From the NCBI GenBank assembly GCA_963764725.1, contig CAVXTM010000016.1, positions 96,001 through 160,000 of the forward strand: 64,000 nucleotides of DNA, in the 5' to 3' direction. How positions within the stretch are numbered: position 1 is the stretch's first letter; each line of letters begins with the position of its first letter. The stretch is from an uncultured Gammaproteobacteria bacterium (GTDB lineage Bacteria; Pseudomonadota; Gammaproteobacteria; JACCXJ01). Positions 1 to 64,000 of this stretch are shown here, one piece after another. A model generated the notes under the pieces. That model did not search any database. It saw only the letters and a program-made list of their open reading frames with translations, and was not told the DNA's origin. Made by a program: the position numbers and the translations under genes.

Positions 1-2241
1 CGCCCCTCGGACGCGTTCGACATGCACCGTCGCGCCTTGGAGATCCGTCAAGGGCTGCATTCAACCCACCCGGAAGACAGCATGACCGCGATCGAAGTCG
101 CGGAGAGCCATCGGTCGATCGGCGTCTTACAGCTTCGTATGGGCGCGGCCTCCGAAGCGGAGCAGAGTCTTGAAGCCGCGGTGCATCTCGCGCTGGATCA
201 CCTCTTCGACCCAGAGGTTTCCGGAGCAGGCAATACGGATCCAGTGCGCACCCCGATGACCATACTGCCAAGAACGGCGGCTCTAACAGTGCTCGCCGAC
301 TCGCTGTTGAACACTGCGATAGCATCTTGGTCCGAAGAGGCTTCTAACCGAGCCCTGTCCGTTGCGCGTGATCTCGCTTGGGCTAGACCCCTTTCGGCGG
401 AAGGAAGAACGGCAGATGCCTTCGCGCTTGTTTATCGTGCCCACATCGTTGGGGGTCTTGATCCATCCGAAGCGCTCCAGGATTACCGAAAGGTGAATGC
501 CTCCTTCGACGAGCTTCTGCGGTGGGATCCTTACAACGATCTCTGGCGGCGCGAATGGGCCGCGACCGGTTTAGTGGTCAGCGAGGGGATTTTGGCCTGC
601 TTGCAGGATGAACAGCAGCGCTGCAAAAAACTGGCCCCGGATCTCAGGGAAGCAGAGCGTCTGAATCTCGAGGCCATCGAGCAGCTGCGGGTCCTCGCCA
701 ACAAAGACCCCGGCAACGTGTCGTGGGGAAGCGATTTGGCATGGGCTCTCTCCGTTCGGGCGAAAGTCCTCAAGGAGAAAAAGCAACCGGATGAACGCCT
801 CTGGGCGCTCGACGAGGCCGTCGAACTCTACACGCAGGCAGCCATGGACCCCAGCGATGTGGACGCCCAGTGGAGCCGGGCGAACGCTCACCGAGACCGG
901 GCGGCCGCCTTGGCTGACCGGAACAAGACGGGTGCAGCCATCGAAGACCAGCGACGGGCGCGCGAAATCCTCGAAACAGTGGTCAAAGAGCATCCGAGTC
1001 ATCTCGTCTTCCGCGGTGAGCTTGTTCAAACCTTGGACGGAGAGATCGCGCTGCTTCCGAAGAACGGCGATCCAGCCGCCGCCGGCGCGCTCGAACGACA
1101 GAAGAAGGAGCAACAGACAGAATTGGAGCGACTCCAAGCCGTGGACGCAGGGGATAGCTATCAGAACGAAATCTGGACGGAGCAATGGGAGCGAGGGAAG
1201 AAGGCCGAACAGGACAAAAAGTGGGATGCAGCCGTTGACGCCTATCGCGCCGAGATCGAGACTCTCAGGGCAGCGGCGGCCCAAGAACCAAACCGGGCCG
1301 CAGTCTGGTACGCGCTCGCCCAGAAACTTTTCGCCGGAGCGCTGGCTAAAGCAGGGCGAGCAACCGAAAGCGTGAGTGCCTACCGCGAAGGTCTCGACTC
1401 GGCCAAGAAAGCTGCGGAACTCGCTTCAAAGAATGCAAAATACCAGAACCACGTACATGTGGTTCACGTGAATCTCGGGGCCGCCCTTCAGGAGAGCGGC
1501 GATCTCGAGGAGGCCCTGCGCGAGTTTCGTGCTTCCCTGGAACCGCTCAACACCGCGCTTCGACTCGATCCGACAGATGCTCAGTACCACGAGAACGAAA
1601 GCAACGCATACGACTGGATCGCTTCTACCCTCGAGGAACTCAGCCAACGCGAACCGGAACGACCGGATGCCCTGCGGGAAAAACGAGAAACAGCGCTGCA
1701 AAAGAGAGTACACGCGTCGTGGCGCGCCGCTGCGTTTTCGTCCGAGATGGCTAAAGCTAATAACTACCATAACCTGGCCATGGCCCGACGAGGCCTGGCC
1801 CTGTTTCTTTTCACGGAAAAAGATGAAGTGCAGGCAGCACTTAACCTAATGGAGCAAGCCCGATTGGACGTGGAACGTACGGTGGCGCAAGACCCGAGCA
1901 ACCCCAGGTATCATTACTACCTTGGCGACGCAGATATAGCGGTCGGCATATTACGGCGGGAAAATGCTCAGATTGGTGGATGGGAGGAAGCGATCCGTAA
2001 GGGCCTCGTCTCGATCGATCACGCCCTCAGCCTCGCGCCGAAAGAAGCTGTTTATTTGAAGCCTTACGGCGGCTATCGTCAGTATCTCGGCGAGGAACTA
2101 ATCAAAGATCACCGCGTTGAGGCCGGCCGAAAGGAATTGGAACTGGCGCTTTCGGCGTACGAAAAAGCGCAGAAACTTTCGCCGAAAGATCTGGAAATTC
2201 GGGAGGTCATCGAGGCGGTGCGAGTAACGCTGGCGCGGTAG
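1..2241 (+). CDS. C-terminal part of a large TPR-repeat protein (5' end outside window)
   Basis: Frame is open from base 1 to TAG at 2241. It has repeated TPR-like helical hairpins (NLGAALQESGDLEEALREFRASL, DPSNPRYHYYLGDA, ALSAYEKAQKLSPKD). Confidence 0.8.
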   Translation, partial: RPSDAFDMHRRALEIRQGLHSTHPEDSMTAIEVAESHRSIGVLQLRMGAASEAEQSLEAAVHLALDHLFDPEVSGAGNTDPVRTPMTILPRTAALTVLADSLLNTAIASWSEEASNRALSVARDLAWARPLSAEGRTADAFALVYRAHIVGGLDPSEALQDYRKVNASFDELLRWDPYNDLWRREWAATGLVVSEGILACLQDEQQRCKKLAPDLREAERLNLEAIEQLRVLANKDPGNVSWGSDLAWALSVRAKVLKEKKQPDERLWALDEAVELYTQAAMDPSDVDAQWSRANAHRDRAAALADRNKTGAAIEDQRRAREILETVVKEHPSHLVFRGELVQTLDGEIALLPKNGDPAAAGALERQKKEQQTELERLQAVDAGDSYQNEIWTEQWERGKKAEQDKKWDAAVDAYRAEIETLRAAAAQEPNRAAVWYALAQKLFAGALAKAGRATESVSAYREGLDSAKKAAELASKNAKYQNHVHVVHVNLGAALQESGDLEEALREFRASLEPLNTALRLDPTDAQYHENESNAYDWIASTLEELSQREPERPDALREKRETALQKRVHASWRAAAFSSEMAKANNYHNLAMARRGLALFLFTEKDEVQAALNLMEQARLDVERTVAQDPSNPRYHYYLGDADIAVGILRRENAQIGGWEEAIRKGLVSIDHALSLAPKEAVYLKPYGGYRQYLGEELIKDHRVEAGRKELELALSAYEKAQKLSPKDLEIREVIEAVRVTLAR

Positions 2242-2302
2242 TTCTATGCCGCATTATGCGCGGTAGCACGCTACGTACGCCGCCGGGGCCATTGTTACCC
2301 CG

Positions 2303-2500
2303 GTTAGGTCGAGGATTGGCGCGCACACCGTAGGCGTCGGTGGGTGAATCCAGTGCTTTCACACCGGCCCTCAGTCCGACCATGCCCTAGCCACGTTTCC
2401 AATCCCCGCCACGACAAACCGAGCGTGCCGATTTCCAGCACTCGGCTTTCCGGTTGACTTCATCATGAGGCTTATGTGACCTATCCATCAGCAGCGCTTT
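2303..2500 (-). mobile_element. Group II intron 3' remnant (domains V and VI), no RT ORF
   Basis: Minus strand reads AAGCCGAGTGCTGGAAATCGGCACGCTCGGTTTG (domain V: AGC triad, GAAA loop, AC bulge; approx 2415-2448). Domain VI follows and ends CTCGACCTAAC at 2303. Confidence 0.8.
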
Positions 2501-2798
2501 CAGCAACCATGCTTACTCCACCTGCCTTCTTGATTGCGGTAAGGTGTCCGGCGGTCCTCGGATCCAGGGACCGAGAGACAGGTGCGGACGTGCCACTCTT
2601 TAGATAACTCGCACCAAGTGTAGCTGCATGCACCGAGTCCGCGCTGACCGCGGCGAGTCGGAGGCGGTGACGAAGCAGCCGTGCTGACTATCAGGACATT
2701 CCGAATAAAACACGACGAGCTCTCGCGCGGACAGGCGTAAAACGCAATGATGGAGAGACATGGGTTGCAGGGTAAAACGCGTAACTACTTGTAATACA

Positions 2799-2854
2799 TG
2801 GCGGAGAGGGAGGGATTCGAACCCCCGGTGAGTTGCCCCACAACGGTTTTCAAG
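2799..2854 (-). pseudogene. 3' half of tRNA-Ser(UGA), att-site-like fragment
   Basis: Minus strand CTTGAAAACCGTTGTGGGGCAACTCACCGGGGGTTCGAATCCCTCCCTCTCCGCCA gives anticodon loop, long variable arm, T arm and CCA. The 5' half is absent. Confidence 0.85.
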
Positions 2855-2989
2855 CGCGTAGCTGCAAAATTATTTGTTTTTTTATGTCAAGCACTTACAC
2901 GCCTAATTCTTTGATCCCTCGAAAAATAGCGTAACAATGATTAATCATATTGCGTCATTCTGGGTGTGACAAGGTTGTGACAAAAAGAC

Positions 2990-3372
2990 CTTTCCTGACC
3001 TCGCGATCCTCGGACACCGTCCAGAGCGGGATCTGCCGCTGCGACCTGGCGTCGGCGCCGAGCTTCGGCAAGCGTTCTGTCAGCACTTTCTCTGCGGCAT
3101 CGAGCGACGCAATATTGATCAGCGCCTGCACGAGGTGCTTCGTGATGACGGGGTCGAAATCGCGCGCGTCCACCCATCGCTGCGCGACGATGCGTGCGTT
3201 ATCGTACTGACGGTTCCTGACCAGCGTCCTTGCCTCGGTCGCCGTAATCGGGCTGCGGCCCGATGTCGGCGACGATCAATTCGACCGCGGCGCCGAGGTC
3301 CCACGGCTGCGCGTCGGGAAACTCGCCGTTCTTGAGTGCCTCGGCCAGCTTCCGTACCGCTTCGCTGTCCAT
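2990..3372 (-). pseudogene. Truncated, frameshifted N-terminus of third gene of the TIR operon (helical, TPR-S-like)
   Basis: ATG at 3372, 2 nt after the hydrolase stop. MDSEAVRKLAEALKNG... shifts frame near 3240 into ...RQYDNARIVAQRWVDARDFDPVITKHLVQALINIASLDAAEKVL and breaks off near 2990. Confidence 0.55.
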
Positions 3373-3374
3373 GG

Positions 3375-4363
3375 TCAGACCTCAAGCGCCTCTCTCAGAT
3401 GCTGGCGCAGCTTCTTGCCGGCGAGATAGTGCGTGATGGTGTGACGCCAGTTGCCCCAGTTCGACTCCTTCACCTCCTCGACGCTCTTGCCGCCGACGGA
3501 CCGATAGTCGTTCGCGAACCTCGGATCGGCGCCGCAGATCGGATCCATCGGATCGTAGATGTTGATCCAGCGCCGCAGGGTGGCCGCTGGGAAATCGACA
3601 GCGTCGCGCCCGGCGGCGATCAACTCCTGCTGCATTTCGCGAACGCCGAGCGGCGAGCCGAGCGTGATCAACGTATCGACCGGCGGGCAGTTGGCGCAGT
3701 TACGCAGCACGTCGTAGGCCACCATGGTCCCCATGCTGTGCGAGACGATGACGACCTTCTCGGCCTGGTTGTGCGCTGACGCCAGGTCGCTCAGCAGGAG
3801 CGAGCGCAACTTCTTGCGCACCTGGAAGCGTTCACCGTCGGCGCGAACGAATTCCTTGTCGAACAGGAAATAGTAGGCCTCCATGGCAGCCTTCTTGATG
3901 ATGGCCTCGCGCACCGGCGACGGCAGCAGTCGCGCGATCTCGCGATCGGCAGGCGCTGCGTCAACCGCCGCGGGCGCGGGCGCCAGTGGCCAGATTGGCG
4001 GCAAGCGAAGCGTTCGAGGAAAGCCTGCTCCCGCGGCGTCACGGCATTCGGCAGCTGCAGATTCGGATCGACGCGGTCGAGTCCCTCGCTCGCGAGCTCA
4101 GCCGACGCATCGCCCTCCTTCTCATAGTACGACCTGAGATCCGTCTCGTAGTTGGTGCCATAGAAGACATCGGCGTAGTAGTTGAGGAAGTGCGGGACAC
4201 CTTCCGTCGCGAGATCGATACCCCCATTCGAAGACGTGAACACAGACGGCATCGGGTCGCCGCGTTCCAACCCCCAGACCCACAGCTCCTTCAGTTTGTC
4301 GGGTGCGGGCTTCTTGGCGAGGCCGTGGCTGAAAATCACGCTGGTAGCACACTTCGCTGGCAT
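3375..4363 (-). CDS. Alpha/beta hydrolase (lipase-like), frameshifted near 4005
   Basis: N-half has the VIFSHGL oxyanion motif. C-half has VIVSHSMGT nucleophile elbow, LITLGSPLG, WINIYDPMDPIC and a terminal His (WRHTITHYL). Split over two ORFs. Confidence 0.8.
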
Positions 4364-4423
4364 GTGAGTTTCTGGATTGAGCTGCCGCACTTCCGCCGCA
4401 ATCGATGGGAGTATGAAATCGCC

Positions 4424-5740
4424 TCAGACCTGATCGCAGTCGGGCAAATGTTCGAACGCCTTGCGCACCAGTGCGCGCTCCTCGGGCGTAGGCTCAAGCT
4501 TCGCCATCAACCGGCACGCCTGTTTCCAGCTCGTCTGGTGCGACCCGGTCTGCGAGCGGGCCATCGCGACGGCAGCGTCGTAAATTCGAGCCGCATCTGC
4601 ATAGTTCTTCTGCATGAGCAGGACTTCGCCGACGGTCGCCGTCATCCAGTACTCGCCCTGGCGCGGCGCGGTACCGACGATCTCTTGGACCCTGGTCGCA
4701 AAATCAGCCGCTCGCTCGAGATCTTCCGGCGTGCCGAGCAGGACGCTTTTCGCCGCTGCGTTGATGCCGGTGTAGTAGTCGTCAGCGGCGAGCCCGAAGG
4801 CTTCCGCGTACAAGTCGCGTGACTGCTTCAAGTCCGGGATTCGATTCGAGCGCTCGTAGTGCTCCATCCAGGTCGAGGCATAGATACCGATCGTCTCCGG
4901 ATCCTTCTCGCCCGACTCGTACAGCTCGCTGACGATATCCTGTGCGGCCAACAGATCCTGTTCCGGCCCGCCACCCCGCGCGCGACGCAGCAGCGCGAGG
5001 GCGCGCAGTTGCTTCGGTCTGATCGCGCGCGGGAATTCCTTCTCGAGCTCCTGCAACATCGCGATCGCCGCATCGTACGCACCGATCTTGGTGAGGCCCT
5101 CCGCGGCCTTGCAGCCCAACGCTGCCGAGACACGCCAGGGCAGGCCGCGCTCGGCGAACAACTGCTGGATACGCTCGGTCCGGCCGTTGCGTATCGCCGC
5201 GCCGATCTGGTCCGCGGCCTTCTTGGACGCCTCGTCGAGGTCGAGCGCGAGGCGCACTGCTTCCTCGCTCATCGGCTGCCCGACCACGGCATGGAGCAGA
5301 CGCAGCAACTCGCCGCCGTTTGGGCCGTCGGGATAGCCGCTGAAATCCATGAAGATCCGCAAGGCGGCGAAGGTGGGGACCTCGGTCTGATCGACCCGCA
5401 CCGGAATGAACCGAAAGGCGCGCTTCTTGCCGCTCGCTTGCTCCATGGTCTGGTATTCGCGGCGCACCCATTCGGAATCACGCGCCTGGCTCGACCACAC
5501 CAGTATCCCCGCCTGGCTCGAGGACAAGGCGTCTTCGAGGCGCGTCACCAATTGATCGCCGCCGACGAGCACACATTGATCGAGAAACACCTTGTGCTTG
5601 TATCTGCGCAGTACGTCGTACAGGTTCAATACCCACGCACGGTTGGCAGATCGATAGGAGAGGAATACGTTCCATTGCTCGCCGCCACTCAAGGGGCGCG
5701 GAGCAGGCACGTGGCTGAGCCATTCTTCTGCAGCGTTCAT
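4424..5740 (-). CDS. TIR domain fused to TPR-S / MAP3K TRAF-binding-like (DUF4071) domain
   Basis: N-terminal TIR_2 motifs WNVFLSYRS, VFLDQ, SEWVRREY (catalytic Glu). C-terminal DPETIGIYA, YYTGINAA, YWMTATVGE motifs. GGAG RBS before ATG 5740. Confidence 0.85.
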   Translation of the reverse strand: MNAAEEWLSHVPAPRPLSGGEQWNVFLSYRSANRAWVLNLYDVLRRYKHKVFLDQCVLVGGDQLVTRLEDALSSSQAGILVWSSQARDSEWVRREYQTMEQASGKKRAFRFIPVRVDQTEVPTFAALRIFMDFSGYPDGPNGGELLRLLHAVVGQPMSEEAVRLALDLDEASKKAADQIGAAIRNGRTERIQQLFAERGLPWRVSAALGCKAAEGLTKIGAYDAAIAMLQELEKEFPRAIRPKQLRALALLRRARGGGPEQDLLAAQDIVSELYESGEKDPETIGIYASTWMEHYERSNRIPDLKQSRDLYAEAFGLAADDYYTGINAAAKSVLLGTPEDLERAADFATRVQEIVGTAPRQGEYWMTATVGEVLLMQKNYADAARIYDAAVAMARSQTGSHQTSWKQACRLMAKLEPTPEERALVRKAFEHLPDCDQV

Positions 5741-5896
5741 TTTGGATTCTCCGGACCTGGAGTCTGCGCCGCGTGTGCAGTAGGCGAGCGCACGCTCGTC
5801 ACTCACGCGATGCTGCGCGCGACCCGGTCACGATGCCCAGATTGAGCCACAACTTGCAGCCCTGACAGTGGACAAAAGTCGCGGTCGGTAAGGGGA

Positions 5897-5925
5897 AGAG
5901 TACGGATGGACCTGTGGGTTGTCAA
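5897..5925 (-). promoter_or_regulatory. Sigma70-like outward promoter in IS91/ISCR end region, facing the TIR gene
   Basis: Minus strand TTGACA-17 nt-TACTCT. Confidence 0.55.
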
Positions 5926-6079
5926 TGACACGAGCCGTCGGTCCAGGATGCGGGATGTTTCGGGCCCTTCAGCCATCCGAAGCCCGGGGATCCAGGGGTG
6001 TTTTGGCCTCTCGGGCGGGTGCCGGCCGACGGAGGCTGTCGGCTCAGGGAGTGGAACCGGGTGGGAGGGGTGGTACGCT

Positions 6080-6243
6080 GGGATCAGGCCATTTGAGTCG
6101 GTGGAATGACCGCGCGGGCGATCGGGGCGGTGCCCGGGCGGACAAGCCGAGATGAGTGAGGATCTGGGCGATGACAGGGGGATCTTCGATGGCGGCGATG
6201 ATCTTCAAGAGGCCGCCACATTGGGGCAGTGCTCCAGGTCGAG
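6080..6243 (-). mobile_element. IS91/ISCR-family transposase C-terminal remnant
   Basis: Reads DLEHCP(frameshift)LKIIAAIEDPPVIAQILTHLGLSARAPPRSPAR, the typical C-terminus of IS91-like Y2 transposases. Confidence 0.75.
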
Positions 6244-6338
6244 GCTTGGCTGGGGAGCGTTTGTAAGGACAGCACCTTCTGACCCGCCCGGGGGAAGCCC
6301 AGAGAACGCCGTAGGGGTTAACGCCAAAGGCAGGATAG

Positions 6339-6488
6339 TTTACGGAGCACGACGTACGCGCTAAGTGTGCCTCCGATGCCGAAAGTCTAGAGCATGCGCG
6401 CCAGCTCTTGGCGCACGCAGATTCTCGCTTGACTGCCCGTGTCTATCGCCGCAAACCGGAACTTGTAAAGCCAGGGAAAGGGGTTTGA
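6339..6488 (+). pseudogene. Tyrosine integrase C-terminal remnant
   Basis: FTEHDVRAKCASDAESLEHARQLLAHADSRLTARVYRRKPELVKP contains HxxR, H and the catalytic Y. An in-frame TAG precedes it; it lies 62 bp from the tRNA-Arg 3' end. Confidence 0.85.
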
Positions 6489-6550
6489 ATCGTACAAATG
6501 GCGTTTAATCGTACAGGTGCTAAAAAAATATCGCTGTAACTTATTGATTT

Positions 6551-6627
6551 TGGCGCGCCCGGAGAGATTCGAACTCCCGACCCCCTGGTTCGTAGCCAGG
6601 TACTCTATCCAACTGAGCTACGGGCGC
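6551..6627 (-). tRNA. tRNA-Arg(ACG)
   Basis: GCGCCCGTAGCTCAGTTGGATAGAGTACCTGGCTACGAACCAGG...GTTCGAATCTCTCCGGGCGCGCCA, 77 nt cloverleaf. Confidence 0.97.
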
Positions 6628-6676
6628 AGGGCGCAGTCAAAGACCCCTGATCGGCTGCGGGTTGTAGCCGTGAGGA

Positions 6677-6769
6677 TGGCGGAGAGAGAGGGATTCGAAC
6701 CCTCGATGGAGTTTTTAGCCCCATACTCCCTTAGCAGGGGAGCGCCTTCAGCCTCTCGGCCATCTCTCC
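6677..6769 (-). tRNA. tRNA-Ser(GCT)
   Basis: GGAGAGATGGCCGAGAGGCTGAAGGCGCTCCCCTGCTAAGGGAG...GTTCGAATCCCTCTCTCTCCGCCA, long variable arm. Confidence 0.97.
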
Positions 6770-6832
6770 ACGCTGTAAACACCTGCGCTTTGTCTAAGTT
6801 TATCGCAGACCCGCCCAGTCTAAAGGTAGGGT

Positions 6833-7066
6833 TTATCGATGTTGTACATCTTTTTCTAGCTCTGGCTCCACGGCGACGCTCGCCTTGCCTATCCCCCCCG
6901 CCTGTTCCTGTTGGATCCGCAGGTAGATCTCCTCTCTATGCACGGCGATTTCCTTCGGTGCGTTCACGCCTACTCGTACTTGGTTTCCCTTCACTCCGAG
7001 CACCGTTACAGTGACGTTGTCGCCAATCATCAATGACTCGCCGACTCTCCTAGTCAATATCAGCAT
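6833..7066 (-). CDS. csrA: Carbon storage regulator CsrA/RsmA
   Basis: [48 protein letters not shown]; conserved position after lysC. Confidence 0.98.
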
Positions 7067-7219
7067 CTCCTGCCTCCTCCATTATCACTAGCGTACTTGA
7101 CGCCTGGAATTGTGCTTTGTTCCCCGCCTTAAAGCAAAGGGCTCCCTGCCCTACATTCACCAGTTTAACCCGTACAAACGTTAAATGCGAGATGAATTGC
7201 TGAGCTTTTAACTGCTTAG

Positions 7220-7362
7220 TCCTACTGTGTTACAAGGCGATCAAGGGATGCCATGCGAGGGGAATCGGGCGAGAAAGCGGAGTTTACACGGCAGTAAATG
7301 AGCATTTCGAGCCCGATGCCAACGAAGCAGGGTGCCCTTCAGCAGCTTGTAACACAGTAGGA
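7220..7362. mobile_element. 143-bp MITE with 17-bp terminal inverted repeats and TTAG target duplication
   Basis: TCCTACTGTGTTACAAG (7220-7236) and CTTGTAACACAGTAGGA (7346-7362) are perfect inverted repeats. TTAG flanks both sides (7216-7219, 7363-7366). Confidence 0.85.
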
Positions 7363-7372
7363 TTAGGTAGGA

Positions 7373-8596
7373 TTAGGTGGAACTTTTTTCCAGACCAAAC
7401 GCACTGTGTAAGGTCCGAACCCCAAGCTCTAGATACTTCTCATCAACAACGACGGAAATCTTGATTTCGGAGGTTGAAATCATGCGAATGTTGATGCCCT
7501 CCTCGGCCAAGGCCCGAAACATCTTGGACGCAATCCCGGCATGGGAACGCATACCCACGCCTACCACCGAGATCTTCACGATCTTGTTATCCCCTTCGAC
7601 TCCACGTGCCGCCAGATCGCGGGCAACTTTTCCAAGTGCCTCCAATGCCCTGTCATAGTCGTTTCGATGCACGGTAAAGGTGAAATCCGTGGTCCCATCC
7701 GCCCCGACGTTTTGAACGATCATATCGACTTCGATGTTCGCATCGGCGATCGGACCCAGGATACGCGCGGCGATCCCCGGCCTATCGGGCACACCGAGGA
7801 CCGTGAGTTTTGCCTCGTCACGATTGACGGTAATTCCAGACAGCAGGGGTTGTTCCATAGACGCATCCTCAGGGGCGATGAGCGTTCCGCCGCCCTCCGC
7901 GAACGAGGAGAGCACGCGCAGCGGCACATTGTATTTACTTGCGAACTCCACCGAGCGGATCTGCAGGACCTTGGCGCCGAGGCTCGCCATCTCCAGCATT
8001 TCCTCGTAGGTGAGGCGTTCGAGGCGGCGCGCCTCGGGCACGATGCGCGGGTCGGTGGTATACACCCCGTCCACATCGGTAAAGATTTGACATTCGTCGG
8101 CCTTGAGTCCGGCGGCCAACGCCACCGCCGTGGTATCGGACCCCCCGCGGCCCAGTGTGGTGATATTTCCCTTTTCATCCACTCCCTGAAATCCCGCTAC
8201 CACCACGATCATACCGGTGTCGAGATCCTGCCGCACGCGTTGGCCGTTGACGTCTAGAATGCGGGCCTTGTTATGAGCGCTGTCCGTCAGAATATGCACT
8301 TGCGCACCGGTGTAGGAGCGGGCGCGCTGCCCGGACGCTTCCAATGCCATGCACAGGAGCGCAATCGTCACTTGCTCGCCCGTCGCCAGCAACACGTCGA
8401 GCTCCCTCGGGTTCGGTCGCGGGGTGATTTTTTTTGCCAGCGCGATGAGCCGATCCGTCTCGCCGCTCATCGCCGAGACGACCACGACCACCTGATGACC
8501 CGTCCGGTGCGCCGCGCTAGCCTTATCCGCAACGGCGCGGATGCGTTCAACGCTACCGACCGAGGTTCCCCCGAACTTTTGTACGATTAATGCCAT
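7373..8596 (-). CDS. lysC: Aspartate kinase
   Basis: MALIVQKFGGTSVG, LGRGGSDTTA, TDVDGVYTTDPR and two C-terminal ACT domains. Confidence 0.96.
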   Translation of the reverse strand: MALIVQKFGGTSVGSVERIRAVADKASAAHRTGHQVVVVVSAMSGETDRLIALAKKITPRPNPRELDVLLATGEQVTIALLCMALEASGQRARSYTGAQVHILTDSAHNKARILDVNGQRVRQDLDTGMIVVVAGFQGVDEKGNITTLGRGGSDTTAVALAAGLKADECQIFTDVDGVYTTDPRIVPEARRLERLTYEEMLEMASLGAKVLQIRSVEFASKYNVPLRVLSSFAEGGGTLIAPEDASMEQPLLSGITVNRDEAKLTVLGVPDRPGIAARILGPIADANIEVDMIVQNVGADGTTDFTFTVHRNDYDRALEALGKVARDLAARGVEGDNKIVKISVVGVGMRSHAGIASKMFRALAEEGINIRMISTSEIKISVVVDEKYLELGVRTLHSAFGLEKSST

Positions 8597-8726
8597 ATCC
8601 GCCGCAAAGGCCGGCCACTCCACCTGAAGCGCAAAGCAACTGGAATACGGGCTGGCCTCAGAGCTTGCGAAGAAATCGTAGCGAGCACGCACACCCGCGA
8701 GGCGCAGTAGATTTATTCACACGCTC

Positions 8727-11369
8727 TCACGGCGCGATTTGGCCCCGAACCCAGTCGCTCACCGTGGCGAGCGCAGCTTTTAATTTGTCCGGTTCACTGC
8801 CGCCGGCCTGAGCAAAGTCGGGCCGTCCCCCACCCTTGCCGCCAACCTGTTGGGCGACGAAATTCACCAAATCGCCGGCCCTCACATGGCGTATCAGATC
8901 CTTGGCCACGCCGGCCACCAAGAGTACTTTTCCAGATTGCACGCTTGCTAGCACGATGACCGCGTGCGAGAGCTTATCCTTCAAGCGATCCATGGCCGCG
9001 CGCAACGACGCGGGATCGGCGTCATCGATGATCTCCGCGAGCACCTTGACGCCGGCGATATCGACCGCGGCCTCGGAAAGATCGCGTCCGGTTTGAGTGC
9101 TGAGCCTGGCGCGAAGTTGCTGATTCTGTTTTTCTTCGTGCTTGAGGTTCTGCAACAACTGCTCTACTCGTACGCCGAGCTGCTCGCGCGGCGCTCTCAA
9201 GAGATCCGCAATCTGCTGCAGTTGCTGGTCGCTCTGGGTCACCCAGGCGAGCGCCCCCTCCCCTGTCTGGGCCTCGATGCGACGGACTCCGGCCGCAACC
9301 CCGGTCTCCGACACGATCTTGAATAAACCGATGTCACCGCTATGCCGCACATGCGTACCGCCGCATAGCTCGACCGAGAAATCCCCTATCTTGAGCACCC
9401 GCACCTGTTCCTCGTATTTCTCTCCGAAAAGCGCCAGGGCGCCGCTCTCAAGAGCCTGGCCTACGGGCATAATCACCGTCTCGACCTCGCGATTGGCGCG
9501 GATCTCGCGGTTGACCAAGCGCTCCACCTCATGCAACTCATCGGACTCGAGCGGCCCCGTGTGTGAGAAGTCGAAGCGCAAGCGCTCGGGCGCCACTAAC
9601 GAGCCCTTTTGGACGACATGCGTGCCCAGAACTTGCCGCAAGGCCGCGTGCAACAGATGCGTCGCGGAATGATTAAGCGCCGTAGCGCAGCGTAAGGCCG
9701 GATCGACCTGCGCGTGAACGGACTCTCCTTCTCGTAGGACTCCCCTCGTAAGCGATCCGAGGTGCAGAGTGGCGCTGGCTAGGCTCTGGGTATCCGAGAC
9801 GCGAAACAGGGCCTCGCGTGCGCAGAGATCCCCAATATCACCCACTTGTCCGCCGGCTTCGGCATAAAACGGTGTTCTATCGAGAACCACGACCCCCTGC
9901 TCTCCGGCTTGCAGCGCGGGAACCCGCTCTCCCTGCCGATATAGCGCCACGACCCGGGACTCACTCTTTAACCCCGCGTAACCGGTGAACTCGCTCCCCG
10001 AGACGCGCAGGGGATCATCGGCCGCAAGTGCGGGCAAGAGCGCCTCCATTGCCGCCGGCTGCCCGAACTGGCTGGCCGCCCGCGCCCGCTCGCGCTGTTG
10101 CTCCATCTCCCGCTCGAATCCCTCCATGTCCAAGGTCAAACTGCGCTCACGCGCGATGTCGGCGGTGAGATCGACCGGAAAACCGTAGGTATCGTAGAGT
10201 TGAAACACGTCGCGGCCCGGGATCACGCTCCCAGACAGATCAGCAATTGAACGCTCCAGAAGCTTGAGCCCGAGATCGAGCGTCTCGGCAAAGCGCTCCT
10301 CTTCCTGTTTCAAAACCCGCTCAATGGCAACTCGTCCCTCCGCTAATCTCGGATAAACCGCACCCATCTCGGTTGCGAGCACCGCTACGAGCCGGTGAAA
10401 GAAAGGTTCCCGTAACCCGAGCCGACGCCCGTGCCGAACGGCCCGACGGATGATGCGCCGGAGCACGTAACCCCGGCCATCGTTGGAGGGGACCACGCCC
10501 TCCGCGGCGATGAAGGCGCAGGAACGGATGTGATCGGCAATCGCCTGAACCGAGGTCCGATGCACGGCGTCTTTGTCGCTTACCAAAGCGATGACCGCGC
10601 CCGTCAGGGCGCGGAACACATCGATATCGTAGTTACTGTGGACCCCTTGCATGACGGCGGCGATGCGCTCCAAGCCCATCCCGGTATCGACCGAGGGATG
10701 TGGAATCGGGTGCAAGCGTCCGCTGTCATCGCGGTCATACTGGGTAAATACCAGGTTCCAAATCTCCACATAGCGATCCCCGTTCTGCTCAGGGCTTCCG
10801 GGCGGCCCACCCGCGATCGCCGCGCCGTGGTCGAAAAAGATCTCCGAGCAGGGACCACAGGGGCCCGTCGCGCCCATGGTCCAGAAGTTGTCTTGTTCCC
10901 CGCAGCGCGATAGGCGGCGCGTGTCGACCTTGATCTCATCGAGCCAGATCGAGGCCGCCTCGTCGTCGTCCTGGAACACCGTGATCCAGAGCCTTGCGGG
11001 ATCGACGCCCAAGGACCCGGTCAAAAACTCCCAGGCGTAGTGAATCGCCTCGCGCTTGAAATAATCACCGAAGCTGAAGTTTCCAAGCATCTCGAAAAAG
11101 GTATGGTGGCGCGCGGTGTAACCGACGTTCTCGAGATCGTTGTGCTTACCGCCGGCGCGCACGCATGCCTGGCAGGAGACGGCGCGCTGAAAGGGGTGCT
11201 GCTCGCGTCCCAAGAAGACGTTCTTGAATTGCACCATACCGGCATTGGTGAACAAGAGCGTCGGATCGTTGGCCGGCACCAGCGGTGAGCTGGGAACAAT
11301 CGTATGCTCTCGCGCGCTAAAGAAATCCAGAAATGCCCGCCGGATCTCGGCGCTGCTCTTTATCGACAT
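8727..11369 (-). CDS. alaS: Alanine--tRNA ligase
   Basis: [61 protein letters not shown]. Confidence 0.98.
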
Positions 11370-11377
11370 AGACTGCG

Positions 11378-11502
11378 ACGCAACCAATGTTATACAGACC
11401 GACTTCAAGAAATCTGGAAGTCCCTTCTCCCTCAGAGAGAAGGCTAGGATGAGGGGATATCTATCCCCTCATCCCCACCCTCTCCCGGGTGGGAGAGGGA
11501 GT
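11378..11502. repeat. REP/REPIN-like palindromic element, copy 1
   Basis: Paired hairpins TCCCTTCTCCC..GAGAAGG and CCCTCTCCC..GGGAGAGGG. 11378-11457 is an inverted near-copy of 17406-17485. Confidence 0.8.
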
Positions 11503-11542
11503 TTATCGAAAGGCCTAAATTTCAAATATTCTTGGCTAGGAT

Positions 11543-11983
11543 TCAATCGCCTGTATCTAACGCGCGCCGGACCCGCTCCGCAATGAACCCACGGTTTACC
11601 AAGTAGCGTGCTTGACGCGCCCGCTCCTTCCTATCCACAGGCAACCGCGCGCCAAAGTGTTTAGCCCTGGTTTGAAGCATACGTTCTTCCCAGCACGGCT
11701 CCCCGGTACGGATTAATCCCGCGATGATCTCCGCGTCGATGCCGCGTTTCTTCAGCTCGGCAACGATCCGCAAGGGACCGTATCCGCGTTCGGTTTTCGA
11801 CGCGATAAAGGCGCCCGCAAAGCGTTCATCGCTCTGCCAGCCCGCGGCGGCGAGCTCGCGCAAGACCTGCTGCGCGAGGTCCTCCGGGCTGCCGCGCCGC
11901 GTAAGCCGCGCCGCGAGCTCCTTGCGGCTATATTCGCGTCGCGCGAGGAGGCTGAGAGCATACCGGCGCGCTCTGTCCTTCAG
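11543..11983 (-). CDS. recX: Regulatory protein RecX (start uncertain)
   Basis: [23 protein letters not shown]...WQSDERFA...[16 protein letters not shown]...RYLVNRGF directly after recA. No in-frame ATG; CTG overlaps the recA stop. Confidence 0.88.
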
Positions 11984-13011
11984 GCCCGCGCCTCCTCGGC
12001 CACCGGGCTGCGTTCCGCATTACCCGGCAGGAACTTCGCGCGGATTGCCTGCTCGATTGCGGCTGCCTTATCGGGATGTTCCTTGAGAAAGGCACGGGCA
12101 TTTTCCTTTCCCTGCCCGATGCGCTCGCCCCGGTAGCTGTACCAGGCGCCGGTCTTCTCGATGATCCCGCCCGCGACACCGAGGTCCACCACCTCTCCGG
12201 CACGCGAGACACCCTCGCCGTACAGAATATCGAAGATCGCCTCTTTGAAGGGCGGCGCCAACTTGTTCTTCACGACCTTGACGCGGGTCTCGTTGCCGAC
12301 GATTTCCTCATCGCGTTTGATGGAACCGATGCGGCGGATGTCGAGCCGAACCGAGGCGTAGAACTTGAGGGCGTTGCCGCCGGTCGTGGTCTCCGGGTTG
12401 CCGAACATGACGCCAATTTTCATGCGGATCTGGTTGATGAAAATCACCAAGGAATTGGAACGCTTGATGTTGCCGGTGAGCTTGCGCAAGGCTTGCGACA
12501 TGAGACGCGCTTGCAGGCCCACGTGCGTATCGCCCATCTCACCCTCGATCTCGGCCTTCGGCGTGAGCGCCGCGACCGAGTCGATCACAATGCAATCGAC
12601 CGCGCCCGAACGCACCAGCATGTCCGTGATCTCGAGCGCCTGCTCGCCGGTGTCCGGTTGGGAGACCAGCAGATCATCGATCTTGACCCCGACTTTTCCG
12701 GCGTAGCTCGGGTCCAAGGCGTGCTCGGCATCCACAAAGGCGGCGGTGCCCCCGCACCGCTGTATCTCAGCCACGGCGTGCAAGGCCAAGGTGGTCTTGC
12801 CCGAGGATTCCGGACCGTAGATTTCGACGATCCGGCCGCGCGGGAGACCCCCGACACCGAGCGCGATATCGAGCCCGAGCGATCCCGAAGAGACGGTCTC
12901 AACGTCGCGGACCGCTTGCACCTCACCCATGCGCATGACCGATCCCTTTCCGAACTGTTTCTCGATCTGGCTCAAGGCCATACCCAGTGCCTTTTTTCGA
13001 TTCTCATCCAT
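11980..13011 (-). CDS. recA: Recombinase RecA
   Basis: GPESSGKTT Walker [26 protein letters not shown]. Confidence 0.99.
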
Positions 13012-13400
13012 TGATTTTCCGTCCTCCGGCGCGCGTTAGATATCGTTGCCGCTGGTGCGAGCGTTAAAGGCGCCTCTTGAGCCCGTTCTGTTCGCGCGTT
13101 CTTACACCGCTCATTCGAAAGATCTTGTACGCGAGAAATCGGCAACGATCCACGCTAGCATACTAACTTCGGCAATTGAAATGTCATGCCACCACCATTC
13201 CCAAGCAACAGGCAGGAACGACGCGCCGATATACGGGATCAAATCATCACTAAACAAGAAAAGCATGTGCCCCAACACCTCGCCAAAAAGTCAAGTTATA
13301 GTCTGAAGATGCGAAATATGTGGCCCAGATGAGAAAGAAAAACAGCGAGACCGCCAAGAATATCCATCATGGTTGACGTTTTCATGGTTACTACACTGAG

Positions 13401-13484
13401 GTTAATCTAAATTAATGCCGCGTCTGTCATACACTTGAATGAACTGCGGCGATCCCGCGCGTCGGCTTGAGTGCGATGTTAGCC
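13401..13484 (-). other. Degenerate integron attC-like site
   Basis: Minus strand GGCTAAC (contains the gene's stop codon) ATCGCACTCAAGCCGACGCGC...CGCGGCATTAATTTAGATTAAC. Left arm is typical, right arm decayed. Confidence 0.55.
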
Positions 13485-13988
13485 ATGGCTACCCCTGGAC
13501 TCGCGTACAAGTTCGCATGCAGCAAAGCAGATGCGTTCAAGGTTGAGCGCGATGAGCACGAACTGCATTTTTGGTGAGAGCTGATCGTACTTCGATGGCT
13601 GGGGTACGACCTTGCACATCTCGTGCAGCATATCTACGGAGATGTGGACGGCCTCCTGCCCAAACTCAGGTAAGGCGTTGTAGAGGTCGGAGACAACCTG
13701 CTGCGACAGCGACGACGATAGGTCGTGTGCAAAGTCGTTGCGCAGCTTCCCGATCCGTCGCAGCGCTCCTCTGAATTTTGCGTCGAACCCAAGGCAGCAA
13801 GCAAGCTCAACCTTCTTCGCGTAGCTCAGATCGAGGTCGGCGAGGAATTTAGGTTCGACGACAGTCAGCTCCAGAAACGTGTTCACTTGAGCCTCAACGT
13901 AAAGGTGCGAGCGGATGACCGAGCCGACCTCGTCTTCTGCGAGTGCTGCCGAAACAAATTCAGCATTGATAGGCAATGACTCGGTCAT
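13479..13988 (-). CDS. HEPN-like (MtlR-like) protein with RxxxxH motif
   Basis: VIRSHLYVE...LSYAKKVELA...IGKLRNDFAH; atypical insertion between thpR and recA. Confidence 0.65.
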   Translation of the reverse strand: MTESLPINAEFVSAALAEDEVGSVIRSHLYVEAQVNTFLELTVVEPKFLADLDLSYAKKVELACCLGFDAKFRGALRRIGKLRNDFAHDLSSSLSQQVVSDLYNALPEFGQEAVHISVDMLHEMCKVVPQPSKYDQLSPKMQFVLIALNLERICFAACELVRESRGSHG

Positions 13989-14056
13989 AGGGCTATCGGT
14001 GAACTAAGGATTATCAGGAAAAAAGCTTACCACATCGCACCAGACTTGGCGCGGGC

Positions 14057-14668
14057 TTACGGGTATGCGGACGATCCCCCAAGACGCCCTTGCGCTCCGT
14101 TTGGTTCGGCGCCGAGCCGCCAACGCGTGAGCACTTGATAATGCGACCCGTCGGGATTGGTTTTGGACTCGACCAAGGCAAAGTCATCAACGCGCCAGGC
14201 GACGGCAACGATCGGCCGTTCGCGCCGGACTACGAGCGCCTTGCGCATCAAAGTCACATGGGGTTTAAACGGACGCGTATCAAGATCAACGCCACAGCCG
14301 GCGACCCCCACGTTTAGATCTCGAACCAAAGCAGCGAGACTCTCCGGCAACTCGCGCGCACCGAGCCAAAGGATCCCGGATTTTGGCCATAAGCCGATTT
14401 GATCGAGTCGGAGATCGAACGAGTGTCCCGCGATCCCCGCGGCTATCTTCTCGGCACAGATCCGTGTTTGCGCCGTGACCGAGCCTAAGAAGAGGAGTGT
14501 GATATGGAGGTTTTCCGCAGCCACGGGTTTGGCCCGGCGTGCGTGTAACGAGGCCATTACCTCGACCAGGCAGGAGCGCACCTCCTCACTTGGCCACAAG
14601 GCAAAGAACAAGCGTTGGGCGGGCGCCTCGCTCCGAGGAGAGCGCGATTTCTCTGCTTCGACATTCAT
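14057..14668 (-). CDS. thpR: RNA 2',3'-cyclic phosphodiesterase (2H family)
   Basis: RLFFALWP and two HxT motifs (LHITLLFLG, FKPHVTL). Confidence 0.93.
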   Translation of the reverse strand: MNVEAEKSRSPRSEAPAQRLFFALWPSEEVRSCLVEVMASLHARRAKPVAAENLHITLLFLGSVTAQTRICAEKIAAGIAGHSFDLRLDQIGLWPKSGILWLGARELPESLAALVRDLNVGVAGCGVDLDTRPFKPHVTLMRKALVVRRERPIVAVAWRVDDFALVESKTNPDGSHYQVLTRWRLGAEPNGAQGRLGGSSAYP

Positions 14669-15138
14669 TGCAAGCGCTCGATAAGCCCGCGTAACGCTGT
14701 CTCGACAGCCTGCCGCCGCACCTTGTCCCGGTTGCCCTCAAAATGCTCGCACGCCGTGACCGGTGGGTGACCGCCGCCGGCCCAGGCGAACCATACGGTC
14801 CCAACCGGTTTGTCCTCGGAGCCGCCCTCCGGCCCCGCGATCCCGGTTACGGCAACGCTTATATCACTTCGACTATGGATGAGCGCGCCTTGGGCCATCT
14901 CGATGGCGGCCTCCGCGCTCACGGCGCCGAAGCGTGCGAGCGTCTCGGCATTAACCCCCAACATCTCCTGCTTGGCCTCATTCGAATAGGTCACGAAACC
15001 GCGCTCGAACCACGCGGAACTGCCCGCGATCGAGGTCACCACCTGGGCGACATAACCTCCGGTGCAGGACTCGGCGGTGGCGAGCCGGTAGCCCCGATGC
15101 TGCAATCGCCGTCCGAGCTCTCGCGCTAGCCGCCGCAC
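14665..15138 (-). CDS. pncC: Nicotinamide-nucleotide amidohydrolase (CinA C-terminal)
   Basis: LATAESCTGG, GFVTYSNEAK, VTGIAGPEGGS. Confidence 0.93.
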   Translation of the reverse strand: MRRLARELGRRLQHRGYRLATAESCTGGYVAQVVTSIAGSSAWFERGFVTYSNEAKQEMLGVNAETLARFGAVSAEAAIEMAQGALIHSRSDISVAVTGIAGPEGGSEDKPVGTVWFAWAGGGHPPVTACEHFEGNRDKVRRQAVETALRGLIERLQ

Positions 15139-15659
15139 CGGGACACGGTCGCGGCCAGCCTCTCTTCGGCGCGCCGCCGCTCAAAAAATCGTTTTAGCAA
15201 ACTACAACATTCGGCCTCGAGGATCCCGCCCTGCACTTCCACGTCGTGATTAAAGCGGCCGCTGCCCAGGATCTCGAAGACGCTGCCCACGGCCCCGGCC
15301 TTGGGATCACGCGCACCGTAGAGCACCCGCGCGATCCGGGCATGCACGCTGGCGCCCGCGCACATGACGCAGGGTTCCAAGGTCACAATCAAAGAGCAAC
15401 CGGGCATGCGGTAATTTCCAATCCGCTCCGCCGCACGCCGCAGCGCTATGATCTCGGCGTGGGCGGTGGGATCGTTGCGGCCGATCGGTTGGTTCCACCC
15501 TTCCCCAAGGATCTCATCATTCAGCACCACGACGGCGCCGACGGGGACTTCGCCGTGTTCTTCGGCACGGCAGGCGAGAGCGAGCGCCTGCCGCATCCAG
15601 CGCTCATCATTGACTCCCGTTAGGTGCCCTTCCCGCACCGCCGATTCCTCGTCGTTCAT
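15126..15659 (-). CDS. tadA: tRNA adenosine(34) deaminase
   Basis: [28 protein letters not shown]; ATGA overlap with the guaA stop. Confidence 0.95.
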
Positions 15660-17230
15660 TCCCACTCGATGGTAGCCGGCGGTTTTCCGGAGATGTCATA
15701 CACGACCCTTGAGACGCCGGGAACCTCGTTGAGAATTCGCCGCGCCACGTGATCCAGGAATTCGTGCGCGAGCGGCGCCCAGCGGGCGGTCATGAAATCC
15801 AAGGTCTCGACGGCGCGCAAGGCGACGACCGGCGCGTAGTGGCGCGCATCGCCGGTGACACCGACCGAGTTGACCGGTAACAACACTGCGAAGGCCTGGC
15901 TGACTTTCTCGTACAGTTCCTGCCGGTGCAGCTCGTCGATAAAAATCACATCCGCCCGCCGCAAGATCTCAGCGCGCGCCGCGGTGACTTCCCCTAAAAT
16001 CCTGACCGCAAGCCCCGGGCCGGGGAAAGGGTGGCGGTAGACCATATCGTAAGGCAGGCCGATCTCGATGCCGATCTTGCGGACCTCGTCCTTGAAGAGC
16101 TCCCGCAAGGGTTCGATCAGCTTCAGCTGCATGCGTTCCGGCAGGCCGCCCACGTTATGGTGGGACTTGATGACGTGGGCCTTGCCGGTCGCCGCATGCG
16201 CCGATTCGATGACATCGGGGTAAATAGTGCCCTGAGCCAGCCAGGCTACGTTGGGAAGTGTCCGCGCCGCTTCCTCGAATACCTGGATGAATTCCCGGCC
16301 GACAGCCTTACGTTTTTCTTCGGGATCGTGCAGGCCCGCCAAGGCATTGAGGAAGCGATCGGCGGCGTCCACGCGCAGCACTCGGAGGTGAAGGTGGCGC
16401 GTGAAAGTCGCCATGACTTGATCGGCCTCGTTCAGTCTCAGCAAGCCGTTATCGACGAAGACGCAGGTCAGCTGATCGCCGATCGCGTGCTGCAAAAGCG
16501 AGGCAACCACCGAGGAATCGACCCCCCCGGAAAGTGCCAGCAGGACCCGATCCTGCCCGACCCGCTCGCGCACGCGCGCCATGCTGTCCGCGATGATGCT
16601 CGCGGTGGTCCAGGAGCTCCCGCAGCCGCAAATCTCATGGATAAACCGGGCGAGGATGCGTTGCCCTTGGCGCGTGTGAGTGACCTCGGGATGAAACTGC
16701 AGGCCATAATACCGGCGCGCCTCGTCGGCCATGCCGGCGATCGGTGCCCCCTCGGTTGCGGCGATGCGGACGAATCCGGGCGGTAACTCGGTCACGCGAT
16801 CGCCGTGGCTCATCCACACATCCAGCACCCCGTGGCCATCCGGGCTCAGGTGATCCTCGATATCCTTGAGCAGAAGGGAATGGCCGGACACCGAGACCTG
16901 GGCGAAACCGAACTCCCGAACACACGAGGATTCGACCGCGCCCCCGAGCTGCGCCGCCATCGTCTGCATCCCATAACAGATACCGAGCACCGGCACACCG
17001 AGCACAAAGACCGGCGCGGGCGCCGCGATCTGCGGCGCCAGGGTGACGGATTCCGGGCCGCCCGAGAGCACGATGCCGCGCGGCTCAAAGCTCCGGATCC
17101 GCTCGTCGGCGAGATCGTAGGCGTGGATCTCGCAGTAGACACCGGCGTCCCGTATGCGCCGGGCGATGAGCTGGGTGTATTGAGAGCCGAAATCGAGGAT
17201 GAGGATGCGATCGCGATAGATATCTGCCAT
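15656..17230 (-). CDS. guaA: GMP synthase (glutamine-hydrolysing)
   Basis: [42 protein letters not shown]. Confidence 0.98.
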
Positions 17231-17267
17231 TGCGTGCCCGTCTTCCGGGAAGGGTCGATACTCCAAC

Positions 17268-17485
17268 TCCCTGTCCTTCCGGGACAGGCATCGTCTATTC
17301 TCCCTCTCCTCCGGGAGAAGCACCGTCTCGTCTTGTCTCCCTCTCCCACAGGGAGAGGGTTGGGGTGAGGGGATCAGAATAATCGACGCATGTGTTTGAT
17401 TTGATTCCCCTCATCCTAACCTTCTCCCTGTGGGAGAAGGGACTTCCAGATTCGTCGAAGTCAGTCTGTATAACATTGGTTGCGT
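17268..17485. repeat. REP/REPIN-like palindromic cluster, copy 2
   Basis: Several hairpins (CCTGTCC..GGACAGG, CCCTCTCCCACAGGGAGAGGG, CCTTCTCCCTGTGGGAGAAGGG) between guaB and guaA. Confidence 0.8.
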
Positions 17486-17521
17486 GAGAATTTAAGTCGT
17501 CGCCGGATGCGGGCTCTCGGT

Positions 17522-19018
<1,497 letters not shown>

Positions 19019-19076
19019 TTATAAAGGGGTGGTGGACCGTGGGTAAACGCCTAGTCCAAGCATCGCCGCCGGTCCG

Positions 19077-20483
19077 ATGATATCAGAACCTATCCTCGCC
19101 GCATCGACCATGGAAGACATTTATACCGTCACGCGCCTAAATCGCGAGGCGCGTATCCTTCTCGAGGGACATTTTCCACCGCTATGGATCGAAGGCGAGG
19201 TGTCGAACTTCGCCCGCCCGGCCTCGGGGCATCTGTATTTCTCGCTGAAGGATGCGCAGTGTCAGGTCCGCTGCGCCATGTTCCGGTCGCGGAATTTACT
19301 CGTCAATTTCAATCCGCACAACGGAATGCAGGTCATCGCCTACGCTCAGGCGAGCCTGTATGAAGGCCGGGGAGAGTTCCAGCTTATCGTCGAGCACCTT
19401 GAGCCCGCGGGTGAAGGCCGTTTGCGCTTGGCATTCGAGGCGCTTAAACAACGGATCGCGGCCGAAGGGCTGTTCAGCGAGGCGCATAAGATCCCGATAC
19501 CGGCGCTACCGCGTTCAATCGGCGTCGTGACCTCGCCCACCGGGGCCGCGATCCGCGACATTCTGAGCGTCCTGGGCCGGCGCTTCCCATCGATCCCGAT
19601 CGTACTCTATCCCGTACCGGTGCAGGGAGCGGGCGCCGCCGAGGCGATCGCCCGCATGATCGCGCTAGCCGACGGCCGTGCCGAGTGCGACGTGCTGATC
19701 GTAGCGCGCGGCGGCGGATCCTTGGAGGACCTCTGGGCGTTCAACGAAGAGACGGTCGCGCGGGCCATCTACGCCTGCAAGCTTCCGGTCGTAACCGGGA
19801 TCGGCCACGAGATCGATTTTACCATTGCGGATCTGGTCGCCGACCGCCGCGCCCCGACGCCCTCGGCGAGCGCCGAGTTGGTGAGCCCTGACCGTAGCCA
19901 ACTCAGCGCACAGCTCGCGGAGCTGGAACGGCGGCTAGCGCATCTATTCCGCGGATCGTTTGCACGCGTGCAGATGCTACTGGAACACCTGCAAAAACGC
20001 CTGCTCCATCCTGGCCGGCGCGTGCTGGATCTCGCCCAGCGCGCCGATGAGCTATCACTGCGCTTGGAGCGCGCCGCGCGCAGCGGGATCGCGGCCAAGC
20101 ACACGCGGCTCGAAACCCTATCCGCCAGGCTTTGGAGCCTGGCGCCGTCCGCGCTGATTGCGCTGCACCTGACCGAGTGTGATCACTATGTGAGGCGACT
20201 GCGGCACGGGATCGATCAGTCGCTGGCAAAGACGACTGGGAAACTCGTAAATTTAAGCCGCGCTTTGCAAGCCGTGAGCCCGCTCGCGACCCTGGAACGT
20301 GGTTACGCCATCGTCACCCGGCTGCCCGGAGGTGAAATCGTTCGCGACGCTGCGCGGGTCGCGCCCGGTTGCGAGATCGATACGCGCCTCGCCCGGGGAC
20401 GCCTGCGCTGCTTCGTCGAAGCCGTATTCGAGCGTGAAGGGCCGGGTGAGGCGCCGGCGGATGCGAAGTACGAAGGCACGTAA
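19077..20483 (+). CDS. xseA: Exodeoxyribonuclease VII large subunit
   Basis: WIEGEVSNF..SGHLYFSLKD, ARGGGSLEDLWAFNEE, SPLATLERGYAI; divergent from guaB. Confidence 0.97.
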   Translation: MISEPILAASTMEDIYTVTRLNREARILLEGHFPPLWIEGEVSNFARPASGHLYFSLKDAQCQVRCAMFRSRNLLVNFNPHNGMQVIAYAQASLYEGRGEFQLIVEHLEPAGEGRLRLAFEALKQRIAAEGLFSEAHKIPIPALPRSIGVVTSPTGAAIRDILSVLGRRFPSIPIVLYPVPVQGAGAAEAIARMIALADGRAECDVLIVARGGGSLEDLWAFNEETVARAIYACKLPVVTGIGHEIDFTIADLVADRRAPTPSASAELVSPDRSQLSAQLAELERRLAHLFRGSFARVQMLLEHLQKRLLHPGRRVLDLAQRADELSLRLERAARSGIAAKHTRLETLSARLWSLAPSALIALHLTECDHYVRRLRHGIDQSLAKTTGKLVNLSRALQAVSPLATLERGYAIVTRLPGGEIVRDAARVAPGCEIDTRLARGRLRCFVEAVFEREGPGEAPADAKYEGT

Positions 20484-20625
20484 TCACTGCCTAACGCTCA
20501 TTCCATACCCCGGATTGTGGCTTTGCTAGGTTCCGGAAATAGGCTATATTGAGAATACGTCTTTTGTAATCAAAAGACGGGGCATCATATAAAGTATAGT
20601 ACTTTAATTATAAGGAGGAACGGTT

Positions 20626-20712
20626 ATGGGTACTGAAGTTATGATGATAATTCCTGTAATAGTTGCACTTATAGGAATAGCTCTCTACCGCTGGGGCAGG
20701 AGCAACGATTGA
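20626..20712 (+). CDS. 28-aa single-TM small protein (not in ORF track)
   Basis: AAGGAGG RBS, then ATG; MGTEVMMIIPVIVALIGIALYRWGRSND; AT-rich upstream region. Confidence 0.6.
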   Translation: MGTEVMMIIPVIVALIGIALYRWGRSND

Positions 20713-21096
20713 AATCCGGAAGCGTTATCCCGAAAAGGGTTATTCATAGCTAATAAAAAAAGGAACCCGGGCGGCCGGGAGCGGTACCGATGAATCTGCC
20801 GCGACCCGGCCGCTTCTTAGCAACAGGGAGCACGGATTAACTACTAATCCTCCCGTGCCATAAGCCCCTGAAAGCCGCTCTGGAGCTTTGAAATCACCCC
20901 CTAAATGCGCATTTACCTTGTAAACTCCGCTTTTCGCGAGATCCGCAAGCTCGCCGAGAGCGGTCATCAAACGGCAATCCTCAGCACGGACTATCGCTCG
21001 AGACCACGAGGGTCGTAAACGTCGCTTACGGCACCCTCGATGGGACGCCCGCCGATATTCCGCTGGCGAGCCATTATGGATTGTCCGGTTCCAATC

Positions 21097-22506
21097 ATGC
21101 GCCGAGCGTTATTATCAGCTTTTATCTACGGGTGCTTGCTACTGGCCGGTTGCGAGGCGGGTGAGCGGGCCGGCATCAGCGCGCCCCGTTCTCCGGTCGG
21201 TCCGGTGCCGGCCGAGCCGCAACGGCCCGGCGATCCCAAACGCGGCTATCGGGCGCTCGTCACCGAGCCCTATGTGAGCTGCGGCATTCCCTACGCGGCT
21301 TACCGGGAGAGCGCCGACCCGCCCCCGCCCTCGCATCGCTTACCGGGCCGGGAGGGGCGCAACGCGGAGTTGCCTTACAATTTCACGGCGCATACGACCA
21401 AGGACGGGGTCGAGCTGGTGGTATCGAATTGCCTGACCTGCCATGCGGGATTTTTCGATGGGCGGCTCATCGTCGGACTCGGCAACGAAGCGCTGGATTT
21501 TACCGAGGACCGCGTACCCTACATTGAGGGACTGGGCGCCTACGTCCAAGACGAGAAGGCGGCGCGTGAATGGCGTAAATGGGCGGACCGGCTCGAGGCC
21601 ATCGGCCCCTACAGCACCACCGACACGGTGGGTTCAAACCCGGCGATCAGCATCACCTGGGCACTCTTCGCGCACCGCGATCCTAAGACGCTCGCCTGGT
21701 CGCAGGCAGCGCTCATCGCGCCCCCGCCCACCCGACCGTTGCCCGCCACCGTGCCGCCCTGGTGGCGCATGAAGAAAAAGCATGCGATGTTCGATACGGC
21801 TGCCGGGCGCGGCGATCACGCGCGCCTCATGATCCTCGCCTCGACCTTGTGCACGGATAGCGTCGAGGAGGCGCGGGCTATCGATGCCTACGCGCCCGAT
21901 ATACGTGCCTTTATCGAGTCCTTGCAGCCGCCCGCTTATCCGTTTGCAACCGATCAAGCGCTTGCGGCGAGGGGCCACCTGCTGTTCGAAGCCAGCTGCA
22001 CCCAATGCCATGGGACCTATGGAGAGAACTGGACTTACCCGAATCGGGTCATCGATCTGGCCCGGATCGGTACCGATCCGGCCGTGGCCCTGGCTGCCAC
22101 CGGCGGGAGCGAAGACCGATTTCTGCGCTGGCTCGGTCGGTCGTTTTACGGCGAATCCGCGCGCCTCGCCCCGGCCCGCGGTTATATCGCGCCACCCTTG
22201 GATGGCGTCTGGGCCACGGCGCCTTACCTGCACAATGGCTCGGTGCCGACGATCGACGCCTTGTTGAACAGCGGTAAACGGCCCAGGTATTGGCGCCGGT
22301 CGTTCGATTCCAAGGACTACGATCAAGAAACGCTGGGCTGGCGATATATCGAGCTTGCGGAAGGCAAGAAGGGAACGGATCCCAACGCAAGGAAATGGGT
22401 TTATGACACCACGCTGCCCGGCGCTACCAATAGCGGACATACCTTTGGCGATCATTTGAACGAGGGCGAGCGACGGGCGGTCCTCGAGTACTTGAAAACA
22501 TTGTGA
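21097..22506 (+). CDS. Diheme c-type cytochrome lipoprotein, RoxA/bCcP-MauG-like
   Basis: Lipobox LLLAGC; CLTCH and CTQCH heme motifs; PPLDGVWATAPYLHNGSVPT and NSGHTFG. Confidence 0.85.
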   Translation: MRRALLSAFIYGCLLLAGCEAGERAGISAPRSPVGPVPAEPQRPGDPKRGYRALVTEPYVSCGIPYAAYRESADPPPPSHRLPGREGRNAELPYNFTAHTTKDGVELVVSNCLTCHAGFFDGRLIVGLGNEALDFTEDRVPYIEGLGAYVQDEKAAREWRKWADRLEAIGPYSTTDTVGSNPAISITWALFAHRDPKTLAWSQAALIAPPPTRPLPATVPPWWRMKKKHAMFDTAAGRGDHARLMILASTLCTDSVEEARAIDAYAPDIRAFIESLQPPAYPFATDQALAARGHLLFEASCTQCHGTYGENWTYPNRVIDLARIGTDPAVALAATGGSEDRFLRWLGRSFYGESARLAPARGYIAPPLDGVWATAPYLHNGSVPTIDALLNSGKRPRYWRRSFDSKDYDQETLGWRYIELAEGKKGTDPNARKWVYDTTLPGATNSGHTFGDHLNEGERRAVLEYLKTL

Positions 22507-23240
22507 GGGAAACACCGGATCTCGTGGCGCATCGCGGGTATGCGCTTCATTATCCGGAAAATACCGGCGCTGCCATCCATGCCGCGCTCGCGGCTGGCGC
22601 CAAGTATTTCGAATGCGATGTCCAACTCACCGCGGACCGCGTACCCATCCTGTTTCATGACCAGACCTTGGATCGCGTCTGCGGCGTGCCCGGCAGAATC
22701 CATGACTTCAAGTTCGCCGAGTTAGCTCCACTGTCGGCCCACGAACCCGGGCGCTTCGGTGAACGCTTCCAGGGCGAACCCATCGCCTCGCTGGAGGCTA
22801 TTGGCCGCATTCTGATATCCAACCCGGAGGTCGTGGGTTTCATAGAAATCAAGACCGAGTCCATCGAGCGTTTCGGCGTAGATATGGTGTTCGACAGTGT
22901 CGATGCGGTTCTTTCGCGCTGCGCGCGCCAGGTTGTTTTGATTTCGTATTCGGGGAGGTTTATTCACTATGTGCAGGGTTACTTTATCGGTGCGGTGATC
23001 GACCGTTGGGAGGATCTCGATAGCGTACGCTTGTTGCACCCGCACTATGTCTTCTGCGATCTTGATGGGTTACCGCCCACGGGCGAGCTTCGGTGCCAAG
23101 GCGCGAAACTGGTGGTGTTCGAAGTCCGTCATGCCGCCCTGGCGTTGGCGCTCGGGGAACGCGGCGTGGAGCTCATCGAGACCTTTGCGGTCGGGGAATT
23201 ACTCGAGGAGCTTAGTGACGTTCGCGATCCTCGGCCGTGA
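22503..23240 (+). CDS. Glycerophosphodiester phosphodiesterase family protein
   Basis: VAHRGY..PENT, ECDVQLTADRVPILFHD, IEIK. Confidence 0.9.
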   Translation: MRETPDLVAHRGYALHYPENTGAAIHAALAAGAKYFECDVQLTADRVPILFHDQTLDRVCGVPGRIHDFKFAELAPLSAHEPGRFGERFQGEPIASLEAIGRILISNPEVVGFIEIKTESIERFGVDMVFDSVDAVLSRCARQVVLISYSGRFIHYVQGYFIGAVIDRWEDLDSVRLLHPHYVFCDLDGLPPTGELRCQGAKLVVFEVRHAALALALGERGVELIETFAVGELLEELSDVRDPRP

Positions 23241-24406
23241 CCGAAGACCGTTACGATATCGCCGTCGTGGGCGCAGGAATTCACGGGGCCGGTGTGGCCC
23301 AGGCCGCGGCCGGCTACCGCACCTTGGTGATCGAAAAGAGCGCGCCGGGGGCGGGGACCTCGTCCCGATCGAGCAAGTTGATCCACGGCGGGCTCCGCTA
23401 TCTCGAGAGCGGCCAGCTCCGTCTGGTTCGCGAATCGCTGCGGGAGCGTGAGATTCTGCTGCGCATCGCGCCGGGTCTCGTCCGCCGCATTCCTTTCCTG
23501 ATCCCGGTGTATCAAAACTCGGCGCGTCCGCCGTGGAAGATCCGCTTGGGCTTGTCGGCCTACGCCCTGTTAGGGGGCGGCAAGCGCGGTACTCGGTTTC
23601 GGTCGCTAGGGCGCAACGCATGGAATACGCTCGGCGGATTGCGGACAGACGGGCTGCGCGCGGTCTTCGAGTATTGGGATGCGCAAACCGACGATGCCGC
23701 CTTGACGCGCGCGGTATTGAGCTCCGCCCGGGCTTACGGGGTCGAGGTGATTTATCCGGCGATGTTCGAGGGCGCCGTGCGCGACGGCGATGCCTATCGC
23801 ATTCGCTATCGCGCGCAAGGGCAAGTACGCACCTGTGTGGCGACCGTTTTGATCAACGCCGGTGGCCCCTGGGTCAATGAGATCCAGGAACGGGCGCAGG
23901 CACCCTCGCTGGCGATCGATCTAGTACAGGGGACCCATATCGTCCTCGACCGGCCGGTGACCGATCGGGTGTTCTATGTCGAGTCACCGCGCGACCGGCG
24001 TCCCGTATTCGTGATGCCTTGGCGCGGCGCGACGTTGGTCGGAACGACCGAGACCGTGTTTCGAAGCGATCCGGAGTCGGTGCGGCCGCTTCCCCAAGAG
24101 ATTGAGTATCTCGAAGAGATGCTACACCATTATTTTCCGCGTTATCCCGGGAAACGCATGCAAGCGATGGCGGGGTTGCGCGTCCTGCCCAAGCGAGAGG
24201 CTTCACCTCAGGACCGATCGCGGGAAACCGTCCTGCTTTGCGACGACCCAGCCCGGCCGCACCTGGTGGCGATCTACGGCGGCAAGCTCACCGCCTACCG
24301 CGCCACGGCGGCGAAGGTGCTTAGGATCCTCGGACCAAGTTTACCGCCCGTTGCCAAACCTGTTCGTACCGACAACATCGATTTAAGCGCGTCAGCGTTC
24401 GATTAA
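23237..24406 (+). CDS. FAD-dependent glycerol-3-phosphate dehydrogenase/oxidase family (short form)
   Basis: VVGAGIHGAG, GTSSRSSKLIHGGLRYLE, INAGGPWV, GGKLTAYR. Confidence 0.9.
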   Translation: MTEDRYDIAVVGAGIHGAGVAQAAAGYRTLVIEKSAPGAGTSSRSSKLIHGGLRYLESGQLRLVRESLREREILLRIAPGLVRRIPFLIPVYQNSARPPWKIRLGLSAYALLGGGKRGTRFRSLGRNAWNTLGGLRTDGLRAVFEYWDAQTDDAALTRAVLSSARAYGVEVIYPAMFEGAVRDGDAYRIRYRAQGQVRTCVATVLINAGGPWVNEIQERAQAPSLAIDLVQGTHIVLDRPVTDRVFYVESPRDRRPVFVMPWRGATLVGTTETVFRSDPESVRPLPQEIEYLEEMLHHYFPRYPGKRMQAMAGLRVLPKREASPQDRSRETVLLCDDPARPHLVAIYGGKLTAYRATAAKVLRILGPSLPPVAKPVRTDNIDLSASAFD

Positions 24407-24458
24407 CTTCGCGGCGGCTTGTGGCGCGCCATGTACGCGATAAGGTATAACCCGGAGC

Positions 24459-24959
24459 GTGAAAAAACCCTATGTGTCCACCGCGCGCCCGATCCCGGCA
24501 GGTTTTTTACGCCATCCTGCACATCTTCTAGCATTGGGGTTTGGCACAGGATGTGCCCCCATAGCACCGGGTACAGCCGGAACGGTTTTTGGGGTTCTGG
24601 TGTACCTGGCGTTGCAAGCCGTCCCGGTGCTGTGGTATTTAATGGTGACGGTGGTTCTGTTCGGTGTCGGTGTGCTCGTATGCCACCGCGCGGCCGAGGC
24701 CCTGGGTACGCACGACCATCCCGCGATCGTTTGGGATGAAGTGGTCGGTTACCTGGTGGCCATGACGGCGGCGCCTGACGGTTGGGCTTGGATGCTGCTT
24801 GGGTTCGTGCTTTTTAGAGCCTTTGATATTTTCAAGCCCTGGCCGATTCGAACCATCGATGTGCGCGTTTCGGGGGGAATGGGGATCATGCTTGATGATG
24901 CCGCCGCGGGGCTTTACGCCTTTTTAATCATGCAGGTGACCGGATATTTGACGCACTAA
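24459..24959 (+). CDS. pgpA: Phosphatidylglycerophosphatase A
   Basis: GFGTGCAPIAPGTAGT, DHPAIVWDEVVG, FRAFDIFKPWPI, GIMLDDAAAG. Confidence 0.95.
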   Translation: MKKPYVSTARPIPAGFLRHPAHLLALGFGTGCAPIAPGTAGTVFGVLVYLALQAVPVLWYLMVTVVLFGVGVLVCHRAAEALGTHDHPAIVWDEVVGYLVAMTAAPDGWAWMLLGFVLFRAFDIFKPWPIRTIDVRVSGGMGIMLDDAAAGLYAFLIMQVTGYLTH

Positions 24960-24995
24960 GCCGGCGCATCTGCTTTAATACGAGAACTAGAACCT

Positions 24996-25616
24996 ATGGC
25001 GCATTACCATCTCAGCTCGGTTTCTTCTATTGCGATTATGGGGGTGCTGTTTTTTGCACCCCAAGCGCACGCCGATGTCTACAAATACGTCGATAAATAC
25101 GGCCGCGTCTACCTCACCGACCGGCCAAGCCATTCTGGCTATACACGCATTGTCCGGACCTTGAAGGGTTGGACGCTGCCCTCGGGCAAGGGATATTCCA
25201 ATAGCGGGAAGAATCGTAGCCTCTATGGCCCGGCCATCGCCCAGGCGGCACTCAGGTATAAGCTTCCTCACGCCTTGTTGCATGCCGTGATTAAGGCCGA
25301 ATCGGCTTACAATCCAATAGCGGTCTCGCGCGCCGGCGCGGTGGGGCTCATGCAGCTCATGCCCGGTACCGCGCTACGCTACGGCGTCATCAACCGTAAA
25401 GATCCCATCGCGAACTTGAGCGGCGGGTCGCGTTACCTGCGCGATCTCATGGGCATGTTTAAGAACAACCTGGTGCTCGCGCTTGCGGCCTATAACGCGG
25501 GTGAAAATGCCGTGATCCGCCATGGCCGTAAGATCCCGCCCTATCCAGAAACCCAAACCTACGTGCGGCGCGTGCTGCAATACTATAAGCAATACCAGCT
25601 TTCGATGAGCGGGTGA
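24996..25616 (+). CDS. Lytic transglycosylase (DUF4124-like N-terminus + SLT domain)
   Basis: Signal peptide, VIKAESAYNP, GAVGLMQLMP, ALAAYNAGE, PPYPETQTYV. Confidence 0.92.
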   Translation: MAHYHLSSVSSIAIMGVLFFAPQAHADVYKYVDKYGRVYLTDRPSHSGYTRIVRTLKGWTLPSGKGYSNSGKNRSLYGPAIAQAALRYKLPHALLHAVIKAESAYNPIAVSRAGAVGLMQLMPGTALRYGVINRKDPIANLSGGSRYLRDLMGMFKNNLVLALAAYNAGENAVIRHGRKIPPYPETQTYVRRVLQYYKQYQLSMSG

Positions 25617-25802
25617 GAGCGCTTACTGCGCACCGCTCGCTCCTCGACGATCCAGTTGATATGTCTCGTCGCTCACTCCCCGGCTCCTGGCGCTCGGGGC
25701 CGCTCGCGACGTATCTCTCACAAACCCGGCCATCGGCTTACGATCCGGAGGGAGTGATGAGCGGGATCGGTTCGCGCCTGTGTTTTCTATAGAGAGTGAA
25801 GT

Positions 25803-25899
25803 CCGAGCCAGCTCTGCCAGATTTCGGCCCGCACCTGTTGCACCGCCTTCTTGTTGGTGGTGTTCTCCCACAGCACCAGGTTTGGGGGCATATCGTCAT
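25803..25899 (-). pseudogene. DUF1156 adenine methylase remnant
   Basis: ATGA overlap with the upstream stop, then LVLWENTTNKKAVQQVRAEIWQSW, matching my recall of DUF1156 proteins (LVxWENTTNExVLxxARxEIWQSW). Confidence 0.6.
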
Positions 25900-27280
25900 G
25901 GGAGAACGACGCCGGAGCGATCAGCGATCCGTTGAGCGAGCTCAAGAAAGTCGGTGTAGGCGTTTCGAGCTGCCTGGCTATGTGCACCGATCGCACCATC
26001 AGCCGGCTTGAGGAAGAACACTGGCTTGCGGGCCTCCATCGCCATCGGCATCAAGCTCCGGTAATGCTTGAGCATCGCCAGACAAAATGGATCCGTGGCG
26101 GCAATCATCGCGGCACCTGACGATTCATCGAGCACCGACTGCCGGTACTCGGCTGGAAAGCGGTCGATCCAACGCTGGTAAGCTTTGGGCGGCCGGTTTT
26201 CGCGCATGCCATGTTGCATTACCACGTAGCCCAATGGCTCAATCTGTCCCGAGGGCAGTTCCATCGCCGGATCGGGGTTCTTGTCGGACAGCTCCGTCCA
26301 ACTCGCGCGCCAGGCGCGAAGCGAGGGCGCAAGGTTGCGTAGCCCCTGCAAGGAGAACAGGTCGGGACCGAGTGGGATCACCACGTGTTGGCTTGCGATT
26401 AATGCGGCACGATTGATTGCGCCGAGGTTGGGCCCGACGTCGATTAGCACCCAGCTTGCGTCCAAGGCCAACGCCGCCTGACGCATCCCCCGGTAGAAGG
26501 CCGTCATCGTACGGAATGACGATTCGTCCTTATTGTGGCAGCGGGGCCAAGCGTCGGAAAGTTTGTCCTCGAACGTTGATAGTGCCAGATCCCCGACGAC
26601 GAGCCCGAGACAAGCGTTGATTTGCTCCACATACGGCGTTTGAACGTCACCGAGGCCACGGATGATGGGTCGCAGCGCACCGAATATGGTTTTGGGGGCT
26701 AGTTGTTGCTCGACTGGCCGAATGTTCTCGGCGATCACCTCCGGAGCAACCGCCTGCTGCAGGTACTCGATCAGGAACAGTGATTTGGAAAGATCATCCA
26801 GAGTGCTGCCCAGGCACGGCTGTGCGTCGAATGTCCTGACATGCGAGACGCGCCGCTCGATAAGGATACGTTCCTCTTGCTCTGACGCGTAACCGCGACG
26901 TGGGCCAAGGCGGATGCAAATGCGGCCCTTATAGCGCACCGGCGGAAGTAGCGAAGGCTGTACCCTGACAACGGCTACCTCGCCTTGCGTCGTGATGATC
27001 TTCTCCACCCTGATCGTGGGTAGCGGTTGGATGTTACCATCGTCGCGCAGGCCTCCAAGGTTGCGCAGCAGTTCGTCGGTTATGGTGATACGTGCAAATC
27101 GCCCCACGTTGTTGACACCGACAATCAAGTGACCAGGGCGCCCGTGATTCGGCAGGTCGTTGGCAAATGCACAGACTGCTTCGGAGAATTTGTCTGTGTC
27201 TCGAGTCGAGATGGTGAACTCGACTAGGTCTGCTTCGTGCTGGGCAATCAGCTTCTCCAGCTCTTGTTCGGTCAGGTTGC
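25896..27280 (-). pseudogene. Chimeric ORF: Schlafen/AlbA_2 N-half fused in frame to ParA-family C-half
   Basis: LTEQELEKLIAQHEADLVEF..AVCAFANDL..LIVGV (AlbA_2) joins near 26700 to ParA-like GDLALSTFE..VLIDVGPNLGAINRAAL. No Walker A and no in-frame start. Confidence 0.7.
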
Positions 27281-27289
27281 ACTAATTCG

Positions 27290-27552
27290 GTTCCGCGGAG
27301 CGCTGGCATAAGCGGCTCCAAGTTGTAGTTACACTGGTCACGCCGAAATCCGGTTCACGCTGAAACGGCCGGCGCAGGTAGCGCACCTCGTACGCGTCGC
27401 CGTCCCGGAACTCGACCGGGACGGACGAAAGCGGCAGATGACTGACCATGGGGCGCGACCAGCAACTTATCTAAGGCGATCCGCTCATAGCACGGCAGGA
27501 CGGCCTCGCCGATGCCGACGACCGTGACCAGTGAGTCCGGCAGGACGCCGCG
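27290..27552 (-). pseudogene. Collapsed SNF2 helicase-DUF3883 gene (N-terminal, middle and C-terminal snippets)
   Basis: RGVLPDSLVTVV / GIGEAVLPCYERIALDKLLVAPHGQSSAAFVRPG / VEFRDGDAYEVRYLRRPFQREPDFGVTSV(NY). Confidence 0.65.
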
Positions 27553-27571
27553 ATAATTTATTCACAACCGA

Positions 27572-29251
27572 TCACTCGTCCGTCACACAGCCTTCCGATG
27601 CCGATTTCACGTTTTTAATATACTTGTAGAGCGTTCCGCGCGCCGCCTTGTAGGGCGGGGGTATCCATCGGGCTCTACGGCGGGCGAGATCTTCATCCTC
27701 CAGCTCGACGCTCAAACAACGTTCGGCTGCATCGATGGTGATCCGGTCGCCGTCGTGAATGAGCGCGATCGGTCCGCCTTCCTGAGCCTCGGGGACCACG
27801 TGCCCGACGATGAAGCCGTGGGACCCGCCCGAAAACCGCCCATCGGTGATCAAGGCCACATCCGCGCCGAGCCCCGCGCCCATGATCGCCGAGGTTGGGG
27901 TCAACATCTCCGGCATCCCCGGTCCGCCTTTCGGACCCTCGTAGCGGATCACGACGACATCGCCTTTTTGGATCTGATTTTTTTCCAGCGCGGCGAGCAT
28001 GGCTTCCTCGGAATCGTAGACCCGGGCCGGCCCGGAAAACTGCAAGCCTTCCTTGCCGGTGATCTTGGCCACGGCGCCGCCCGGCGCGAGGTTTCCCTTG
28101 AGGATCTGGATATGACCGCTCGTCTTGATGGGCCGTGCGAGCGGCCGCACCAACTCCTGGCCCGGTGCAAGCCCCGCGACGGCGGCTAGATTCTGGGCCA
28201 TGGTCTTCCCGGTCACCGTCAGACAGTCCCCTCGCAAGAAACCGTTTTCCAACAGGTATTTCATCACCGCCGGTGTTCCGCCGATCTGATGCAGATCCTC
28301 CATGACGTAACTGCCGCTCGGTTTGAGATCGCCGAGGTAGGGGGTGCGATCACTGACCGCTTGAAAATCGTCGAGATCGAGTTTGACTCCGACCGCGCGC
28401 GCCATGGCGATGAGGTGCAGCACGGCGTTGGTCGAGCCTCCCAGCACCGTGACCAGGACCATGGCGTTTTCAAACGCCTCGCGGTTCATGATGTCGCGCG
28501 GTTTGATGTCCTGCTCGATTAAATGGCGGATCGCCGCGCCCGCCCGCAGGCATTCGTCGAGCTTCGCCGGATCGACCGCCGGCGTCGATGAGCTGTAGGG
28601 TAACGACATTCCGAGCGCTTCGATCGCGACCGCCATGGTGTTGGCGGTGTACATGCCGCCGCAGGCGCCCGCACCCGGACAGGATCTTTTCACGATGTCG
28701 CTACGTGTCGCCTCGTCGATGGCGCCCGCGAGATACTCGCCGTAGCTCTGAAACGCCGAGATGATGTCGAGCTTTTTATCGCCACGGTGGCCGGGCCGGA
28801 TGGTGCCCCCGTAGATCATGAGCGCCGGGCGGTTCAGACGGCCCATGGCCATGAGGCAACCGGGCATGTTTTTATCGCAGCCCGGGATCGAAATATTGGC
28901 GTCATACCATTGGGCGCACATCACCGTCTCGATGGAATCGGCGATGAGATCGCGCGATTGCAGCGAATAACTCATACCTTCCGTGCCCATCGAGATCCCA
29001 TCGCTCACGCCGATGGTGTTGAAACGCATTCCCACCAAACCCGCGGCGACCACCCCCTCCTTGATCTTCTCCGCGAGCCGCAAGAGATGCATGTTGCAGG
29101 TATTGCCCTCGTACCAGACACTGGCGATCCCGACTTGCGGTTTGTGCATGTCCGCCTCGGTGAGTCCGGCGCCGTAGAGCATCGCTTGCGACGCGCCCTG
29201 GGATTTCGGTTGGGTGATGCGTGCGCTGTAGCGGTTAGCGCGATGGGCCAT
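27572..29251 (-). CDS. ilvD: Dihydroxy-acid dehydratase
   Basis: [53 protein letters not shown]. Confidence 0.97.
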
Positions 29252-29589
29252 GCGAAACTCCGGAGGTTCTCAATCGTGCACCGGATATTACACGGCCCGG
29301 CGCGGTACTCACAACGGCACTAGATAATGGGTCGTTCCACCACGATGCGTCGGTTTTCCCAAATGGACCGTTTTCGCCGGCCTTGACATGACCTTCGGGA
29401 AGTGAAATGCCGGGAGTATCGATCTATCGTTCCTAGCGGGAGTTATCGACACCATGAGGTTGCTCGACCGCTTGTGCCGGGGCTAGAGCATCCCCAGCAA
29501 CTTTAGAAGGTAAGGAAACGATGAAAGCGACATCTGCTGCGCCCGGCACCGGCCATCGCGGATTACGCGACTCCCTCTCCTGCGTCAAC

Positions 29590-30369
29590 TCACGCGAGGA
29601 ACTCGACGGCACCCGTCTTCAGGTCGTAGAACGCGCCCGCGATCTTGACGGCACCAGCTGTCTCCAGCTCGGCGATCACCTTGCTGTTCTTCCTGATGTT
29701 GCCCATGGTCAGTTCGACGTTCTTCCGCGCCACCGCATCGACGAATTCCGCGTTGCCCGCCGTGCGATCCCCGGTGTATGTCGTCGCCTTGATCGCCGGC
29801 TGGATCTTCGCAAGCAACTGCGTGAGGTTGCCAAGCTTAGCGTCGGCGATTGCCCCGGCCACCGCGCCACACGCCGAGTGACCCATCACCAGCACCACCT
29901 TCGCCCCGGCGAGCTTCGTGGTGAACTCCATGCTGCCGAGGATGTCGGGGTTCTCGATGTTGCCTGCGATCCGGACGTTGAAGACGTCGCCCATGCCGAG
30001 GTTGAAGAGGATCTCCGCCGGGGCACGCGAATCGATGCAGCTGAGCAGTACGCCTGCGGGAAACTGCCCGGAGGCCGCAGCGCGCTGCTCCGCGAGGAAG
30101 TCGCGCTGGATCTTCCGCCCTTCGCGGAAGCGGACGTTGCCCTCCTTCCACTTCGCGACGATCTGGTCCGCCGTCATCTGGTCGCGCGCTTCCTTCGTCA
30201 GCGCAACGACGGGCGGTTCCTGCGCGGCGGTGGTCTCCACCGGCTTCGTCTCAGCCGCCTTCGCACCGTAGGCGCCAAGCAATCCGACCGCCGCTGCCAC
30301 GGTAGACGTCTTGATGAAGGCTCGCCTCGACGGAAAGTGACCCAGATTGCTCTTCTCGGATTCAGACAT
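29590..30369 (-). CDS. Beta-class carbonic anhydrase with Tat signal
   Basis: SRRAFIK twin-arginine motif; LSCIDSR and GHSACGA zinc ligands. Confidence 0.92.
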   Translation of the reverse strand: MSESEKSNLGHFPSRRAFIKTSTVAAAVGLLGAYGAKAAETKPVETTAAQEPPVVALTKEARDQMTADQIVAKWKEGNVRFREGRKIQRDFLAEQRAAASGQFPAGVLLSCIDSRAPAEILFNLGMGDVFNVRIAGNIENPDILGSMEFTTKLAGAKVVLVMGHSACGAVAGAIADAKLGNLTQLLAKIQPAIKATTYTGDRTAGNAEFVDAVARKNVELTMGNIRKNSKVIAELETAGAVKIAGAFYDLKTGAVEFLA

Positions 30370-30689
30370 GAGGCTGATCTCCTGGTAAGGTTGCCAGTAG
30401 GATAACGGACAGGTATCGTAAACTGTATCACGCCTCGCGGGAGGACTCAAAACGAACTGAAGGCACGGGCGCAGCGCAGTTAGCCGTCTCGTGCAGGGGC
30501 GTCTGACTGCCGGGGCAGCGCGCGAGGAGTGCTCGAGGCCGCGGACACGGAGTCGCATGAAACGATCGATCGCGATTCGTCGGGAGTGCGTGGCCGGGCT
30601 TCGCCGGCGCGACGCCGGCGCGACCAATCAGGACGAGTTCGCGCGCTGTTGAAGCGCTTCTCGCACGAGACGCACGCTGACACCGGTTT

Positions 30690-30749
30690 GTAGAGCTGAT
30701 CGATCTCCGCATGCATCCAGTGACAGTAACTGCAATCCACGTCGGTGAA
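30690..30749 (-). pseudogene. DsbC-like thiol:disulfide isomerase active-site snippet
   Basis: FTDVDCSYCHWMHAEIDQL immediately after the mipA-like stop, with no N-terminus. Confidence 0.5.
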
Positions 30750-30755
30750 CCCGCA

Positions 30756-31595
30756 CTACCACAGATAGGCGGCTCCCACCCCCGCGTACACCTGATTGGC
30801 AGAGCCGCGGTCGTCCACGATGGGGCTATCCGCCGCGTCATCCAGGAGGCGGCGGTATTGAAGGCCGGCGGCGAGCAACCACTCCCTGCTCAGGTAAAAC
30901 AGTGCCCCCAGATTGAGTCGGACGTCGTTGACCCCGCCGCTTGGCGAAAACTGGGGTAGCCCGGTCGCCGCGGCGTCGGCGGCGTCGACCCCGAAGTATG
31001 TCTCCACGTAATCGGAGTCCGCGAACTGCATGCCACCGCCGATGTGGACGTCGATGGCTTTTGTCACTGGTCGCCAGTAGCGCGCCGAAATCCTTCCCCG
31101 CAGCCCATCGCTCTCGTTGCCCACGTCTTGCTGGATAGCACCCCCCGCGACCAAGCGATGGCGCGGATTCCCCGGCTCTACGATGTAATACCAATCCAAA
31201 AATGCGCCCATCTCCACGGTGCCGTCGATCTCCTGCATGCGCGCCACCACTTCGTCTTCCACATCGTCATCGCGTCCGAAGTGATAGTTGATCAGAGGCC
31301 CGAATCGAAGGTTTGGGCGGTCGAGCACATTGAACGTCACCTCCGCTCCCAGCAACTGCACGAACCGCTTCGATCCCTCGAACTGATAACGAAAAAACGG
31401 CGCGACGCCCACCTCGTAGTCGTTTGAGCCGAGGTAATCCGGTATTGCTCCCACGGCCGCGCCGGCAATGCGCGGCACCTCCGTCTCCAATTCGAACAGA
31501 GCTTCGGCCTGGACCGAGATGCCCGTTCCTGCAAGAAACCCCAGGAGCGATAACTTGATAGCAAGCTGTCGCAATATGCGTACTTTATGAATCAT
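30756..31595 (-). CDS. MipA/OmpV family outer membrane protein
   Basis: Signal peptide, PDYLGSNDY, YVETYFGV, LLDDAADSPIV, terminal aromatic residue. Confidence 0.9.
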   Translation of the reverse strand: MIHKVRILRQLAIKLSLLGFLAGTGISVQAEALFELETEVPRIAGAAVGAIPDYLGSNDYEVGVAPFFRYQFEGSKRFVQLLGAEVTFNVLDRPNLRFGPLINYHFGRDDDVEDEVVARMQEIDGTVEMGAFLDWYYIVEPGNPRHRLVAGGAIQQDVGNESDGLRGRISARYWRPVTKAIDVHIGGGMQFADSDYVETYFGVDAADAAATGLPQFSPSGGVNDVRLNLGALFYLSREWLLAAGLQYRRLLDDAADSPIVDDRGSANQVYAGVGAAYLW

Positions 31596-31797
31596 GATCC
31601 ATCCTCTCTCTTGTCCGGAACCTGGGCCACATTTCGACCAAGTTGCTGTATTTCCGCTAAACGTGGCTCGGTTACTATCGGGATTACGGTTTAGTGGATT
31701 TCTGAATTTATCTAACCCTCAAGCAGTAACTGCAGGCTTTATGGAAAGTCTGACCGAGCTGAACGCATTCGAGGCGAAAAGACCGCCGCGCTGGATT

Positions 31798-34700
31798 TCA
31801 GGGTGCCAGTTGTAGTTTGGGCGCTCGTCCTTGTTGTCGGTTTGCTCGCGGTGGTGTCAATTCCTGGGGCGTTGCGGTTGGCTCCTGGATGTTGAAGAAG
31901 ATGGCATACAGCACCGGTGTCAGTATCAACGCTAGGATAGCGGCGCACGTCAGTCCGAACATGATGCACACCGCCATCCCCCCGAAGAACGGGTCCACCA
32001 GCAGGGGGATCATCCCGAGCACGGTGGTCAACACGACCATGCACACCGGTCGCATCTTGCTCACGCCCCCATCCAGGATCGCTTGATAGGGTGTCTTCCC
32101 CTTGTCGCTCTCGGTCAGGACCTTGCTTAGGACCACGATCTGGGTCTTGATCAGCTCGCCACCCACGGCGAGCACGCCCAAAAGGGCCATAAACCCGAAC
32201 GGCATGCCCGTGAGTAGCAGCCCCGTCGTCACGCCGATGACCATCAACGGCATGATCAGCCAAATCAGGACCGTGGTGCGAATCGAATTGAACAGACACA
32301 CGACGATGAACACCATGAGCGCCAGCACATAGGGGAGTGGCCGGGCCAGAGCGGCGCGGGCGTCTCGGGAATCCTCATACTCGCCACCCCATTCAAGCGA
32401 ATAACCCGGAGGCAGCTCGATCTGCTCGATCTTCGAGCGCACCCGGTCGAACAACTGGCTGGGCAGACCGGAGCGCGGATCGGCGTGGACGGTGAGCGTC
32501 GGGAAGCGATCGCGGCGCATCACGATCGGGTCCTCCCAGACGACCTCGGCGCCGGAAGTGACCTGGCTCATGGGGATCATCCGCCCGGCAACCGAGCTCC
32601 AGATCTGCAGGCTGTTGATCACCGAGACGTCCTCGCGCTCGGCCAGGGGCGGGCGGGCGATGATCGGCAGCAGCCGTGTCTCCTGCGGATAGACTCCCGT
32701 GCCGGCACCGCCAGGCTCGCGGTAGAAGCCGACCACGCGCCCTTCAAAGCTGGTTTGCAGAGCCTGAGCCACCTCAGCGCGCGTGATGCCGTTGCGGCGT
32801 GCCTGATGTTCGAGCAGGTCGGGACGGATGACTTTTTCGCGCTCGCGCCAGTCGCTGCGCACGGCCACCGTCCCGCCATCGTCTACGAGAACTCTCTTCG
32901 CCTGATCGGCGAGTGCGCGCAGTTGTGCGGGATCGGGGCCTCGGAACCGAGCCTGAATGCGCCCGCCCGCGCCCGGGCCCAGAAGAAACTTTTCGGCGAC
33001 GGAGTTGGCGTTCGGGTGCTGCTCGTCCAAATGTCTCTGGATGTCGGCAATCAACCCGTCGATCTTCGTCCAGTCATCGACATCGACCAGGAACTGCACG
33101 AAGGCTCGGTTCTCCCCTTCCGGACTGTAGACGAGCATGAAGCGCAGACCGCCGCCGCCGATGAATGACGTGACATGCGTGACGCCGGGCAGAGCCTGGA
33201 TGTATTGCTGGACGTCGCTGGCGAACGCCTCCGAGTCGCGGATGTGGGTGGCGGATGGCAGGAAGGTATCCACCATGAATTGCGGCCGGGTCGCGGGCGG
33301 GAAAAAGCTCTGATCGATCTTGGTGAAGCCGTACAGCGCCGCGACGAAAGCGACCATGAAGCCGGCCACGACCGCCCAGCGGAAGCGGAGTGCCAGAACC
33401 AAGAGACCACGGTAGTTTCGGAAAAAGAAGCCCGCGTAGGGATCCTTGCTTTGCGCGGTGCCACTGCCCGCGATCGGCTTGAAAAAAAGATAACTCAGCA
33501 GCGGGGTGACGGTGACCGACGAAATCCAACTCAGGCTCAGGGAAATCAGGATGACCCAGAAGAGCGAGTTGGTATACTCCCCGGTGCTGTCTTCCGACAG
33601 TCCGATCGCCGCGAAGGCGATGATGCCGATGGCTGTCGCCCCACAGAGCGGCCACTGGTTTTCCGCGACCACCTCGCGGACCACCTGGAGCTTGTCCTCG
33701 CCGGCCTCGATACGGACCTTGATGCTCTCGATGACGATGATCGCGTTGTCTGTCAGCATGCACAGCGCGATGATCAGCGCGCCCAACGAGATGCGCTCCA
33801 TCAGCAGGTCGCCCTTCATATACATGACGAGGAATGTCGCCATAATCGTGAGCAACAGCACCATACCGATAATCAGCCCGGTCTTGCGGCCCATCGCGAA
33901 GACGAGCACTATGAAAACGATGCTGACCGCCTTGGCCAGATTGAAGACGAACTCGCTGGTGGCCGTGGTGACCGCCTCGGGCTGGAAGTTGATCTCGCCG
34001 ATCTCGATACCGACCGGTTGGTGGGGTTTGAGCTCCTCGAGCGTTCGCCTTACGCCCTCGCCCATCGTCACCACGTTGCCCCCCTGCACTGTGGAGATCC
34101 CCAGGCCGATCGCTGGCTTGCCGTCGTACCGGAGCAAACGGCGCGGCGGGTCCTGATCGCCGCGCTGCAGCGAGGCGACGTCCCTGAGGAAGAGCTGACG
34201 GCCCGTCTGGTCGGATCCAATCACCAGATCCAGCATGTCATCGGCCGAGCGGAAACCGCCTTGCGGATCGAGTGTGATGTGTTCGTCGCCGACGCGTACC
34301 TGACCGCCGTCGGCGGCAATGTTTCTCGCCTGAAGCTTGCTGTAGATGTGCTCCTCGTTGAGGCCGAGCTGCGCCAGCCGTTGCCGCGAGATTTCCAGGA
34401 AGACGACTTCCTGCTGCGCAGCGAAGAGATCGACTTTCTTAACGTTCTGCACTAACAGCAGCTCGCGGCGCAGGAACTCGGCGTAGCGGCGCAGCTCGGG
34501 GAACGAATAGCCGTCGCCGGTAATGGCCAGGAAGATACCGTAGACATCGCCAAAATCGTCGATCACCATCGACCTGCCGCGTACTGAGGGCGGCAGCTGC
34601 GGTTGGACATCTCCGATCTTGCGACGCAGCTCGTCCCAGACCTGGGGGATCGCCTCCCTGTGGAACCGATCCTTGATGACGGCGGTGACCACTGACATGC

Positions 34701-34959
34701 CGCGCGAGGACTCCGAATCGACCCGCTTGAGCTGGCCGAGCTGCTGCAGGGCGCTTTCGATCGGGTTGGTGACCTCCTTGGCGACCTCTTCGGCGTTGGC
34801 CCCGGGGTATGGCGTAATGATCAGCGCTTCCTTGATCGTGAACTCCGGATCCTCGAGCCGGCCCATATTTTGATACGCAATGAATCCGCCGACCAGGACG
34901 AAGAGCATGGCCACATAAACAATACGGTCATTGCGGATGGAGATTTCGCCGGGGTTCAT
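31798..34959 (-). CDS. RND efflux permease (AcrB/AcrD/AcrF family)
   Basis: 1053 aa; GRLEDPEFTIK, YPGANAEEVAKEVT, TM4 MLTDNAIIVIE, RPVCMVVLTTVLGMIPL. Confidence 0.95.
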   Translation of the reverse strand: MNPGEISIRNDRIVYVAMLFVLVGGFIAYQNMGRLEDPEFTIKEALIITPYPGANAEEVAKEVTNPIESALQQLGQLKRVDSESSRGMSVVTAVIKDRFHREAIPQVWDELRRKIGDVQPQLPPSVRGRSMVIDDFGDVYGIFLAITGDGYSFPELRRYAEFLRRELLLVQNVKKVDLFAAQQEVVFLEISRQRLAQLGLNEEHIYSKLQARNIAADGGQVRVGDEHITLDPQGGFRSADDMLDLVIGSDQTGRQLFLRDVASLQRGDQDPPRRLLRYDGKPAIGLGISTVQGGNVVTMGEGVRRTLEELKPHQPVGIEIGEINFQPEAVTTATSEFVFNLAKAVSIVFIVLVFAMGRKTGLIIGMVLLLTIMATFLVMYMKGDLLMERISLGALIIALCMLTDNAIIVIESIKVRIEAGEDKLQVVREVVAENQWPLCGATAIGIIAFAAIGLSEDSTGEYTNSLFWVILISLSLSWISSVTVTPLLSYLFFKPIAGSGTAQSKDPYAGFFFRNYRGLLVLALRFRWAVVAGFMVAFVAALYGFTKIDQSFFPPATRPQFMVDTFLPSATHIRDSEAFASDVQQYIQALPGVTHVTSFIGGGGLRFMLVYSPEGENRAFVQFLVDVDDWTKIDGLIADIQRHLDEQHPNANSVAEKFLLGPGAGGRIQARFRGPDPAQLRALADQAKRVLVDDGGTVAVRSDWREREKVIRPDLLEHQARRNGITRAEVAQALQTSFEGRVVGFYREPGGAGTGVYPQETRLLPIIARPPLAEREDVSVINSLQIWSSVAGRMIPMSQVTSGAEVVWEDPIVMRRDRFPTLTVHADPRSGLPSQLFDRVRSKIEQIELPPGYSLEWGGEYEDSRDARAALARPLPYVLALMVFIVVCLFNSIRTTVLIWLIMPLMVIGVTTGLLLTGMPFGFMALLGVLAVGGELIKTQIVVLSKVLTESDKGKTPYQAILDGGVSKMRPVCMVVLTTVLGMIPLLVDPFFGGMAVCIMFGLTCAAILALILTPVLYAIFFNIQEPTATPQELTPPRANRQQGRAPKLQLAP

Positions 34960-36254
34960 GGCTGGTCGCCTCCGAGTGCGTTACCCAGATCGCGAACCTT
35001 CATCCCTTCGCGCAGGAACGTCACCCCGGCCACCGCGATGCGGTCGCCCGGTTGCAGTCCTTCCACAATTTCGATGTCGCCGCCCGCAGCCGCGCCCAGC
35101 TTTACCGGGCGGGGGGCGACCGTTTGATCCGGCCTGATAACCCACGCCACTTGCTCGCCCGTATCTGGCTCGAAAATCGCCGAGATCGGCACCAGGATGC
35201 GATTGCCCAGGATGCTGGCCCCCCGGTAGGTGACAGTCACGGTGGCCGTCATGCCGGGAAGCGCGCGGACGCCGGGCGGGGCATCCATGCCGACGCGGAC
35301 TTGGAACGTTTGCGTCGTTGGGTCCGCCACCTGCCCGATCTCGCGAAGGTAAACCGGAAACTGCAATCCAGGTGCCGCGCTGAACTCCGCGATCATCTGC
35401 ACAATGTCGGCCGAGCGAATGTCGGCGGCCATGGCCGTCTCCGGCACGTCGACGGCGATGTCGATCTCGTAAACATCCTGGAACGTGACCACCGGCTCCT
35501 TGGCCCGCACGTTCTGATTCTGGTCGACGAACCGCCGGGCGATCACGCCGTCGTAGGGGGCGCGGAGCGTGCTGTCCTCGAGCTGAATGTTCGCTTCCAC
35601 GACGCGGCCTTCAAACGTGCGAACCTGCGCCTCCTGAGCCTCGATGTCTTCCGCGCGCGCGATGGTGCCTTTATCGAGCATCTGGAGAGCAGCCTTGTGA
35701 TCTTCCCGGACAATGCGGTAGTTGGTTTCAGCACGCTCGAAATCCGCGCGCGAAACAGCGTTCGACCGGATTAGCCGCGCGTAGCGATCGTATTCCGTGC
35801 GGGCGTTCGCGAGCTTCGCCGCGGCCGCGCGCACCTGCGCTTCGCGGCGCAGCCGCTCCTCGGGCCGTTCCCCCGATTGCAGAGACCTGAGGACCGCACG
35901 GCCCTGGTCGAGTTGGCCTTGAAGTGATTTCAGCTGGGCCTGGAATTCGTCCTGCCGAAGCTGCGCGATCAGCTCGCCCTTCGCGACCTTCTGGCCCTCC
36001 TTGACCGGCAGCTTGATCAGCAGGCCGGGAACCCGGAATGCAAGCTCGACCCGGTTCGACGCTTCAACCTTTCCGGGGAAGGATCGCTCCCGAGCTTGTT
36101 CCGCGGCCGCCACGACCATCGTTTTGACGGGGCGCACCGCCTCGGAATCGGTCGCAGCCGGCTCCGACGAGCACCCGGCAGCGAGGAGTAAGACTGTATA
36201 TGCGATCAGCGAACGTCGATCGAGGCCGCTGCAACCGCAACTTCTAACGTTCAT
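34956..36254 (-). CDS. RND periplasmic adaptor (membrane fusion lipoprotein)
   Basis: LAAGC lipobox, LAFRVPG..VKEGQKV, LRAPYDGVI, GLQPGDRIAVAG. Confidence 0.93.
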   Translation of the reverse strand: MNVRSCGCSGLDRRSLIAYTVLLLAAGCSSEPAATDSEAVRPVKTMVVAAAEQARERSFPGKVEASNRVELAFRVPGLLIKLPVKEGQKVAKGELIAQLRQDEFQAQLKSLQGQLDQGRAVLRSLQSGERPEERLRREAQVRAAAAKLANARTEYDRYARLIRSNAVSRADFERAETNYRIVREDHKAALQMLDKGTIARAEDIEAQEAQVRTFEGRVVEANIQLEDSTLRAPYDGVIARRFVDQNQNVRAKEPVVTFQDVYEIDIAVDVPETAMAADIRSADIVQMIAEFSAAPGLQFPVYLREIGQVADPTTQTFQVRVGMDAPPGVRALPGMTATVTVTYRGASILGNRILVPISAIFEPDTGEQVAWVIRPDQTVAPRPVKLGAAAGGDIEIVEGLQPGDRIAVAGVTFLREGMKVRDLGNALGGDQP

Positions 36255-36263
36255 GAATGCGTC

Positions 36264-36357
36264 GCCTAACCAGCATCAGAAATCGACGGCATCGCGGATC
36301 AAGGGACACAGCCGCGGTCGAAGGTTCGTCGCACCGCGTAATTCATAACGTGTAGGC
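36264..36357 (-). other. Degenerate attC-like site just upstream of the adaptor gene
   Basis: Minus strand GCCTACACGTTATGAATTACGCGG...GTCGATTTCTGATGCTGGTTAGGC, 9 nt before the ATG. Confidence 0.35.
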
Positions 36358-36866
36358 TATCCCATCGACCGGGCGCTTGCAACCGACCCGGCGGCGATAG
36401 TGATTGACAATTTCATGACCATCAATGGCGTAAATGCTTGCGAAGTAGACCAGGCCAGGTAAGCTGTTTTGGGCCAGGCATCAAGCCCGATCTAATTGGC
36501 GTGCCGATTGAAACCGCCTTACGCCGATTCCGCCCATTAGATATGAGTACCTTTATTCCTGTCGGAGCTAACGGCTGCCCTTTTTGAATTACGCGACTTT
36601 TGAGGGATTGCAGCGAACACGTTTGTAACTGTAGTGTTACCGAGCTGCCACAGGCTTGTATTGCGCTTCATCTAATATAGAATAAAATCCCCTCGCAGCG
36701 TGCGCAGCGTCTGACTTCAGCGCTTATACTGTGGCGTAACGCTATGGTGGGATCGGGATTCGGTCAGAACTACGTTCCACAGTTCCCCCCGGCCTTGCCG
36801 ACCGACTCCCCGGGGTATGGAGTTCGACCAATTCGAGCCACGCATCATCGAAAGAGATAGGAACCA

Positions 36867-37989
36867 ATGCTCCACGTCGACATTCCATCCCGCTCCGACA
36901 TCGAACGGCTAATTGCGGTGCGCGCCGCGGCTTGTCTATCGATTTATCTCCGAACCACGCCACTCACCCAGCAGGCCCAGGGCGACCGCATCGAGTTGAG
37001 AAACCTGGCCCGCGCCGGGCTCGAGCAGTTGCGCGCGAAGAACTCGGACAGGCAGGCCGTCGCGGCCATCGAGGAAGCGATCGATGACGTCGTCGACGAC
37101 GACGACTTCTGGCGATTCCAGGCAAACAGCCTGGCCGTGTTCGCGACACCTGAGGCGACGGTGACGTTCCGCTTGCCGAATGCGCTCACGCCCATGGTCA
37201 AGGCCGGGGATCGTTTTTTCATCAAGCCCCTGTTGCGCGCTATCACCGTGCCCCAATTCGCGTTTGTTCTAGCACTGGCCCAGGGCTCGGCGCGGCTCGT
37301 CGAGGTTTCCGGCGACATGCCGGCCTTTGAAGTCAAGGTCGCTGATATGCCTGAGGACGCGGCGAGTGCCGTGGCGCAAGGCGTCGATCCTTGATCGGTC
37401 GCCGAGCGGGCGCGTCCAAGGGTCAGAGGGTCAGAAAGTACGGCTGCGCCAGTATGCCCGCCAAGTCGACAAGGCGCTGCGCGACCTCCTCACCGGTCGC
37501 GAAACTCCGCTGATCTTGGCTGCAACGCCACCGCTCGACGCAATATTCCGATCTGTGAACACCTACCCGCATCTCGTCGATGAGGTCATTGCCGGCAACC
37601 CCGAAAAGGTCAGCGACGCCGATCTCGCTCAGGCCTCACGAGCAATCCTCGATCGCCTGCATCGGGCGGATCTCGAGGAACTCCATCGGCTGTTCGAGAC
37701 CCGCGCGGCTCAAGGGCGAACCACGACGGATATCGCGCAAGCTGCACGTGCCGCGACTTTCGGGGCAGTCGCGGTGCTGCTGGTAGATATCGACGAAGTC
37801 ATCCCTGGATGGGTCGACGAGGACGATGGCCGCGTCCTGTTTAGCGAAGAGCCCTCCGCGTCGACCCACGGCGTGGTCGACGAGATCGCCGGTCGTGCGC
37901 TGATGGCCGGTGCGCGGGTACTAGGCGTACGGCGCGCGGACATTCCCGGTGGCGGCAGTCTCGCCGTAATACTGCGTTATCCCTTCTGA
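36867..37989 (+). CDS. baeRF-family (bacterial archaeo-eukaryotic release factor-like) protein, frameshift near 37380
   Basis: MLHVDIPS..CLSIYLRTTP..NSLAVFATP..IKPLLRA and PLILAA..AARAATFGAV..VILRY in two overlapping ORFs. Confidence 0.75.
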
Positions 37990-37992
37990 CGC

Positions 37993-39458
37993 TCATTCAC
38001 CCTTAGAAACGCTCAAACGCCTGTCCGAGGTGGCGTTTGGAGCGATGGTCTCCGCCTCGATCACCCAGCCGCCGCCCATAGCCTTGTAGACATTGACGAG
38101 CTGGGTCAGGCTATCCGCCTGGTTCTGCGCATGGGCCAGCTCGGCGCTGAACAACTCGTTCTGTGCAACGAGTACCTCCAGGTAGCTCGTCACGCCCTCG
38201 TCGAACCGCTGTTGGGCGAGCCGCGCAAAATCCTGGAGTGCGGCAACACGTAGGCCGCGCGCTATGAGCTCCTCGCGGCTCTTCTGCGTGCCGATGAGCG
38301 CATCGTTCACTTCCCGAAACGCGCCTAGGATCGTTTGCCGGTACCGCTCAAGCGCCTGCCGTTGCACCGCCTCGGCCGCCTGCACCTGGCCCTCGATATT
38401 GCCAAACGTGAACACTGGCACCGTCGCCGCAGCGCTCAGTGCCCACACGCCCGCCGGCCCGGTGAACAAGCTCGAAAGCGCTACGCTGGCAGTTCCCACC
38501 AAACTGGTGAGGGAGATCGTCGGAAAATAAAGCGAGCGGGCGACACCGATCTGAGCGTTCGCCGCAATGAGATCCTGCTCAGTGGCACGGATGTCCGGCC
38601 GGCGATCGAGCAGGCTCGAGGGCAGGCCGCTCGGAATTCCAGGAGAAGCGAGCTGATCGATCGCCTTGCCGCGTAGAATCGGTGCCGGATTGCGGCCGAG
38701 CAGGATCGAGAGCAGATTCTCCTGCAGCGCGATCTGGCGCTCAAAAGCGGGGATCGCGGCAAGAGCCTCTTGATATTGCGACTCGACCTGGGCGACCTCG
38801 ACTTGACCGACGATCCCCTCCTTGAAGCGCAGGTCGAAGATCCGCTTGGTCTCGCCGTAGTTGCGGGCGGTCGCATGCGAGATCTCGAGCTGGCGGTCGA
38901 GCGCCCGCAGCGCGATGTAGCTCGAGGCCACGCCGGTCACGACCGAGAGGATGACCGCGAGCCGTACGTCCTCGGCGGAGAATACCTGCGCCTGAGCCGA
39001 CTCGGTGGCGCGTCGGATGCGGCCGAAGACATCGATCTCCCAGTTGGTGTTGAGCTCGAGCTCATAGAAGTTGAAGGGGTTGCTCACGTTCGAAGGGAAC
39101 GGCCCCGGCCCCGCTTCGGTCTCACGCAGGCCCCCGGTGGCGGCCGCGGCACCGATCTGTGGGAAGAACGTAGAGCGCGCCGTCCTGAGCTGGCCGAGGA
39201 ACTGCTCGATGCGCGCGGCGGCGATGCGCACATCGTAGTTCTCGCGCAGCGCCGTCTCGATGAGTCGGTCCAGGACCGGATCGCCGAACTGCGCCCACCA
39301 GCGGGTATCGGCCATGCCTGCCGCTTGCTGGTAGTCAACGCGCCAGGCTTGCGGAGTATCGACCTCCGGACGCACGTAATCGGGGCCAACGGCAGCGCAG
39401 CCCAACAGCAAGGTTGCGAAGGGAACAGCCTAGCGAGAATCGCCACATCTTTAGTCAT
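37993..39458 (-). CDS. Outer membrane efflux lipoprotein (OprM/NodT family), frameshift in signal peptide
   Basis: LLGCAAVGPDYVRP, WWAQFGDPVLDRLI, WEIDVFGRIRR, LLDRRPDIRATE, VYKAMGGGW. Confidence 0.9.
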
Positions 39459-39479
39459 CTTCCCGCTTGGCATGCGGCG

Positions 39480-39640
39480 CGGCCGGTACGGGCGTACCTG
39501 CGACCGCGCGCTCTGCGCCCGGCGGGCGAAGAGACCGGTCAAGCCTTCGGAGCAGCACGAAGAAGAGGGGCACGAAGATCGCGATACTGTCGAGGGGTAT
39601 GCCGCCGATGATGCCGGTGCCGATGGCGTGCAGCTTGGTC
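39480..39640 (-). pseudogene. Last TM segment of a deleted RND permease
   Basis: LHAIGTGIIGG..IAIFVPLFFVLLRR resembles the AcrB C-terminal helix; it sits directly upstream of the OprM-like gene. Confidence 0.6.
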
Positions 39641-39659
39641 AGGATTGACCCACCCGCGC

Positions 39660-39886
39660 CCCACGGGCACTTTAATGATGTCGTGGGTCTGGGAGGGCAC
39701 CGGGCCGTGTTTCATCGCTAGGTAGCTGTCATCGCAATGAGCCGCCCGTAACGTTCAAGATGCTTCTTGTCGGCAAAGTAAAAGACCTTCGAGACGCTAA
39801 GAAACGTAGGGTTGGCAACTTTTGTGAGACGAGCAAAATCGCCTCGATAGCTTCCCTACGTCAAATGACCTGGCGCTGATGACCAT
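39660..39886 (-). pseudogene. Panacea (SocA/DUF4065) antitoxin N-terminal remnant
   Basis: With frameshifts: FDVGK-AIEAILLVSQKVANPTFLSVSKVFYFADKKHLERYGRLI-DSYLAMKHGPVPSQTHDIIK. Confidence 0.7.
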
Positions 39887-39999
39887 GGGCGATCCTCGAA
39901 AACGCATGAATCAGTATAGCCATTCAATACAGCGGCGATCAACGAGGTCCGACAGACGCTGTTTCTGGGATAGGAATTATCGAGCGCGCACCGCTTCCT

Positions 40000-40155
40000 C
40001 AAGCCCACTGTCGGCGATCTGTCCCGCACGCGCGCAAGACGCCAAAACGCTCCGAAACCTAGCGCCCTCGGACCGACAAATATCCCGGAAAGTCCCCAAT
40101 CCTGGACCCCAGACACGCGTGTTTGACACCCCGCAGGTTAATACAGTACCCTCAC
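40000..40155 (+). mobile_element. Second IS91/ISCR end-region remnant with outward promoter
   Basis: Colinear similarity to the reverse complement of 5895-6030 (GCCAAAAC..ATCCTGGACC..CGTGT..TTGACA..CAGGT..GTAC). TTGACA 40123-40128, 18 nt spacer, TACCCT. Confidence 0.5.
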
Positions 40156-40263
40156 TCGCGCGCCCTACCCCACCTCCAAATCAATATGGGAACCCGCGAT
40201 CACAGTTTGGGACCGAACAGACCGGTAGTTGACGCCGCTGGCGTCGGAGCCAGCATTGTGAGC

Positions 40264-41829
40264 ATGAGAACGACGAGAACTCCGTATCTAGTTGTGATTG
40301 GTGTTGCAGCCGTGCTGACGGCATGCGACAGGGGAAGCGATCCCGCAGCGCGCGAGGGCACAGCCGCTAGCCCGAGTGACTCGTCCATCCCGGCACTCGC
40401 CAGTGCCGCGCCTTCGACATCGCGCACAGCCGCGGACGTGACTCCAAAGACAGAGCCGCCGCGGGAGGCAGAGATCCTGTCCGATGCGTTCGCGAATGCC
40501 GCCAAGGCAATTCGGCCCAGTGTCGTGCAGCTCGACGTCGAGATGAAGCGGGCGCAGGGCGAGATGGCGCAGGGGCCGCAGCCGCGGGGACCTGCACCCC
40601 CGCCAGGGATGGAGGACTTTTTCGAGAGGTTCTTCGATTTCGGGTCTGGCGACGGAATGCTGCCCCCTCCCGGGCTCGAGCGCGGGACTGGCTCGGGGGT
40701 GGTGTTCGATGCCGCTGGGCACGTCGTTACGAATAGCCACGTCGTGCATGGCGCGAGCCGGGTGACGATCGCGTTCAGCGACGGCCAGAAATACGCGGGC
40801 AAGGTGGTAGGTGCCGATCCCTACACAGACGTCGCGGTCGTGCGATTCGAGAAGAAACCCGAAGCGCTCACCGTCGCGCGGCTCGGGAACTCGGACGAGC
40901 TTCGGGTAGGCCAGTGGGTGATCGCGGTGGGGAGTCCCCTGGGACTGACACAGACGGTTACTGCTGGGATCGTCAGCGGGCTCGGACGCACAGGAGGGCG
41001 CATTCAGCTCTCCGGTGAACGCGTCCGCCGCTACATCCAGACCGACGCGCTCATCAACCCGGGCAATTCCGGCGGCCCCCTGGTCAACCTCCGGGGAGAG
41101 GTCGTCGGGATCAACAGCGTGATCAATGTGGGCCCAGGCGGCAGCTACGGCTTCGCCATTCCGGTCAATCAGGTGTCCGAGGTGGTCCAGACGATTGTGA
41201 AAGAGGGGCGCGTCCGCTATCCCTACATGGGGGTGATGATCGGCAGCCTCGAAGAGATCCCACCAGAGCAGCGCGGCGAGATCGGGCGAAACCTGCCGGA
41301 CAAAGGAGTCGTCGTCACCGAGGTCACGCCGGGGGGGCCAGCCGCCCAGGCCGGTCTCAAACCAGGGGACGTCATCAGCAAAATCGGCGGTACGGCCGCC
41401 ACCAGTGCCTCGGACGTCATCGACTTCGTGTCCGGCCAACCTATCGGGTCGAAAGTGACCGTTGAATATCGGCGCGACGGCAAGACCAGCACGATCGAAA
41501 TGAAACTAGCCGAGCTGCCTGCTCCCGACAGCCGCGGCGGCCCGGAGGGGGCCACCATCGGGATCTCGCTACAAACGCTCACTGAGCCGCTGGCACGCTC
41601 TTTGGGCGTTGATCCAAACCTCAGGGGCGCCGTGATCGCGGACGTCCGACCCGATAGCCCAGCCGCTCGCGCGGGACTGCAACCGGGTGACATCATCCGC
41701 GATGTCAACGGCAAGCCGGTCGCCTCCGCTGAGGAGGCCGTCGCCGCCATCAAATCCGGAGCCAAGAAGCATCTCCTGCGCGTCACAAACGCGGCCGGCA
41801 CCAGGTTCGTGACAGTGACTCCGGAGTAA
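40264..41829 (+). CDS. HtrA/DegP-family serine protease lipoprotein with two PDZ domains
   Basis: LTAC lipobox, VTNSHVV, TDVAVV, INPGNSGGPL, two PDZ repeats. Confidence 0.93.
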   Translation: MRTTRTPYLVVIGVAAVLTACDRGSDPAAREGTAASPSDSSIPALASAAPSTSRTAADVTPKTEPPREAEILSDAFANAAKAIRPSVVQLDVEMKRAQGEMAQGPQPRGPAPPPGMEDFFERFFDFGSGDGMLPPPGLERGTGSGVVFDAAGHVVTNSHVVHGASRVTIAFSDGQKYAGKVVGADPYTDVAVVRFEKKPEALTVARLGNSDELRVGQWVIAVGSPLGLTQTVTAGIVSGLGRTGGRIQLSGERVRRYIQTDALINPGNSGGPLVNLRGEVVGINSVINVGPGGSYGFAIPVNQVSEVVQTIVKEGRVRYPYMGVMIGSLEEIPPEQRGEIGRNLPDKGVVVTEVTPGGPAAQAGLKPGDVISKIGGTAATSASDVIDFVSGQPIGSKVTVEYRRDGKTSTIEMKLAELPAPDSRGGPEGATIGISLQTLTEPLARSLGVDPNLRGAVIADVRPDSPAARAGLQPGDIIRDVNGKPVASAEEAVAAIKSGAKKHLLRVTNAAGTRFVTVTPE

Positions 41830-42303
41830 GCGACCGAAGCCTTCATCTCGCGCCCGTGGTCCTCCGCGCCGATCGAGAGCGTCAACGTCTCCTCGTACAC
41901 GATCTCAACCGCCCCCGGAGTCGGATGGGACTCTGATGCGAAGCTCGACCACTCTGGTGTTCGTCGAGCTGCCAGCAACACCCGTTCAACCAGGCGAAGT
42001 GCGCGTGCGAGCTTCGGTGACAGTTCGCTGCATTTGCGGACCTCCTCTCCTGGCGATCTCGCGTGGCTTCGGTGGAGCTAGCGCCTGGTGGCGATACCGA
42101 GTATAGGACAGCCTCAACTTCATGCTCGCGTCCGCGCCCACGCACCCGAGCGAGAAGGCTGATGCAGCGTTTCGCCAAGATCTGTTATTGCATGAAGACT
42201 GGAACACGACCCCTTTCGAGATCATGTGCTGTCGCTCAAGTGGAAAGGATGGTATCGCAAGCGCGTGGGCAGATGCCGCATCTATCTTTCTCCCGCAGCG
42301 CGG

Positions 42304-42600
42304 CTAGCGGTTCGCCAGGATCGGACAGAGCTTCGCTTCGATGAGCGAGTCGTCCGCCGTGACGAGGGTAAGGTCGTATACCAGCGCGGTGGCTACCAGG
42401 AAGCGGTCGCTCGGATCGGGGTGTGCGAGCATTACCTCGCGGCTGCGAATCGCCACCTCAAAGGTCAAAACGGCTTCCTGCGCCGGAGTACTAGCGAGCG
42501 CTTCCGCGACCCATCTGCGAGGCTCGTCATCCAGCTTCACCCGGCCGCGCTCGGCGAGGACAAAAAGCTCCCAGACGCCGATCGGGCCAGTTCGTGGAGG
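42304..42600 (-). pseudogene. PIN-domain VapC toxin remnant
   Basis: VWELFVLAERGRVKL...HPDPSDRFLVATALVYDLTLVTAD; N-terminus and antitoxin missing. Confidence 0.7.
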
Positions 42601-42836
42601 TATCTATTCCGGACCGCTCGGAGTAAGATTTCGGTACACCTCGAGGTCGAGGGAATCTGACGATCAAAACGGCAGAAGGCAAGATAAAACGATAAAACGC
42701 GCAGCGTGATCAGGTGAACAGGGAGCCGCTCTGAATTGCAACGAACAATGGGCTTGACTCCCCAGTTTTGCTAGAGCAGTGTACCATCCTTGTGCCGGCA
42801 TTCTCCGGCTAACGCTAACTTCGTAGGAGACCCTTC

Positions 42837-43304
42837 ATGATAACTTCAATTTCCCGCTCGTGCCGGAATCGGGCCATGGGGGCGATCCCGCTGTTGATCT
42901 TCGTGGCCGCTTCGGCCATGCCCAGTCTGGCTGCCGGCAAGGAGCCGGTCGGCACCATCGAGATGAAGGAGTTGAGTATCGCCTGGATCGGTAGCGGAAA
43001 TTTCGGCGACGGCAAGCTCCACTTCAACGGCGAGACCTATCCCTTCAAGATCTCCGGCCTCGGTATCGGGGGCTTCGGCATTTCGACGATCGACGCGCAT
43101 GGCGACGTCTATGATCTCAAGACCCTGGCGGATTTCCCGGGCGCCTATGGCGAGGCCCGCGCCGGTGCTGTCGTCGGCACGGTCAGCGCCGGTCACCTGT
43201 GGTTACAGAATGAAAAGGGTGTCGTACTTCACTTGAAGGCGGAGCGCGAGGGGCTGGCCCTCTCTCTCGGCGCCGATGGCATCGTCATTCAGATGGACGA
43301 ATGA
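42837..43304 (+). CDS. Exported DUF1134/EipA-like protein
   Basis: Signal peptide; GDGKLHFNGETYPFKISGL..DFPGAY..LQNEKGVVLHL. Confidence 0.65.
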   Translation: MITSISRSCRNRAMGAIPLLIFVAASAMPSLAAGKEPVGTIEMKELSIAWIGSGNFGDGKLHFNGETYPFKISGLGIGGFGISTIDAHGDVYDLKTLADFPGAYGEARAGAVVGTVSAGHLWLQNEKGVVLHLKAEREGLALSLGADGIVIQMDE

Positions 43305-45686
43305 TGTCAGCGGCCAGGGAGTCGGCACTTCGATGGCTTGCTATGCGCGTGCGTCTGATATGGGCGCTGATCTTGGTTGCCGGCTGCGCGGTGTATGGTC
43401 GCTATGAGCTCGATGAGCGTTACGGCCCGGCGGATCCGGCGCGCTACGATCGCGTGCCCGCTGGCGACCCGTCCGTAGACTTCTGGCGCGACGTCAAGCC
43501 GGTGCTCGATAGCCGCTGCGTGGTTTGCCACGGCTGCTACGACGCGCCCTGTCAGCTCAAGCTCGGCGCGTGGGAGGGCATCGCGCGCGGCGGCAGCACC
43601 GCGACCGTCTACGACGGCGGCCGTCTGCTCGAGGCCCCGCCGACGCGGCTCTTCATCGACGCGCAGTTGCCGTCCGAGTGGCGGAAGAAGGGCTTCTTCG
43701 CCGTCCTGAACGAGCGCGACGCCGACGCCAGAGACCAACCTCGCGTTGAGCGTGCTCTACCGCAGTCTCGAGCTCAAGCGCGCTCATCCGCTTGCCCAGG
43801 ACGCGGTGCTGCCGAAGCCGTTCGATTTCTCGCTCGACCGGTCGAATTCGTGCCCGCGCATCGAGCAGTTCGAAGCGTACGAGCGCGAGTTCCCGCTGGC
43901 CGGGATGCCCTACGGCCTGCCGGGGCTCGACCAGCGCGAGCTCGACACCGTCACGCGCTGGCTCGCGGCCGGCGCGCCCTACGAGGGGCCCGCAGCACTG
44001 CCCGCGAACGTGACGCGCGACGTGCAGGCGTGGGAAGCGTTCCTCAACGGCGATTCGCTGAAGGAGCGGCTGATGAGCCGCTACCTCTACGAGCACCTGT
44101 TCCTCGGGTTTCTGTACTTCGAAGCGGACAAGGAGCGCCGCTCCTTCCGCATCGTGCGGTCGGCCACCCCGCCGGGCGAACCGGTCGCGCTGATCGCGAC
44201 GCGCCGGCCGTACGACGACCCGGGCGTGCCGCGCGTGTATTACCGGCTCGTGCCCGAGCGCGAGACCATCGTCGCGAAGACGCACATGCCCTACGCGCTC
44301 TCGCCCGGCCGCATGGCGAAGTTCCGGACCTGGTTCCTCGTGGCCCCCTATGAGGTGAGCGCGCTGCCGTCCTACGCGGTCGAGGTCTCGACCAATCCCT
44401 TCGTCGCGTTCAACGCCATCCCGGCCGACTCGCGCTACCGCTTCATGCTCGACGAGGCGCAGTACTTCATCATGAACTTCATCAAGGGCCCGGTCTGCCG
44501 CGGCCAGCTCGCCGTCGACGTGATCGAGGACCGCTTCTGGGTCTTCTTCGTGGACCCGGAGTCGGGCGCAAGCGAAGCGAGCGCCGAGCTGATCGCGCGG
44601 CAGTCGAGCGATCTGCGCCTGCCCGCCGAATGGGGCAGCGACGCGCCGCTGCTCCGGCCGTGGCTCGAGTACGCCGACCTCGAGACGAAATACCTGAAGG
44701 CGAAGACCAGGATCCTCGACCAGACGTTCGCCGGGCCTGCCAAGGTCGACCTCTCGCTCGTGTGGGACGGCGACGGCCGCAACCCGAACGCCGCGCTGAC
44801 CGTGTTCCGCCACTTCGGCAACGCATCGGTGGTGAAAGGCCTGGTGGGCGAGCCGCCGAAAACCGCGTGGGTGATCAGCTACCCGCTTTTCGAGCGCATC
44901 TACTACCTGCTCGCCGCCGGCTACGACGTGTACGGCAACGCCGGGCACCAGCTCAACAGCCGCCTCTACATGGACTTCCTGCGCATGGAAGGCGAGTTCA
45001 ACTTCCTCGTGTTCCTGCCGCAGGCGGCGCGCGAGCCGACGCGCGACTATTGGTACCGCGGCGCGTCGAGCGACGTGAAAGACTACGTGTACGGCCGCAA
45101 GGCGTACTTCGACCGCGAGACCGGCATCGTCTACCGCACCGCCGACCCGCAGCGCGAGCTCTACGGCATGCTGCGCGCGCGCCTCGCGCCGGTGCTCGCG
45201 CCGCGCTTCGACCTCTCGACGGTGGCGGACGAGGCGCTGCGGCGCGATCTGCAGGCGCTTGCCGCGGTGCGCGGCGCGAGCACCGCGTGGCTGCCCGAGG
45301 CGGTGTTCGTGCGCGTGGACGATCCACCGCGTCCGCCGCAGTGGTACACCCTGCTCCGCAACACCGCCCACAGCAACGTCTCGCACATCTTCTTCGAGAA
45401 GTCGGAGCTCCTCCCCGCCGAGAACACGCTCACGGTCGTACCGGGATTCATCGGCGCCTATCCGAACGCGATCTACCGCGTCCGGCGCGCCGATCTGCCC
45501 GCGCTCGCGGCCGCGATCCGCGGGCTCGCCTCGGAGGACGACTACCGCAAGCTCGCCGACCGCTTCGCTATCCGTCGCACCGACACACGTTTTTGGTCTT
45601 ACAGTGACGCCGTGCATGCCGCGTATCGACGTTGGGCGCCCCTCGAAGCGGCGCTATTCGACTATAACCGATTCGAAAATCGTTGA
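43301..45686 (+). CDS. cti: Fatty acid cis/trans isomerase, frameshift near 43740
   Basis: VKPVLDSRCVVCHGCYDAPCQLKL heme motif, RYLYEHLFL, FIKGPVCRGQ, ALFDYNRFENR. Confidence 0.9.
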
Positions 45687-45704
45687 TCATAACGCATCGG
45701 AGAT

Positions 45705-46373
45705 ATGGTAACCCCGCCCGTGGAAACTGTTGCCTGCCCCGATTGCGATTTGCTCCAGCGCATACCGCCGCTCCCGCCGGGCGGGAAGGCGCGCTGCTCG
45801 CGGTGCGGCTACTCTCTCGCCACCCGGCCGTCCGATCCGCTCGAACTGCCCCTCGCTCTCACGGTCACCGCCGCGATCGTGTTCATCGTCGCCAATACGG
45901 CACCGCTGATGGGGCTCTCGGCCGTCGGGCGCAGCGCGAGCACGACGATCATCGGCGGCGCGTACGAGATGTGGGTGCAGGGCCAAGCGCTCACGGGCGT
46001 GGTCGTCGCGTTCTGCGCGGTGATCGCCCCCGCAAGCTACATCCTATTCATGCTGACGGTCCTGCTTGCGGTGAGGCGGCCGCCGGCGCCGCGCTGGGTC
46101 GGCGAGATGCTGCGCTGGGCGCGACACCTGCAGCTCTGGTCGATGCTCGAGGTGATGACGCTCGGCATCCTCGTCGCGCTCTTCAAGATCGCGGAGCTAG
46201 CGACGGTGGACGCCGGCGTCGGCCTGTATGCGGTCGGCGCGCTCCTGGTGCTTTTCCCAGCGATCATGATCCACTTCGATCCGCGCGAGATCTGGCAACG
46301 GGTCGAGTGGGCCGACGGCGAAGTGCCGCCGCCGATGCCTCGCGAGGTCCCCGCCACGGAGCCGGCGCGTTGA
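45705..46373 (+). CDS. pqiA: Paraquat-inducible protein A, first half
   Basis: CPDCDLL..CSRCG zinc ribbon, WSMLEV. Confidence 0.9.
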   Translation: MVTPPVETVACPDCDLLQRIPPLPPGGKARCSRCGYSLATRPSDPLELPLALTVTAAIVFIVANTAPLMGLSAVGRSASTTIIGGAYEMWVQGQALTGVVVAFCAVIAPASYILFMLTVLLAVRRPPAPRWVGEMLRWARHLQLWSMLEVMTLGILVALFKIAELATVDAGVGLYAVGALLVLFPAIMIHFDPREIWQRVEWADGEVPPPMPREVPATEPAR

Positions 46374-47011
46374 CGGCCGCAACTCTTACCGCCGCGCAGG
46401 AAGGACTCGTTTCCTGCGAGACGTGCAGCCTGCTGTCGCGGCCCGCCAGTGCGGCCGAGCCGGGCTTCTGCCGCCGCTGCGGCGCGCGGCTCGAATTCCG
46501 CCGCCACGACTCAATCCAGTACACGTGGGCGCTCGTCATCGCCGCGGCGATCTGCTACATCCCCGCGAACACCCTGCCGGTGCTGACCACCAACACGCTC
46601 GGGTCCTCCGAATCCGACACCATCATGGGCGGGGTGGTGTTCCTCTACACCTCGGGATCGTGGCCGCTTGCGCTCATCGTGCTGATCGCGAGCGTGATGA
46701 TCCCGCTCGGCAAGCTGGTCGCGCTCGCCTATCTCCTGATCACCGTGCAGCGCGGCTCGGCCGAGAGCACCCGCGAGCGGACGCGGCTGTATCGCATGGT
46801 GGAATTCATCGGCCGGTGGTCGATGCTCGACGTGTTCGTCGACACCTTCACCGTTGCCCTCGTGCAGCTGCAGCCACTGATGTCGGTGGAGCCCGGTCCG
46901 GGGGTGCTGTTTTTCGCGGCAGTGGTGGTGCTGACGATGCTCGCGGCCGAGTCCTTCGACCCGCGCCTGATCTGGGATCCCGGTAACCGGAAGCAACCTC
47001 GACATGGCTGA
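46370..47011 (+). CDS. pqiA: Paraquat-inducible protein A, second half
   Basis: TTG overlaps the upstream TGA; CETC..CRRCG, YIPANTLP, GRWSMLDVFV, SFDPRLIWD. Confidence 0.9.
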   Translation: MTAATLTAAQEGLVSCETCSLLSRPASAAEPGFCRRCGARLEFRRHDSIQYTWALVIAAAICYIPANTLPVLTTNTLGSSESDTIMGGVVFLYTSGSWPLALIVLIASVMIPLGKLVALAYLLITVQRGSAESTRERTRLYRMVEFIGRWSMLDVFVDTFTVALVQLQPLMSVEPGPGVLFFAAVVVLTMLAAESFDPRLIWDPGNRKQPRHG

Positions 47012-47022
47012 CAACACCGATC

Positions 47023-48673
47023 ATGGACAACCTGCCGCAGGCCGCGGTCGTACCGCCGAAACGCACGCGGATCTCGATCGTCTGGATCATCCCGATCCTC
47101 GCCGCGGTGGTGGCCATCGGCATCGCGATCCAGCGCGTCATGACCGAAGGCCCGACCATCACCATCGTGTTCGCGGCCGCCGAAGGCATCGAGGCCGGCA
47201 AGACCTTCATCAAGTACAAGGACGTGAACATCGGCCAGGTGACGGCGGTGCAGCTTGCCGAGAACTACTCCAAGGTGGAAGTGACCGCGAAGATCGACAA
47301 GAGCGCGGCGGGTCTGATGGTGGAGGACGCGAAGTTCTGGGTCGTCGAGCCGCGCATCACCCTGGGCGGAGTCTCGGGGCTCGGCACCTTGCTCGCGGGC
47401 AACTACATCGGGTTCGAAGCCGGCAAGTCGGCCGAGGCGCGGCGCAGGTTCACCGGACTCGACGTGCAACCCACCATTACCGACCAACCGGGCCGGAAGT
47501 TCGTACTGAAGGCCCACGACCTCGGGTCGTTGGGGATCGGCTCGCCGATCTACTACCGCCGTCTGCAGGTCGGCCAGGTCGCCGCGCACAGTCTCGCAGC
47601 CGACGGCAAGTCGGTCGAGATCACGGTGTTCGTCAACGCGCCCTACGACAAGTACGTCAATCCGGAGACGCGCTTCTGGAATGCGAGTGGAATCGACGTC
47701 TCGGTCGGCGCCGACGGACTGGACGTTCGCACGGAGTCGTTGCTGGCGCTGCTCGCGGGCGGTCTCGCGTTCGATACGCCCTCCTTCGTGGCACCGCACG
47801 AGCCGGCCGCCGAGAACACCGCGTTCCAGCTCTACCCCGACCGCGCCACGGCGATGAAGCAGCCGGAGGCCATCTCCAGGCGCTTTGTGCTCTATTTCAC
47901 CGAGTCGGTGCGGGGGCTGGCAGGTGGGGGCGCCGGTGACCTTGTTCGGCTTGCCGGTGGGCGAGGTCACCGAAGTCGGTCTGACCTTCGACCCCGCCAC
48001 GCTGGTTTTTGGCCCGCGTGCGAACATCACGTTCTTCTTAGAGCGTGTCATTGAGCAGTTGCCCTCAGAGGAAAAAGCTGCCGCCGAGACCATGGCGCAG
48101 CAGAGTGCAGAGGCCCGCTTGCAGCTCGTGCGTCGCGCCGTGGAGGAGGAGGGCTTGCGCGCGCAATTGCGGAGCGGCAACCTCCTCACCGGGGAGCTCT
48201 ACGTCGCGTTCGAGTATTTCCCGAAGGCGCCCAAGCCGAAGATCGACTGGAGCCGGGATCCGCTGGAGCTACCGGTGGTGCCGGGCGGAGTCGCGGACAT
48301 CGAGTCGAAGCTCGACAGCATCCTCACGAAGATCGATAACATGCCGATCGACGCGATCGGCACCGACCTCAGGAAGGCGTTCGCGACGCTCGAGCAGACG
48401 CTGAAGGACGCGGCCCAGCTCGTGAAGCGGGTCGACGCCGATACCGTCCCCGAGCTGAGGACGACCCTCGTAGAACTGCGCCGCATGATGGCCACCGCCG
48501 ACCGCGTTCTCAAGGACACGGACGCGACCCTCCTCGGCAAGGACGCGCCGGCCCAGCAGGAGCTTCGCGACGCCCTGCAGGAGGTGACCCGCGCCGCGCG
48601 TTCGGTCCGCGTGCTGACCGACGAGCTGGAACGCCACCCCGAAGCACTGATCCGCGGTAAGACCGAGGAGTAG
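47023..48673 (+). CDS. pqiB: PqiB multi-MCE protein, frameshift in G-run near 47925
   Basis: SIVWIIP, AEGIEAGKTFIKYKDVNIG, GSPIYYRRLQVG, LRAQLRSGNLLTG, ERHPEALIRGK. Confidence 0.9.
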
Positions 48674-48675
48674 AA

Positions 48676-49266
48676 ATGATGCATCGCCTTGCTACCATCG
48701 CCACCCTGTGCACCCTCGCCGCCCTCGCGGCCGGGTGCGCGTCCCCGCCCTCGCGCTTCTACACCTTGAGCGGCACCGTGACGCCCGCCGCGACGTCATC
48801 CAACCTGTCCGTCGCCGTCGGACCGGTGTCGATACCCGCCGAGGTCGACCGCCCCGAGATCGTGGTGAGCACGGGCCCGAACCAGGTAGAGTTGGACGAG
48901 TTCAATCGCTGGGCGTCACCGCTGCAGAACAATATGGCGCGCGTGATCGCCGAGAATCTGGTCGCGATGCTCGGCACGCCGCGCGTGACCTTGTTTCCGC
49001 AGACGTCGGGCGCGGACGCCGATTATCGGGTCGCGATCGAGGTGCAAAGCTTCCGATCGGCGCCGGGCGAGGCGGCCGTGCTGGACGCGGTCTGGACCGT
49101 GCGCCGGGCGAAGGACGGCAGAACAGAGACGCGGCGCACCAGCGTGCGCGAGGCGGTCCGGGAGGACAGTTACGATGCGCTCGCCGCCGCTCACAGCCGC
49201 GCGCTCGCACGCCTGAGCCGGGACATCGCCGACGCCGTGCGTGCGCTCGATCGTTCCGGGCAGTAG
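48676..49266 (+). CDS. pqiC: PqiC lipoprotein
   Basis: LAAGC lipobox, RFYTL, VGPVSIPAEVDRPEIV, NRWASPL. Confidence 0.9.
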   Translation: MMHRLATIATLCTLAALAAGCASPPSRFYTLSGTVTPAATSSNLSVAVGPVSIPAEVDRPEIVVSTGPNQVELDEFNRWASPLQNNMARVIAENLVAMLGTPRVTLFPQTSGADADYRVAIEVQSFRSAPGEAAVLDAVWTVRRAKDGRTETRRTSVREAVREDSYDALAAAHSRALARLSRDIADAVRALDRSGQ

Positions 49267-49350
49267 GCGCTCGAGGTGCGATTTGCGGACGTCTCGATCG
49301 GGCCCTCGGACTCCTCAGCGAATGAGGGGCGTGCGGCGTCGGGCACGCGA

Positions 49351-50839
49351 GTGAGCAGCGACGTACGCCGGCGTCGAGGCGGACGGCTCGCCCTCGCGCT
49401 GGGGCTCCTGGCGCTCGCTGCCGCCCTGTGGGTCGCCGTCACGAGCACCCCTCCGCCTGCCAGGCACGTCACCCTCACTTCCGGAGTCGAGGGCACCAGC
49501 CGCGCCGTGGTCGCGCATGCCCTCGCGCGCGAGGTCTCGGCGCTCGGCACCGAGGTCGAGATCGTCGAGCGGTCGGGCGCGCAGGCGGAGATCTCGAGTG
49601 TCAACTCGGGGAGCATCGACTTCGCACTCGTCTCCGGCGCGTACCGGATCGAGCGCTACCCGCACGTCCGCCAGGTGGCACCGCTCTATGTCGAGGCCCT
49701 CCATCTGCTGGTGAAGGAGGAGCACGCCGGATCGGTCGGTGCGAGCCTCGCCGGCCTTCGCGGACGCGTGGTCGACATCGGTCCGCACGATGCGGCAACC
49801 GAGGGCCTAGCCGTCGCCGTCCTTGCCTTCTCGGGGGTGCCCTTCGCAAACGGCACGGCGACCGGAGGCGCCGCCGTCCGCTCGCTCGAGCTCGCCGATC
49901 TCGAGGCGCTCGTCGAGCGCGGCAATCGCAAGGCCCTGCCGGACGCCGTCTTCGACCTCGCCACCGTGCCGTCGAAGGTCGCGCAGAAGCTGGTACGCTC
50001 GGGGAAATATCGCCTCGTGCCGCTCCCCTTCGCCGATGCATTTCGCTTGGCGGCGCTGGTCAGCGAGGATCCGAAGAGGGGTCTGGCGAGGGAGATCGAG
50101 CGTCCCTTCGTGGTGGACACCGTGATTCCCGGGTTCACGTACGGGACCGATCCAGCCTCGCCGCCGGCGCCACTGCACACGTTGGGGACACGGCTGCTCC
50201 TGGTCTGCCACGAGCGCGTATCCCCCGAGACCGTCGCGCGCTTCCTCGACGCCGCCTTCACCTCCCGCTTCGCGCACGTGGTCGATCCCCCCCTGAACCG
50301 CTCCGTGCTCGCACTGCCGCCGCGGCTCGAGCTGCATCCCGGAACGATCGGCTTCGTCAAGCGGGACAAATCCATCATCACGGCGGACAGCGTCAACGAC
50401 CTCGCCAACACGCTGAGCGTTCTCGGTGCGCTCGTCGGCGGCTCGATCTTCCTCTGGAGAGCGTGGCAGCAACGCAGGCAAGCCCGGACGGACGATCTGT
50501 TCGGGGCGTACATGCTGCGCGTGGCCGAGGTCGAGCGGAAGGCCGTGGAGCTCGAGACTCTCCGCGAGCATGGCGCTCGGGCCGGTCATCTCGCTACAGC
50601 GCGATCTGCTCCAGGTCCAGAGCGAAGCCCTCGAGCGCTTCGCGGCCGGCGAGCTGGGCAACCAGGCAACGCTCTCGGACCTCCTGGCGCCGGTGAACGC
50701 GGCGCGCAACCACGTCGGAGATCTCCTACTGCACCTCCGAGAGAACCTCGAGGAGATGGCGCAGGCGGAGGGCCGGAGCGCGGGAGCGGTCTGGGCCGAG
50801 GCCGTCGCGAAGGCCCGGAAGGCTGAGCCGAGCTCGTGA
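49351..50839 (+). CDS. TAXI-family solute-binding protein with C-terminal TM and cytoplasmic tail, frameshift near 50557
   Basis: N-terminal TM, VAPLYVEALHLLV, LAGLRGRVVDIG, LELHPG; second TM LSVLGALVGGSIFLW. Confidence 0.7.
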
Positions 50840-50865
50840 GCCCATCGAGCGAAATGGAGGAGAAT

Positions 50866-51627
50866 GTGGCCCCTATCGCAATCGCTTCGATCGTGTTTGC
50901 GTGTGTCTTCGGCGGTGCGCTGCTCGGCATGTTCCTTCGTACCGCCCTGCCTGAGCATCACCTGAGGGAGGACTCGAAGGATGTCGTGAAGGTGGTAACC
51001 GGCCTGATTGCGACGCTGTCCGCTCTGGTCCTCGGCCTGCTGATCGCCTCGGCGAAGGGCTCGTTCGACACGATTAACGAGGGGTTCAGGCAGAGCGCCG
51101 CCAAGGTGATCCTGCTCGACCGCGTCCTGGCTCAGTACGGACCGGAGACGAAGGACTTCCGCGATCTCATCCGCAGGGGCTTCGCCGCCCGGATCGCGGT
51201 GCTCTTTCCCGAGGACGAGTCTCAACGTGGGACCTTGGACTCCCCTCAGGGAACAGCGACAGTGGAGGGGATCGAAAACAGACTCCGGGCGCTCTCACCA
51301 CAGAACGATGCCCAGCGCTTGCTCCAGTCGCGCGCCCTGCAGATCAGCGGCGAGGTGGCGCAGGCACGCTGGCTGGGGGTCGAGCAGGCGGAGAACACGA
51401 TCCCAAGGGCATTCCTGGTGGTGCTCGTGTTCTGGCTTGCCACCATGTTCGCCAGCTTCGGCCTGTTCGCCCCCCGCAACGCAGTCGCTCTTGCGGTGCT
51501 GTTCGTCGGCGCGCTATCAATCGCGGGCGCGATCTTTCTGATCGAGGAGTTGAATGAACCGCTCGGCGGGATGATCGCAATCTCCAGTGCTCCGATGCAC
51601 AAAGCGCTCACGCTTCTCGGGCAATAG
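50866..51627 (+). CDS. DUF4239 / bestrophin-like membrane protein
   Basis: GGAGG RBS + GTG; LSALVLGLLIASAKGSFD, FLIEELNEPLGGMIAISSAPM. Confidence 0.7.
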   Translation: MAPIAIASIVFACVFGGALLGMFLRTALPEHHLREDSKDVVKVVTGLIATLSALVLGLLIASAKGSFDTINEGFRQSAAKVILLDRVLAQYGPETKDFRDLIRRGFAARIAVLFPEDESQRGTLDSPQGTATVEGIENRLRALSPQNDAQRLLQSRALQISGEVAQARWLGVEQAENTIPRAFLVVLVFWLATMFASFGLFAPRNAVALAVLFVGALSIAGAIFLIEELNEPLGGMIAISSAPMHKALTLLGQ

Positions 51628-51664
51628 AGGGGTGATCCTGAGAGGCGGCTTTATCCGCCGCGTT

Positions 51665-51856
51665 TTGCTCTCGGTCGGTGGCGACGCCGCCTTGCAAGTA
51701 GCTGTAACCTGCAATCAAGAAATTGATGCCTACCGGCGTGTTAGCATAGCTCCTGGGTTCGAGGTCCTGTGCATCTGCGCCGCAGGCCGCCACGGCGAGC
51801 GTCGCGGCGGCGAACCGAACGATCCAGACGCCGTCGAGTCGGGAAATCGTCCACAT
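51665..51856 (-). pseudogene. Truncated outer-membrane channel (Phenol_MetA_deg-like) N-terminus
   Basis: Signal peptide, then AQDLEPRSYANTPVGINFLIAGYSY; similarity ends after about 60 aa. Confidence 0.6.
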
Positions 51857-51872
51857 CCGGCTGGTTACGTTG

Positions 51873-52877
51873 TCAGGGAAGACCGGCCCTGATCCGCCGG
51901 GAGAAGTCCGGCGCCTGGTCCGCGGCCCGGGCCGCTGCATTGATGTGCGCGCGCCGCTTGAGTTCCTCGAAGGGCAGGCTCTGGTCGAGACGTCCCCGCT
52001 CGTAAGCGTACTCCGGGGCATACCCGCTCAAGAGCACCTTCCATGAGTAAGGGATGTGGCCGGGGTTCACGGCCGCATGGGTCAGGATCATGGTGGTGCA
52101 GTTGGTCGTGAGCGTGTTGTAGAAGCGGGGGTGCTCCCGCAGCTCGTTGATGTCGCGCAGGTAGTCGAGGAAGATGCGGCGGCCGTTCTCGATCGGGCCC
52201 ATCACACGGAACAGGTAGACCTCTTCCGGAGGCGAAGTCCGGTAGTTGGTCCGCACCCGGATGACGTCGCGCTCGTCGGCGACGATGTACACCAGCTCGT
52301 ATTGCCGGAAGAAGCCAGGGAGCGTCGCATAGGGCCTCGTTCGGTCCTTGCGCGCCTCGATGGAGATGGCCAGGTGATCATCACCGAATCCGAAGGTGAC
52401 GAACAAATGGGCGATGGCCGGGCCCATCCAGTAGGCGGCGACGAGATCGACCCGGTCCAGGCGCCGGAGGTCGAACGTGCGGTCATAGTAGGCGGGCGTG
52501 AAGTCGGTCTCCGTGCGGTAGTCGAAGTTCCGGATATTGTGGACGGTCACGCGATCGCCGTCGAAGGTGGCATAGGGCAGCACGGCCGCCTCCGGCTGCC
52601 AGTCGCGGTCGTTTGACGGCGTCGCGCTCCCCCAGACGACCAGCACCAGCGCGAAGGCCGCGGCAAAGCCGATGACCGCGGGCCGGCGTGCGCGCCGAAC
52701 GAACCAGGCCCCTAAGGCTAGCAGCCCGATCGCAGCAAAAGTCCAGGCCTCTACCGTGCGAACCTCACCCGATCCCGGCCCCAGGTAAAAAAGGACGAGG
52801 GCGCCCCAGGCGGTGGCACCGGCGATAGCGAGGCCGGCCATAACCAGAGCGATGATGGTGCCGATCCGGCGCCTCAT
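51873..52877 (-). CDS. DUF4105 (Lnb N-terminal-like) membrane protein
   Basis: Three N-terminal TMs, HNIRNFDYR, IAHLFVTFGF, FYNTLTTNCTT; ATGA overlap with upstream gene. Confidence 0.8.
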   Translation of the reverse strand: MRRRIGTIIALVMAGLAIAGATAWGALVLFYLGPGSGEVRTVEAWTFAAIGLLALGAWFVRRARRPAVIGFAAAFALVLVVWGSATPSNDRDWQPEAAVLPYATFDGDRVTVHNIRNFDYRTETDFTPAYYDRTFDLRRLDRVDLVAAYWMGPAIAHLFVTFGFGDDHLAISIEARKDRTRPYATLPGFFRQYELVYIVADERDVIRVRTNYRTSPPEEVYLFRVMGPIENGRRIFLDYLRDINELREHPRFYNTLTTNCTTMILTHAAVNPGHIPYSWKVLLSGYAPEYAYERGRLDQSLPFEELKRRAHINAAARAADQAPDFSRRIRAGLP

Positions 52878-54823
52878 GGGAGCGGGTCTTCCGGCGCCGC
52901 CGCATGCTCGAGGAGGATGCGCCGGATCTCCTCGATGACCTCGGGCTGCCCCTGGCACGAGTGATCCGACCGGACCACCAGCTCGGAGACCGCCTCGTCG
53001 ATGTGGGCGCTGCGGTAGGCCACGACGCCATCGTCTCCCTCCTCCTCCGGGCCATCACCCTTCACCGCGATAATCGAGTGCGCCGGAATCCGGGACGGAA
53101 CCGGGATGGATTCTAGGATTTGGAGGCCAGGGTTCTGCGGGTTCATGTTATCGACCGCGGTTGGCGGCCGACGGAGGGCCGCGACCAGCTTCTCGTCCCC
53201 GCTCGTCGTGGCGGCCTGGGCGAGCTCGCCGAACACCGCCACCGGCAAGGTCACGAGCCACGTAGCAATCGCCCCTAGCCGGCCGGTGGCGAGAAGGGCC
53301 CCGTGGTGGGGCGTCGCCACGAACACCACCCGCTCGACGAAGGGCAGGGAGGTGAAGAACGCAGACTGCCGCAGGAGATCGCGGGTCTCGGAACTGAGCT
53401 TGACCGCATCGAACGGCTTGCTGCTGATGCGGTCCCAGAATCGCGTCCCGCTATCGATTGCGGTAAGCTTGGTCAAGAGCCCCCCCTGGCTATGGCCGAT
53501 CACGACCATGCGGCGCAGCGCCGAATCCTTACCCTCGGGATCGAACTCCTGCACCGCAGCCGTCAGCGCGGCCCGCAGCCGTCCGGCCGAGTAGCCGATC
53601 GGGTTACCGGTGTCGTACAGAAAAACCCAGATCTGAAACCGCTCGCGGATCCGGGGATCGCCCTCGAGCTCGTTGATCAGCTCGGCCCAGCGCAAGGGGC
53701 TCGATGCCGTCCCGTGCACCAGCACCACGGGGATCTTCCCGGGCCGGTACGGGTGGAGCGTGAAGAGGCCGTCCTGGGCCCGGTCGCGCGGGATCAACCC
53801 TCGGAAGATTCCGCCGCGGAGGAACCCGGCGATCTCCATGTCGTAGATTGGGTTTCCTTCCAGTTGATAGGCGAGCGCTGCCGTCGGATCGGACTCGAGG
53901 GGCTGCTCCCGCCCATCCACCGTCACGGTCGAGGCCTGGTCCGCGGCATATAACTCGAGACGCCCACGGATCTGCCCGCTGGCCAAGCTTGCCCGCGCGT
54001 GATCGAAACGCAGCAGCGCGGTGACCGGGACCTTCGTGCGGGGTCCGAGGCGTTCCGACCCGACGACCTTTGCCGCCGCCTGTCCCGTCGCCAGGCTCGC
54101 TGCCAGAGGGGCGCCGAGGCCGGGGCTGCGGTAGCGGTTCCTGAGGCCTCGGACCTCGAGGGTCGTCGTCGAGACGAAGCGATCTAGCCGGTAGCCGCCC
54201 CACGTCAGGGCGGACTCGTCCAGGGTGACTCGGAGCGTCCCGAATGGGAGCTTATGCGCGCCCGACTCCAGCCGTACCTCCCCCTCGTCGCGCCCCGCGC
54301 TCAGCCCCTGGGCGACGGCCTGGTTGTAAAGATCGTACGCCAGCCGCAATCGGGGATCCGAGGGCTGGATCCGTATGCCGGCAGCGTCTCCCGGGAACAG
54401 GAGCGCCCAGCCATACACGGCCGACGCCAGGAAATGCGCGCGGTCGCCCGTGCGCTCGGCGTGGAGAAAGGACAGCTCCGCCAGCGCGAATAGGCGATCC
54501 TCGTCACCTGCCGGACTCAGCCCGCCATGCAGCTCGGCGAGGACCTTCTCCGGCTCCTCGTCGAACCGATCCAGGAGCCCGAGTCGCCTGAGCACCATTT
54601 TCGAGGGCTCCGACGGTTGGCCCACCGAGAGCGCGCTCTCGGTGTGAATGCGATAGGCGGTCTGGATGTCCACGGGCTGCACGCCGACCGGTGTCGCGCA
54701 TCCCGAGACAACCAGCGTGAGGCCGGTGAGCCCCAGAATCCACAGAGTAATTGGCGCGAGATGCGCCGTCGATCTGCCGAACCAGTCGCGGCTGAAATCG
54801 ACTAAGGTCGGTATGAAGTGCAA
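52874..54823 (-). CDS. Alpha/beta hydrolase lipoprotein
   Basis: VVSGC lipobox, PVVLVHGTAS, IGHSQGGL, DGVVAY, DHSCQ. Confidence 0.85.
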   Translation of the reverse strand: MHFIPTLVDFSRDWFGRSTAHLAPITLWILGLTGLTLVVSGCATPVGVQPVDIQTAYRIHTESALSVGQPSEPSKMVLRRLGLLDRFDEEPEKVLAELHGGLSPAGDEDRLFALAELSFLHAERTGDRAHFLASAVYGWALLFPGDAAGIRIQPSDPRLRLAYDLYNQAVAQGLSAGRDEGEVRLESGAHKLPFGTLRVTLDESALTWGGYRLDRFVSTTTLEVRGLRNRYRSPGLGAPLAASLATGQAAAKVVGSERLGPRTKVPVTALLRFDHARASLASGQIRGRLELYAADQASTVTVDGREQPLESDPTAALAYQLEGNPIYDMEIAGFLRGGIFRGLIPRDRAQDGLFTLHPYRPGKIPVVLVHGTASSPLRWAELINELEGDPRIRERFQIWVFLYDTGNPIGYSAGRLRAALTAAVQEFDPEGKDSALRRMVVIGHSQGGLLTKLTAIDSGTRFWDRISSKPFDAVKLSSETRDLLRQSAFFTSLPFVERVVFVATPHHGALLATGRLGAIATWLVTLPVAVFGELAQAATTSGDEKLVAALRRPPTAVDNMNPQNPGLQILESIPVPSRIPAHSIIAVKGDGPEEEGDDGVVAYRSAHIDEAVSELVVRSDHSCQGQPEVIEEIRRILLEHAAAPEDPLP

Positions 54824-54900
54824 CTCGTTATTGGCGGGCCGAGCGCGAGAAAATCTTCAGTGGCAGCCATATTTTCTAGAAATTTTGCCGCACCGACGGT

Positions 54901-55800
54901 TTAATATCCCGAAGGCGGAGCCACTACCATATAGCTGACGCCACCCCCTCCATAAGCCTGGGTGTACCAGGTCGAACCGCACTGGTAGTACGTCACGCCG
55001 CTGACAACGATCACGCTAGGCGTGCAGGGAAGGCTCGTGTAGCCCGCCGGTGGCGGCGTTGTGTATACCACCGTCGAGGGGGTAGTGGCCGAGGTTCCCG
55101 CCGCGTAGCCTGCCATGGCACCTACTGCCGCTGAGCCGATCGCCACGGCCGCGACTTCGCCACCGTCCCAGTCATCGTCGTCATGGTAGTAGCCCCCTCC
55201 GTGGTAAGCGCCGCCGTAATAGTGGTCGTCCGCGTAATTTTGCCGGTTGGACTGTCGTTCGGTGTAGCCTTGCTGACGGGCGTCGGTCCTTTCGCTATAG
55301 CCCTGCTGCCGGGATTCGACATTCTCATTCGATGCTTGCTGCCGGCTTTGCTGCTGCTGCGAGCGCGATTGCTGTGCTTGCTGCTGCTGTTGCTGCCGGC
55401 CCTGTTGCTGCTGGGAGCGCGACTGCTGGGCCTGCTGTTGTTGCTGTTGGCGACCGGAAGACCTCGCTTGCTGGTTGCTGGAAGCGGTCTGCTGGGTCTG
55501 GGAGCGCTGCGCGGACCTCTGCGAGTAGGCCGAGCTCCCGGAGCTCATCGAGCTAGACCTGGACGACGCTCCGCTGGCCCTGGACGACGCACCGCCCGCG
55601 CGGGACGAGAAGCTGCCGCTTGCAGCGGCACCACTGCGTGAAAAACCGCCGCCTCCGCCACCGCCTCCGCCGCCACCTCGCGAGAAACCGCCTCCGCCCC
55701 CGCCGCCTCCACGACGGGCGACAGCGTCATCCACGGACGCTATTAGTAAAACGATCGTGGCCGTAATAGCGGTAACGATCAAGTAAGGTTTGGTATTCAT
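54901..55800 (-). CDS. Exported Gly/Ser/Gln-rich low-complexity protein with DUF6515-like C-terminus
   Basis: Signal peptide, poly-G, QQQQQAQQSRS repeats, YYQCGSTWY..YMVVAPP. Confidence 0.75.
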   Translation of the reverse strand: MNTKPYLIVTAITATIVLLIASVDDAVARRGGGGGGGGFSRGGGGGGGGGGGFSRSGAAASGSFSSRAGGASSRASGASSRSSSMSSGSSAYSQRSAQRSQTQQTASSNQQARSSGRQQQQQQAQQSRSQQQQGRQQQQQQAQQSRSQQQQSRQQASNENVESRQQGYSERTDARQQGYTERQSNRQNYADDHYYGGAYHGGGYYHDDDDWDGGEVAAVAIGSAAVGAMAGYAAGTSATTPSTVVYTTPPPAGYTSLPCTPSVIVVSGVTYYQCGSTWYTQAYGGGGVSYMVVAPPSGY

Positions 55801-56657
55801 TTCTGTCCTCCGGTTTGCTTCGGGGTTGTCGCTCCCTGAAGCGCGATTTGCGGCAACTGTGCGAGGAAGGAGATCTTCCGTGCACCTTCGGGCGGCGTGA
55901 ACGCGAACTGGGAGTCCTGGACTTCGGGCGAGAAGTTCCAATCGGAAAACTCTGCCCGGAACTGGGGCTGGCCTTCCGCATTCTTGTAGGTCAATACCAC
56001 TCGGAGCGGCAACGGCTGAGCGCCCTCCGCGATCCAGACCTGATAATCCACCGTCTCGGTGCGTCCCGCCAGGTGATGGGTCGGTCTCCCCTCGATTTCG
56101 GTCCTCTCTACATAATCGAGCGACCGGGTGCGGCGTTGGATCTCCTCCGGAAACCGGCTCAGCAAGAGCGCAGCGAGCGGCAGCCGCATGTGGAGATCTT
56201 TGAGGAAATACACGACCGCCTCGTCGATGCCTCCGGGTTTGGATGCTTGAGCATAGACGTTCTGCGACGGGCTGAACACCGTGATGTTCTTACCGTCGTA
56301 GAGGACGAGATGCTGCTCGCCGTCGCTATGCTCCGCCTCGACGCGCAGACCGTTCGGCCGGCTCACGGTGATCTTCCGCATCTCGCCGAATTCGATCTTC
56401 TGGCCGGATCCCTGAACCACGTCGTAATTGCCCTGGACGTTCACACTGAAACGCGGGGCCTGGGCCAGGTAGCCGGCCATGCGCAGGAGGATATCCTTCG
56501 CCTCCTTAGGCTCCGCCACCACTTGCGCCGCCGGTCCCGGGGTAGCCGCAGGCTCCGGGCGCGTTGCTGCCTCCTCGGCCGCACAGCCGGACAGAACCAG
56601 AAGCACCGGCGCACACAGCGCCGCATGCAGGGCCCACCCACAACGTACTATTTTCAT
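55797..56657 (-). CDS. DUF2092 (LolA-like) lipoprotein
   Basis: LSGC lipobox, VSRPNGLR, VDYQVWI..PLPLRVVLTY, FAFTPPEGA. Confidence 0.85.
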   Translation of the reverse strand: MKIVRCGWALHAALCAPVLLVLSGCAAEEAATRPEPAATPGPAAQVVAEPKEAKDILLRMAGYLAQAPRFSVNVQGNYDVVQGSGQKIEFGEMRKITVSRPNGLRVEAEHSDGEQHLVLYDGKNITVFSPSQNVYAQASKPGGIDEAVVYFLKDLHMRLPLAALLLSRFPEEIQRRTRSLDYVERTEIEGRPTHHLAGRTETVDYQVWIAEGAQPLPLRVVLTYKNAEGQPQFRAEFSDWNFSPEVQDSQFAFTPPEGARKISFLAQLPQIALQGATTPKQTGGQK

Positions 56658-56971
56658 AGCGGATCTCTCCTTGCTGCGTTCGTTTTGAGGACTGATGCAA
56701 TCGACCCGTCCGCGCCTCTTCACATTGTAGAGGTGAGGGTCGGCCTGCCGCAATCCCTTACGGTCCCGCAGCCTATCCCGGGGCAAGACCCGGACGAAGC
56801 CGGTGCCAAGTACTTGATGCGGCGTGTGCTACTCTTTGCGAATGGGGCGCCCGCCGTGGGGCTGATGTCGTCGCCAGCAACGCCATCTCCCCACAGGAGT
56901 TGGGGCCGCTTCAAGTTCCAAATAAGAATACCTCGGACGCAGCTCAGGCCTCAGTTGGGAGATCGCGAGAA

Positions 56972-58078
56972 ATGAGTAAGTTGAACACGACAGCCATGGC
57001 CCTGATGGTGACGCTTGTGTGCTGCACGCGGATAGCTACCGCCGATCCCATTGCTGGCTCCGGGAGTGACCCTCTACGAACAGCATCGAGCAAGCCCTTT
57101 CTTCTCGCGCCTCCGGAGGAAGCACGTCCCGTCGTGGTTCGCGCCCGCTTTGAGGTTCATGGCATCAATGAGATTAACGACGAGGCGGAAACGTTCGAGT
57201 TCGCAGGCGTACTCACGCTCAAGTGGCATGACCCACGCCAGGTCTTCGACCCCGCTGCTGTGGGAGTGGGTGAACAAATCTTCCAGGGCGGCTACCAGTT
57301 CAACGAGCTCTCGACTGGCTGGTATCCGCAGGTGGTCCTCGTCAACGAATCTGGCTTGTACCAGAAGAACGGAGTCGTGCTGCGCGTACTGCCGGACGGA
57401 ACCTCGACTCTGATCGAGACATTGAATGCTGCTGCGAAGGCAGAGTTCAACATGAGGCGATTCCCGTTCGATGGGCAGCGCCTCGAAGCCGTGTTTGAAG
57501 TCCTGGGGTTCGATCGGGATGAGGTAGTGCTGCAAGCGGAATCAGATGCTGCCAGTTCCTTGGCCAGCGAAGTTCGGATTCCTCAATGGACCATCACAGG
57601 AGCCAGTGTGTCTGTACGGGATCGCTCCGCATCCTACGCCGGACGCCGAGGGGTTTCGTCAGCGTTCGTCGTGAGCGTTGATGTACAGCGAGAGTCCTTT
57701 TATATGAGCCGACTCGTCATCATTCCTCTCGTTGTGATCGTAGTGCTCTCGTTCTCGGTGTTCTGGATGGATCGGTCGTCGCTCGGCGATCGGCTCAGTG
57801 TCTCGTTCATCGGGATCCTGACCGGCGTCGCCTACCAGATCGTGATGAGCGAGCACCTGCCCCGCATCTCGTATCTCACGTTCATGCACGGGTTTCTAAA
57901 CCTCAGTTTCCTGACCATGTGCGCGACAGTCGTAATCAACCTGGTGGTGGGCACGCTGGATAAGCAGGGAAAGAGCGAGCTTGGAGATCTCATCGATCGA
58001 CGTTGTCGATGGGGATTCCCTCTCATGTACTTCGGACTCAGCCTCGTCATGCTCGGTGTGGCGATGCTGTTGTTCTAG
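56972..58078 (+). CDS. Prokaryotic pentameric ligand-gated ion channel (ELIC/GLIC-like)
   Basis: Signal peptide; LKWHDPR, WYPQVVLVN, Pro-loop MRRFPFDGQ; four TMs including M2 DRLSVSFIGILTGVAY and LPRISYLT. Confidence 0.88.
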   Translation: MSKLNTTAMALMVTLVCCTRIATADPIAGSGSDPLRTASSKPFLLAPPEEARPVVVRARFEVHGINEINDEAETFEFAGVLTLKWHDPRQVFDPAAVGVGEQIFQGGYQFNELSTGWYPQVVLVNESGLYQKNGVVLRVLPDGTSTLIETLNAAAKAEFNMRRFPFDGQRLEAVFEVLGFDRDEVVLQAESDAASSLASEVRIPQWTITGASVSVRDRSASYAGRRGVSSAFVVSVDVQRESFYMSRLVIIPLVVIVVLSFSVFWMDRSSLGDRLSVSFIGILTGVAYQIVMSEHLPRISYLTFMHGFLNLSFLTMCATVVINLVVGTLDKQGKSELGDLIDRRCRWGFPLMYFGLSLVMLGVAMLLF

Positions 58079-58155
58079 CCATGAACCTAACCTTGACGAC
58101 TTGGATTAGAGCCCGGTGAAGTGACCAACCAATCAACCACTGAAAGGGCACAACC

Positions 58156-59644
58156 ATGAAGAACAGAACTATGCTCCCTGCCCTCAGCCTGGGCATTGGC
58201 CTTGCCGTCGGCGCCGCCGCAACATTCTTGCTGGCAAGCACAGAAGATACGGTGGCGCAGGTCGGGGCTGGAGCCGACCAGCTAAAGAAGCTCGCCGCGG
58301 GGGGCTACGAAACGGACCCAGAGGTCCTGAAGGCTATTGCGACCGGTGGTACACCCATGGGCCGCTGGAAGGAAGGTCTCACCTTCGACGGGGTCGCACC
58401 GATGCCCTGGCTCAAGAGCGCGGCGAACTGGTTCCCGAAGACGGAAGAGGTCCAGCCCGACGAGATCCGCGTGACCTTCATGGGCAGTTCGCCGCTGCCG
58501 CGGCCCGGACAGATGGGCACCTCGGTTTACGTCGAGCTCGGCAACGGCGACAACTTCATCTTCGACATGGGGCCGGGCTCGATCGCCAACTACCTTGCGG
58601 CGGGCGTGCCGCTCAATCGTCTGAACAATATCTTCCTCACCCACCTGCACTGGGACCACGTCGCCACCGTGCCGTATGTCTACATGTTCGGTGCGTGGGC
58701 GGGTCGCTGGCACGAGACGTTTCGCGTCACCGGACCGTCGGGTACGAAGCCCGAATACGGTACTCGCTACATGATGGATCGGATGAAGGAGATGCTGACC
58801 TGGCATCGCGACCAGCTTCGACGAGTCGCCGATCGGCAAAGGCTTCGATATGGAGGTCAATGAGTTCGATTTTCGCGACGACGGCGGCGTGGCCTACGAG
58901 AAGCGCGGCGTCAAGATCACGCACTGGCGCCAATCGCACACCGAGGACGGCGCCTCAGCCTATCGCCTCGACTGGAACGGCATGAGCGTCGCCTTCACCG
59001 GCGACGGCCGTCCGAACTCGCTCACCATCAAGTACGCCGAGGGAGTTGACCTGCTGATCACGGAAGTCCAAGCCGAACTGGTAGCGATCAGCGCTACGGT
59101 GAATGGCGTGTTGCCCGTGATTGGTCGCAACACCGTGGACATGGCCCACAATCCCGGCTACGCGGCCGGATACCTGTTCAACAAGGTGAAGCCGCGCATG
59201 GCCATGACCACGCACATGGGCTACGACGCCTACTCCAACCCGGAGCTGCTGGCCGAGATCCGCCATCACTACAACGGGCCCTTCCATTTCGGCGCGCCCG
59301 ACATGGTGGTGGTGAACCTGACGCGCGACAAGGTCTGGGTACGCGATGGCGTGGTGCCAGATTACCCGAGCATGGCGCCGCCGAAGTTCGACATCGCCGC
59401 GATGGGCGGGTTGGTCATTCCGGCTCCGCGCAACAAGCGTGAGGACTTCCAGGAGCAGTCGATTCGCGACGCCGAGATTCCGCCGGACGATTACTACCCG
59501 AAGGGCTACAAGCCGGACCTGATTCCGGCCTGGCCAACCAGCAAGCCCATCTTCATCCCGGCCGACAATGTGCCGCCGGCTTGTGGCTGCACGGCAAGCC
59601 TGCGGCGGCCGCGCAGCCTGGAGCGGACGCCAAGGATGGGGTGA
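58156..59644 (+). CDS. Exported MBL-fold hydrolase (RNase Z/arylsulfatase-like), frameshift near 58812
   Basis: VTFMGS, FDMGPG, THLHWDH, AYRLDW..FTGDG, LLITE. Confidence 0.82.
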
Positions 59645-60014
59645 CGAAGAAGTGACCGCGATCTGGCTAATGCCCCGGCGGGCCAATCGCCGACACTGCG
59701 CAAGGGCAGTTGCGGCTCCCGCGCGAGGAGGGGAATATCACCGCTTCCCCAAAGCTTACCGCCCAGACTGATAATCAACCGCAAGCCCATCCATCAACAG
59801 ATTTCCTAGATTGCCTTCCCTCGGACCTACCGCTCGTATACTGGACAGCTGGACAGACCAGTGACGCCGCTGACCTCGGCGACCAACGTCTCACGCGGCA
59901 ACCCAGCCACTCATGGCGGCCTTAGAAATTAGCCATGAGTCGCAATCCCGTTACCACGGTGGTATCAATCCGGCTTAGGCTGGGGGAGAGGAATTGAAGG
60001 TTCGGCGTAAAATG

Positions 60015-60119
60015 GAGCCATGGCGTCAATTCAAAGTTGTAGTAGGTCTCCCCGTCATAGCGGTCGTTCAACCCGCGGAGGATGCCTTGGAACTGGTCGG
60101 TGAGCTCGACGTAGTAGAA
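60015..60119 (-). pseudogene. Possible OprB-like porin C-terminal snippet
   Basis: FYYVELTDQFQGILRGLNDRYDGETYYNFELTPW resembles the porin YNxxxTPW motif. Confidence 0.35.
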
Positions 60120-60121
60120 CC

Positions 60122-60180
60122 CGCCGATGGACTGGACGTTCGCACGGAGTCGTTGCTGGCGCTCGTGAACCCATCGAGCG
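60122..60180 (+). repeat. Chimeric copy of 47709-47750 (pqiB) joined to 50832-50851
   Basis: 41/42 and 19/20 identities, sharing GCT at the junction. Confidence 0.85.
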
Positions 60181-60343
60181 CACAGTTAACGATTGTATTG
60201 AACCGGGCGGACTGGTAATCTCGCGCGGCGGCTTTGGTGGTGGGGCTTCCGGTCGCTCGCACCGTTGAGGAGCGCGAACCTGACGTGCACGCTGAACAAG
60301 GCACGACCAACCGAAGATTCAGAAACAGAAGAGGAGATCGAAC

Positions 60344-60679
60344 ATGAAAAGCAGGGTTCGTCTGGCAACGGTTGCCTGTGGCTTCGCCGTGGCTACGCTC
60401 GCCGCAGGCTGCGCGATGCAAGAAAAGCAGACCATGGAGAGCCTCGATCAGCCCATCAACTGCGCCACGGCCGAAGGCGACATCCGGGTACTCCAGGGCG
60501 AAAAGACTCACGTAGCCCAGCAGGTCGCCTCGGGTTTGTCAGCGGTTGCTCCCGCCGGCATCGTCATGGGCCTTGTCACCGGCACGGAGGGGACGAAGCT
60601 GCAGGTGGCCACCGGCGACTACAACACGCAGATCGACCAGAGAATCGCCGCGATCAGGTCAACCTGCCAAGTACAGTAG
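60344..60679 (+). CDS. Small lipoprotein, unknown function
   Basis: GAGGAG RBS, LAAGC lipobox, two further Cys. Confidence 0.8.
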   Translation: MKSRVRLATVACGFAVATLAAGCAMQEKQTMESLDQPINCATAEGDIRVLQGEKTHVAQQVASGLSAVAPAGIVMGLVTGTEGTKLQVATGDYNTQIDQRIAAIRSTCQVQ

Positions 60680-60763
60680 GGCGCGGTGCCGAGAGGGAGT
60701 GATCCTGCTTAGCCGACTGCCGGGATCGGCCGCTCCCGGCAGATGGGCTGCTGAGGACGCGTG

Positions 60764-61021
60764 CTATTTCTTCTTATGGACCTTTACCGGTGCCCCTTCA
60801 GCGATCTCGTATTCAACCATGTCGCCCGTCTTCAGGTCTTCGGCGACGACATCAGCCACAGCGATTTCATACTCCTTACCGTCATCCCCTCTGATCTTGA
60901 CGACGTCTTCCGCAACCGCGATGACCGTTCCGCCCGCACTTTCACCTGCCAAAGACACGGTTGACGCCAACAACAGACCGGCGAGCACAGCCGCACAGAT
61001 ACTGACTATACGTATAGACAT
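60764..61021 (-). CDS. Small exported OB-fold-like protein
   Basis: GAGGAG RBS, signal peptide, LKTGDMVEYE. Confidence 0.65.
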   Translation of the reverse strand: MSIRIVSICAAVLAGLLLASTVSLAGESAGGTVIAVAEDVVKIRGDDGKEYEIAVADVVAEDLKTGDMVEYEIAEGAPVKVHKKK

Positions 61022-61120
61022 GTTTATTTTCTCCTCATTTTTCGATTGATGCGAGTACCTCGCCTTGGAGCGGCCTCCCACAGCGCGAACAAAAGATATA
61101 GTCATTAGCTCTTCTAATAA

Positions 61121-61221
61121 TTCCCTCTCCCCCAGGGAGAGGGCTAGGGTGAGGGATGTAAGTATATGATTGTTATACCCTCATCCTAACCTTCTCCCGG
61201 TCCGGAGGGAGAAGGGACTTT
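61121..61221. repeat. REP/REPIN-like palindromic element, copy 3
   Basis: CCCTCTCCCCCAGGGAGAGGGCTAGGGTGAGGG...CCCTCATCCTAACCTTCTCCC..GGGAGAAGGGACTT. Confidence 0.8.
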
Positions 61222-61453
61222 TCGCGATTTTTAGAGATCCCCATTAGACACGTCCCGGCGCCGGCTCGGTCAGTTTTCCCGATAGGGCCTGCAGGGTAGG
61301 CTGCACGTTAGATGCGGGCGGCCCGCGAGCTTAAGGTGCAGCCTCGAAGGAAGGTAAGACACCCAACGCCGCTTGTCAAGCTGAAGTCTTTTCCAACATG
61401 GTATGTGTCTGAACGGTAGCCGTTGGGTCGATCCTGGTTACGCCCGTAAGAGC

Positions 61454-63265
61454 TTAGGGGACCTGCCGAGCTTCCTCGGGCCTATCCGATACCTCGACCC
61501 CGGGCAGGTCGCGACGGAGGATAAGCACGTAAACGACGTAGACGGTCACAGGTGTCGCGAGGATGAGCCCCCAGACACCGAAGAAGTATTGCGCAACAGG
61601 CAAGATCGCAATAATAAGTGCGGGGTGCAGTTCCATCATTCGACCGAGGATACGCGGGCTGAGGACAAGACTCTCCATTAGCAGGACGAACGCCATCGCG
61701 GCCGAGACCTTGAGGGCGAGGACCGGCCCCCCACCGGGCTGAAACAGGGCAAAGGCCGCGACCAGTACCCAGGCGATCACTGCCCCCAGCGTCGGAATGA
61801 GGCAAAGCACAAACACCGCGAGGCTCAGTATCGCTGTATGCTCGAGACCTAGGAATGTGAGGGCGAAAAACATCATCGTCGCGTTGCAGAGGGCGATGAT
61901 CCCTTGAGCCCGCATCGAGCGGCCGACGAGCGTGGCGAGACGCGCGAGGACCCCGGTGATCTCGTTAAAGGCGTCGCGTAACCACGTTTCCCGTATCCGC
62001 AGCATACCGCGTTTCAGTTCCGGGTAGTCGATGCAGATGAAGAAGCTCAGCAATAGCGCGGTACCGAGATCGATCGGTATATGGAGAAGAGCGGCGATCC
62101 ATTGTTCCAGCCAGACCGCCACATCGCTGCTGATGCTGATACCGGCTTCGATGCGGTGGCGTATAAACTGGGCGGCGGCGCTGGTATTCCACCATTCCTG
62201 AAACAGCTCATGCTGTTTCTCGGATCTGAAATCGGCTTCTAGGCGCACCTCGCCGTCCTCTTGCATCGATGGGCTTTGCGCCTGCAGGACCCGACTAAAG
62301 GCACGCCGCCCCTGGGGGCGCGCTTTTTGAAGCTCAAGGTACTGTTCGAAAGTATAGGGCAGGGAGTCCGGGGCTGCCCGACGCCGCTTCTCGTAGTATT
62401 CTCGGAATTGCTCCTGATAGGCCGGTGAGGCCTTCGCCGTTACCAGGTCCCGATCGAGCGTGTCCGTAATCCACTCTTGCTTCCATGCAGTCAACGTCGG
62501 AAGGTCTCGGCGGGCCTGTCGCAGCAATTCATCCGGCTTGGCGGAGGCAGCTAAGCGGACGAGCGAGGCCGATCCGCGTCCATCCTCCGGTAGGTGCTGC
62601 CGGGCCTGCGCCTGCAGCCGCGGCAGCTTCTCGGTGAGGAACCATTGCTCGAACTCGTGGCTCGAGGTCCCCTCGCGGGCCAGCCTATCGCGGATGCGGG
62701 CAGCTTCGGCATTGCCGAACTGCTGGTGGAATTCGTCCTCCACCCAGGCCTCCAAGGTCGGAAAGGCATCGTAGGCCTTCCCATAGCGTTCGTCACTCGC
62801 GCGAAACGCCTCCAAGCTACGTTGGTAGTCTGGGTCTCGTGGGTTTCTATACGCCTGTGCGAACAGGTAGGGGCCGACGAAGTGCTCGAGGACGCGTGCC
62901 ATCTCGCTCTCGGCGCTGGCACGGCTCAGCCAACCGGCTAAATGCTGTCCCTGTTCCAATAACCGTGGGGTGACTAGACTGCCCAGCTCTACCAGGACCA
63001 AAGGAATGACCACATAGACGGCCGCGGTCAGCAGGCGACGCAGCCAGGGGCGCTCTCGGCCCGGCGAAAACCATCTCATGCCCCAACGAACCACGGCCAG
63101 GGTGACAAAGCAGAACACCAAGGTCATAAGGCCCAAAACCAAGAAATCCCGCATGAGGTAGCAAAACACGAGGAACGGCGCCCATATGGCGGCTTTCCTG
63201 ATGAGCGGGGGCCAGCCCGGCCGATCCGGGGAGGGCGATGGCGGCGGACCATCGGTCGAGCTCAT
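61454..63265 (-). CDS. AI-2E family transporter with large soluble insertion
   Basis: N-terminal TMs; C-terminal LCLIPTLG, MESLVLSPRILGRMMELHP, FGVWGLILATP; 603 aa. Confidence 0.85.
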   Translation of the reverse strand: MSSTDGPPPSPSPDRPGWPPLIRKAAIWAPFLVFCYLMRDFLVLGLMTLVFCFVTLAVVRWGMRWFSPGRERPWLRRLLTAAVYVVIPLVLVELGSLVTPRLLEQGQHLAGWLSRASAESEMARVLEHFVGPYLFAQAYRNPRDPDYQRSLEAFRASDERYGKAYDAFPTLEAWVEDEFHQQFGNAEAARIRDRLAREGTSSHEFEQWFLTEKLPRLQAQARQHLPEDGRGSASLVRLAASAKPDELLRQARRDLPTLTAWKQEWITDTLDRDLVTAKASPAYQEQFREYYEKRRRAAPDSLPYTFEQYLELQKARPQGRRAFSRVLQAQSPSMQEDGEVRLEADFRSEKQHELFQEWWNTSAAAQFIRHRIEAGISISSDVAVWLEQWIAALLHIPIDLGTALLLSFFICIDYPELKRGMLRIRETWLRDAFNEITGVLARLATLVGRSMRAQGIIALCNATMMFFALTFLGLEHTAILSLAVFVLCLIPTLGAVIAWVLVAAFALFQPGGGPVLALKVSAAMAFVLLMESLVLSPRILGRMMELHPALIIAILPVAQYFFGVWGLILATPVTVYVVYVLILRRDLPGVEVSDRPEEARQVP

Positions 63266-63329
63266 GGTCTCTGCTGCACGGAAAAATCCAAACTGCGGGC
63301 CCGAGTCCCGACGATGCCGTCGAGGCGGC

Positions 63330-63896
63330 TTATCGCGAAGATCCACTCCCGCCGGGGTGGGAGCGGACCCGGCCAAGGACCCAATTCACGCCGATTATCG
63401 CGACGATCGCGACAGCCCCCAACACCAAGACTAACCACAGGTACTCCTGCACCTTGGCGACGACAAAGAGGGTCAGGGTCAGCAGCAAACCCACCACAAT
63501 GAAGAGTCGTTCGAGGTGGACGCCAGCCAGGTAGCACCCTAGGGCCAGCAGCAGCAAGGCGTTAAGACCGGCCGCTATATCCGTCTCTTCGCCGAGAGTG
63601 CGAAAAAGGAAGTCGAGCCCCAACGCGCCGCCTATTCCCAGCCAGTGGAATACCTGTCTTAGCACCAGTGACGGCCCCGCGCCCGCGCCAGGCACTGACC
63701 GGTACCAGGCAGTGGCGACACAGAGCAGACCGTAGATCGGCACCATCGAAATCCAATAGGTTGCCGAGATGCTGGAGTTCGCCATCGTCAAGCCGACACC
63801 GATGAGGGCTAGTAGTACCATGAACACAGCAGCCGCTGTCGCCACCTTCAAAGGTGTTGTCTTGCTAGTAGATCGCATCGGTAGCGTTAAATTCAA
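63330..63896 (-). CDS. Multi-pass membrane protein, unknown function
   Basis: About six hydrophobic segments; RQVFHWLG motif. Confidence 0.75.
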   Translation of the reverse strand: MNLTLPMRSTSKTTPLKVATAAAVFMVLLALIGVGLTMANSSISATYWISMVPIYGLLCVATAWYRSVPGAGAGPSLVLRQVFHWLGIGGALGLDFLFRTLGEETDIAAGLNALLLLALGCYLAGVHLERLFIVVGLLLTLTLFVVAKVQEYLWLVLVLGAVAIVAIIGVNWVLGRVRSHPGGSGSSR

Positions 63897-64000
63897 TTGA
63901 ACCGTTCTAAGCTCCCGCTCGCGGGGTACATGAGCGGCGCACGCGCGAGCCTCCTAAGAGCTTGTGAAGAAATCGTCGCGAGCAAGTCCGCACGCGAGGC

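Follow-up and report, generated by a model that had tools for sequence, protein, structure and literature searches.

tRNA-linked integrative islands leave integrase and att remnants in bacterial genomes. Insertion with long target duplication was reportedly described by Nobusato et al. in 2000. The part of the study by Furuta, Abe and Kobayashi (2010; PMC2853133) used here describes inserts of less than 20 kb that carry no mobility genes and are flanked by direct repeats of more than 30 bp, which align once in the empty genome. In Rhs C-terminal displacement, according to the relevant portion of Jackson et al. (2009; PMC2935791), a circular intermediate integrates by single crossover and the old gene end is shunted downstream. 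Deletional bias and pseudogene loss in bacteria are treated in the sections of Kuo and Ochman (2009, PMC2817411; 2010, PMC2916853) referred to below, and integration of genomic DNA at a break during NHEJ repair in Streptomyces is reported in the section of Hoff et al. (2018; PMC5869714) considered here.

We analysed a window of 64 kb (G000:C16:96001-160000) in G000, a 19-contig assembly of an uncultured bacterium from cave and soil. The gene map leaves 23 gaps of at least 60 bp, which add up to 13,379 bp or 21% of the window. These gaps hold genuine remnants of lost or duplicated genes together with many small mobile repeats. An earlier note on this DNA had read them as scraps of acquired genes left by an unusual DNA-joining process; the gene scraps are real, but the intergenic remnants look like ordinary wear by gene gain and loss, not the product of such a process. 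Every kind of remnant or insert met in the window is already known. Eight of the 11 fossils named in the note are real (integrase, IS91, helicase, RND, VapC/PIN, outer-membrane channel, porin and pqiB), whereas DsbC is weak and DUF1156 and Panacea were not found. Gaps made of abutting unrelated pieces, put at ten or more in the note, number three to four of 23 by our count (2242-3374, 5807-6550, 59645-61453 and perhaps 39412-40122). A remnant is firm in 8 of the 23 gaps and weak in one; the remaining gaps contain MITE or hairpin repeats, intact small genes (csrA and recX) or pieces of one gene. Multi-copy MITE/hairpin repeats fill at least seven gaps wholly or partly. Verified remnants account for ~3.1 kb and repeats for ~1.3 kb, and ~6.3 kb (~47% of gap DNA) has no match at all and is unexplained, so that the best explanation covers only half of the gap DNA.

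A 9.3-kb variable insert occupies 50852..60121, and contigs of related populations (X1, X3 and X4) join 50851 to 60189 without it. The insert, with families named by Pfam, holds bestrophin, an outer-membrane channel (OMP) piece, Lnb_N, a hydrolase, a truncated paralogue, DUF2092, pLGIC, an MBL-fold protein and a porin piece; a search of the insert for a recombinase gave no PF00589 match. The OMP piece (51629..51871, minus strand) comes from the interior (about codons 95-158) of a gene for a Phenol_MetA_deg outer-membrane channel, recognized by its match in the congener G003: 51675-51863 is 94% identical to G003 L029:4660-4848, which lies inside a whole 407-aa ORF (4376-5596). G000 has its own paralogue of this gene at C16:212145-213182. 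The OMP and bestrophin genes are reciprocal in the two genomes, each of which keeps the gene reduced to a stump in the other: the OMP gene is whole (407 aa) in G003 and 189-243 bp long in G000, whereas the bestrophin gene is whole in G000 and represented only by its first 126 bp in G003. The truncated paralogue (54888..55763, minus strand) is a 297-aa open frame that matches no Pfam family; it is related to a 540-aa ORF without known family, with 78.6% nucleotide identity to C16:214232-215119 and 74% amino acid identity over 223 residues.

At the right end of the insert lies an OprB-type porin remnant consisting of the last ~67 codons and ~55 bp of 3' flank (59868..60124, minus strand; OprB positions 321-372 of 372, E 3e-6). 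It is identical at 220 of 258 positions to the porin gene at C16:242256-242513 and is common to G003:C338. Overlapping it by 3 bp (CGC) is a 42-bp copy of pqiB (60122..60163, plus strand), the start of an eroded right-hand target duplicate, which is 41/42 identical to 47709-47750 in the same orientation and is also present at G003:C338:1788-1829. The end of the duplicate is a 20-bp copy of 50832-50851 (60161..60180, plus strand; 19/20 identical, by eye), and the bases after this copy in G003 are those found after 50851 in the insert-free contigs. Both G000 and G003 have the insert, then the copies of 47709-47750 and 50832-50851, then native flank. The porin-pqiB junction marks one end of the 9.3-kb insert, which has a long target duplication; 47709-60180 has the structure H-insert-H', in which the right-hand repeat has lost ~3.1 kb internally and retains 42 + 20 bp. 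That the pqiB piece is a remnant of an acquired gene is ruled out, because it is a duplicate of the resident core gene made by the 9.3-kb insertion.

Mis-joining of strain variants in a metagenome-assembled genome could also yield mosaic junctions and duplicated pieces. The assembly is in 19 contigs, the divergence between copies of a duplicated piece is 1-12%, which resembles that between strains, and unit lengths end abruptly near 7 kb, which could mirror read length. Furthermore, five genes in the window (baeRF, CTI, pqiB, NMT1_3 and MBL-fold) are split by frameshifts, each a private insertion of one base that lies outside homopolymer runs; all or most related contigs lack four of them (CTI, pqiB, NMT1_3 and MBL-fold), and G003 lacks four (baeRF, CTI, pqiB and NMT1_3). 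These frameshifts may be consensus errors; among read runs, none proved to be the G000 source sample, the best containing 0.34 of the sampled words. The junctions are another matter: the chain of porin, pqiB and 50832-50851 copy recurs base for base in G003, which is an independent assembly of another species, and this indicates that the porin-pqiB junction is no assembly artefact, the outcome that would have undone the mosaic described in the earlier note. In addition, the copy of the ligD end before ku (see below) is found in G003 contigs too, the RND tail, integrase stump and intron tail recur in G003, G004 and G001, and MITE sites are cleanly empty or filled. We consider mis-assembly very improbable as the source of the junctions.

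A second resolved case lies elsewhere in G000. ligD and ku, neighbours in G004, G006 and G008, are separated by 6.8 kb in G000, and the last 147 bp of this segment repeat the 3' end of ligD at 94%. Segments lacking an integrase probably enter by insertion with long target duplication. The simplest route would be a single crossover of circular DNA carrying a stretch of the neighbouring core DNA, which would leave part of a core gene redundantly duplicated where the insert ends; this copy would then erode, as in the case of the pqiB piece. The circular intermediate and the order of events are what we infer, and no circular form was observed. Genome-wide, same-contig pairs of a gene piece and its non-coding copy are all direct (32/32), and no Phage_integrase match falls within the intervals of the direct pairs. 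Detached 3' pieces lie downstream rather than upstream at 15:5, as against 5:10 for 5' pieces (Fisher p 0.019), and 10 of 35 pairs are on the wrong side for the long-target-duplication model. Candidate cases number ~35 in this one genome and only two are resolved against empty sites; at three further candidate loci, an empty site was found in relatives at none (0/3). At C7:57397-64517, G003 has one repeat copy and the intervening genes are elsewhere on the same contig, which points to rearrangement and not to a simple insert. Short direct pairs in G000 are only ~2.5x those of two class-level comparators (counts of ~5 against 2 per 400 kb).

The 9.3-kb insert resembles the published inserts, as characterized in the part of Furuta et al. 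cited above, in being under 20 kb, in lacking integrase and transposase, and in having unique direct repeats of more than 30 bp that align once in the insert-free genome. It differs from them in that its cargo in G000 is not a restriction-modification system and its right-hand repeat is eroded. As in Rhs displacement, to the extent of the portion of Jackson et al. used here, a single crossover would place new DNA behind a gene and shunt the redundant end downstream in direct orientation. Unlike the Rhs case, the genes in G000 are ordinary (pqiB, ligD, recB) and not a polymorphic toxin, and there are no arrays of alternative tips.

It had been proposed that unusually active end joining or microhomology-mediated illegitimate recombination, such as Ku/LigD NHEJ, cuts acquired genes to stumps of 50-250 bp. 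G000 has Ku, which occurs in 13 of 15 family genomes (7 of these unpublished), and an ATP-ligase gene with a LigD-like ligase domain is present as well, but nothing links Ku/LigD to the junctions, and the LigD frame is split in G000. When junction microhomology was tabulated, only 3 of 15 clean single-copy indels relative to congeners had an overlap of at least 3 bp (6, 4 and 3 bp, of which the 3-bp case looks like an IS), against a chance of 7.4% per junction; most overlaps were 0-2 bp. The 3-8-bp overlaps come from multi-copy MITEs, as their target-site duplications. An apparent "17-bp overlap" and an apparent "119-bp deletion" did not survive closer examination. Two junctions in the window have 3-bp overlaps, CGC at porin-pqiB and GCT inside the eroded duplicate, but these are too few and too short to differ from chance. 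Some junctions have 3-12 unmatched bases, which would suit end joining, but the 9-nt "filler" at 50851->60189 is native flank diverged in G000. The remnants are short yet still 80-98% like their parents, a point in favour of end joining; fossils common to several species, on the other hand, indicate slow erosion. Streptomyces NHEJ offers a precedent for DNA capture in the portion of PMC5869714 considered, and the pathway genes are likewise present in G000's family. However, the junction spectrum and piece orientation do not fit random end capture, of which random orientation is expected, as the captured pieces are without exception direct and in cis. We regard end joining as an improbable explanation.

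Beside the tRNA-Arg/tRNA-Ser pair, debris of several mobile elements is found. A tyrosine-integrase C-terminal remnant of 47 codons (6339..6485, plus strand) has 81% amino acid identity to the end of its parent, a 379-aa Phage_integrase ORF at C6:20714-21850, and lies 65 bp from tRNA-Arg(ACG) at 6551-6627. Synteny between G000 and G003 breaks at 6530, at the tRNA. An IS91-family end fragment that includes the last transposase codons (5885..6242, minus strand) is a single 358-bp unit in relatives, being matched as one unit at 82-88% in the family relatives G010, G011, G012 and G009; its part 6111-6242 has 76-83% identity to the 3' end of the ORF C9:93500-95122 (Y2_Tnp + Zn_Tnp_IS91). The end piece of an integrative element (2775..2984, minus strand) is 86% identical over 2781-2984 to C1:54800-55023 and has 86-94% copies in G004:C207 and G001. 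Within its span, an att-type remnant (2799-2854) comprises the 3' 56 nt of tRNA-Ser(TGA), with 98% identity over 56 nt to C1:24689-24744, which is inside the tRNA-Ser(tga) at C1:24657-24744. The 3' fragment of a group II intron, domains V-VI (2299..2522, minus strand), was recognized by Rfam RF00029 at 2330-2450 with 44.9 bits (gathering score 40) and has a 94% copy at G004:C57:1664-1887; no reverse-transcriptase ORF was found beside it, and the flanking frames had no Pfam hit. The intron fragment and the tRNA-Ser(TGA) piece had been overlooked earlier. The integrase stump, the 56-nt tRNA-Ser copy and the synteny break are as in tRNA-linked islands; unlike those, the site has neither an intact integrase nor a defined att repeat pair and is a debris heap from several elements. 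Mobile elements probably land here and then decay, leaving integrase stump, IS91 end, intron tail and att piece.

Small repeats form another class of insert. A MITE with 36-nt terminal inverted repeats and a TTAG duplication (7212..7370) was identified by the empty site in relatives: G003, G004 and G006 lack it there, the overlap being 4 bp, and G008 and G002 have copies at 96-97%. A palindromic hairpin repeat between alaS and recX (11372..11546; 19 own-genome matches, 42-nt arms) is missing at the site in G004 and G006. A member of the same family between guaA and guaB (17256..17494; 27 own-genome matches) has 35-nt arms at 89%, and G004 has 31 bp at the site. A 257-bp insert absent in G003:C51 (25627..25883) contains a 78-bp multi-copy repeat (25634-25711), which is found throughout the genus in dozens of copies at 79-94%. 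The multi-copy repeat of ~100-137 bp before degP (40020..40121) has many 76-91% copies in its own genome and relatives, and G003 has 38 bp at the site. For the MITE-type hairpin-repeat insertion at 61103..61241 (17 own-genome matches; hairpin arms), related contigs jump from 61102 to 61242, and six bases fit either side. For the multi-copy inserts, G003, G004 and G006 provide the empty sites, and the duplications measure 3-8 bp. Like MITEs and REP-like hairpin repeats, these elements are multi-copy and non-coding, have inverted repeats and short target duplications, and come and go between close relatives. This suggests that the spaces between core genes take up small non-autonomous repeats, both MITEs and palindromic hairpins, by insertion.

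Other gaps hold remnants of single genes. An SNF2/NOV_C-type helicase gene, whole in G003, is left as three collinear pieces (27311..27557, minus strand): compared with G003 L027, 27311-27416 corresponds to 3385-3494 (82%), 27517-27552 to 4937-4972 (36/36), and 27558 onward to 5133 onward. The G003 ORF (L027:3419-5146) is whole, with SNF2-rel_dom/ResIII, and G000 has its own paralogue at C9:16935-19169. By this alignment the helicase gene appears eroded by at least two internal deletions. A mosaic of unrelated genes is ruled out for these pieces, all of which come from one gene. For the DIFFERENTIAL loss, MTase-GmrSD-SNF2 is kept in G003 upstream of ilvD. G003 also retains vapBC between ilvD and the carbonic-anhydrase gene, and an N-terminally truncated PIN (VapC-type) gene is present in G000 (42307..42603, minus strand; Pfam PIN positions 36-116 of 120, E 1.4e-7), with 34% identity to the whole PIN ORF C10:117632-118123 and a 94% copy at G001:C214, an unpublished genome. 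The last ~32 codons of an RND permease gene (39544..39639, minus strand; NCBIfam AcrD positions 995-1028 of 1036, E 1.1e-4) lie directly upstream of an intact OEP gene in a region common to G003 at 86%; Pfam ACR_tran gave no match at this tail. A possible thioredoxin-fold (DsbC-like) fragment (30630..30755, minus strand) matches Pfam Thioredoxin_2 (E 8.7e-4) at 20 bits, below the cut-off of 27, and has no NCBIfam hit. None of four DUF1156 matches in the genome at E<=1 falls in the window, and the lone Panacea match, at 39671-39733 (minus strand), has E 0.16. Sister lineages probably differ in which accessory genes of the common ancestor they have lost, each loss taking one deletion or a few and leaving short pieces; the helicase gene, vapBC and the OMP/bestrophin pair would be examples. 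The helicase pieces, which are collinear, and the reciprocal stumps of OMP and bestrophin resemble pseudogene erosion under deletional bias, in which dead genes are whittled by deletions; unlike the model in the cited sections of Kuo and Ochman, the stumps persist across species, which argues for slow, not fast, removal.

The coding fraction was 0.80 in G000, 0.82 in G003, and 0.87 and 0.889 in two class-level relatives; all come from one crude self-trained ORF caller and are comparable only with each other. As coding density is low in both G000 and G003, excess non-coding DNA is a genus trait. The erosion specific to this lineage that had been proposed holds as far as both genomes carry excess non-coding and remnant DNA; the erosion is slow and not unusually active, since several fossils are common to another species of the genus. 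Nor is the window fossil-rich, with 5 fossil loci against a genome mean of 7.0 per 64 kb. General pseudogene accumulation under weak selection, in which the frameshifts are real, the fossils are late decay stages and no special insertion mechanics operate, would fit the low coding density of both congeners, the 496 partial-copy loci genome-wide, RND genes elsewhere in the genome that are split into up to 9 frames, and the deletional bias and pseudogene loss in the published sections cited (PMC2817411, PMC2916853). However, each of the five coding frameshifts in the window inserts one base (+1), whereas a bias towards deletions marks real decay; core genes are intact and 91-96% conserved in relatives; the leading "parents" of partial copies are in part artefactual (ORFs running into MITEs); and the all-direct, in-cis geometry is left unexplained. 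We judge general decay unlikely as the explanation, and we infer that the debris persists through drift or weak selection. Structural differences from congeners number 68 in 222 kb aligned, which is high turnover. In summary, what left its trace in the gaps is probably an ordinary turnover of accessory DNA, rapid and located at hot spots, in a genus with a high tolerance for non-coding DNA.

The mosaic of short gene pieces described in the window was partly confirmed, and the interpretation placed on it is partly supported. The source assembly (G000) comprises 4.21 Mb in 19 contigs with a G+C content of ~60%. The closest RecA among named records (85%) is from an unclassified gammaproteobacterial MAG, and related sequence was found in cave and soil metagenome runs. 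We searched 150 of the 156 ORFs of at least 110 aa against Pfam, omitting six nested ORFs. The core map begins with a TPR protein, hydrolase, TIR-TPR-S, tRNA-Arg, tRNA-Ser, lysC, alaS, recA, ligT, cinA, tadA, guaA, guaB and xseA, continues with cytochrome c, GDPD, DAO, pgpA, SLT, an AAA_31 protein, ilvD, carbonic anhydrase, MipA, RND-MFP, baeRF, OEP and degP, and ends with CTI, pqiABC, NMT1_3, bestrophin, Lnb_N, hydrolase, DUF2092, pLGIC, MBL-fold and AI-2E. Between the mapped genes are 23 gaps of at least 60 bp, 13,379 bp in total; csrA and recX, first mapped as gap, are intact genes. All stop-to-stop frames in the gaps were translated, and the 374 peptides of at least 25 aa were compared, together with gap DNA, with the whole genome. 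In addition, 269 peptides of at least 33 aa were searched against Pfam and 150 of the 193 of at least 42 aa against NCBIfam. The parents of the matches were named, followed by comparison with three congeners (G003, G004 and G006). About 47% of gap DNA had no match in any comparison made. Unpublished genomes (G001, G002, G005, G007-G010 and G012) underlie the Ku tally, part of the ligD-ku empty site, the OEP and PIN copies of G001, and some MITE copies.

The earlier note described at least ten gaps built of abutting pieces of unrelated genes. Such gaps exist, but there are only three or four of them. Among the eleven gene fossils that it named, eight are real (integrase, IS91, helicase, RND, PIN/VapC, outer-membrane channel, OprB porin and pqiB). 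DUF1156 had no match in the window, the best match to Panacea had an E value of 0.16, and DsbC is represented by a single weak, sub-threshold Thioredoxin_2 match. The RND piece was detected solely by a full-length NCBIfam model; the Pfam model ACR_tran did not pick up any such piece there. The PIN gene is incomplete, covering profile positions 36-116 of 120 in a 99-aa frame bounded by stop codons, whereas a full PIN domain would include its N-terminal acidic residue. No intact integrase of the tRNA island is present, as just 47 C-terminal codons are left. Two further pieces had been overlooked, a 56-nt 3' copy of tRNA-Ser(TGA) and the tail of a group II intron, whose RNA domain scored above the Rfam gathering score. 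Pfam found neither RVT_1 nor any other family on the frames neighbouring the intron tail. This RNA domain without an intron-encoded protein indicates that the intron is a fragment. The Pfam matches to Transposase_29 (7.9e-4), TPR_14, HEPN_RiboL-PSP and NOMO1, and the weak NCBIfam matches to AAC(3)-XI (0.0085), DNA polymerase III tau and ExtJ, were taken as chance or low complexity.

The junction between the porin and pqiB pieces marks one end of an insertion with long target duplication, in which an insert lies between two copies of one stretch of resident DNA (H-insert-H'). At this junction, 3 bp are common to the porin piece (59868-60124) and a 42-bp copy of pqiB 47709-47750. No deletion can yield a second copy of a gene that is already resident. 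After the pqiB copy come a GCT overlap and a copy (19/20) of 50832-50851, the bases immediately preceding a 9.3-kb variable segment. The copies of 47709-47750 and 50832-50851 together occupy 60122-60180, 12.4 kb away in direct orientation; the repeat is longer than 30 bp, the insert is shorter than 20 kb, and the repeat is unique in the genome by a two-copy filter. Contigs of related populations from three metagenome sets (X1, X3 and X4) provide the empty site, joining 50851 directly to 60189; 57272-59927 has little cover in the contigs of X2-X4. The nine bases between the joined ends in these insert-free contigs are the same as those 3' of the duplicate in G003, and are therefore native flank, not filler. 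Thus, the structure is H (47709-50851), insert (50852-60121), H' (a second H minus ~3.1 kb internally) and flank. The chain of porin, pqiB and the 50832-50851 copy is also found in G003 (C338), which indicates that it is neither an artefact nor recent. Pfam revealed no recombinase family in the 9.3-kb insert, among either its ORFs of at least 110 aa or its gap peptides. An in-situ tandem duplication that later collapsed might also leave a pqiB piece, but was rejected because the last bases of the duplicate abut native flank rather than another copy of the insert. Insertion with long target duplication, as PMC2853133 sets it out, shows a single alignment of the repeat in the insert-free genome, direct repeats of >30 bp and no mobility gene, and all three are found here. 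The simplest route to this insertion would be for a circle that carries H to recombine into the chromosome by one crossover. PMC2935791 proposes such a crossover for Rhs tips, and the same mechanism is suggested for the 9.3-kb insert.

A second H-insert-H' case is resolved against empty sites at ligD and ku (C15:274500-285500). These genes are neighbours in G004, G006 and the unpublished G008, and are separated by 6.8 kb in G000. The insert contains a zf-PARP protein, an SDR and a split acyl-CoA ligase/acyltransferase, and its end is a 147-bp copy of the 3' end of ligD (C15:276961-277107 and 283872-284018). A 3' piece of recB lies 3.6 kb downstream of recB and encloses a Fic-RHH module, which was in none of the relatives searched. 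Three further loci were searched in five relatives; no connected flanks were found, and an empty site was shown for none of the three. A locus on C7 appears rearranged.

Genome-wide, two-copy short repeats on the same contig and 0.2-50 kb apart were direct in 51 cases vs inverted in 3, and all 32 pairs of gene and non-coding copies were direct. We found 35 gene-piece pairs in the 4.2 Mb of G000, on the same contig, 0.4-27 kb apart and all direct (e.g., C2:129078-129232/132791-132945, C15:276961-277107/283872-284018 and C4:7220-7412/34429-34621). The unit is at most 7.0 kb long in 31 of the 35, and 5.9-7.0 kb in 11. Detached 3' pieces are mostly downstream and detached 5' pieces mostly upstream (Fisher p 0.019), with 10 of the 35 discordant. 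Per 400 kb, these small counts come to ~5 direct pairs in G000 and 4 in G003, vs 2 apiece in two class-level relatives. A tyrosine integrase acting behind the pairs was rejected, as none of the 17 PF00589 matches of the genome lies within the intervals. One mobile-element family between the pairs was also rejected, as the 14 intervals compared are unrelated. We consider it improbable, though conceivable, that this Ku/LigD-bearing genus gains accessory DNA unusually often without integrases, by linear fragments of at most ~7 kb that are circularised by end joining and enter by a single crossover via carried core DNA. Each such event would leave a gene end copied in cis, in direct orientation and detached from its gene. 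If this were true, a sharp upper edge at ~7 kb would reflect a packaging or uptake size, e.g., that of a gene-transfer-agent-like particle. As a separate observation, the OEP gene with 93 bp upstream (38005-39504) has a second copy 58 kb away (C16:196094-197593, 99.4%). At this second site there is no gene in G003, and in the unpublished G001 an 83% paralogue adjoins the same neighbour. The second copy may be either an ectopic copy or the result of gene conversion.

Some of the gap pieces are deletion remnants. Upstream of ilvD, G003 has an MTase, GmrSD and a SNF2 helicase, and G000 has three collinear bits of that helicase gene. In the interval between ilvD and carbonic anhydrase, G003 has an intact PIN-RHH pair; in G000 there are 168 bp with a weak partial match to G003. 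Downstream of NMT1_3 (50836-51871), G000 has the whole bestrophin gene and a 189-243-bp piece of an OMP gene. The counterpart in G003 (4376-5750 of locus L029 on C183) has the whole OMP gene and the first 126 bp of bestrophin alone. These reciprocal stumps show that a different neighbour was lost in each lineage. Other differences were seen between the two genomes. Where G000 has 3.0 kb with pLGIC, MBL-fold and unknown genes (56742-59742), G003 has 334 bp, and in one X4 contig 56741 is linked to 60104 through 12 bases of other sequence. Between recA and ligT, 13479-13988 encodes a 169-aa ORF of no family, which has a 90% copy on an unrelated contig of G009, from another genus; this slot is 0.9 kb in G006 and 3.8 kb in G003 (DUF2442, BOF and a DUF5615-DUF433 pair). 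In G003, 76 bp from within ilvD (27726-27801) recur as a 96% copy (1865-1940 of locus L033 on C51), adjoining an AAA_31 gene that is truncated and a DDE_3 transposase, and the real ilvD of G003 is on another contig.

MITE or hairpin repeats with multiple copies in the genome occur in at least seven gaps, and several, flanked by short target duplications, are missing at the same site in congeners or related contigs. The repeat at 7212-7370 has the features of a MITE, namely 36-nt arms, a TTAG duplication, further copies and empty sites in three relatives. The 119 bp extra in G003 at 39782 are a hairpin element inserted there, and a deletion in G000 was rejected. G003 also has an insert of ~0.77 kb (9679-10585 of locus L029 on C183, equivalent to 46897-47034), on either side of which 138 bp of the pqiA/pqiB junction are duplicated; it consists of a hairpin repeat and a repeat also found in G000 at C16:200044-200641 and C12:294269-294905. 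Left of tRNA-Arg (1-6529), synteny with G003 stops; G003 has glnA-secretin there, which is on C15 in G000. The G000 segment contains the TIR-TPR-S gene, a PGAP1-like hydrolase and mobile-element debris, and looks like a defence-type island.

The claim that the junctions use short microhomology was not supported. Overlaps were taken from HSPs, and 29 near-clean indels were listed. Twelve of these rows are multi-copy inserts with 3-15-bp duplications, some scored against several relatives, and two are long overlaps, one being a 167-bp duplication in G003. An overlap of at least 3 bp was found in 3 of the 15 clean single-copy indels, vs 7.4% expected by chance per junction (null mean 0.77 bp), and no excess over chance was established. 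A "17-bp overlap" at a 4.8-kb difference after the carbonic-anhydrase gene was rejected as permissive scoring; by eye there are ~4 shared and 2-3 unmatched bases. Ku, RecB, MutS and a LigD-like protein are present, but nothing ties these genes to the junctions. Ku (PF02735, E 1.4e-51, C15:284088-284627) occurs in 13 of 15 family genomes, 7 of these unpublished. The LigD-like gene matches PF01068 positions 1-149 and 166-204 in two frames (C15:275206-275773), a split that may be a consensus error.

The frameshifts that split genes in the window are all insertions of one base in G000, none of them in a homopolymer (baeRF 37375, CTI 43719, pqiB 47921, NMT1_3 50557 and MBL-fold 58811); position 47021 was noted alongside them. 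All or most related contigs lack four of these insertions, and G003 lacks four; the best metagenome run contains a fraction of 0.34 of the sampled words. These frameshifts may be consensus errors of the assembly, not to be counted as fossils, and frameshift "pseudogenes" of G000 should be read with this caution. The two PqiA domains at 45683-47011 are in different frames with no indel between G000 and G003, which is either a frameshift common to two species or a genuine two-ORF arrangement. Elsewhere, an RND permease gene (C16:480711-483821) falls into about nine pieces that lie in different frames, and other RND genes (C11, C19 and C16) fall into two or three.

Remnants are no denser in the window than elsewhere in the genome. 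By tblastn, the proteome of G000 matched 571 loci in its own weakly coding or non-coding DNA, of which 496, from 273 parents, cover less than 60% of the parent. The window has 5 partial-copy loci, below the genome mean of 7.0 per 64 kb, and at least as many occur in 81% of 57 windows. The top parents of partial copies are partly artefacts (ORFs running into MITEs), plus transposases. One crude ORF caller gave coding fractions, comparable with each other, of 0.80 for G000 and 0.82 for G003 (median gaps 150 and 147 bp), and of 0.87 and 0.889 for the class-level relatives G013 and G016 (87 and 77 bp). The non-coding excess is common to the genus. The earlier note's reading, which would fall if fossil density equalled that of related genomes, is thus contradicted by the comparison with close relatives, but not by that with distant ones. 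Between G000 and its congeners there are 68 structural differences in 222 kb, ~40 of which are replacements with unique DNA on both sides.

At face value, the mosaic would imply a lineage-specific repair or deletion process. The scraps are real, but the checks show mobile repeats, decayed elements, differential gene loss and long-target-duplication inserts, and all kinds of feature found are already known. The window provides a clean, cross-validated example of an integrase-less insert leaving a scrap of a resident core gene. Because such an insert can leave a core-gene scrap, annotators should not assume that each scrap they meet is what is left of an acquired gene. Both the low coding density across the genus and the large number of direct gene-piece pairs in cis may merit comparative study.

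Follow-up and report, generated by a model that had tools for sequence, protein, structure and literature searches.

A decayed TIR–TPR-S, alpha/beta hydrolase and TPR-S-protease locus in an uncultured gammaproteobacterium, a candidate Thoeris-like signalling module

The window, a 64,000-nucleotide stretch of contig CAVXTM010000016.1 (GenBank assembly GCA_963764725.1; uncultured Gammaproteobacteria bacterium), contains three co-oriented genes, which lie on the minus strand and bear out the gene arrangement given in the original prediction: a TIR domain fused to a TPR-S domain (TIR–TPR-S), a PGAP1-like alpha/beta hydrolase, and the stump of a third gene (Table 1). A 60 nt spacer separates the TIR–TPR-S gene from the hydrolase gene, and the ATG of the third gene (3372) lies 2 nt past the hydrolase stop codon.

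Table 1. Features of the locus, in positions of the window.
Feature	Position	Strand	Basis and remarks
Multi-copy repeat	2763..2984	.	Many matches in relatives, one in own genome; very high depth in soil-metagenome contigs
Stump of TPR-S + trypsin-like protease gene, frameshift near 3235-3265	3075..3372	-	Homology to full-length relatives
PGAP1-like alpha/beta hydrolase pseudogene, frameshift between 4003 and 3942 in variable linker	3375..4363	-	Two-frame tblastn
SHSMG nucleophile elbow of hydrolase, Ser codon 3735-3737	3729..3743	-	Read from sequence
TIR–TPR-S gene, intact, 438 aa	4424..5740	-	Pfam TIR_2 + TPR-S
WVRRE motif with predicted catalytic Glu (E95) of TIR	5456..5470	-	Alignment of 24 homologues
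Multi-copy repeat	5885..6242	.	145 nt upstream of TIR–TPR-S start codon; high depth in metagenome contigs
tRNA-Arg(ACG) + tRNA-Ser(GCU) genes	6551..6769 (Arg 6551-6627, Ser 6677-6769)	-	ARAGORN, Rfam, conservation in relatives

The stretch that holds the three genes is an accessory region. The tRNA-Arg/tRNA-Ser pair flanks it and lies at the border of a conserved csrA-lysC-alaS block, and among the matches listed for 20 relatives, positions 6414-9000 are kept in the 8 same-genus genomes and no DNA match covers 2985-5884, a comparison that is based partly on unpublished genomes (G001, G002, G005, G007-G010, and G012). Likewise, a sample of 400 genomes from the class yielded no full-length TIR–TPR-S homologue. 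The repeat at 2763..2984 adjoins the truncation point of the third gene and contains a tRNA-Ser-like 3' fragment at ~2799-2851, as shown by alignment to the tRNA-Ser gene, and the repeat at 5885..6242 has dozens of matches with 71-88% identity in relatives from three genera. A simple tRNA-integrated island was considered and rejected: no integrase was found among the open reading frames scanned in the 19 kb upstream, and the variable arm of the tRNA-Ser-like fragment is unlike that of the adjacent tRNA-Ser. IS elements are abundant around the locus.

The TIR–TPR-S protein is composed of a TIR domain (residues ~25-135; Pfam TIR_2, E=2.2e-22) and a TPR-S, or ASK1-like TPR, domain (residues ~160-430; PF20308, E=2.5e-12, 47.7 bits with a cut-off of 27.6), and is 100% identical to the 438-aa protein P0001. 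Its family comprises 800 database matches (552 were obtained for the second family), the best 120 of which share 60-77% identity with it, and PF13281 is present in many of the homologues. For the AF2 model of the protein (pLDDT 88.4), the best geometric match in the PDB is 5ulm, the central regulatory region of ASK1 (rmsd 3.7 over 272 columns). The gene is intact and its TIR carries the Glu of the WVRRE motif, both as originally predicted; V92 is invariant, at least 90% of the 24 aligned homologues keep W91 and E95, and the WVRRE Glu aligns with the Glu of WPARE in the Brucella TcpB/BtpA TIR chains (4lzp, 4c7m, and 4lqc). E95 is presumably the NADase residue, and, as judged by sequence, the TIR may serve either as the maker of a signal or as an NAD+-depleting effector.

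The hydrolase combines an alpha/beta model, a GxSxG nucleophile, and an Asp–His pair, as expected of a lipase-type enzyme, and its invariant catalytic residues are H12, G13, S212, D272/D275, and H309/H313; within the SHSMG nucleophile elbow, 24 homologues show no variation at H211, S212, M213, or G214. Pfam PGAP1 matches the C-terminal half above its cut-off (30.1 bits; cut-off 24.3), with weaker matches to LCAT, DDHD, Tle3, and Lipase_2, in agreement with the lipase-like enzyme of the original prediction, which had not noted that a frameshift splits the gene. The structural matches are weak (best Foldseek E=1.9e-4, TM 0.3-0.4, to the Nir2 DDHD domain and esterases), so the label “lipase” is a family-level guess, and the “membrane-lytic” action first proposed for the enzyme would follow from family resemblance only. 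The model contains a disordered loop (residues 126-148, pLDDT <50) within a helical insertion. From its ATG at 4363 to its stop at 3375, the gene spans 989 nt, which is no multiple of 3, and lacks an intact reading frame in this genome; tblastn places homologue residues 1-120 at 4363-3998 and residues 144-328 at 3941-3384 in a different frame, compared with 331-340 aa in intact homologues. A split but functional hydrolase was rejected, because the N-terminal piece holds the HG strand and the C-terminal piece holds the Ser, so that neither piece is complete.

Full-length relatives of the third gene encode TPR-S followed by Trypsin_2 (Pfam), which is what the original prediction had guessed for the lost gene, and the protease catalytic residues H367, D424, and S498 are invariant; a PDB search by sequence gave no match for TPR-S-trypsin. 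In the window, ~105 of ~545 codons are left, homology stops near residue 105 of the full-length relatives, and the protease domain is wholly lost. The TPR-S modules of TIR–TPR-S and TPR-S-trypsin are homologous (hhalign probability 97.2%, E=4e-11, 174 columns), and a Y[YW]xGINA motif is common to both families. A complex prediction for TPR-S-trypsin with the hydrolase scored 0.02 (mark 0.32), which counts neither for nor against binding.

The same three families recur together elsewhere, as the proposed survey of homologue neighbourhoods was expected to reveal: trios with TIR–TPR-S are found in 3 of 73 genome loci, namely L005 (TIR–TPR-S convergent with the pair), L037 (divergent), and L041 (co-linear), and in 7 of 77 metagenome loci (L088, L107, L129, L132, L145, L148, and L154), the metagenome examples having been reached via the hydrolase and hence being subject to ascertainment bias. 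Intact copies of the TPR-S-trypsin gene are present in L005, L037, L041, and 45 metagenome loci. The conserved unit is not the “sensor-TIR plus hydrolase” first proposed; it is the hydrolase with the TPR-S-protease, and TIR–TPR-S is a facultative third member. The hydrolase gene is followed by the TPR-S-protease gene on the same strand in 45 of the 46 evaluable loci (from 77 metagenome loci), and in 7 of 11 pairs with clean gene calls the protease start and the hydrolase stop overlap by 4 nt. The gene slot that precedes the hydrolase on its upstream side is occupied by the 7 TIR–TPR-S genes and, in 10 of the 77 metagenome loci, by a YpsA-like SLOG protein for which a PDB search by sequence gave no match; other TIR proteins occupy it in L135 and L139. 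When only evaluable hydrolase loci are counted, TIR–TPR-S lies upstream in 5 of 36.

With moderate confidence, the locus can be regarded as a copy, gained by horizontal transfer and now decaying, of a three-gene TPR-S/TIR signalling module of Thoeris-like type, which would act as follows in its intact form. Upon infection, a TIR enzyme would make an NAD+-derived nucleotide, the source being either the TIR of TIR–TPR-S or a TIR or YpsA-type SLOG protein encoded nearby. The nucleotide would bind TPR-S in both proteins that carry it, the two modules being homologous; binding in TIR–TPR-S would turn on or amplify NAD+ cleavage, and binding in TPR-S-trypsin would activate the serine protease. The protease would cut the disordered cap insertion of the separate PGAP1/DDHD-like lipid esterase, and this cleavage would release an active (phospho)lipase from its gated pro-enzyme state, leading to the death or arrest of the infected cell and thus to a putative anti-phage function. 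In favour of this reading, the neighbours of TIR–TPR-S include genes of defence type: extra TIR genes, patatin, CHAT–TPR-S, pYEATS, nSTAND1, SIR2, and toxin-antitoxin genes. The signal need not be made locally, since approximately half of the hydrolase–protease pairs have housekeeping or unknown genes as neighbours and no visible TIR or SLOG gene. The specific assignment, in which the hydrolase and TPR-S-trypsin are a protease-gated pro-lipase arm activated by an NAD-derived nucleotide from a TIR or SLOG enzyme and TIR–TPR-S is a self-amplifying signal source with the same receptor module, is tentative and must be called rather doubtful.

The two parts could instead be independent neighbours in a variable region, a single-gene TIR–TPR-S (sensor plus NADase) and a two-gene hydrolase and TPR-S-protease system without crosstalk, which is conceivable, if on the unlikely side. 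The two families mostly occur apart. TIR–TPR-S lacks the hydrolase in 70 of 73 genome loci; in a group of syntenic Acidobacteriaceae loci it is a solitary gene, with recR on one side and an MFS transporter gene on the other; and, by counts that derive from BLAST clusters with a Pfam scan of representatives only, no partner family lies within 7 kb of it in 33 of 73 loci. The hydrolase–protease pair, for its part, is found next to housekeeping genes, for example in L082, L118, L119, and L141. Against independence, TIR–TPR-S and the pair adjoin each other in at least 10 loci, which show three different gene orders, and the TIR–TPR-S proteins linked to a hydrolase are spread over at least 3 separate positions in the family tree, where the starred branches force 4 changes. 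The presence of the same sensor module in both systems, and of TIR or SLOG enzymes in many of the other upstream slots of the hydrolase, also argues for a functional connection.

The copy in the window is decayed and largely dead, with two of its three genes broken; the original prediction spoke of partial decay, and the decay is heavier than it described, as both the hydrolase and the third gene are frameshifted. Only TIR–TPR-S would still be able to work in this genome, as a solitary gene like those of many other genomes. It is improbable that the breaks are assembly errors and that the organism has a truly intact hydrolase gene, a reading that does not extend to the third gene. Both frameshifts are single-frame slips in G+C-rich sequence, and 3940-4005 is almost uncovered by public contigs, which barely cover 3063-4400 and show no indel at the two frameshift sites in that thin coverage; the best public read run matched 0.30 of the sampled words. 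Against assembly error stand the intact reading frames of the large neighbouring genes alaS, lysC, and recA and the occurrence of two slips within 800 nt of one degraded locus. The loss of the third gene is not a base-calling error, because ~440 codons, including the whole protease domain, are gone and the gene ends at a multi-copy repeat.

It is quite improbable that the module serves a purpose other than phage defence, as a device of soil bacteria for regulated cell death, stress signalling, or inter-bacterial conflict whose lipase acts on own or foreign membranes. In favour of such a role, many hosts are soil Acidobacteriota and Bacteroidota, pattern scans of viral contigs gave no TIR–TPR-S or hydrolase relative, a plasmid collection held no TIR–TPR-S at E<=1e-30, and the hydrolase weakly resembles the T6SS phospholipase Tle3 (Pfam E=3.8e-4, below the cut-off), but the hydrolase N-terminus enters the first strand and the HG motif directly, without a leader, typical defence genes are among the neighbours, and the tested systems closest to this TPR-sensor logic give protection against phages.

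The class to which the trio belongs has already been predicted. TPR-S was proposed, on computational grounds only, as a sensor of TIR-made NAD-derived signals (Burroughs & Aravind 2020, J Bacteriol 202:e00365-20), being fused to varied effectors beside TIR or SLOG genes; the locus likewise has a TPR-S sensor, a TIR in the same protein, and TPR-S coupled to an effector, and the partners TIR, YpsA, LSDAT, patatin, and caspase, which a citing preprint names from that data set, were recovered in the surveyed loci. In 9 loci of Bacteroidota, TIR–TPR-S is next to a CHAT–TPR-S gene that has a small partner upstream. Given that earlier proposal and the TPR-bearing effector of Type VIII Thoeris, the word “undescribed” in the original prediction was too strong. 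The gene combination itself has no name in PADLOC v2 or NCBIfam, which return domain-level TIR, trypsin, or patatin matches only and contain no system model for the trio. The hydrolase and TPR-S-trypsin pair is unnamed in the passage citing Burroughs & Aravind, and the literature searched yielded no experiment on the combination of TIR–TPR-S, hydrolase, and TPR-S-protease. None of the papers listed for DUF4071, PF13281, and PF20308 concerns bacterial defence, the term “TPR-S” is absent from Kaur et al. 2020 and 2021, and PMC13069673 contains nothing relevant.

The claimed mismatch to CBASS and Pycsar was upheld, as no CD-NTase or pyrimidine cyclase match was obtained in the locus (PADLOC, Pfam). 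In comparison with Thoeris, the locus contains neither a stand-alone TIR gene of the ThsB kind, its only TIR being fused to TPR-S (PADLOC ThsB models match weakly, E=6.3e-4 at best), nor a ThsI CMP-hydrolase domain; stand-alone TIR genes are present in some homologous loci. In Type VIII Thoeris, validated in 2025 and found mostly in Pseudomonadota, the TIR protein ThsB is paired with ThsI, in which a CMP hydrolase is joined to a TPR domain; the authors presume that this TPR perceives cADPR and link it to the Aravind prediction, and their Table S1 contains 29 putative types (10.64898/2025.12.03.692087, Yirmiya et al.). Both systems have an effector with a TPR domain, whereas the window genes encode no CMP hydrolase (Pfam), the TIR is fused to TPR-S, and the effector arm is a protease with a separate hydrolase. 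TPR-S-trypsin would fit the role of a Thoeris effector, that is, a signal-binding protein encoded beside a TIR gene, although it is truncated here and its binding is a prediction only. Type IV Thoeris (TIR and a caspase-like protease, N7-cADPR) shares with the proposed mechanism a TIR signal that switches on a protease effector; the present module differs by having a trypsin-type protease that comes with a second enzyme.

Other systems resemble parts of the module. BcTir/Tpr of Bacillus cereus protects E. coli against phages (10.1101/2023.05.26.542521, Liu et al., preprint) and also has an N-terminal NAD-cleaving domain and a C-terminal TPR in a protein that works with a TIR partner, but it consists of two genes with a catalytically dead separate TIR and includes no hydrolase or protease. 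Gated pro-nucleases paired with trypsin-like proteases occur in Hachiman, AVAST, Lamassu, and DRT (10.1101/2025.07.28.667249), with the same separate upstream effector gene, a downstream protease fused to the sensing or core module, and disordered insertions in the effector as the gate; these are MBL-fold nucleases, in contrast to the alpha/beta lipid-esterase-like hydrolase and TPR-S sensor here, for which cleavage is predicted. The TPR fold of the sensor module also matches the central regulatory region of ASK1 (MAP3K5; Pfam MAP3K_TRAF_bd; 5ulm and 8qgy), a likeness of fold to an animal kinase scaffold.

With two of its three genes broken, the copy in the window offers little for direct use; intact trios in the cultured strains Pseudomonas nabeulensis E10B (L041) and Povalibacter uvarum DSM 26723 (L005) are ready material. 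The families are large (800 and 552 database matches) and unusually conserved, at ~60-77% identity across phyla for the best 120 of the 800 TIR–TPR-S matches. If the proposed mechanism is true, TIR/NAD-derived immune signalling would gain a two-step effector, a sensor-protease and then a pro-lipase, and proteolytic gating would extend from nucleases to membrane-targeting enzymes. The pro-lipase arm would then be the lipid-targeting counterpart of the gated pro-nuclease and protease pairs and a new effector logic for Thoeris-like signalling, and TPR-S, a bacterial relative of the ASK1 regulatory TPR, would be a shared receiver on several effectors of one locus.

All three genes are encoded on the minus strand, one behind the other, from 5740 to ~2990; the observation in the original prediction is confirmed and sharpened. 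The first encodes a TIR–TPR-S protein that matches TIR_2 (E=2.2e-22) and TPR-S (E=2.5e-12) in Pfam, and the Glu of its WVRRE motif and that of WPARE in the TIR domain structures of Brucella TcpB/BtpA occupy the same alignment column, a position that we take to be that of the NADase Glu of TIR domains. The AlphaFold model of the protein is confident (pLDDT 88.4, pTM 0.87), and the best superposition of its helical half is with the central regulatory region of ASK1 (5ulm, rmsd 3.7, 272 columns; also 8qgy), in agreement with the earlier “DUF4071-like” label. The second gene, encoding an alpha/beta hydrolase (PGAP1 over its Pfam cut-off; LCAT, DDHD, Tle3, and Lipase_2 weaker), is broken: residues 1–120 of an intact homologue are found in one frame and residues 144–328 in another, and the reading frame slips somewhere from 4003 to 3942, within the variable linker of the hydrolase family. 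In the third gene, the frame changes near 3235–3265, and similarity to relatives is wholly lost beyond approximately residue 105 of those relatives. No second copy of the hydrolase or third gene was found in the organism's own assembly (completeness 96.9%), and two of the three genes are dead in this genome.

Features of the locus and its surroundings (window positions; L161, own genome upstream of the window)
Feature	Position	Strand	Remarks
TIR–TPR-S gene	4424-5740	-	438 aa, intact reading frame
WVRRE motif	5456-5470	-	Glu conserved in at least 90% among 24 homologues
Hydrolase gene	ATG 4363, stop 3375	-	989 nt; HG strand, SHSMG, Asp/His motifs of alpha/beta hydrolase
SHSMG motif	3729-3743	-	
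Third gene (protease stump)	ATG 3372	-	starts 2 nt past hydrolase stop
tRNA-Arg + tRNA-Ser	6551-6769		
Multi-copy repeat, TIR–TPR-S side	5885-6242		small ORF 6044-6208, no Pfam match
Multi-copy repeat, third-gene side	2763-2984		~50-nt tRNA-Ser-like 3' end, about 2799-2851
All-TPR protein gene	22-2241	+	739 aa
Group II intron catalytic domain	2330-2450	-	Rfam RF00029, 44.9 bits (gathering score 40)
csrA-aspartokinase gene intergenic repeat	7212-7366		three further copies in own genome
IS110 pair, L161	6278-7702 and 14815-16239	+ and -	
IS3 pair, L161	8830-9690 and 13907-14770	+ and -	

DNA conservation of 86–97% extends from ~6414–6869 onward to 9000 in all eight same-genus genomes searched, and none of the matches listed for 20 relatives covers 2985–5884, a comparison that rests partly on unpublished genomes (G001, G002, G005, G007–G010, and G012). 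None of 400 further genomes sampled from the class yielded a full-length TIR–TPR-S homologue (E≤1e-60). A multi-copy repeat lies on either side of the trio remnant. The repeat on the TIR–TPR-S side, which may be an IS end, a MITE, or another element, has dozens of matches (71–88% identity) among relatives from three genera and is represented at very high depth in soil-metagenome contigs; the other, right beside which the third gene is cut off, retains a UGA-type anticodon-loop remnant and has the appearance of an ancient attachment site together with the end of an element. Transposase genes in the 19 kb upstream comprise two of IS110, two of IS3 type, and one of ISL3; a PIN gene is also present there, and no tyrosine integrase was found among the Pfam-scanned ORFs of this stretch. 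The relatives' DNA comparison, the repeats, and the transposase genes therefore identify the locus as accessory DNA beside tRNA genes, and decay is to be expected in a stretch so rich in IS elements.

The IS110 and IS3-type genes upstream of the window (L161 6278–16239) form two inverted pairs; they belong either to a large duplication in inverted orientation or to a composite element. The accessory stretch also encodes an all-TPR protein with no PADLOC match and no DNA match listed in 20 relatives. The group II intron domain lacks an adjacent reverse-transcriptase ORF and is probably what remains of the 3' part of an intron, and 2299–2522 matches a contig of the relative G004 at 94%. The short repeat near csrA occurs at many places in same-genus genomes (88–98% identity).

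The TIR–TPR-S family has 800 database matches among 8000 candidates scored, the best 120 of which share 60–77% identity, span 429–508 aa, and come from many phyla. A pattern scan with one genome per species yielded 73 TIR–TPR-S loci, only three of which contain the hydrolase: Povalibacter uvarum (L005), a deltaproteobacterial MAG (L037), and Pseudomonas nabeulensis (L041). At each of these three loci, a ~545-aa protein with TPR-S and Trypsin_2 domains is encoded after the hydrolase, and gene order relative to TIR–TPR-S differs among all three. The window stump matches these proteins, and the guess that the lost third gene was a TPR-S-protease was thus correct. The hydrolase family has 552 database matches (best 120 at 57–75% identity), and a metagenome scan seeded with it yielded 77 loci. 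Of the 46 loci with a complete hydrolase and 600 nt or more of downstream sequence, 45 have the TPR-S-trypsin gene directly downstream (sole exception L113). There is a 4-nt overlap between its start and the hydrolase stop in 7 of the 11 pairs with clean gene calls. The candidate catalytic triad of the hydrolases is invariant in the homologue alignment, as are His367, Asp424, and Ser498 in the proteases. This adjacency, the overlaps, and the invariant catalytic residues therefore define hydrolase plus TPR-S-protease as the conserved unit, and not the sensor-TIR and hydrolase core proposed originally.

The same-strand gene upstream of the hydrolase varies among the 77 metagenome loci. It is TIR–TPR-S in seven (L088, L107, L129, L132, L145, L148, and L154; L132 and L154 are identical) and a ~184-aa protein without a Pfam name in ten, the latter grouping with YpsA-type SLOG proteins in a protein atlas (score 0.90), which serves as a lead only. 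Of the 36 loci whose upstream sequence spans 1400 nt or more, five have TIR–TPR-S, five the YpsA-like gene, and 26 another gene; a Pfam scan of 19 flanking ORFs from 13 of these 26 placed TIR proteins (L135 and L139), a TPR-S protein (L112), SLATT (L116), a patatin protein (L089), or plain housekeeping genes (L082, L118, L119, and L141) beside the pair. The TIR–TPR-S and protease families carry homologous TPR-S modules (hhalign probability 97.2%, E=4e-11, 174 columns) with a Y[YW]xGINA motif in common. In a quick maximum-likelihood tree of 66 TIR–TPR-S proteins (rows below 380 aa left out), hydrolase-linked members are scattered over three or more separate positions, and four changes are forced by starred branches, a picture biased by five such members having been found via the hydrolase.

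Neighbours of TIR–TPR-S at the 73 genome loci, counted as BLAST clusters within the fetched ±7 kb with Pfam on cluster representatives only, include a patatin gene (28/73), a YpsA-like or LSDAT SLOG gene (18/73), a further TPR-S gene (22/73; CHAT–TPR-S, abhydrolase–TPR-S, TPR-S–patatin, TPR-S–trypsin, or unknown-domain–TPR-S), and a further TIR gene (16/73), and 33/73 loci have none of these. The patatin-bearing loci, most of them from Bacteroidota, make up a single clade in the tree, and vertical synteny may explain this link. The group of 33 includes a syntenic Acidobacteriaceae set with a lone TIR–TPR-S between recR and an MFS transporter gene. Additional neighbours include pYEATS, nSTAND1, SIR2, ParA-TIR, PIN/RES toxins, integrase, and Tn7 TnsD. 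In nine Bacteroidota loci (L028, L029, L034, L036, L038, L039, L042, L043, and L045), TIR–TPR-S is followed by an unnamed ~239-aa gene and a CHAT–TPR-S gene, an arrangement resembling type IV Thoeris, with patatin, a YpsA-like gene, and a ThsB-like TIR frequently in front of it; these loci are multi-effector TPR-S islands. At L018, abhydrolase–TPR-S and a TIR gene accompany TIR–TPR-S, which is separated by zero branch length from that of L033 though the contigs were binned to Acidimicrobiia and Gammaproteobacteria, pointing to recent transfer or a binning error. At L048 (1163–3076, minus strand), Trypsin_2 and a non-specific endonuclease (Endonuclease_NS) are fused in one protein adjoining TIR–TPR-S, another protease-effector combination.

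By analogy with tested systems, we infer that an NAD-derived nucleotide, made by TIR or SLOG, would bind TPR-S; binding in TIR–TPR-S would drive or amplify NAD+ cleavage, binding in TPR-S-trypsin would release protease activity, and the protease would cut a gate within the hydrolase. In the structural model of the hydrolase (pLDDT 72.8), residues 126–148 form a disordered loop within a helical insertion, the same variable linker as the window frameshift site, and a direct precedent for such a putative protease-cut gate on an effector exists in pairs of pro-nuclease and trypsin-like protease (bioRxiv 10.1101/2025.07.28.667249). The hydrolase fold finds only weak matches, first the DDHD domain of Nir2 and next esterases and lipases (E from 1.9e-4, TM 0.3–0.4), and a lipid substrate is therefore a family-level suggestion.

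Thoeris types V–XI have been validated by Yirmiya et al., whose Table S1 reportedly holds 29 putative Thoeris types including “phospholipases, and hydrolases” (10.64898/2025.12.03.692087). According to Liu et al., BcTir/Tpr protects against phage, and Tpr-centred assemblies with TIR, YspA, patatin, LSDAT, calcineurin, and caspase are listed there from Burroughs & Aravind data, a list in which PGAP1-like hydrolase and trypsin are unnamed (10.1101/2023.05.26.542521). No paper on the trio was found in a literature search whose reach did not extend to Burroughs & Aravind 2020, and neither the hydrolase nor the TPR-S-protease is represented by a model in PADLOC v2 or NCBIfam. The trio of the original prediction is thus real and recurrent, as was its protease guess sound, but its core was mis-assigned and “undescribed” was an overstatement for the class to which the locus belongs; the locus is filed as a variant of an already known class.
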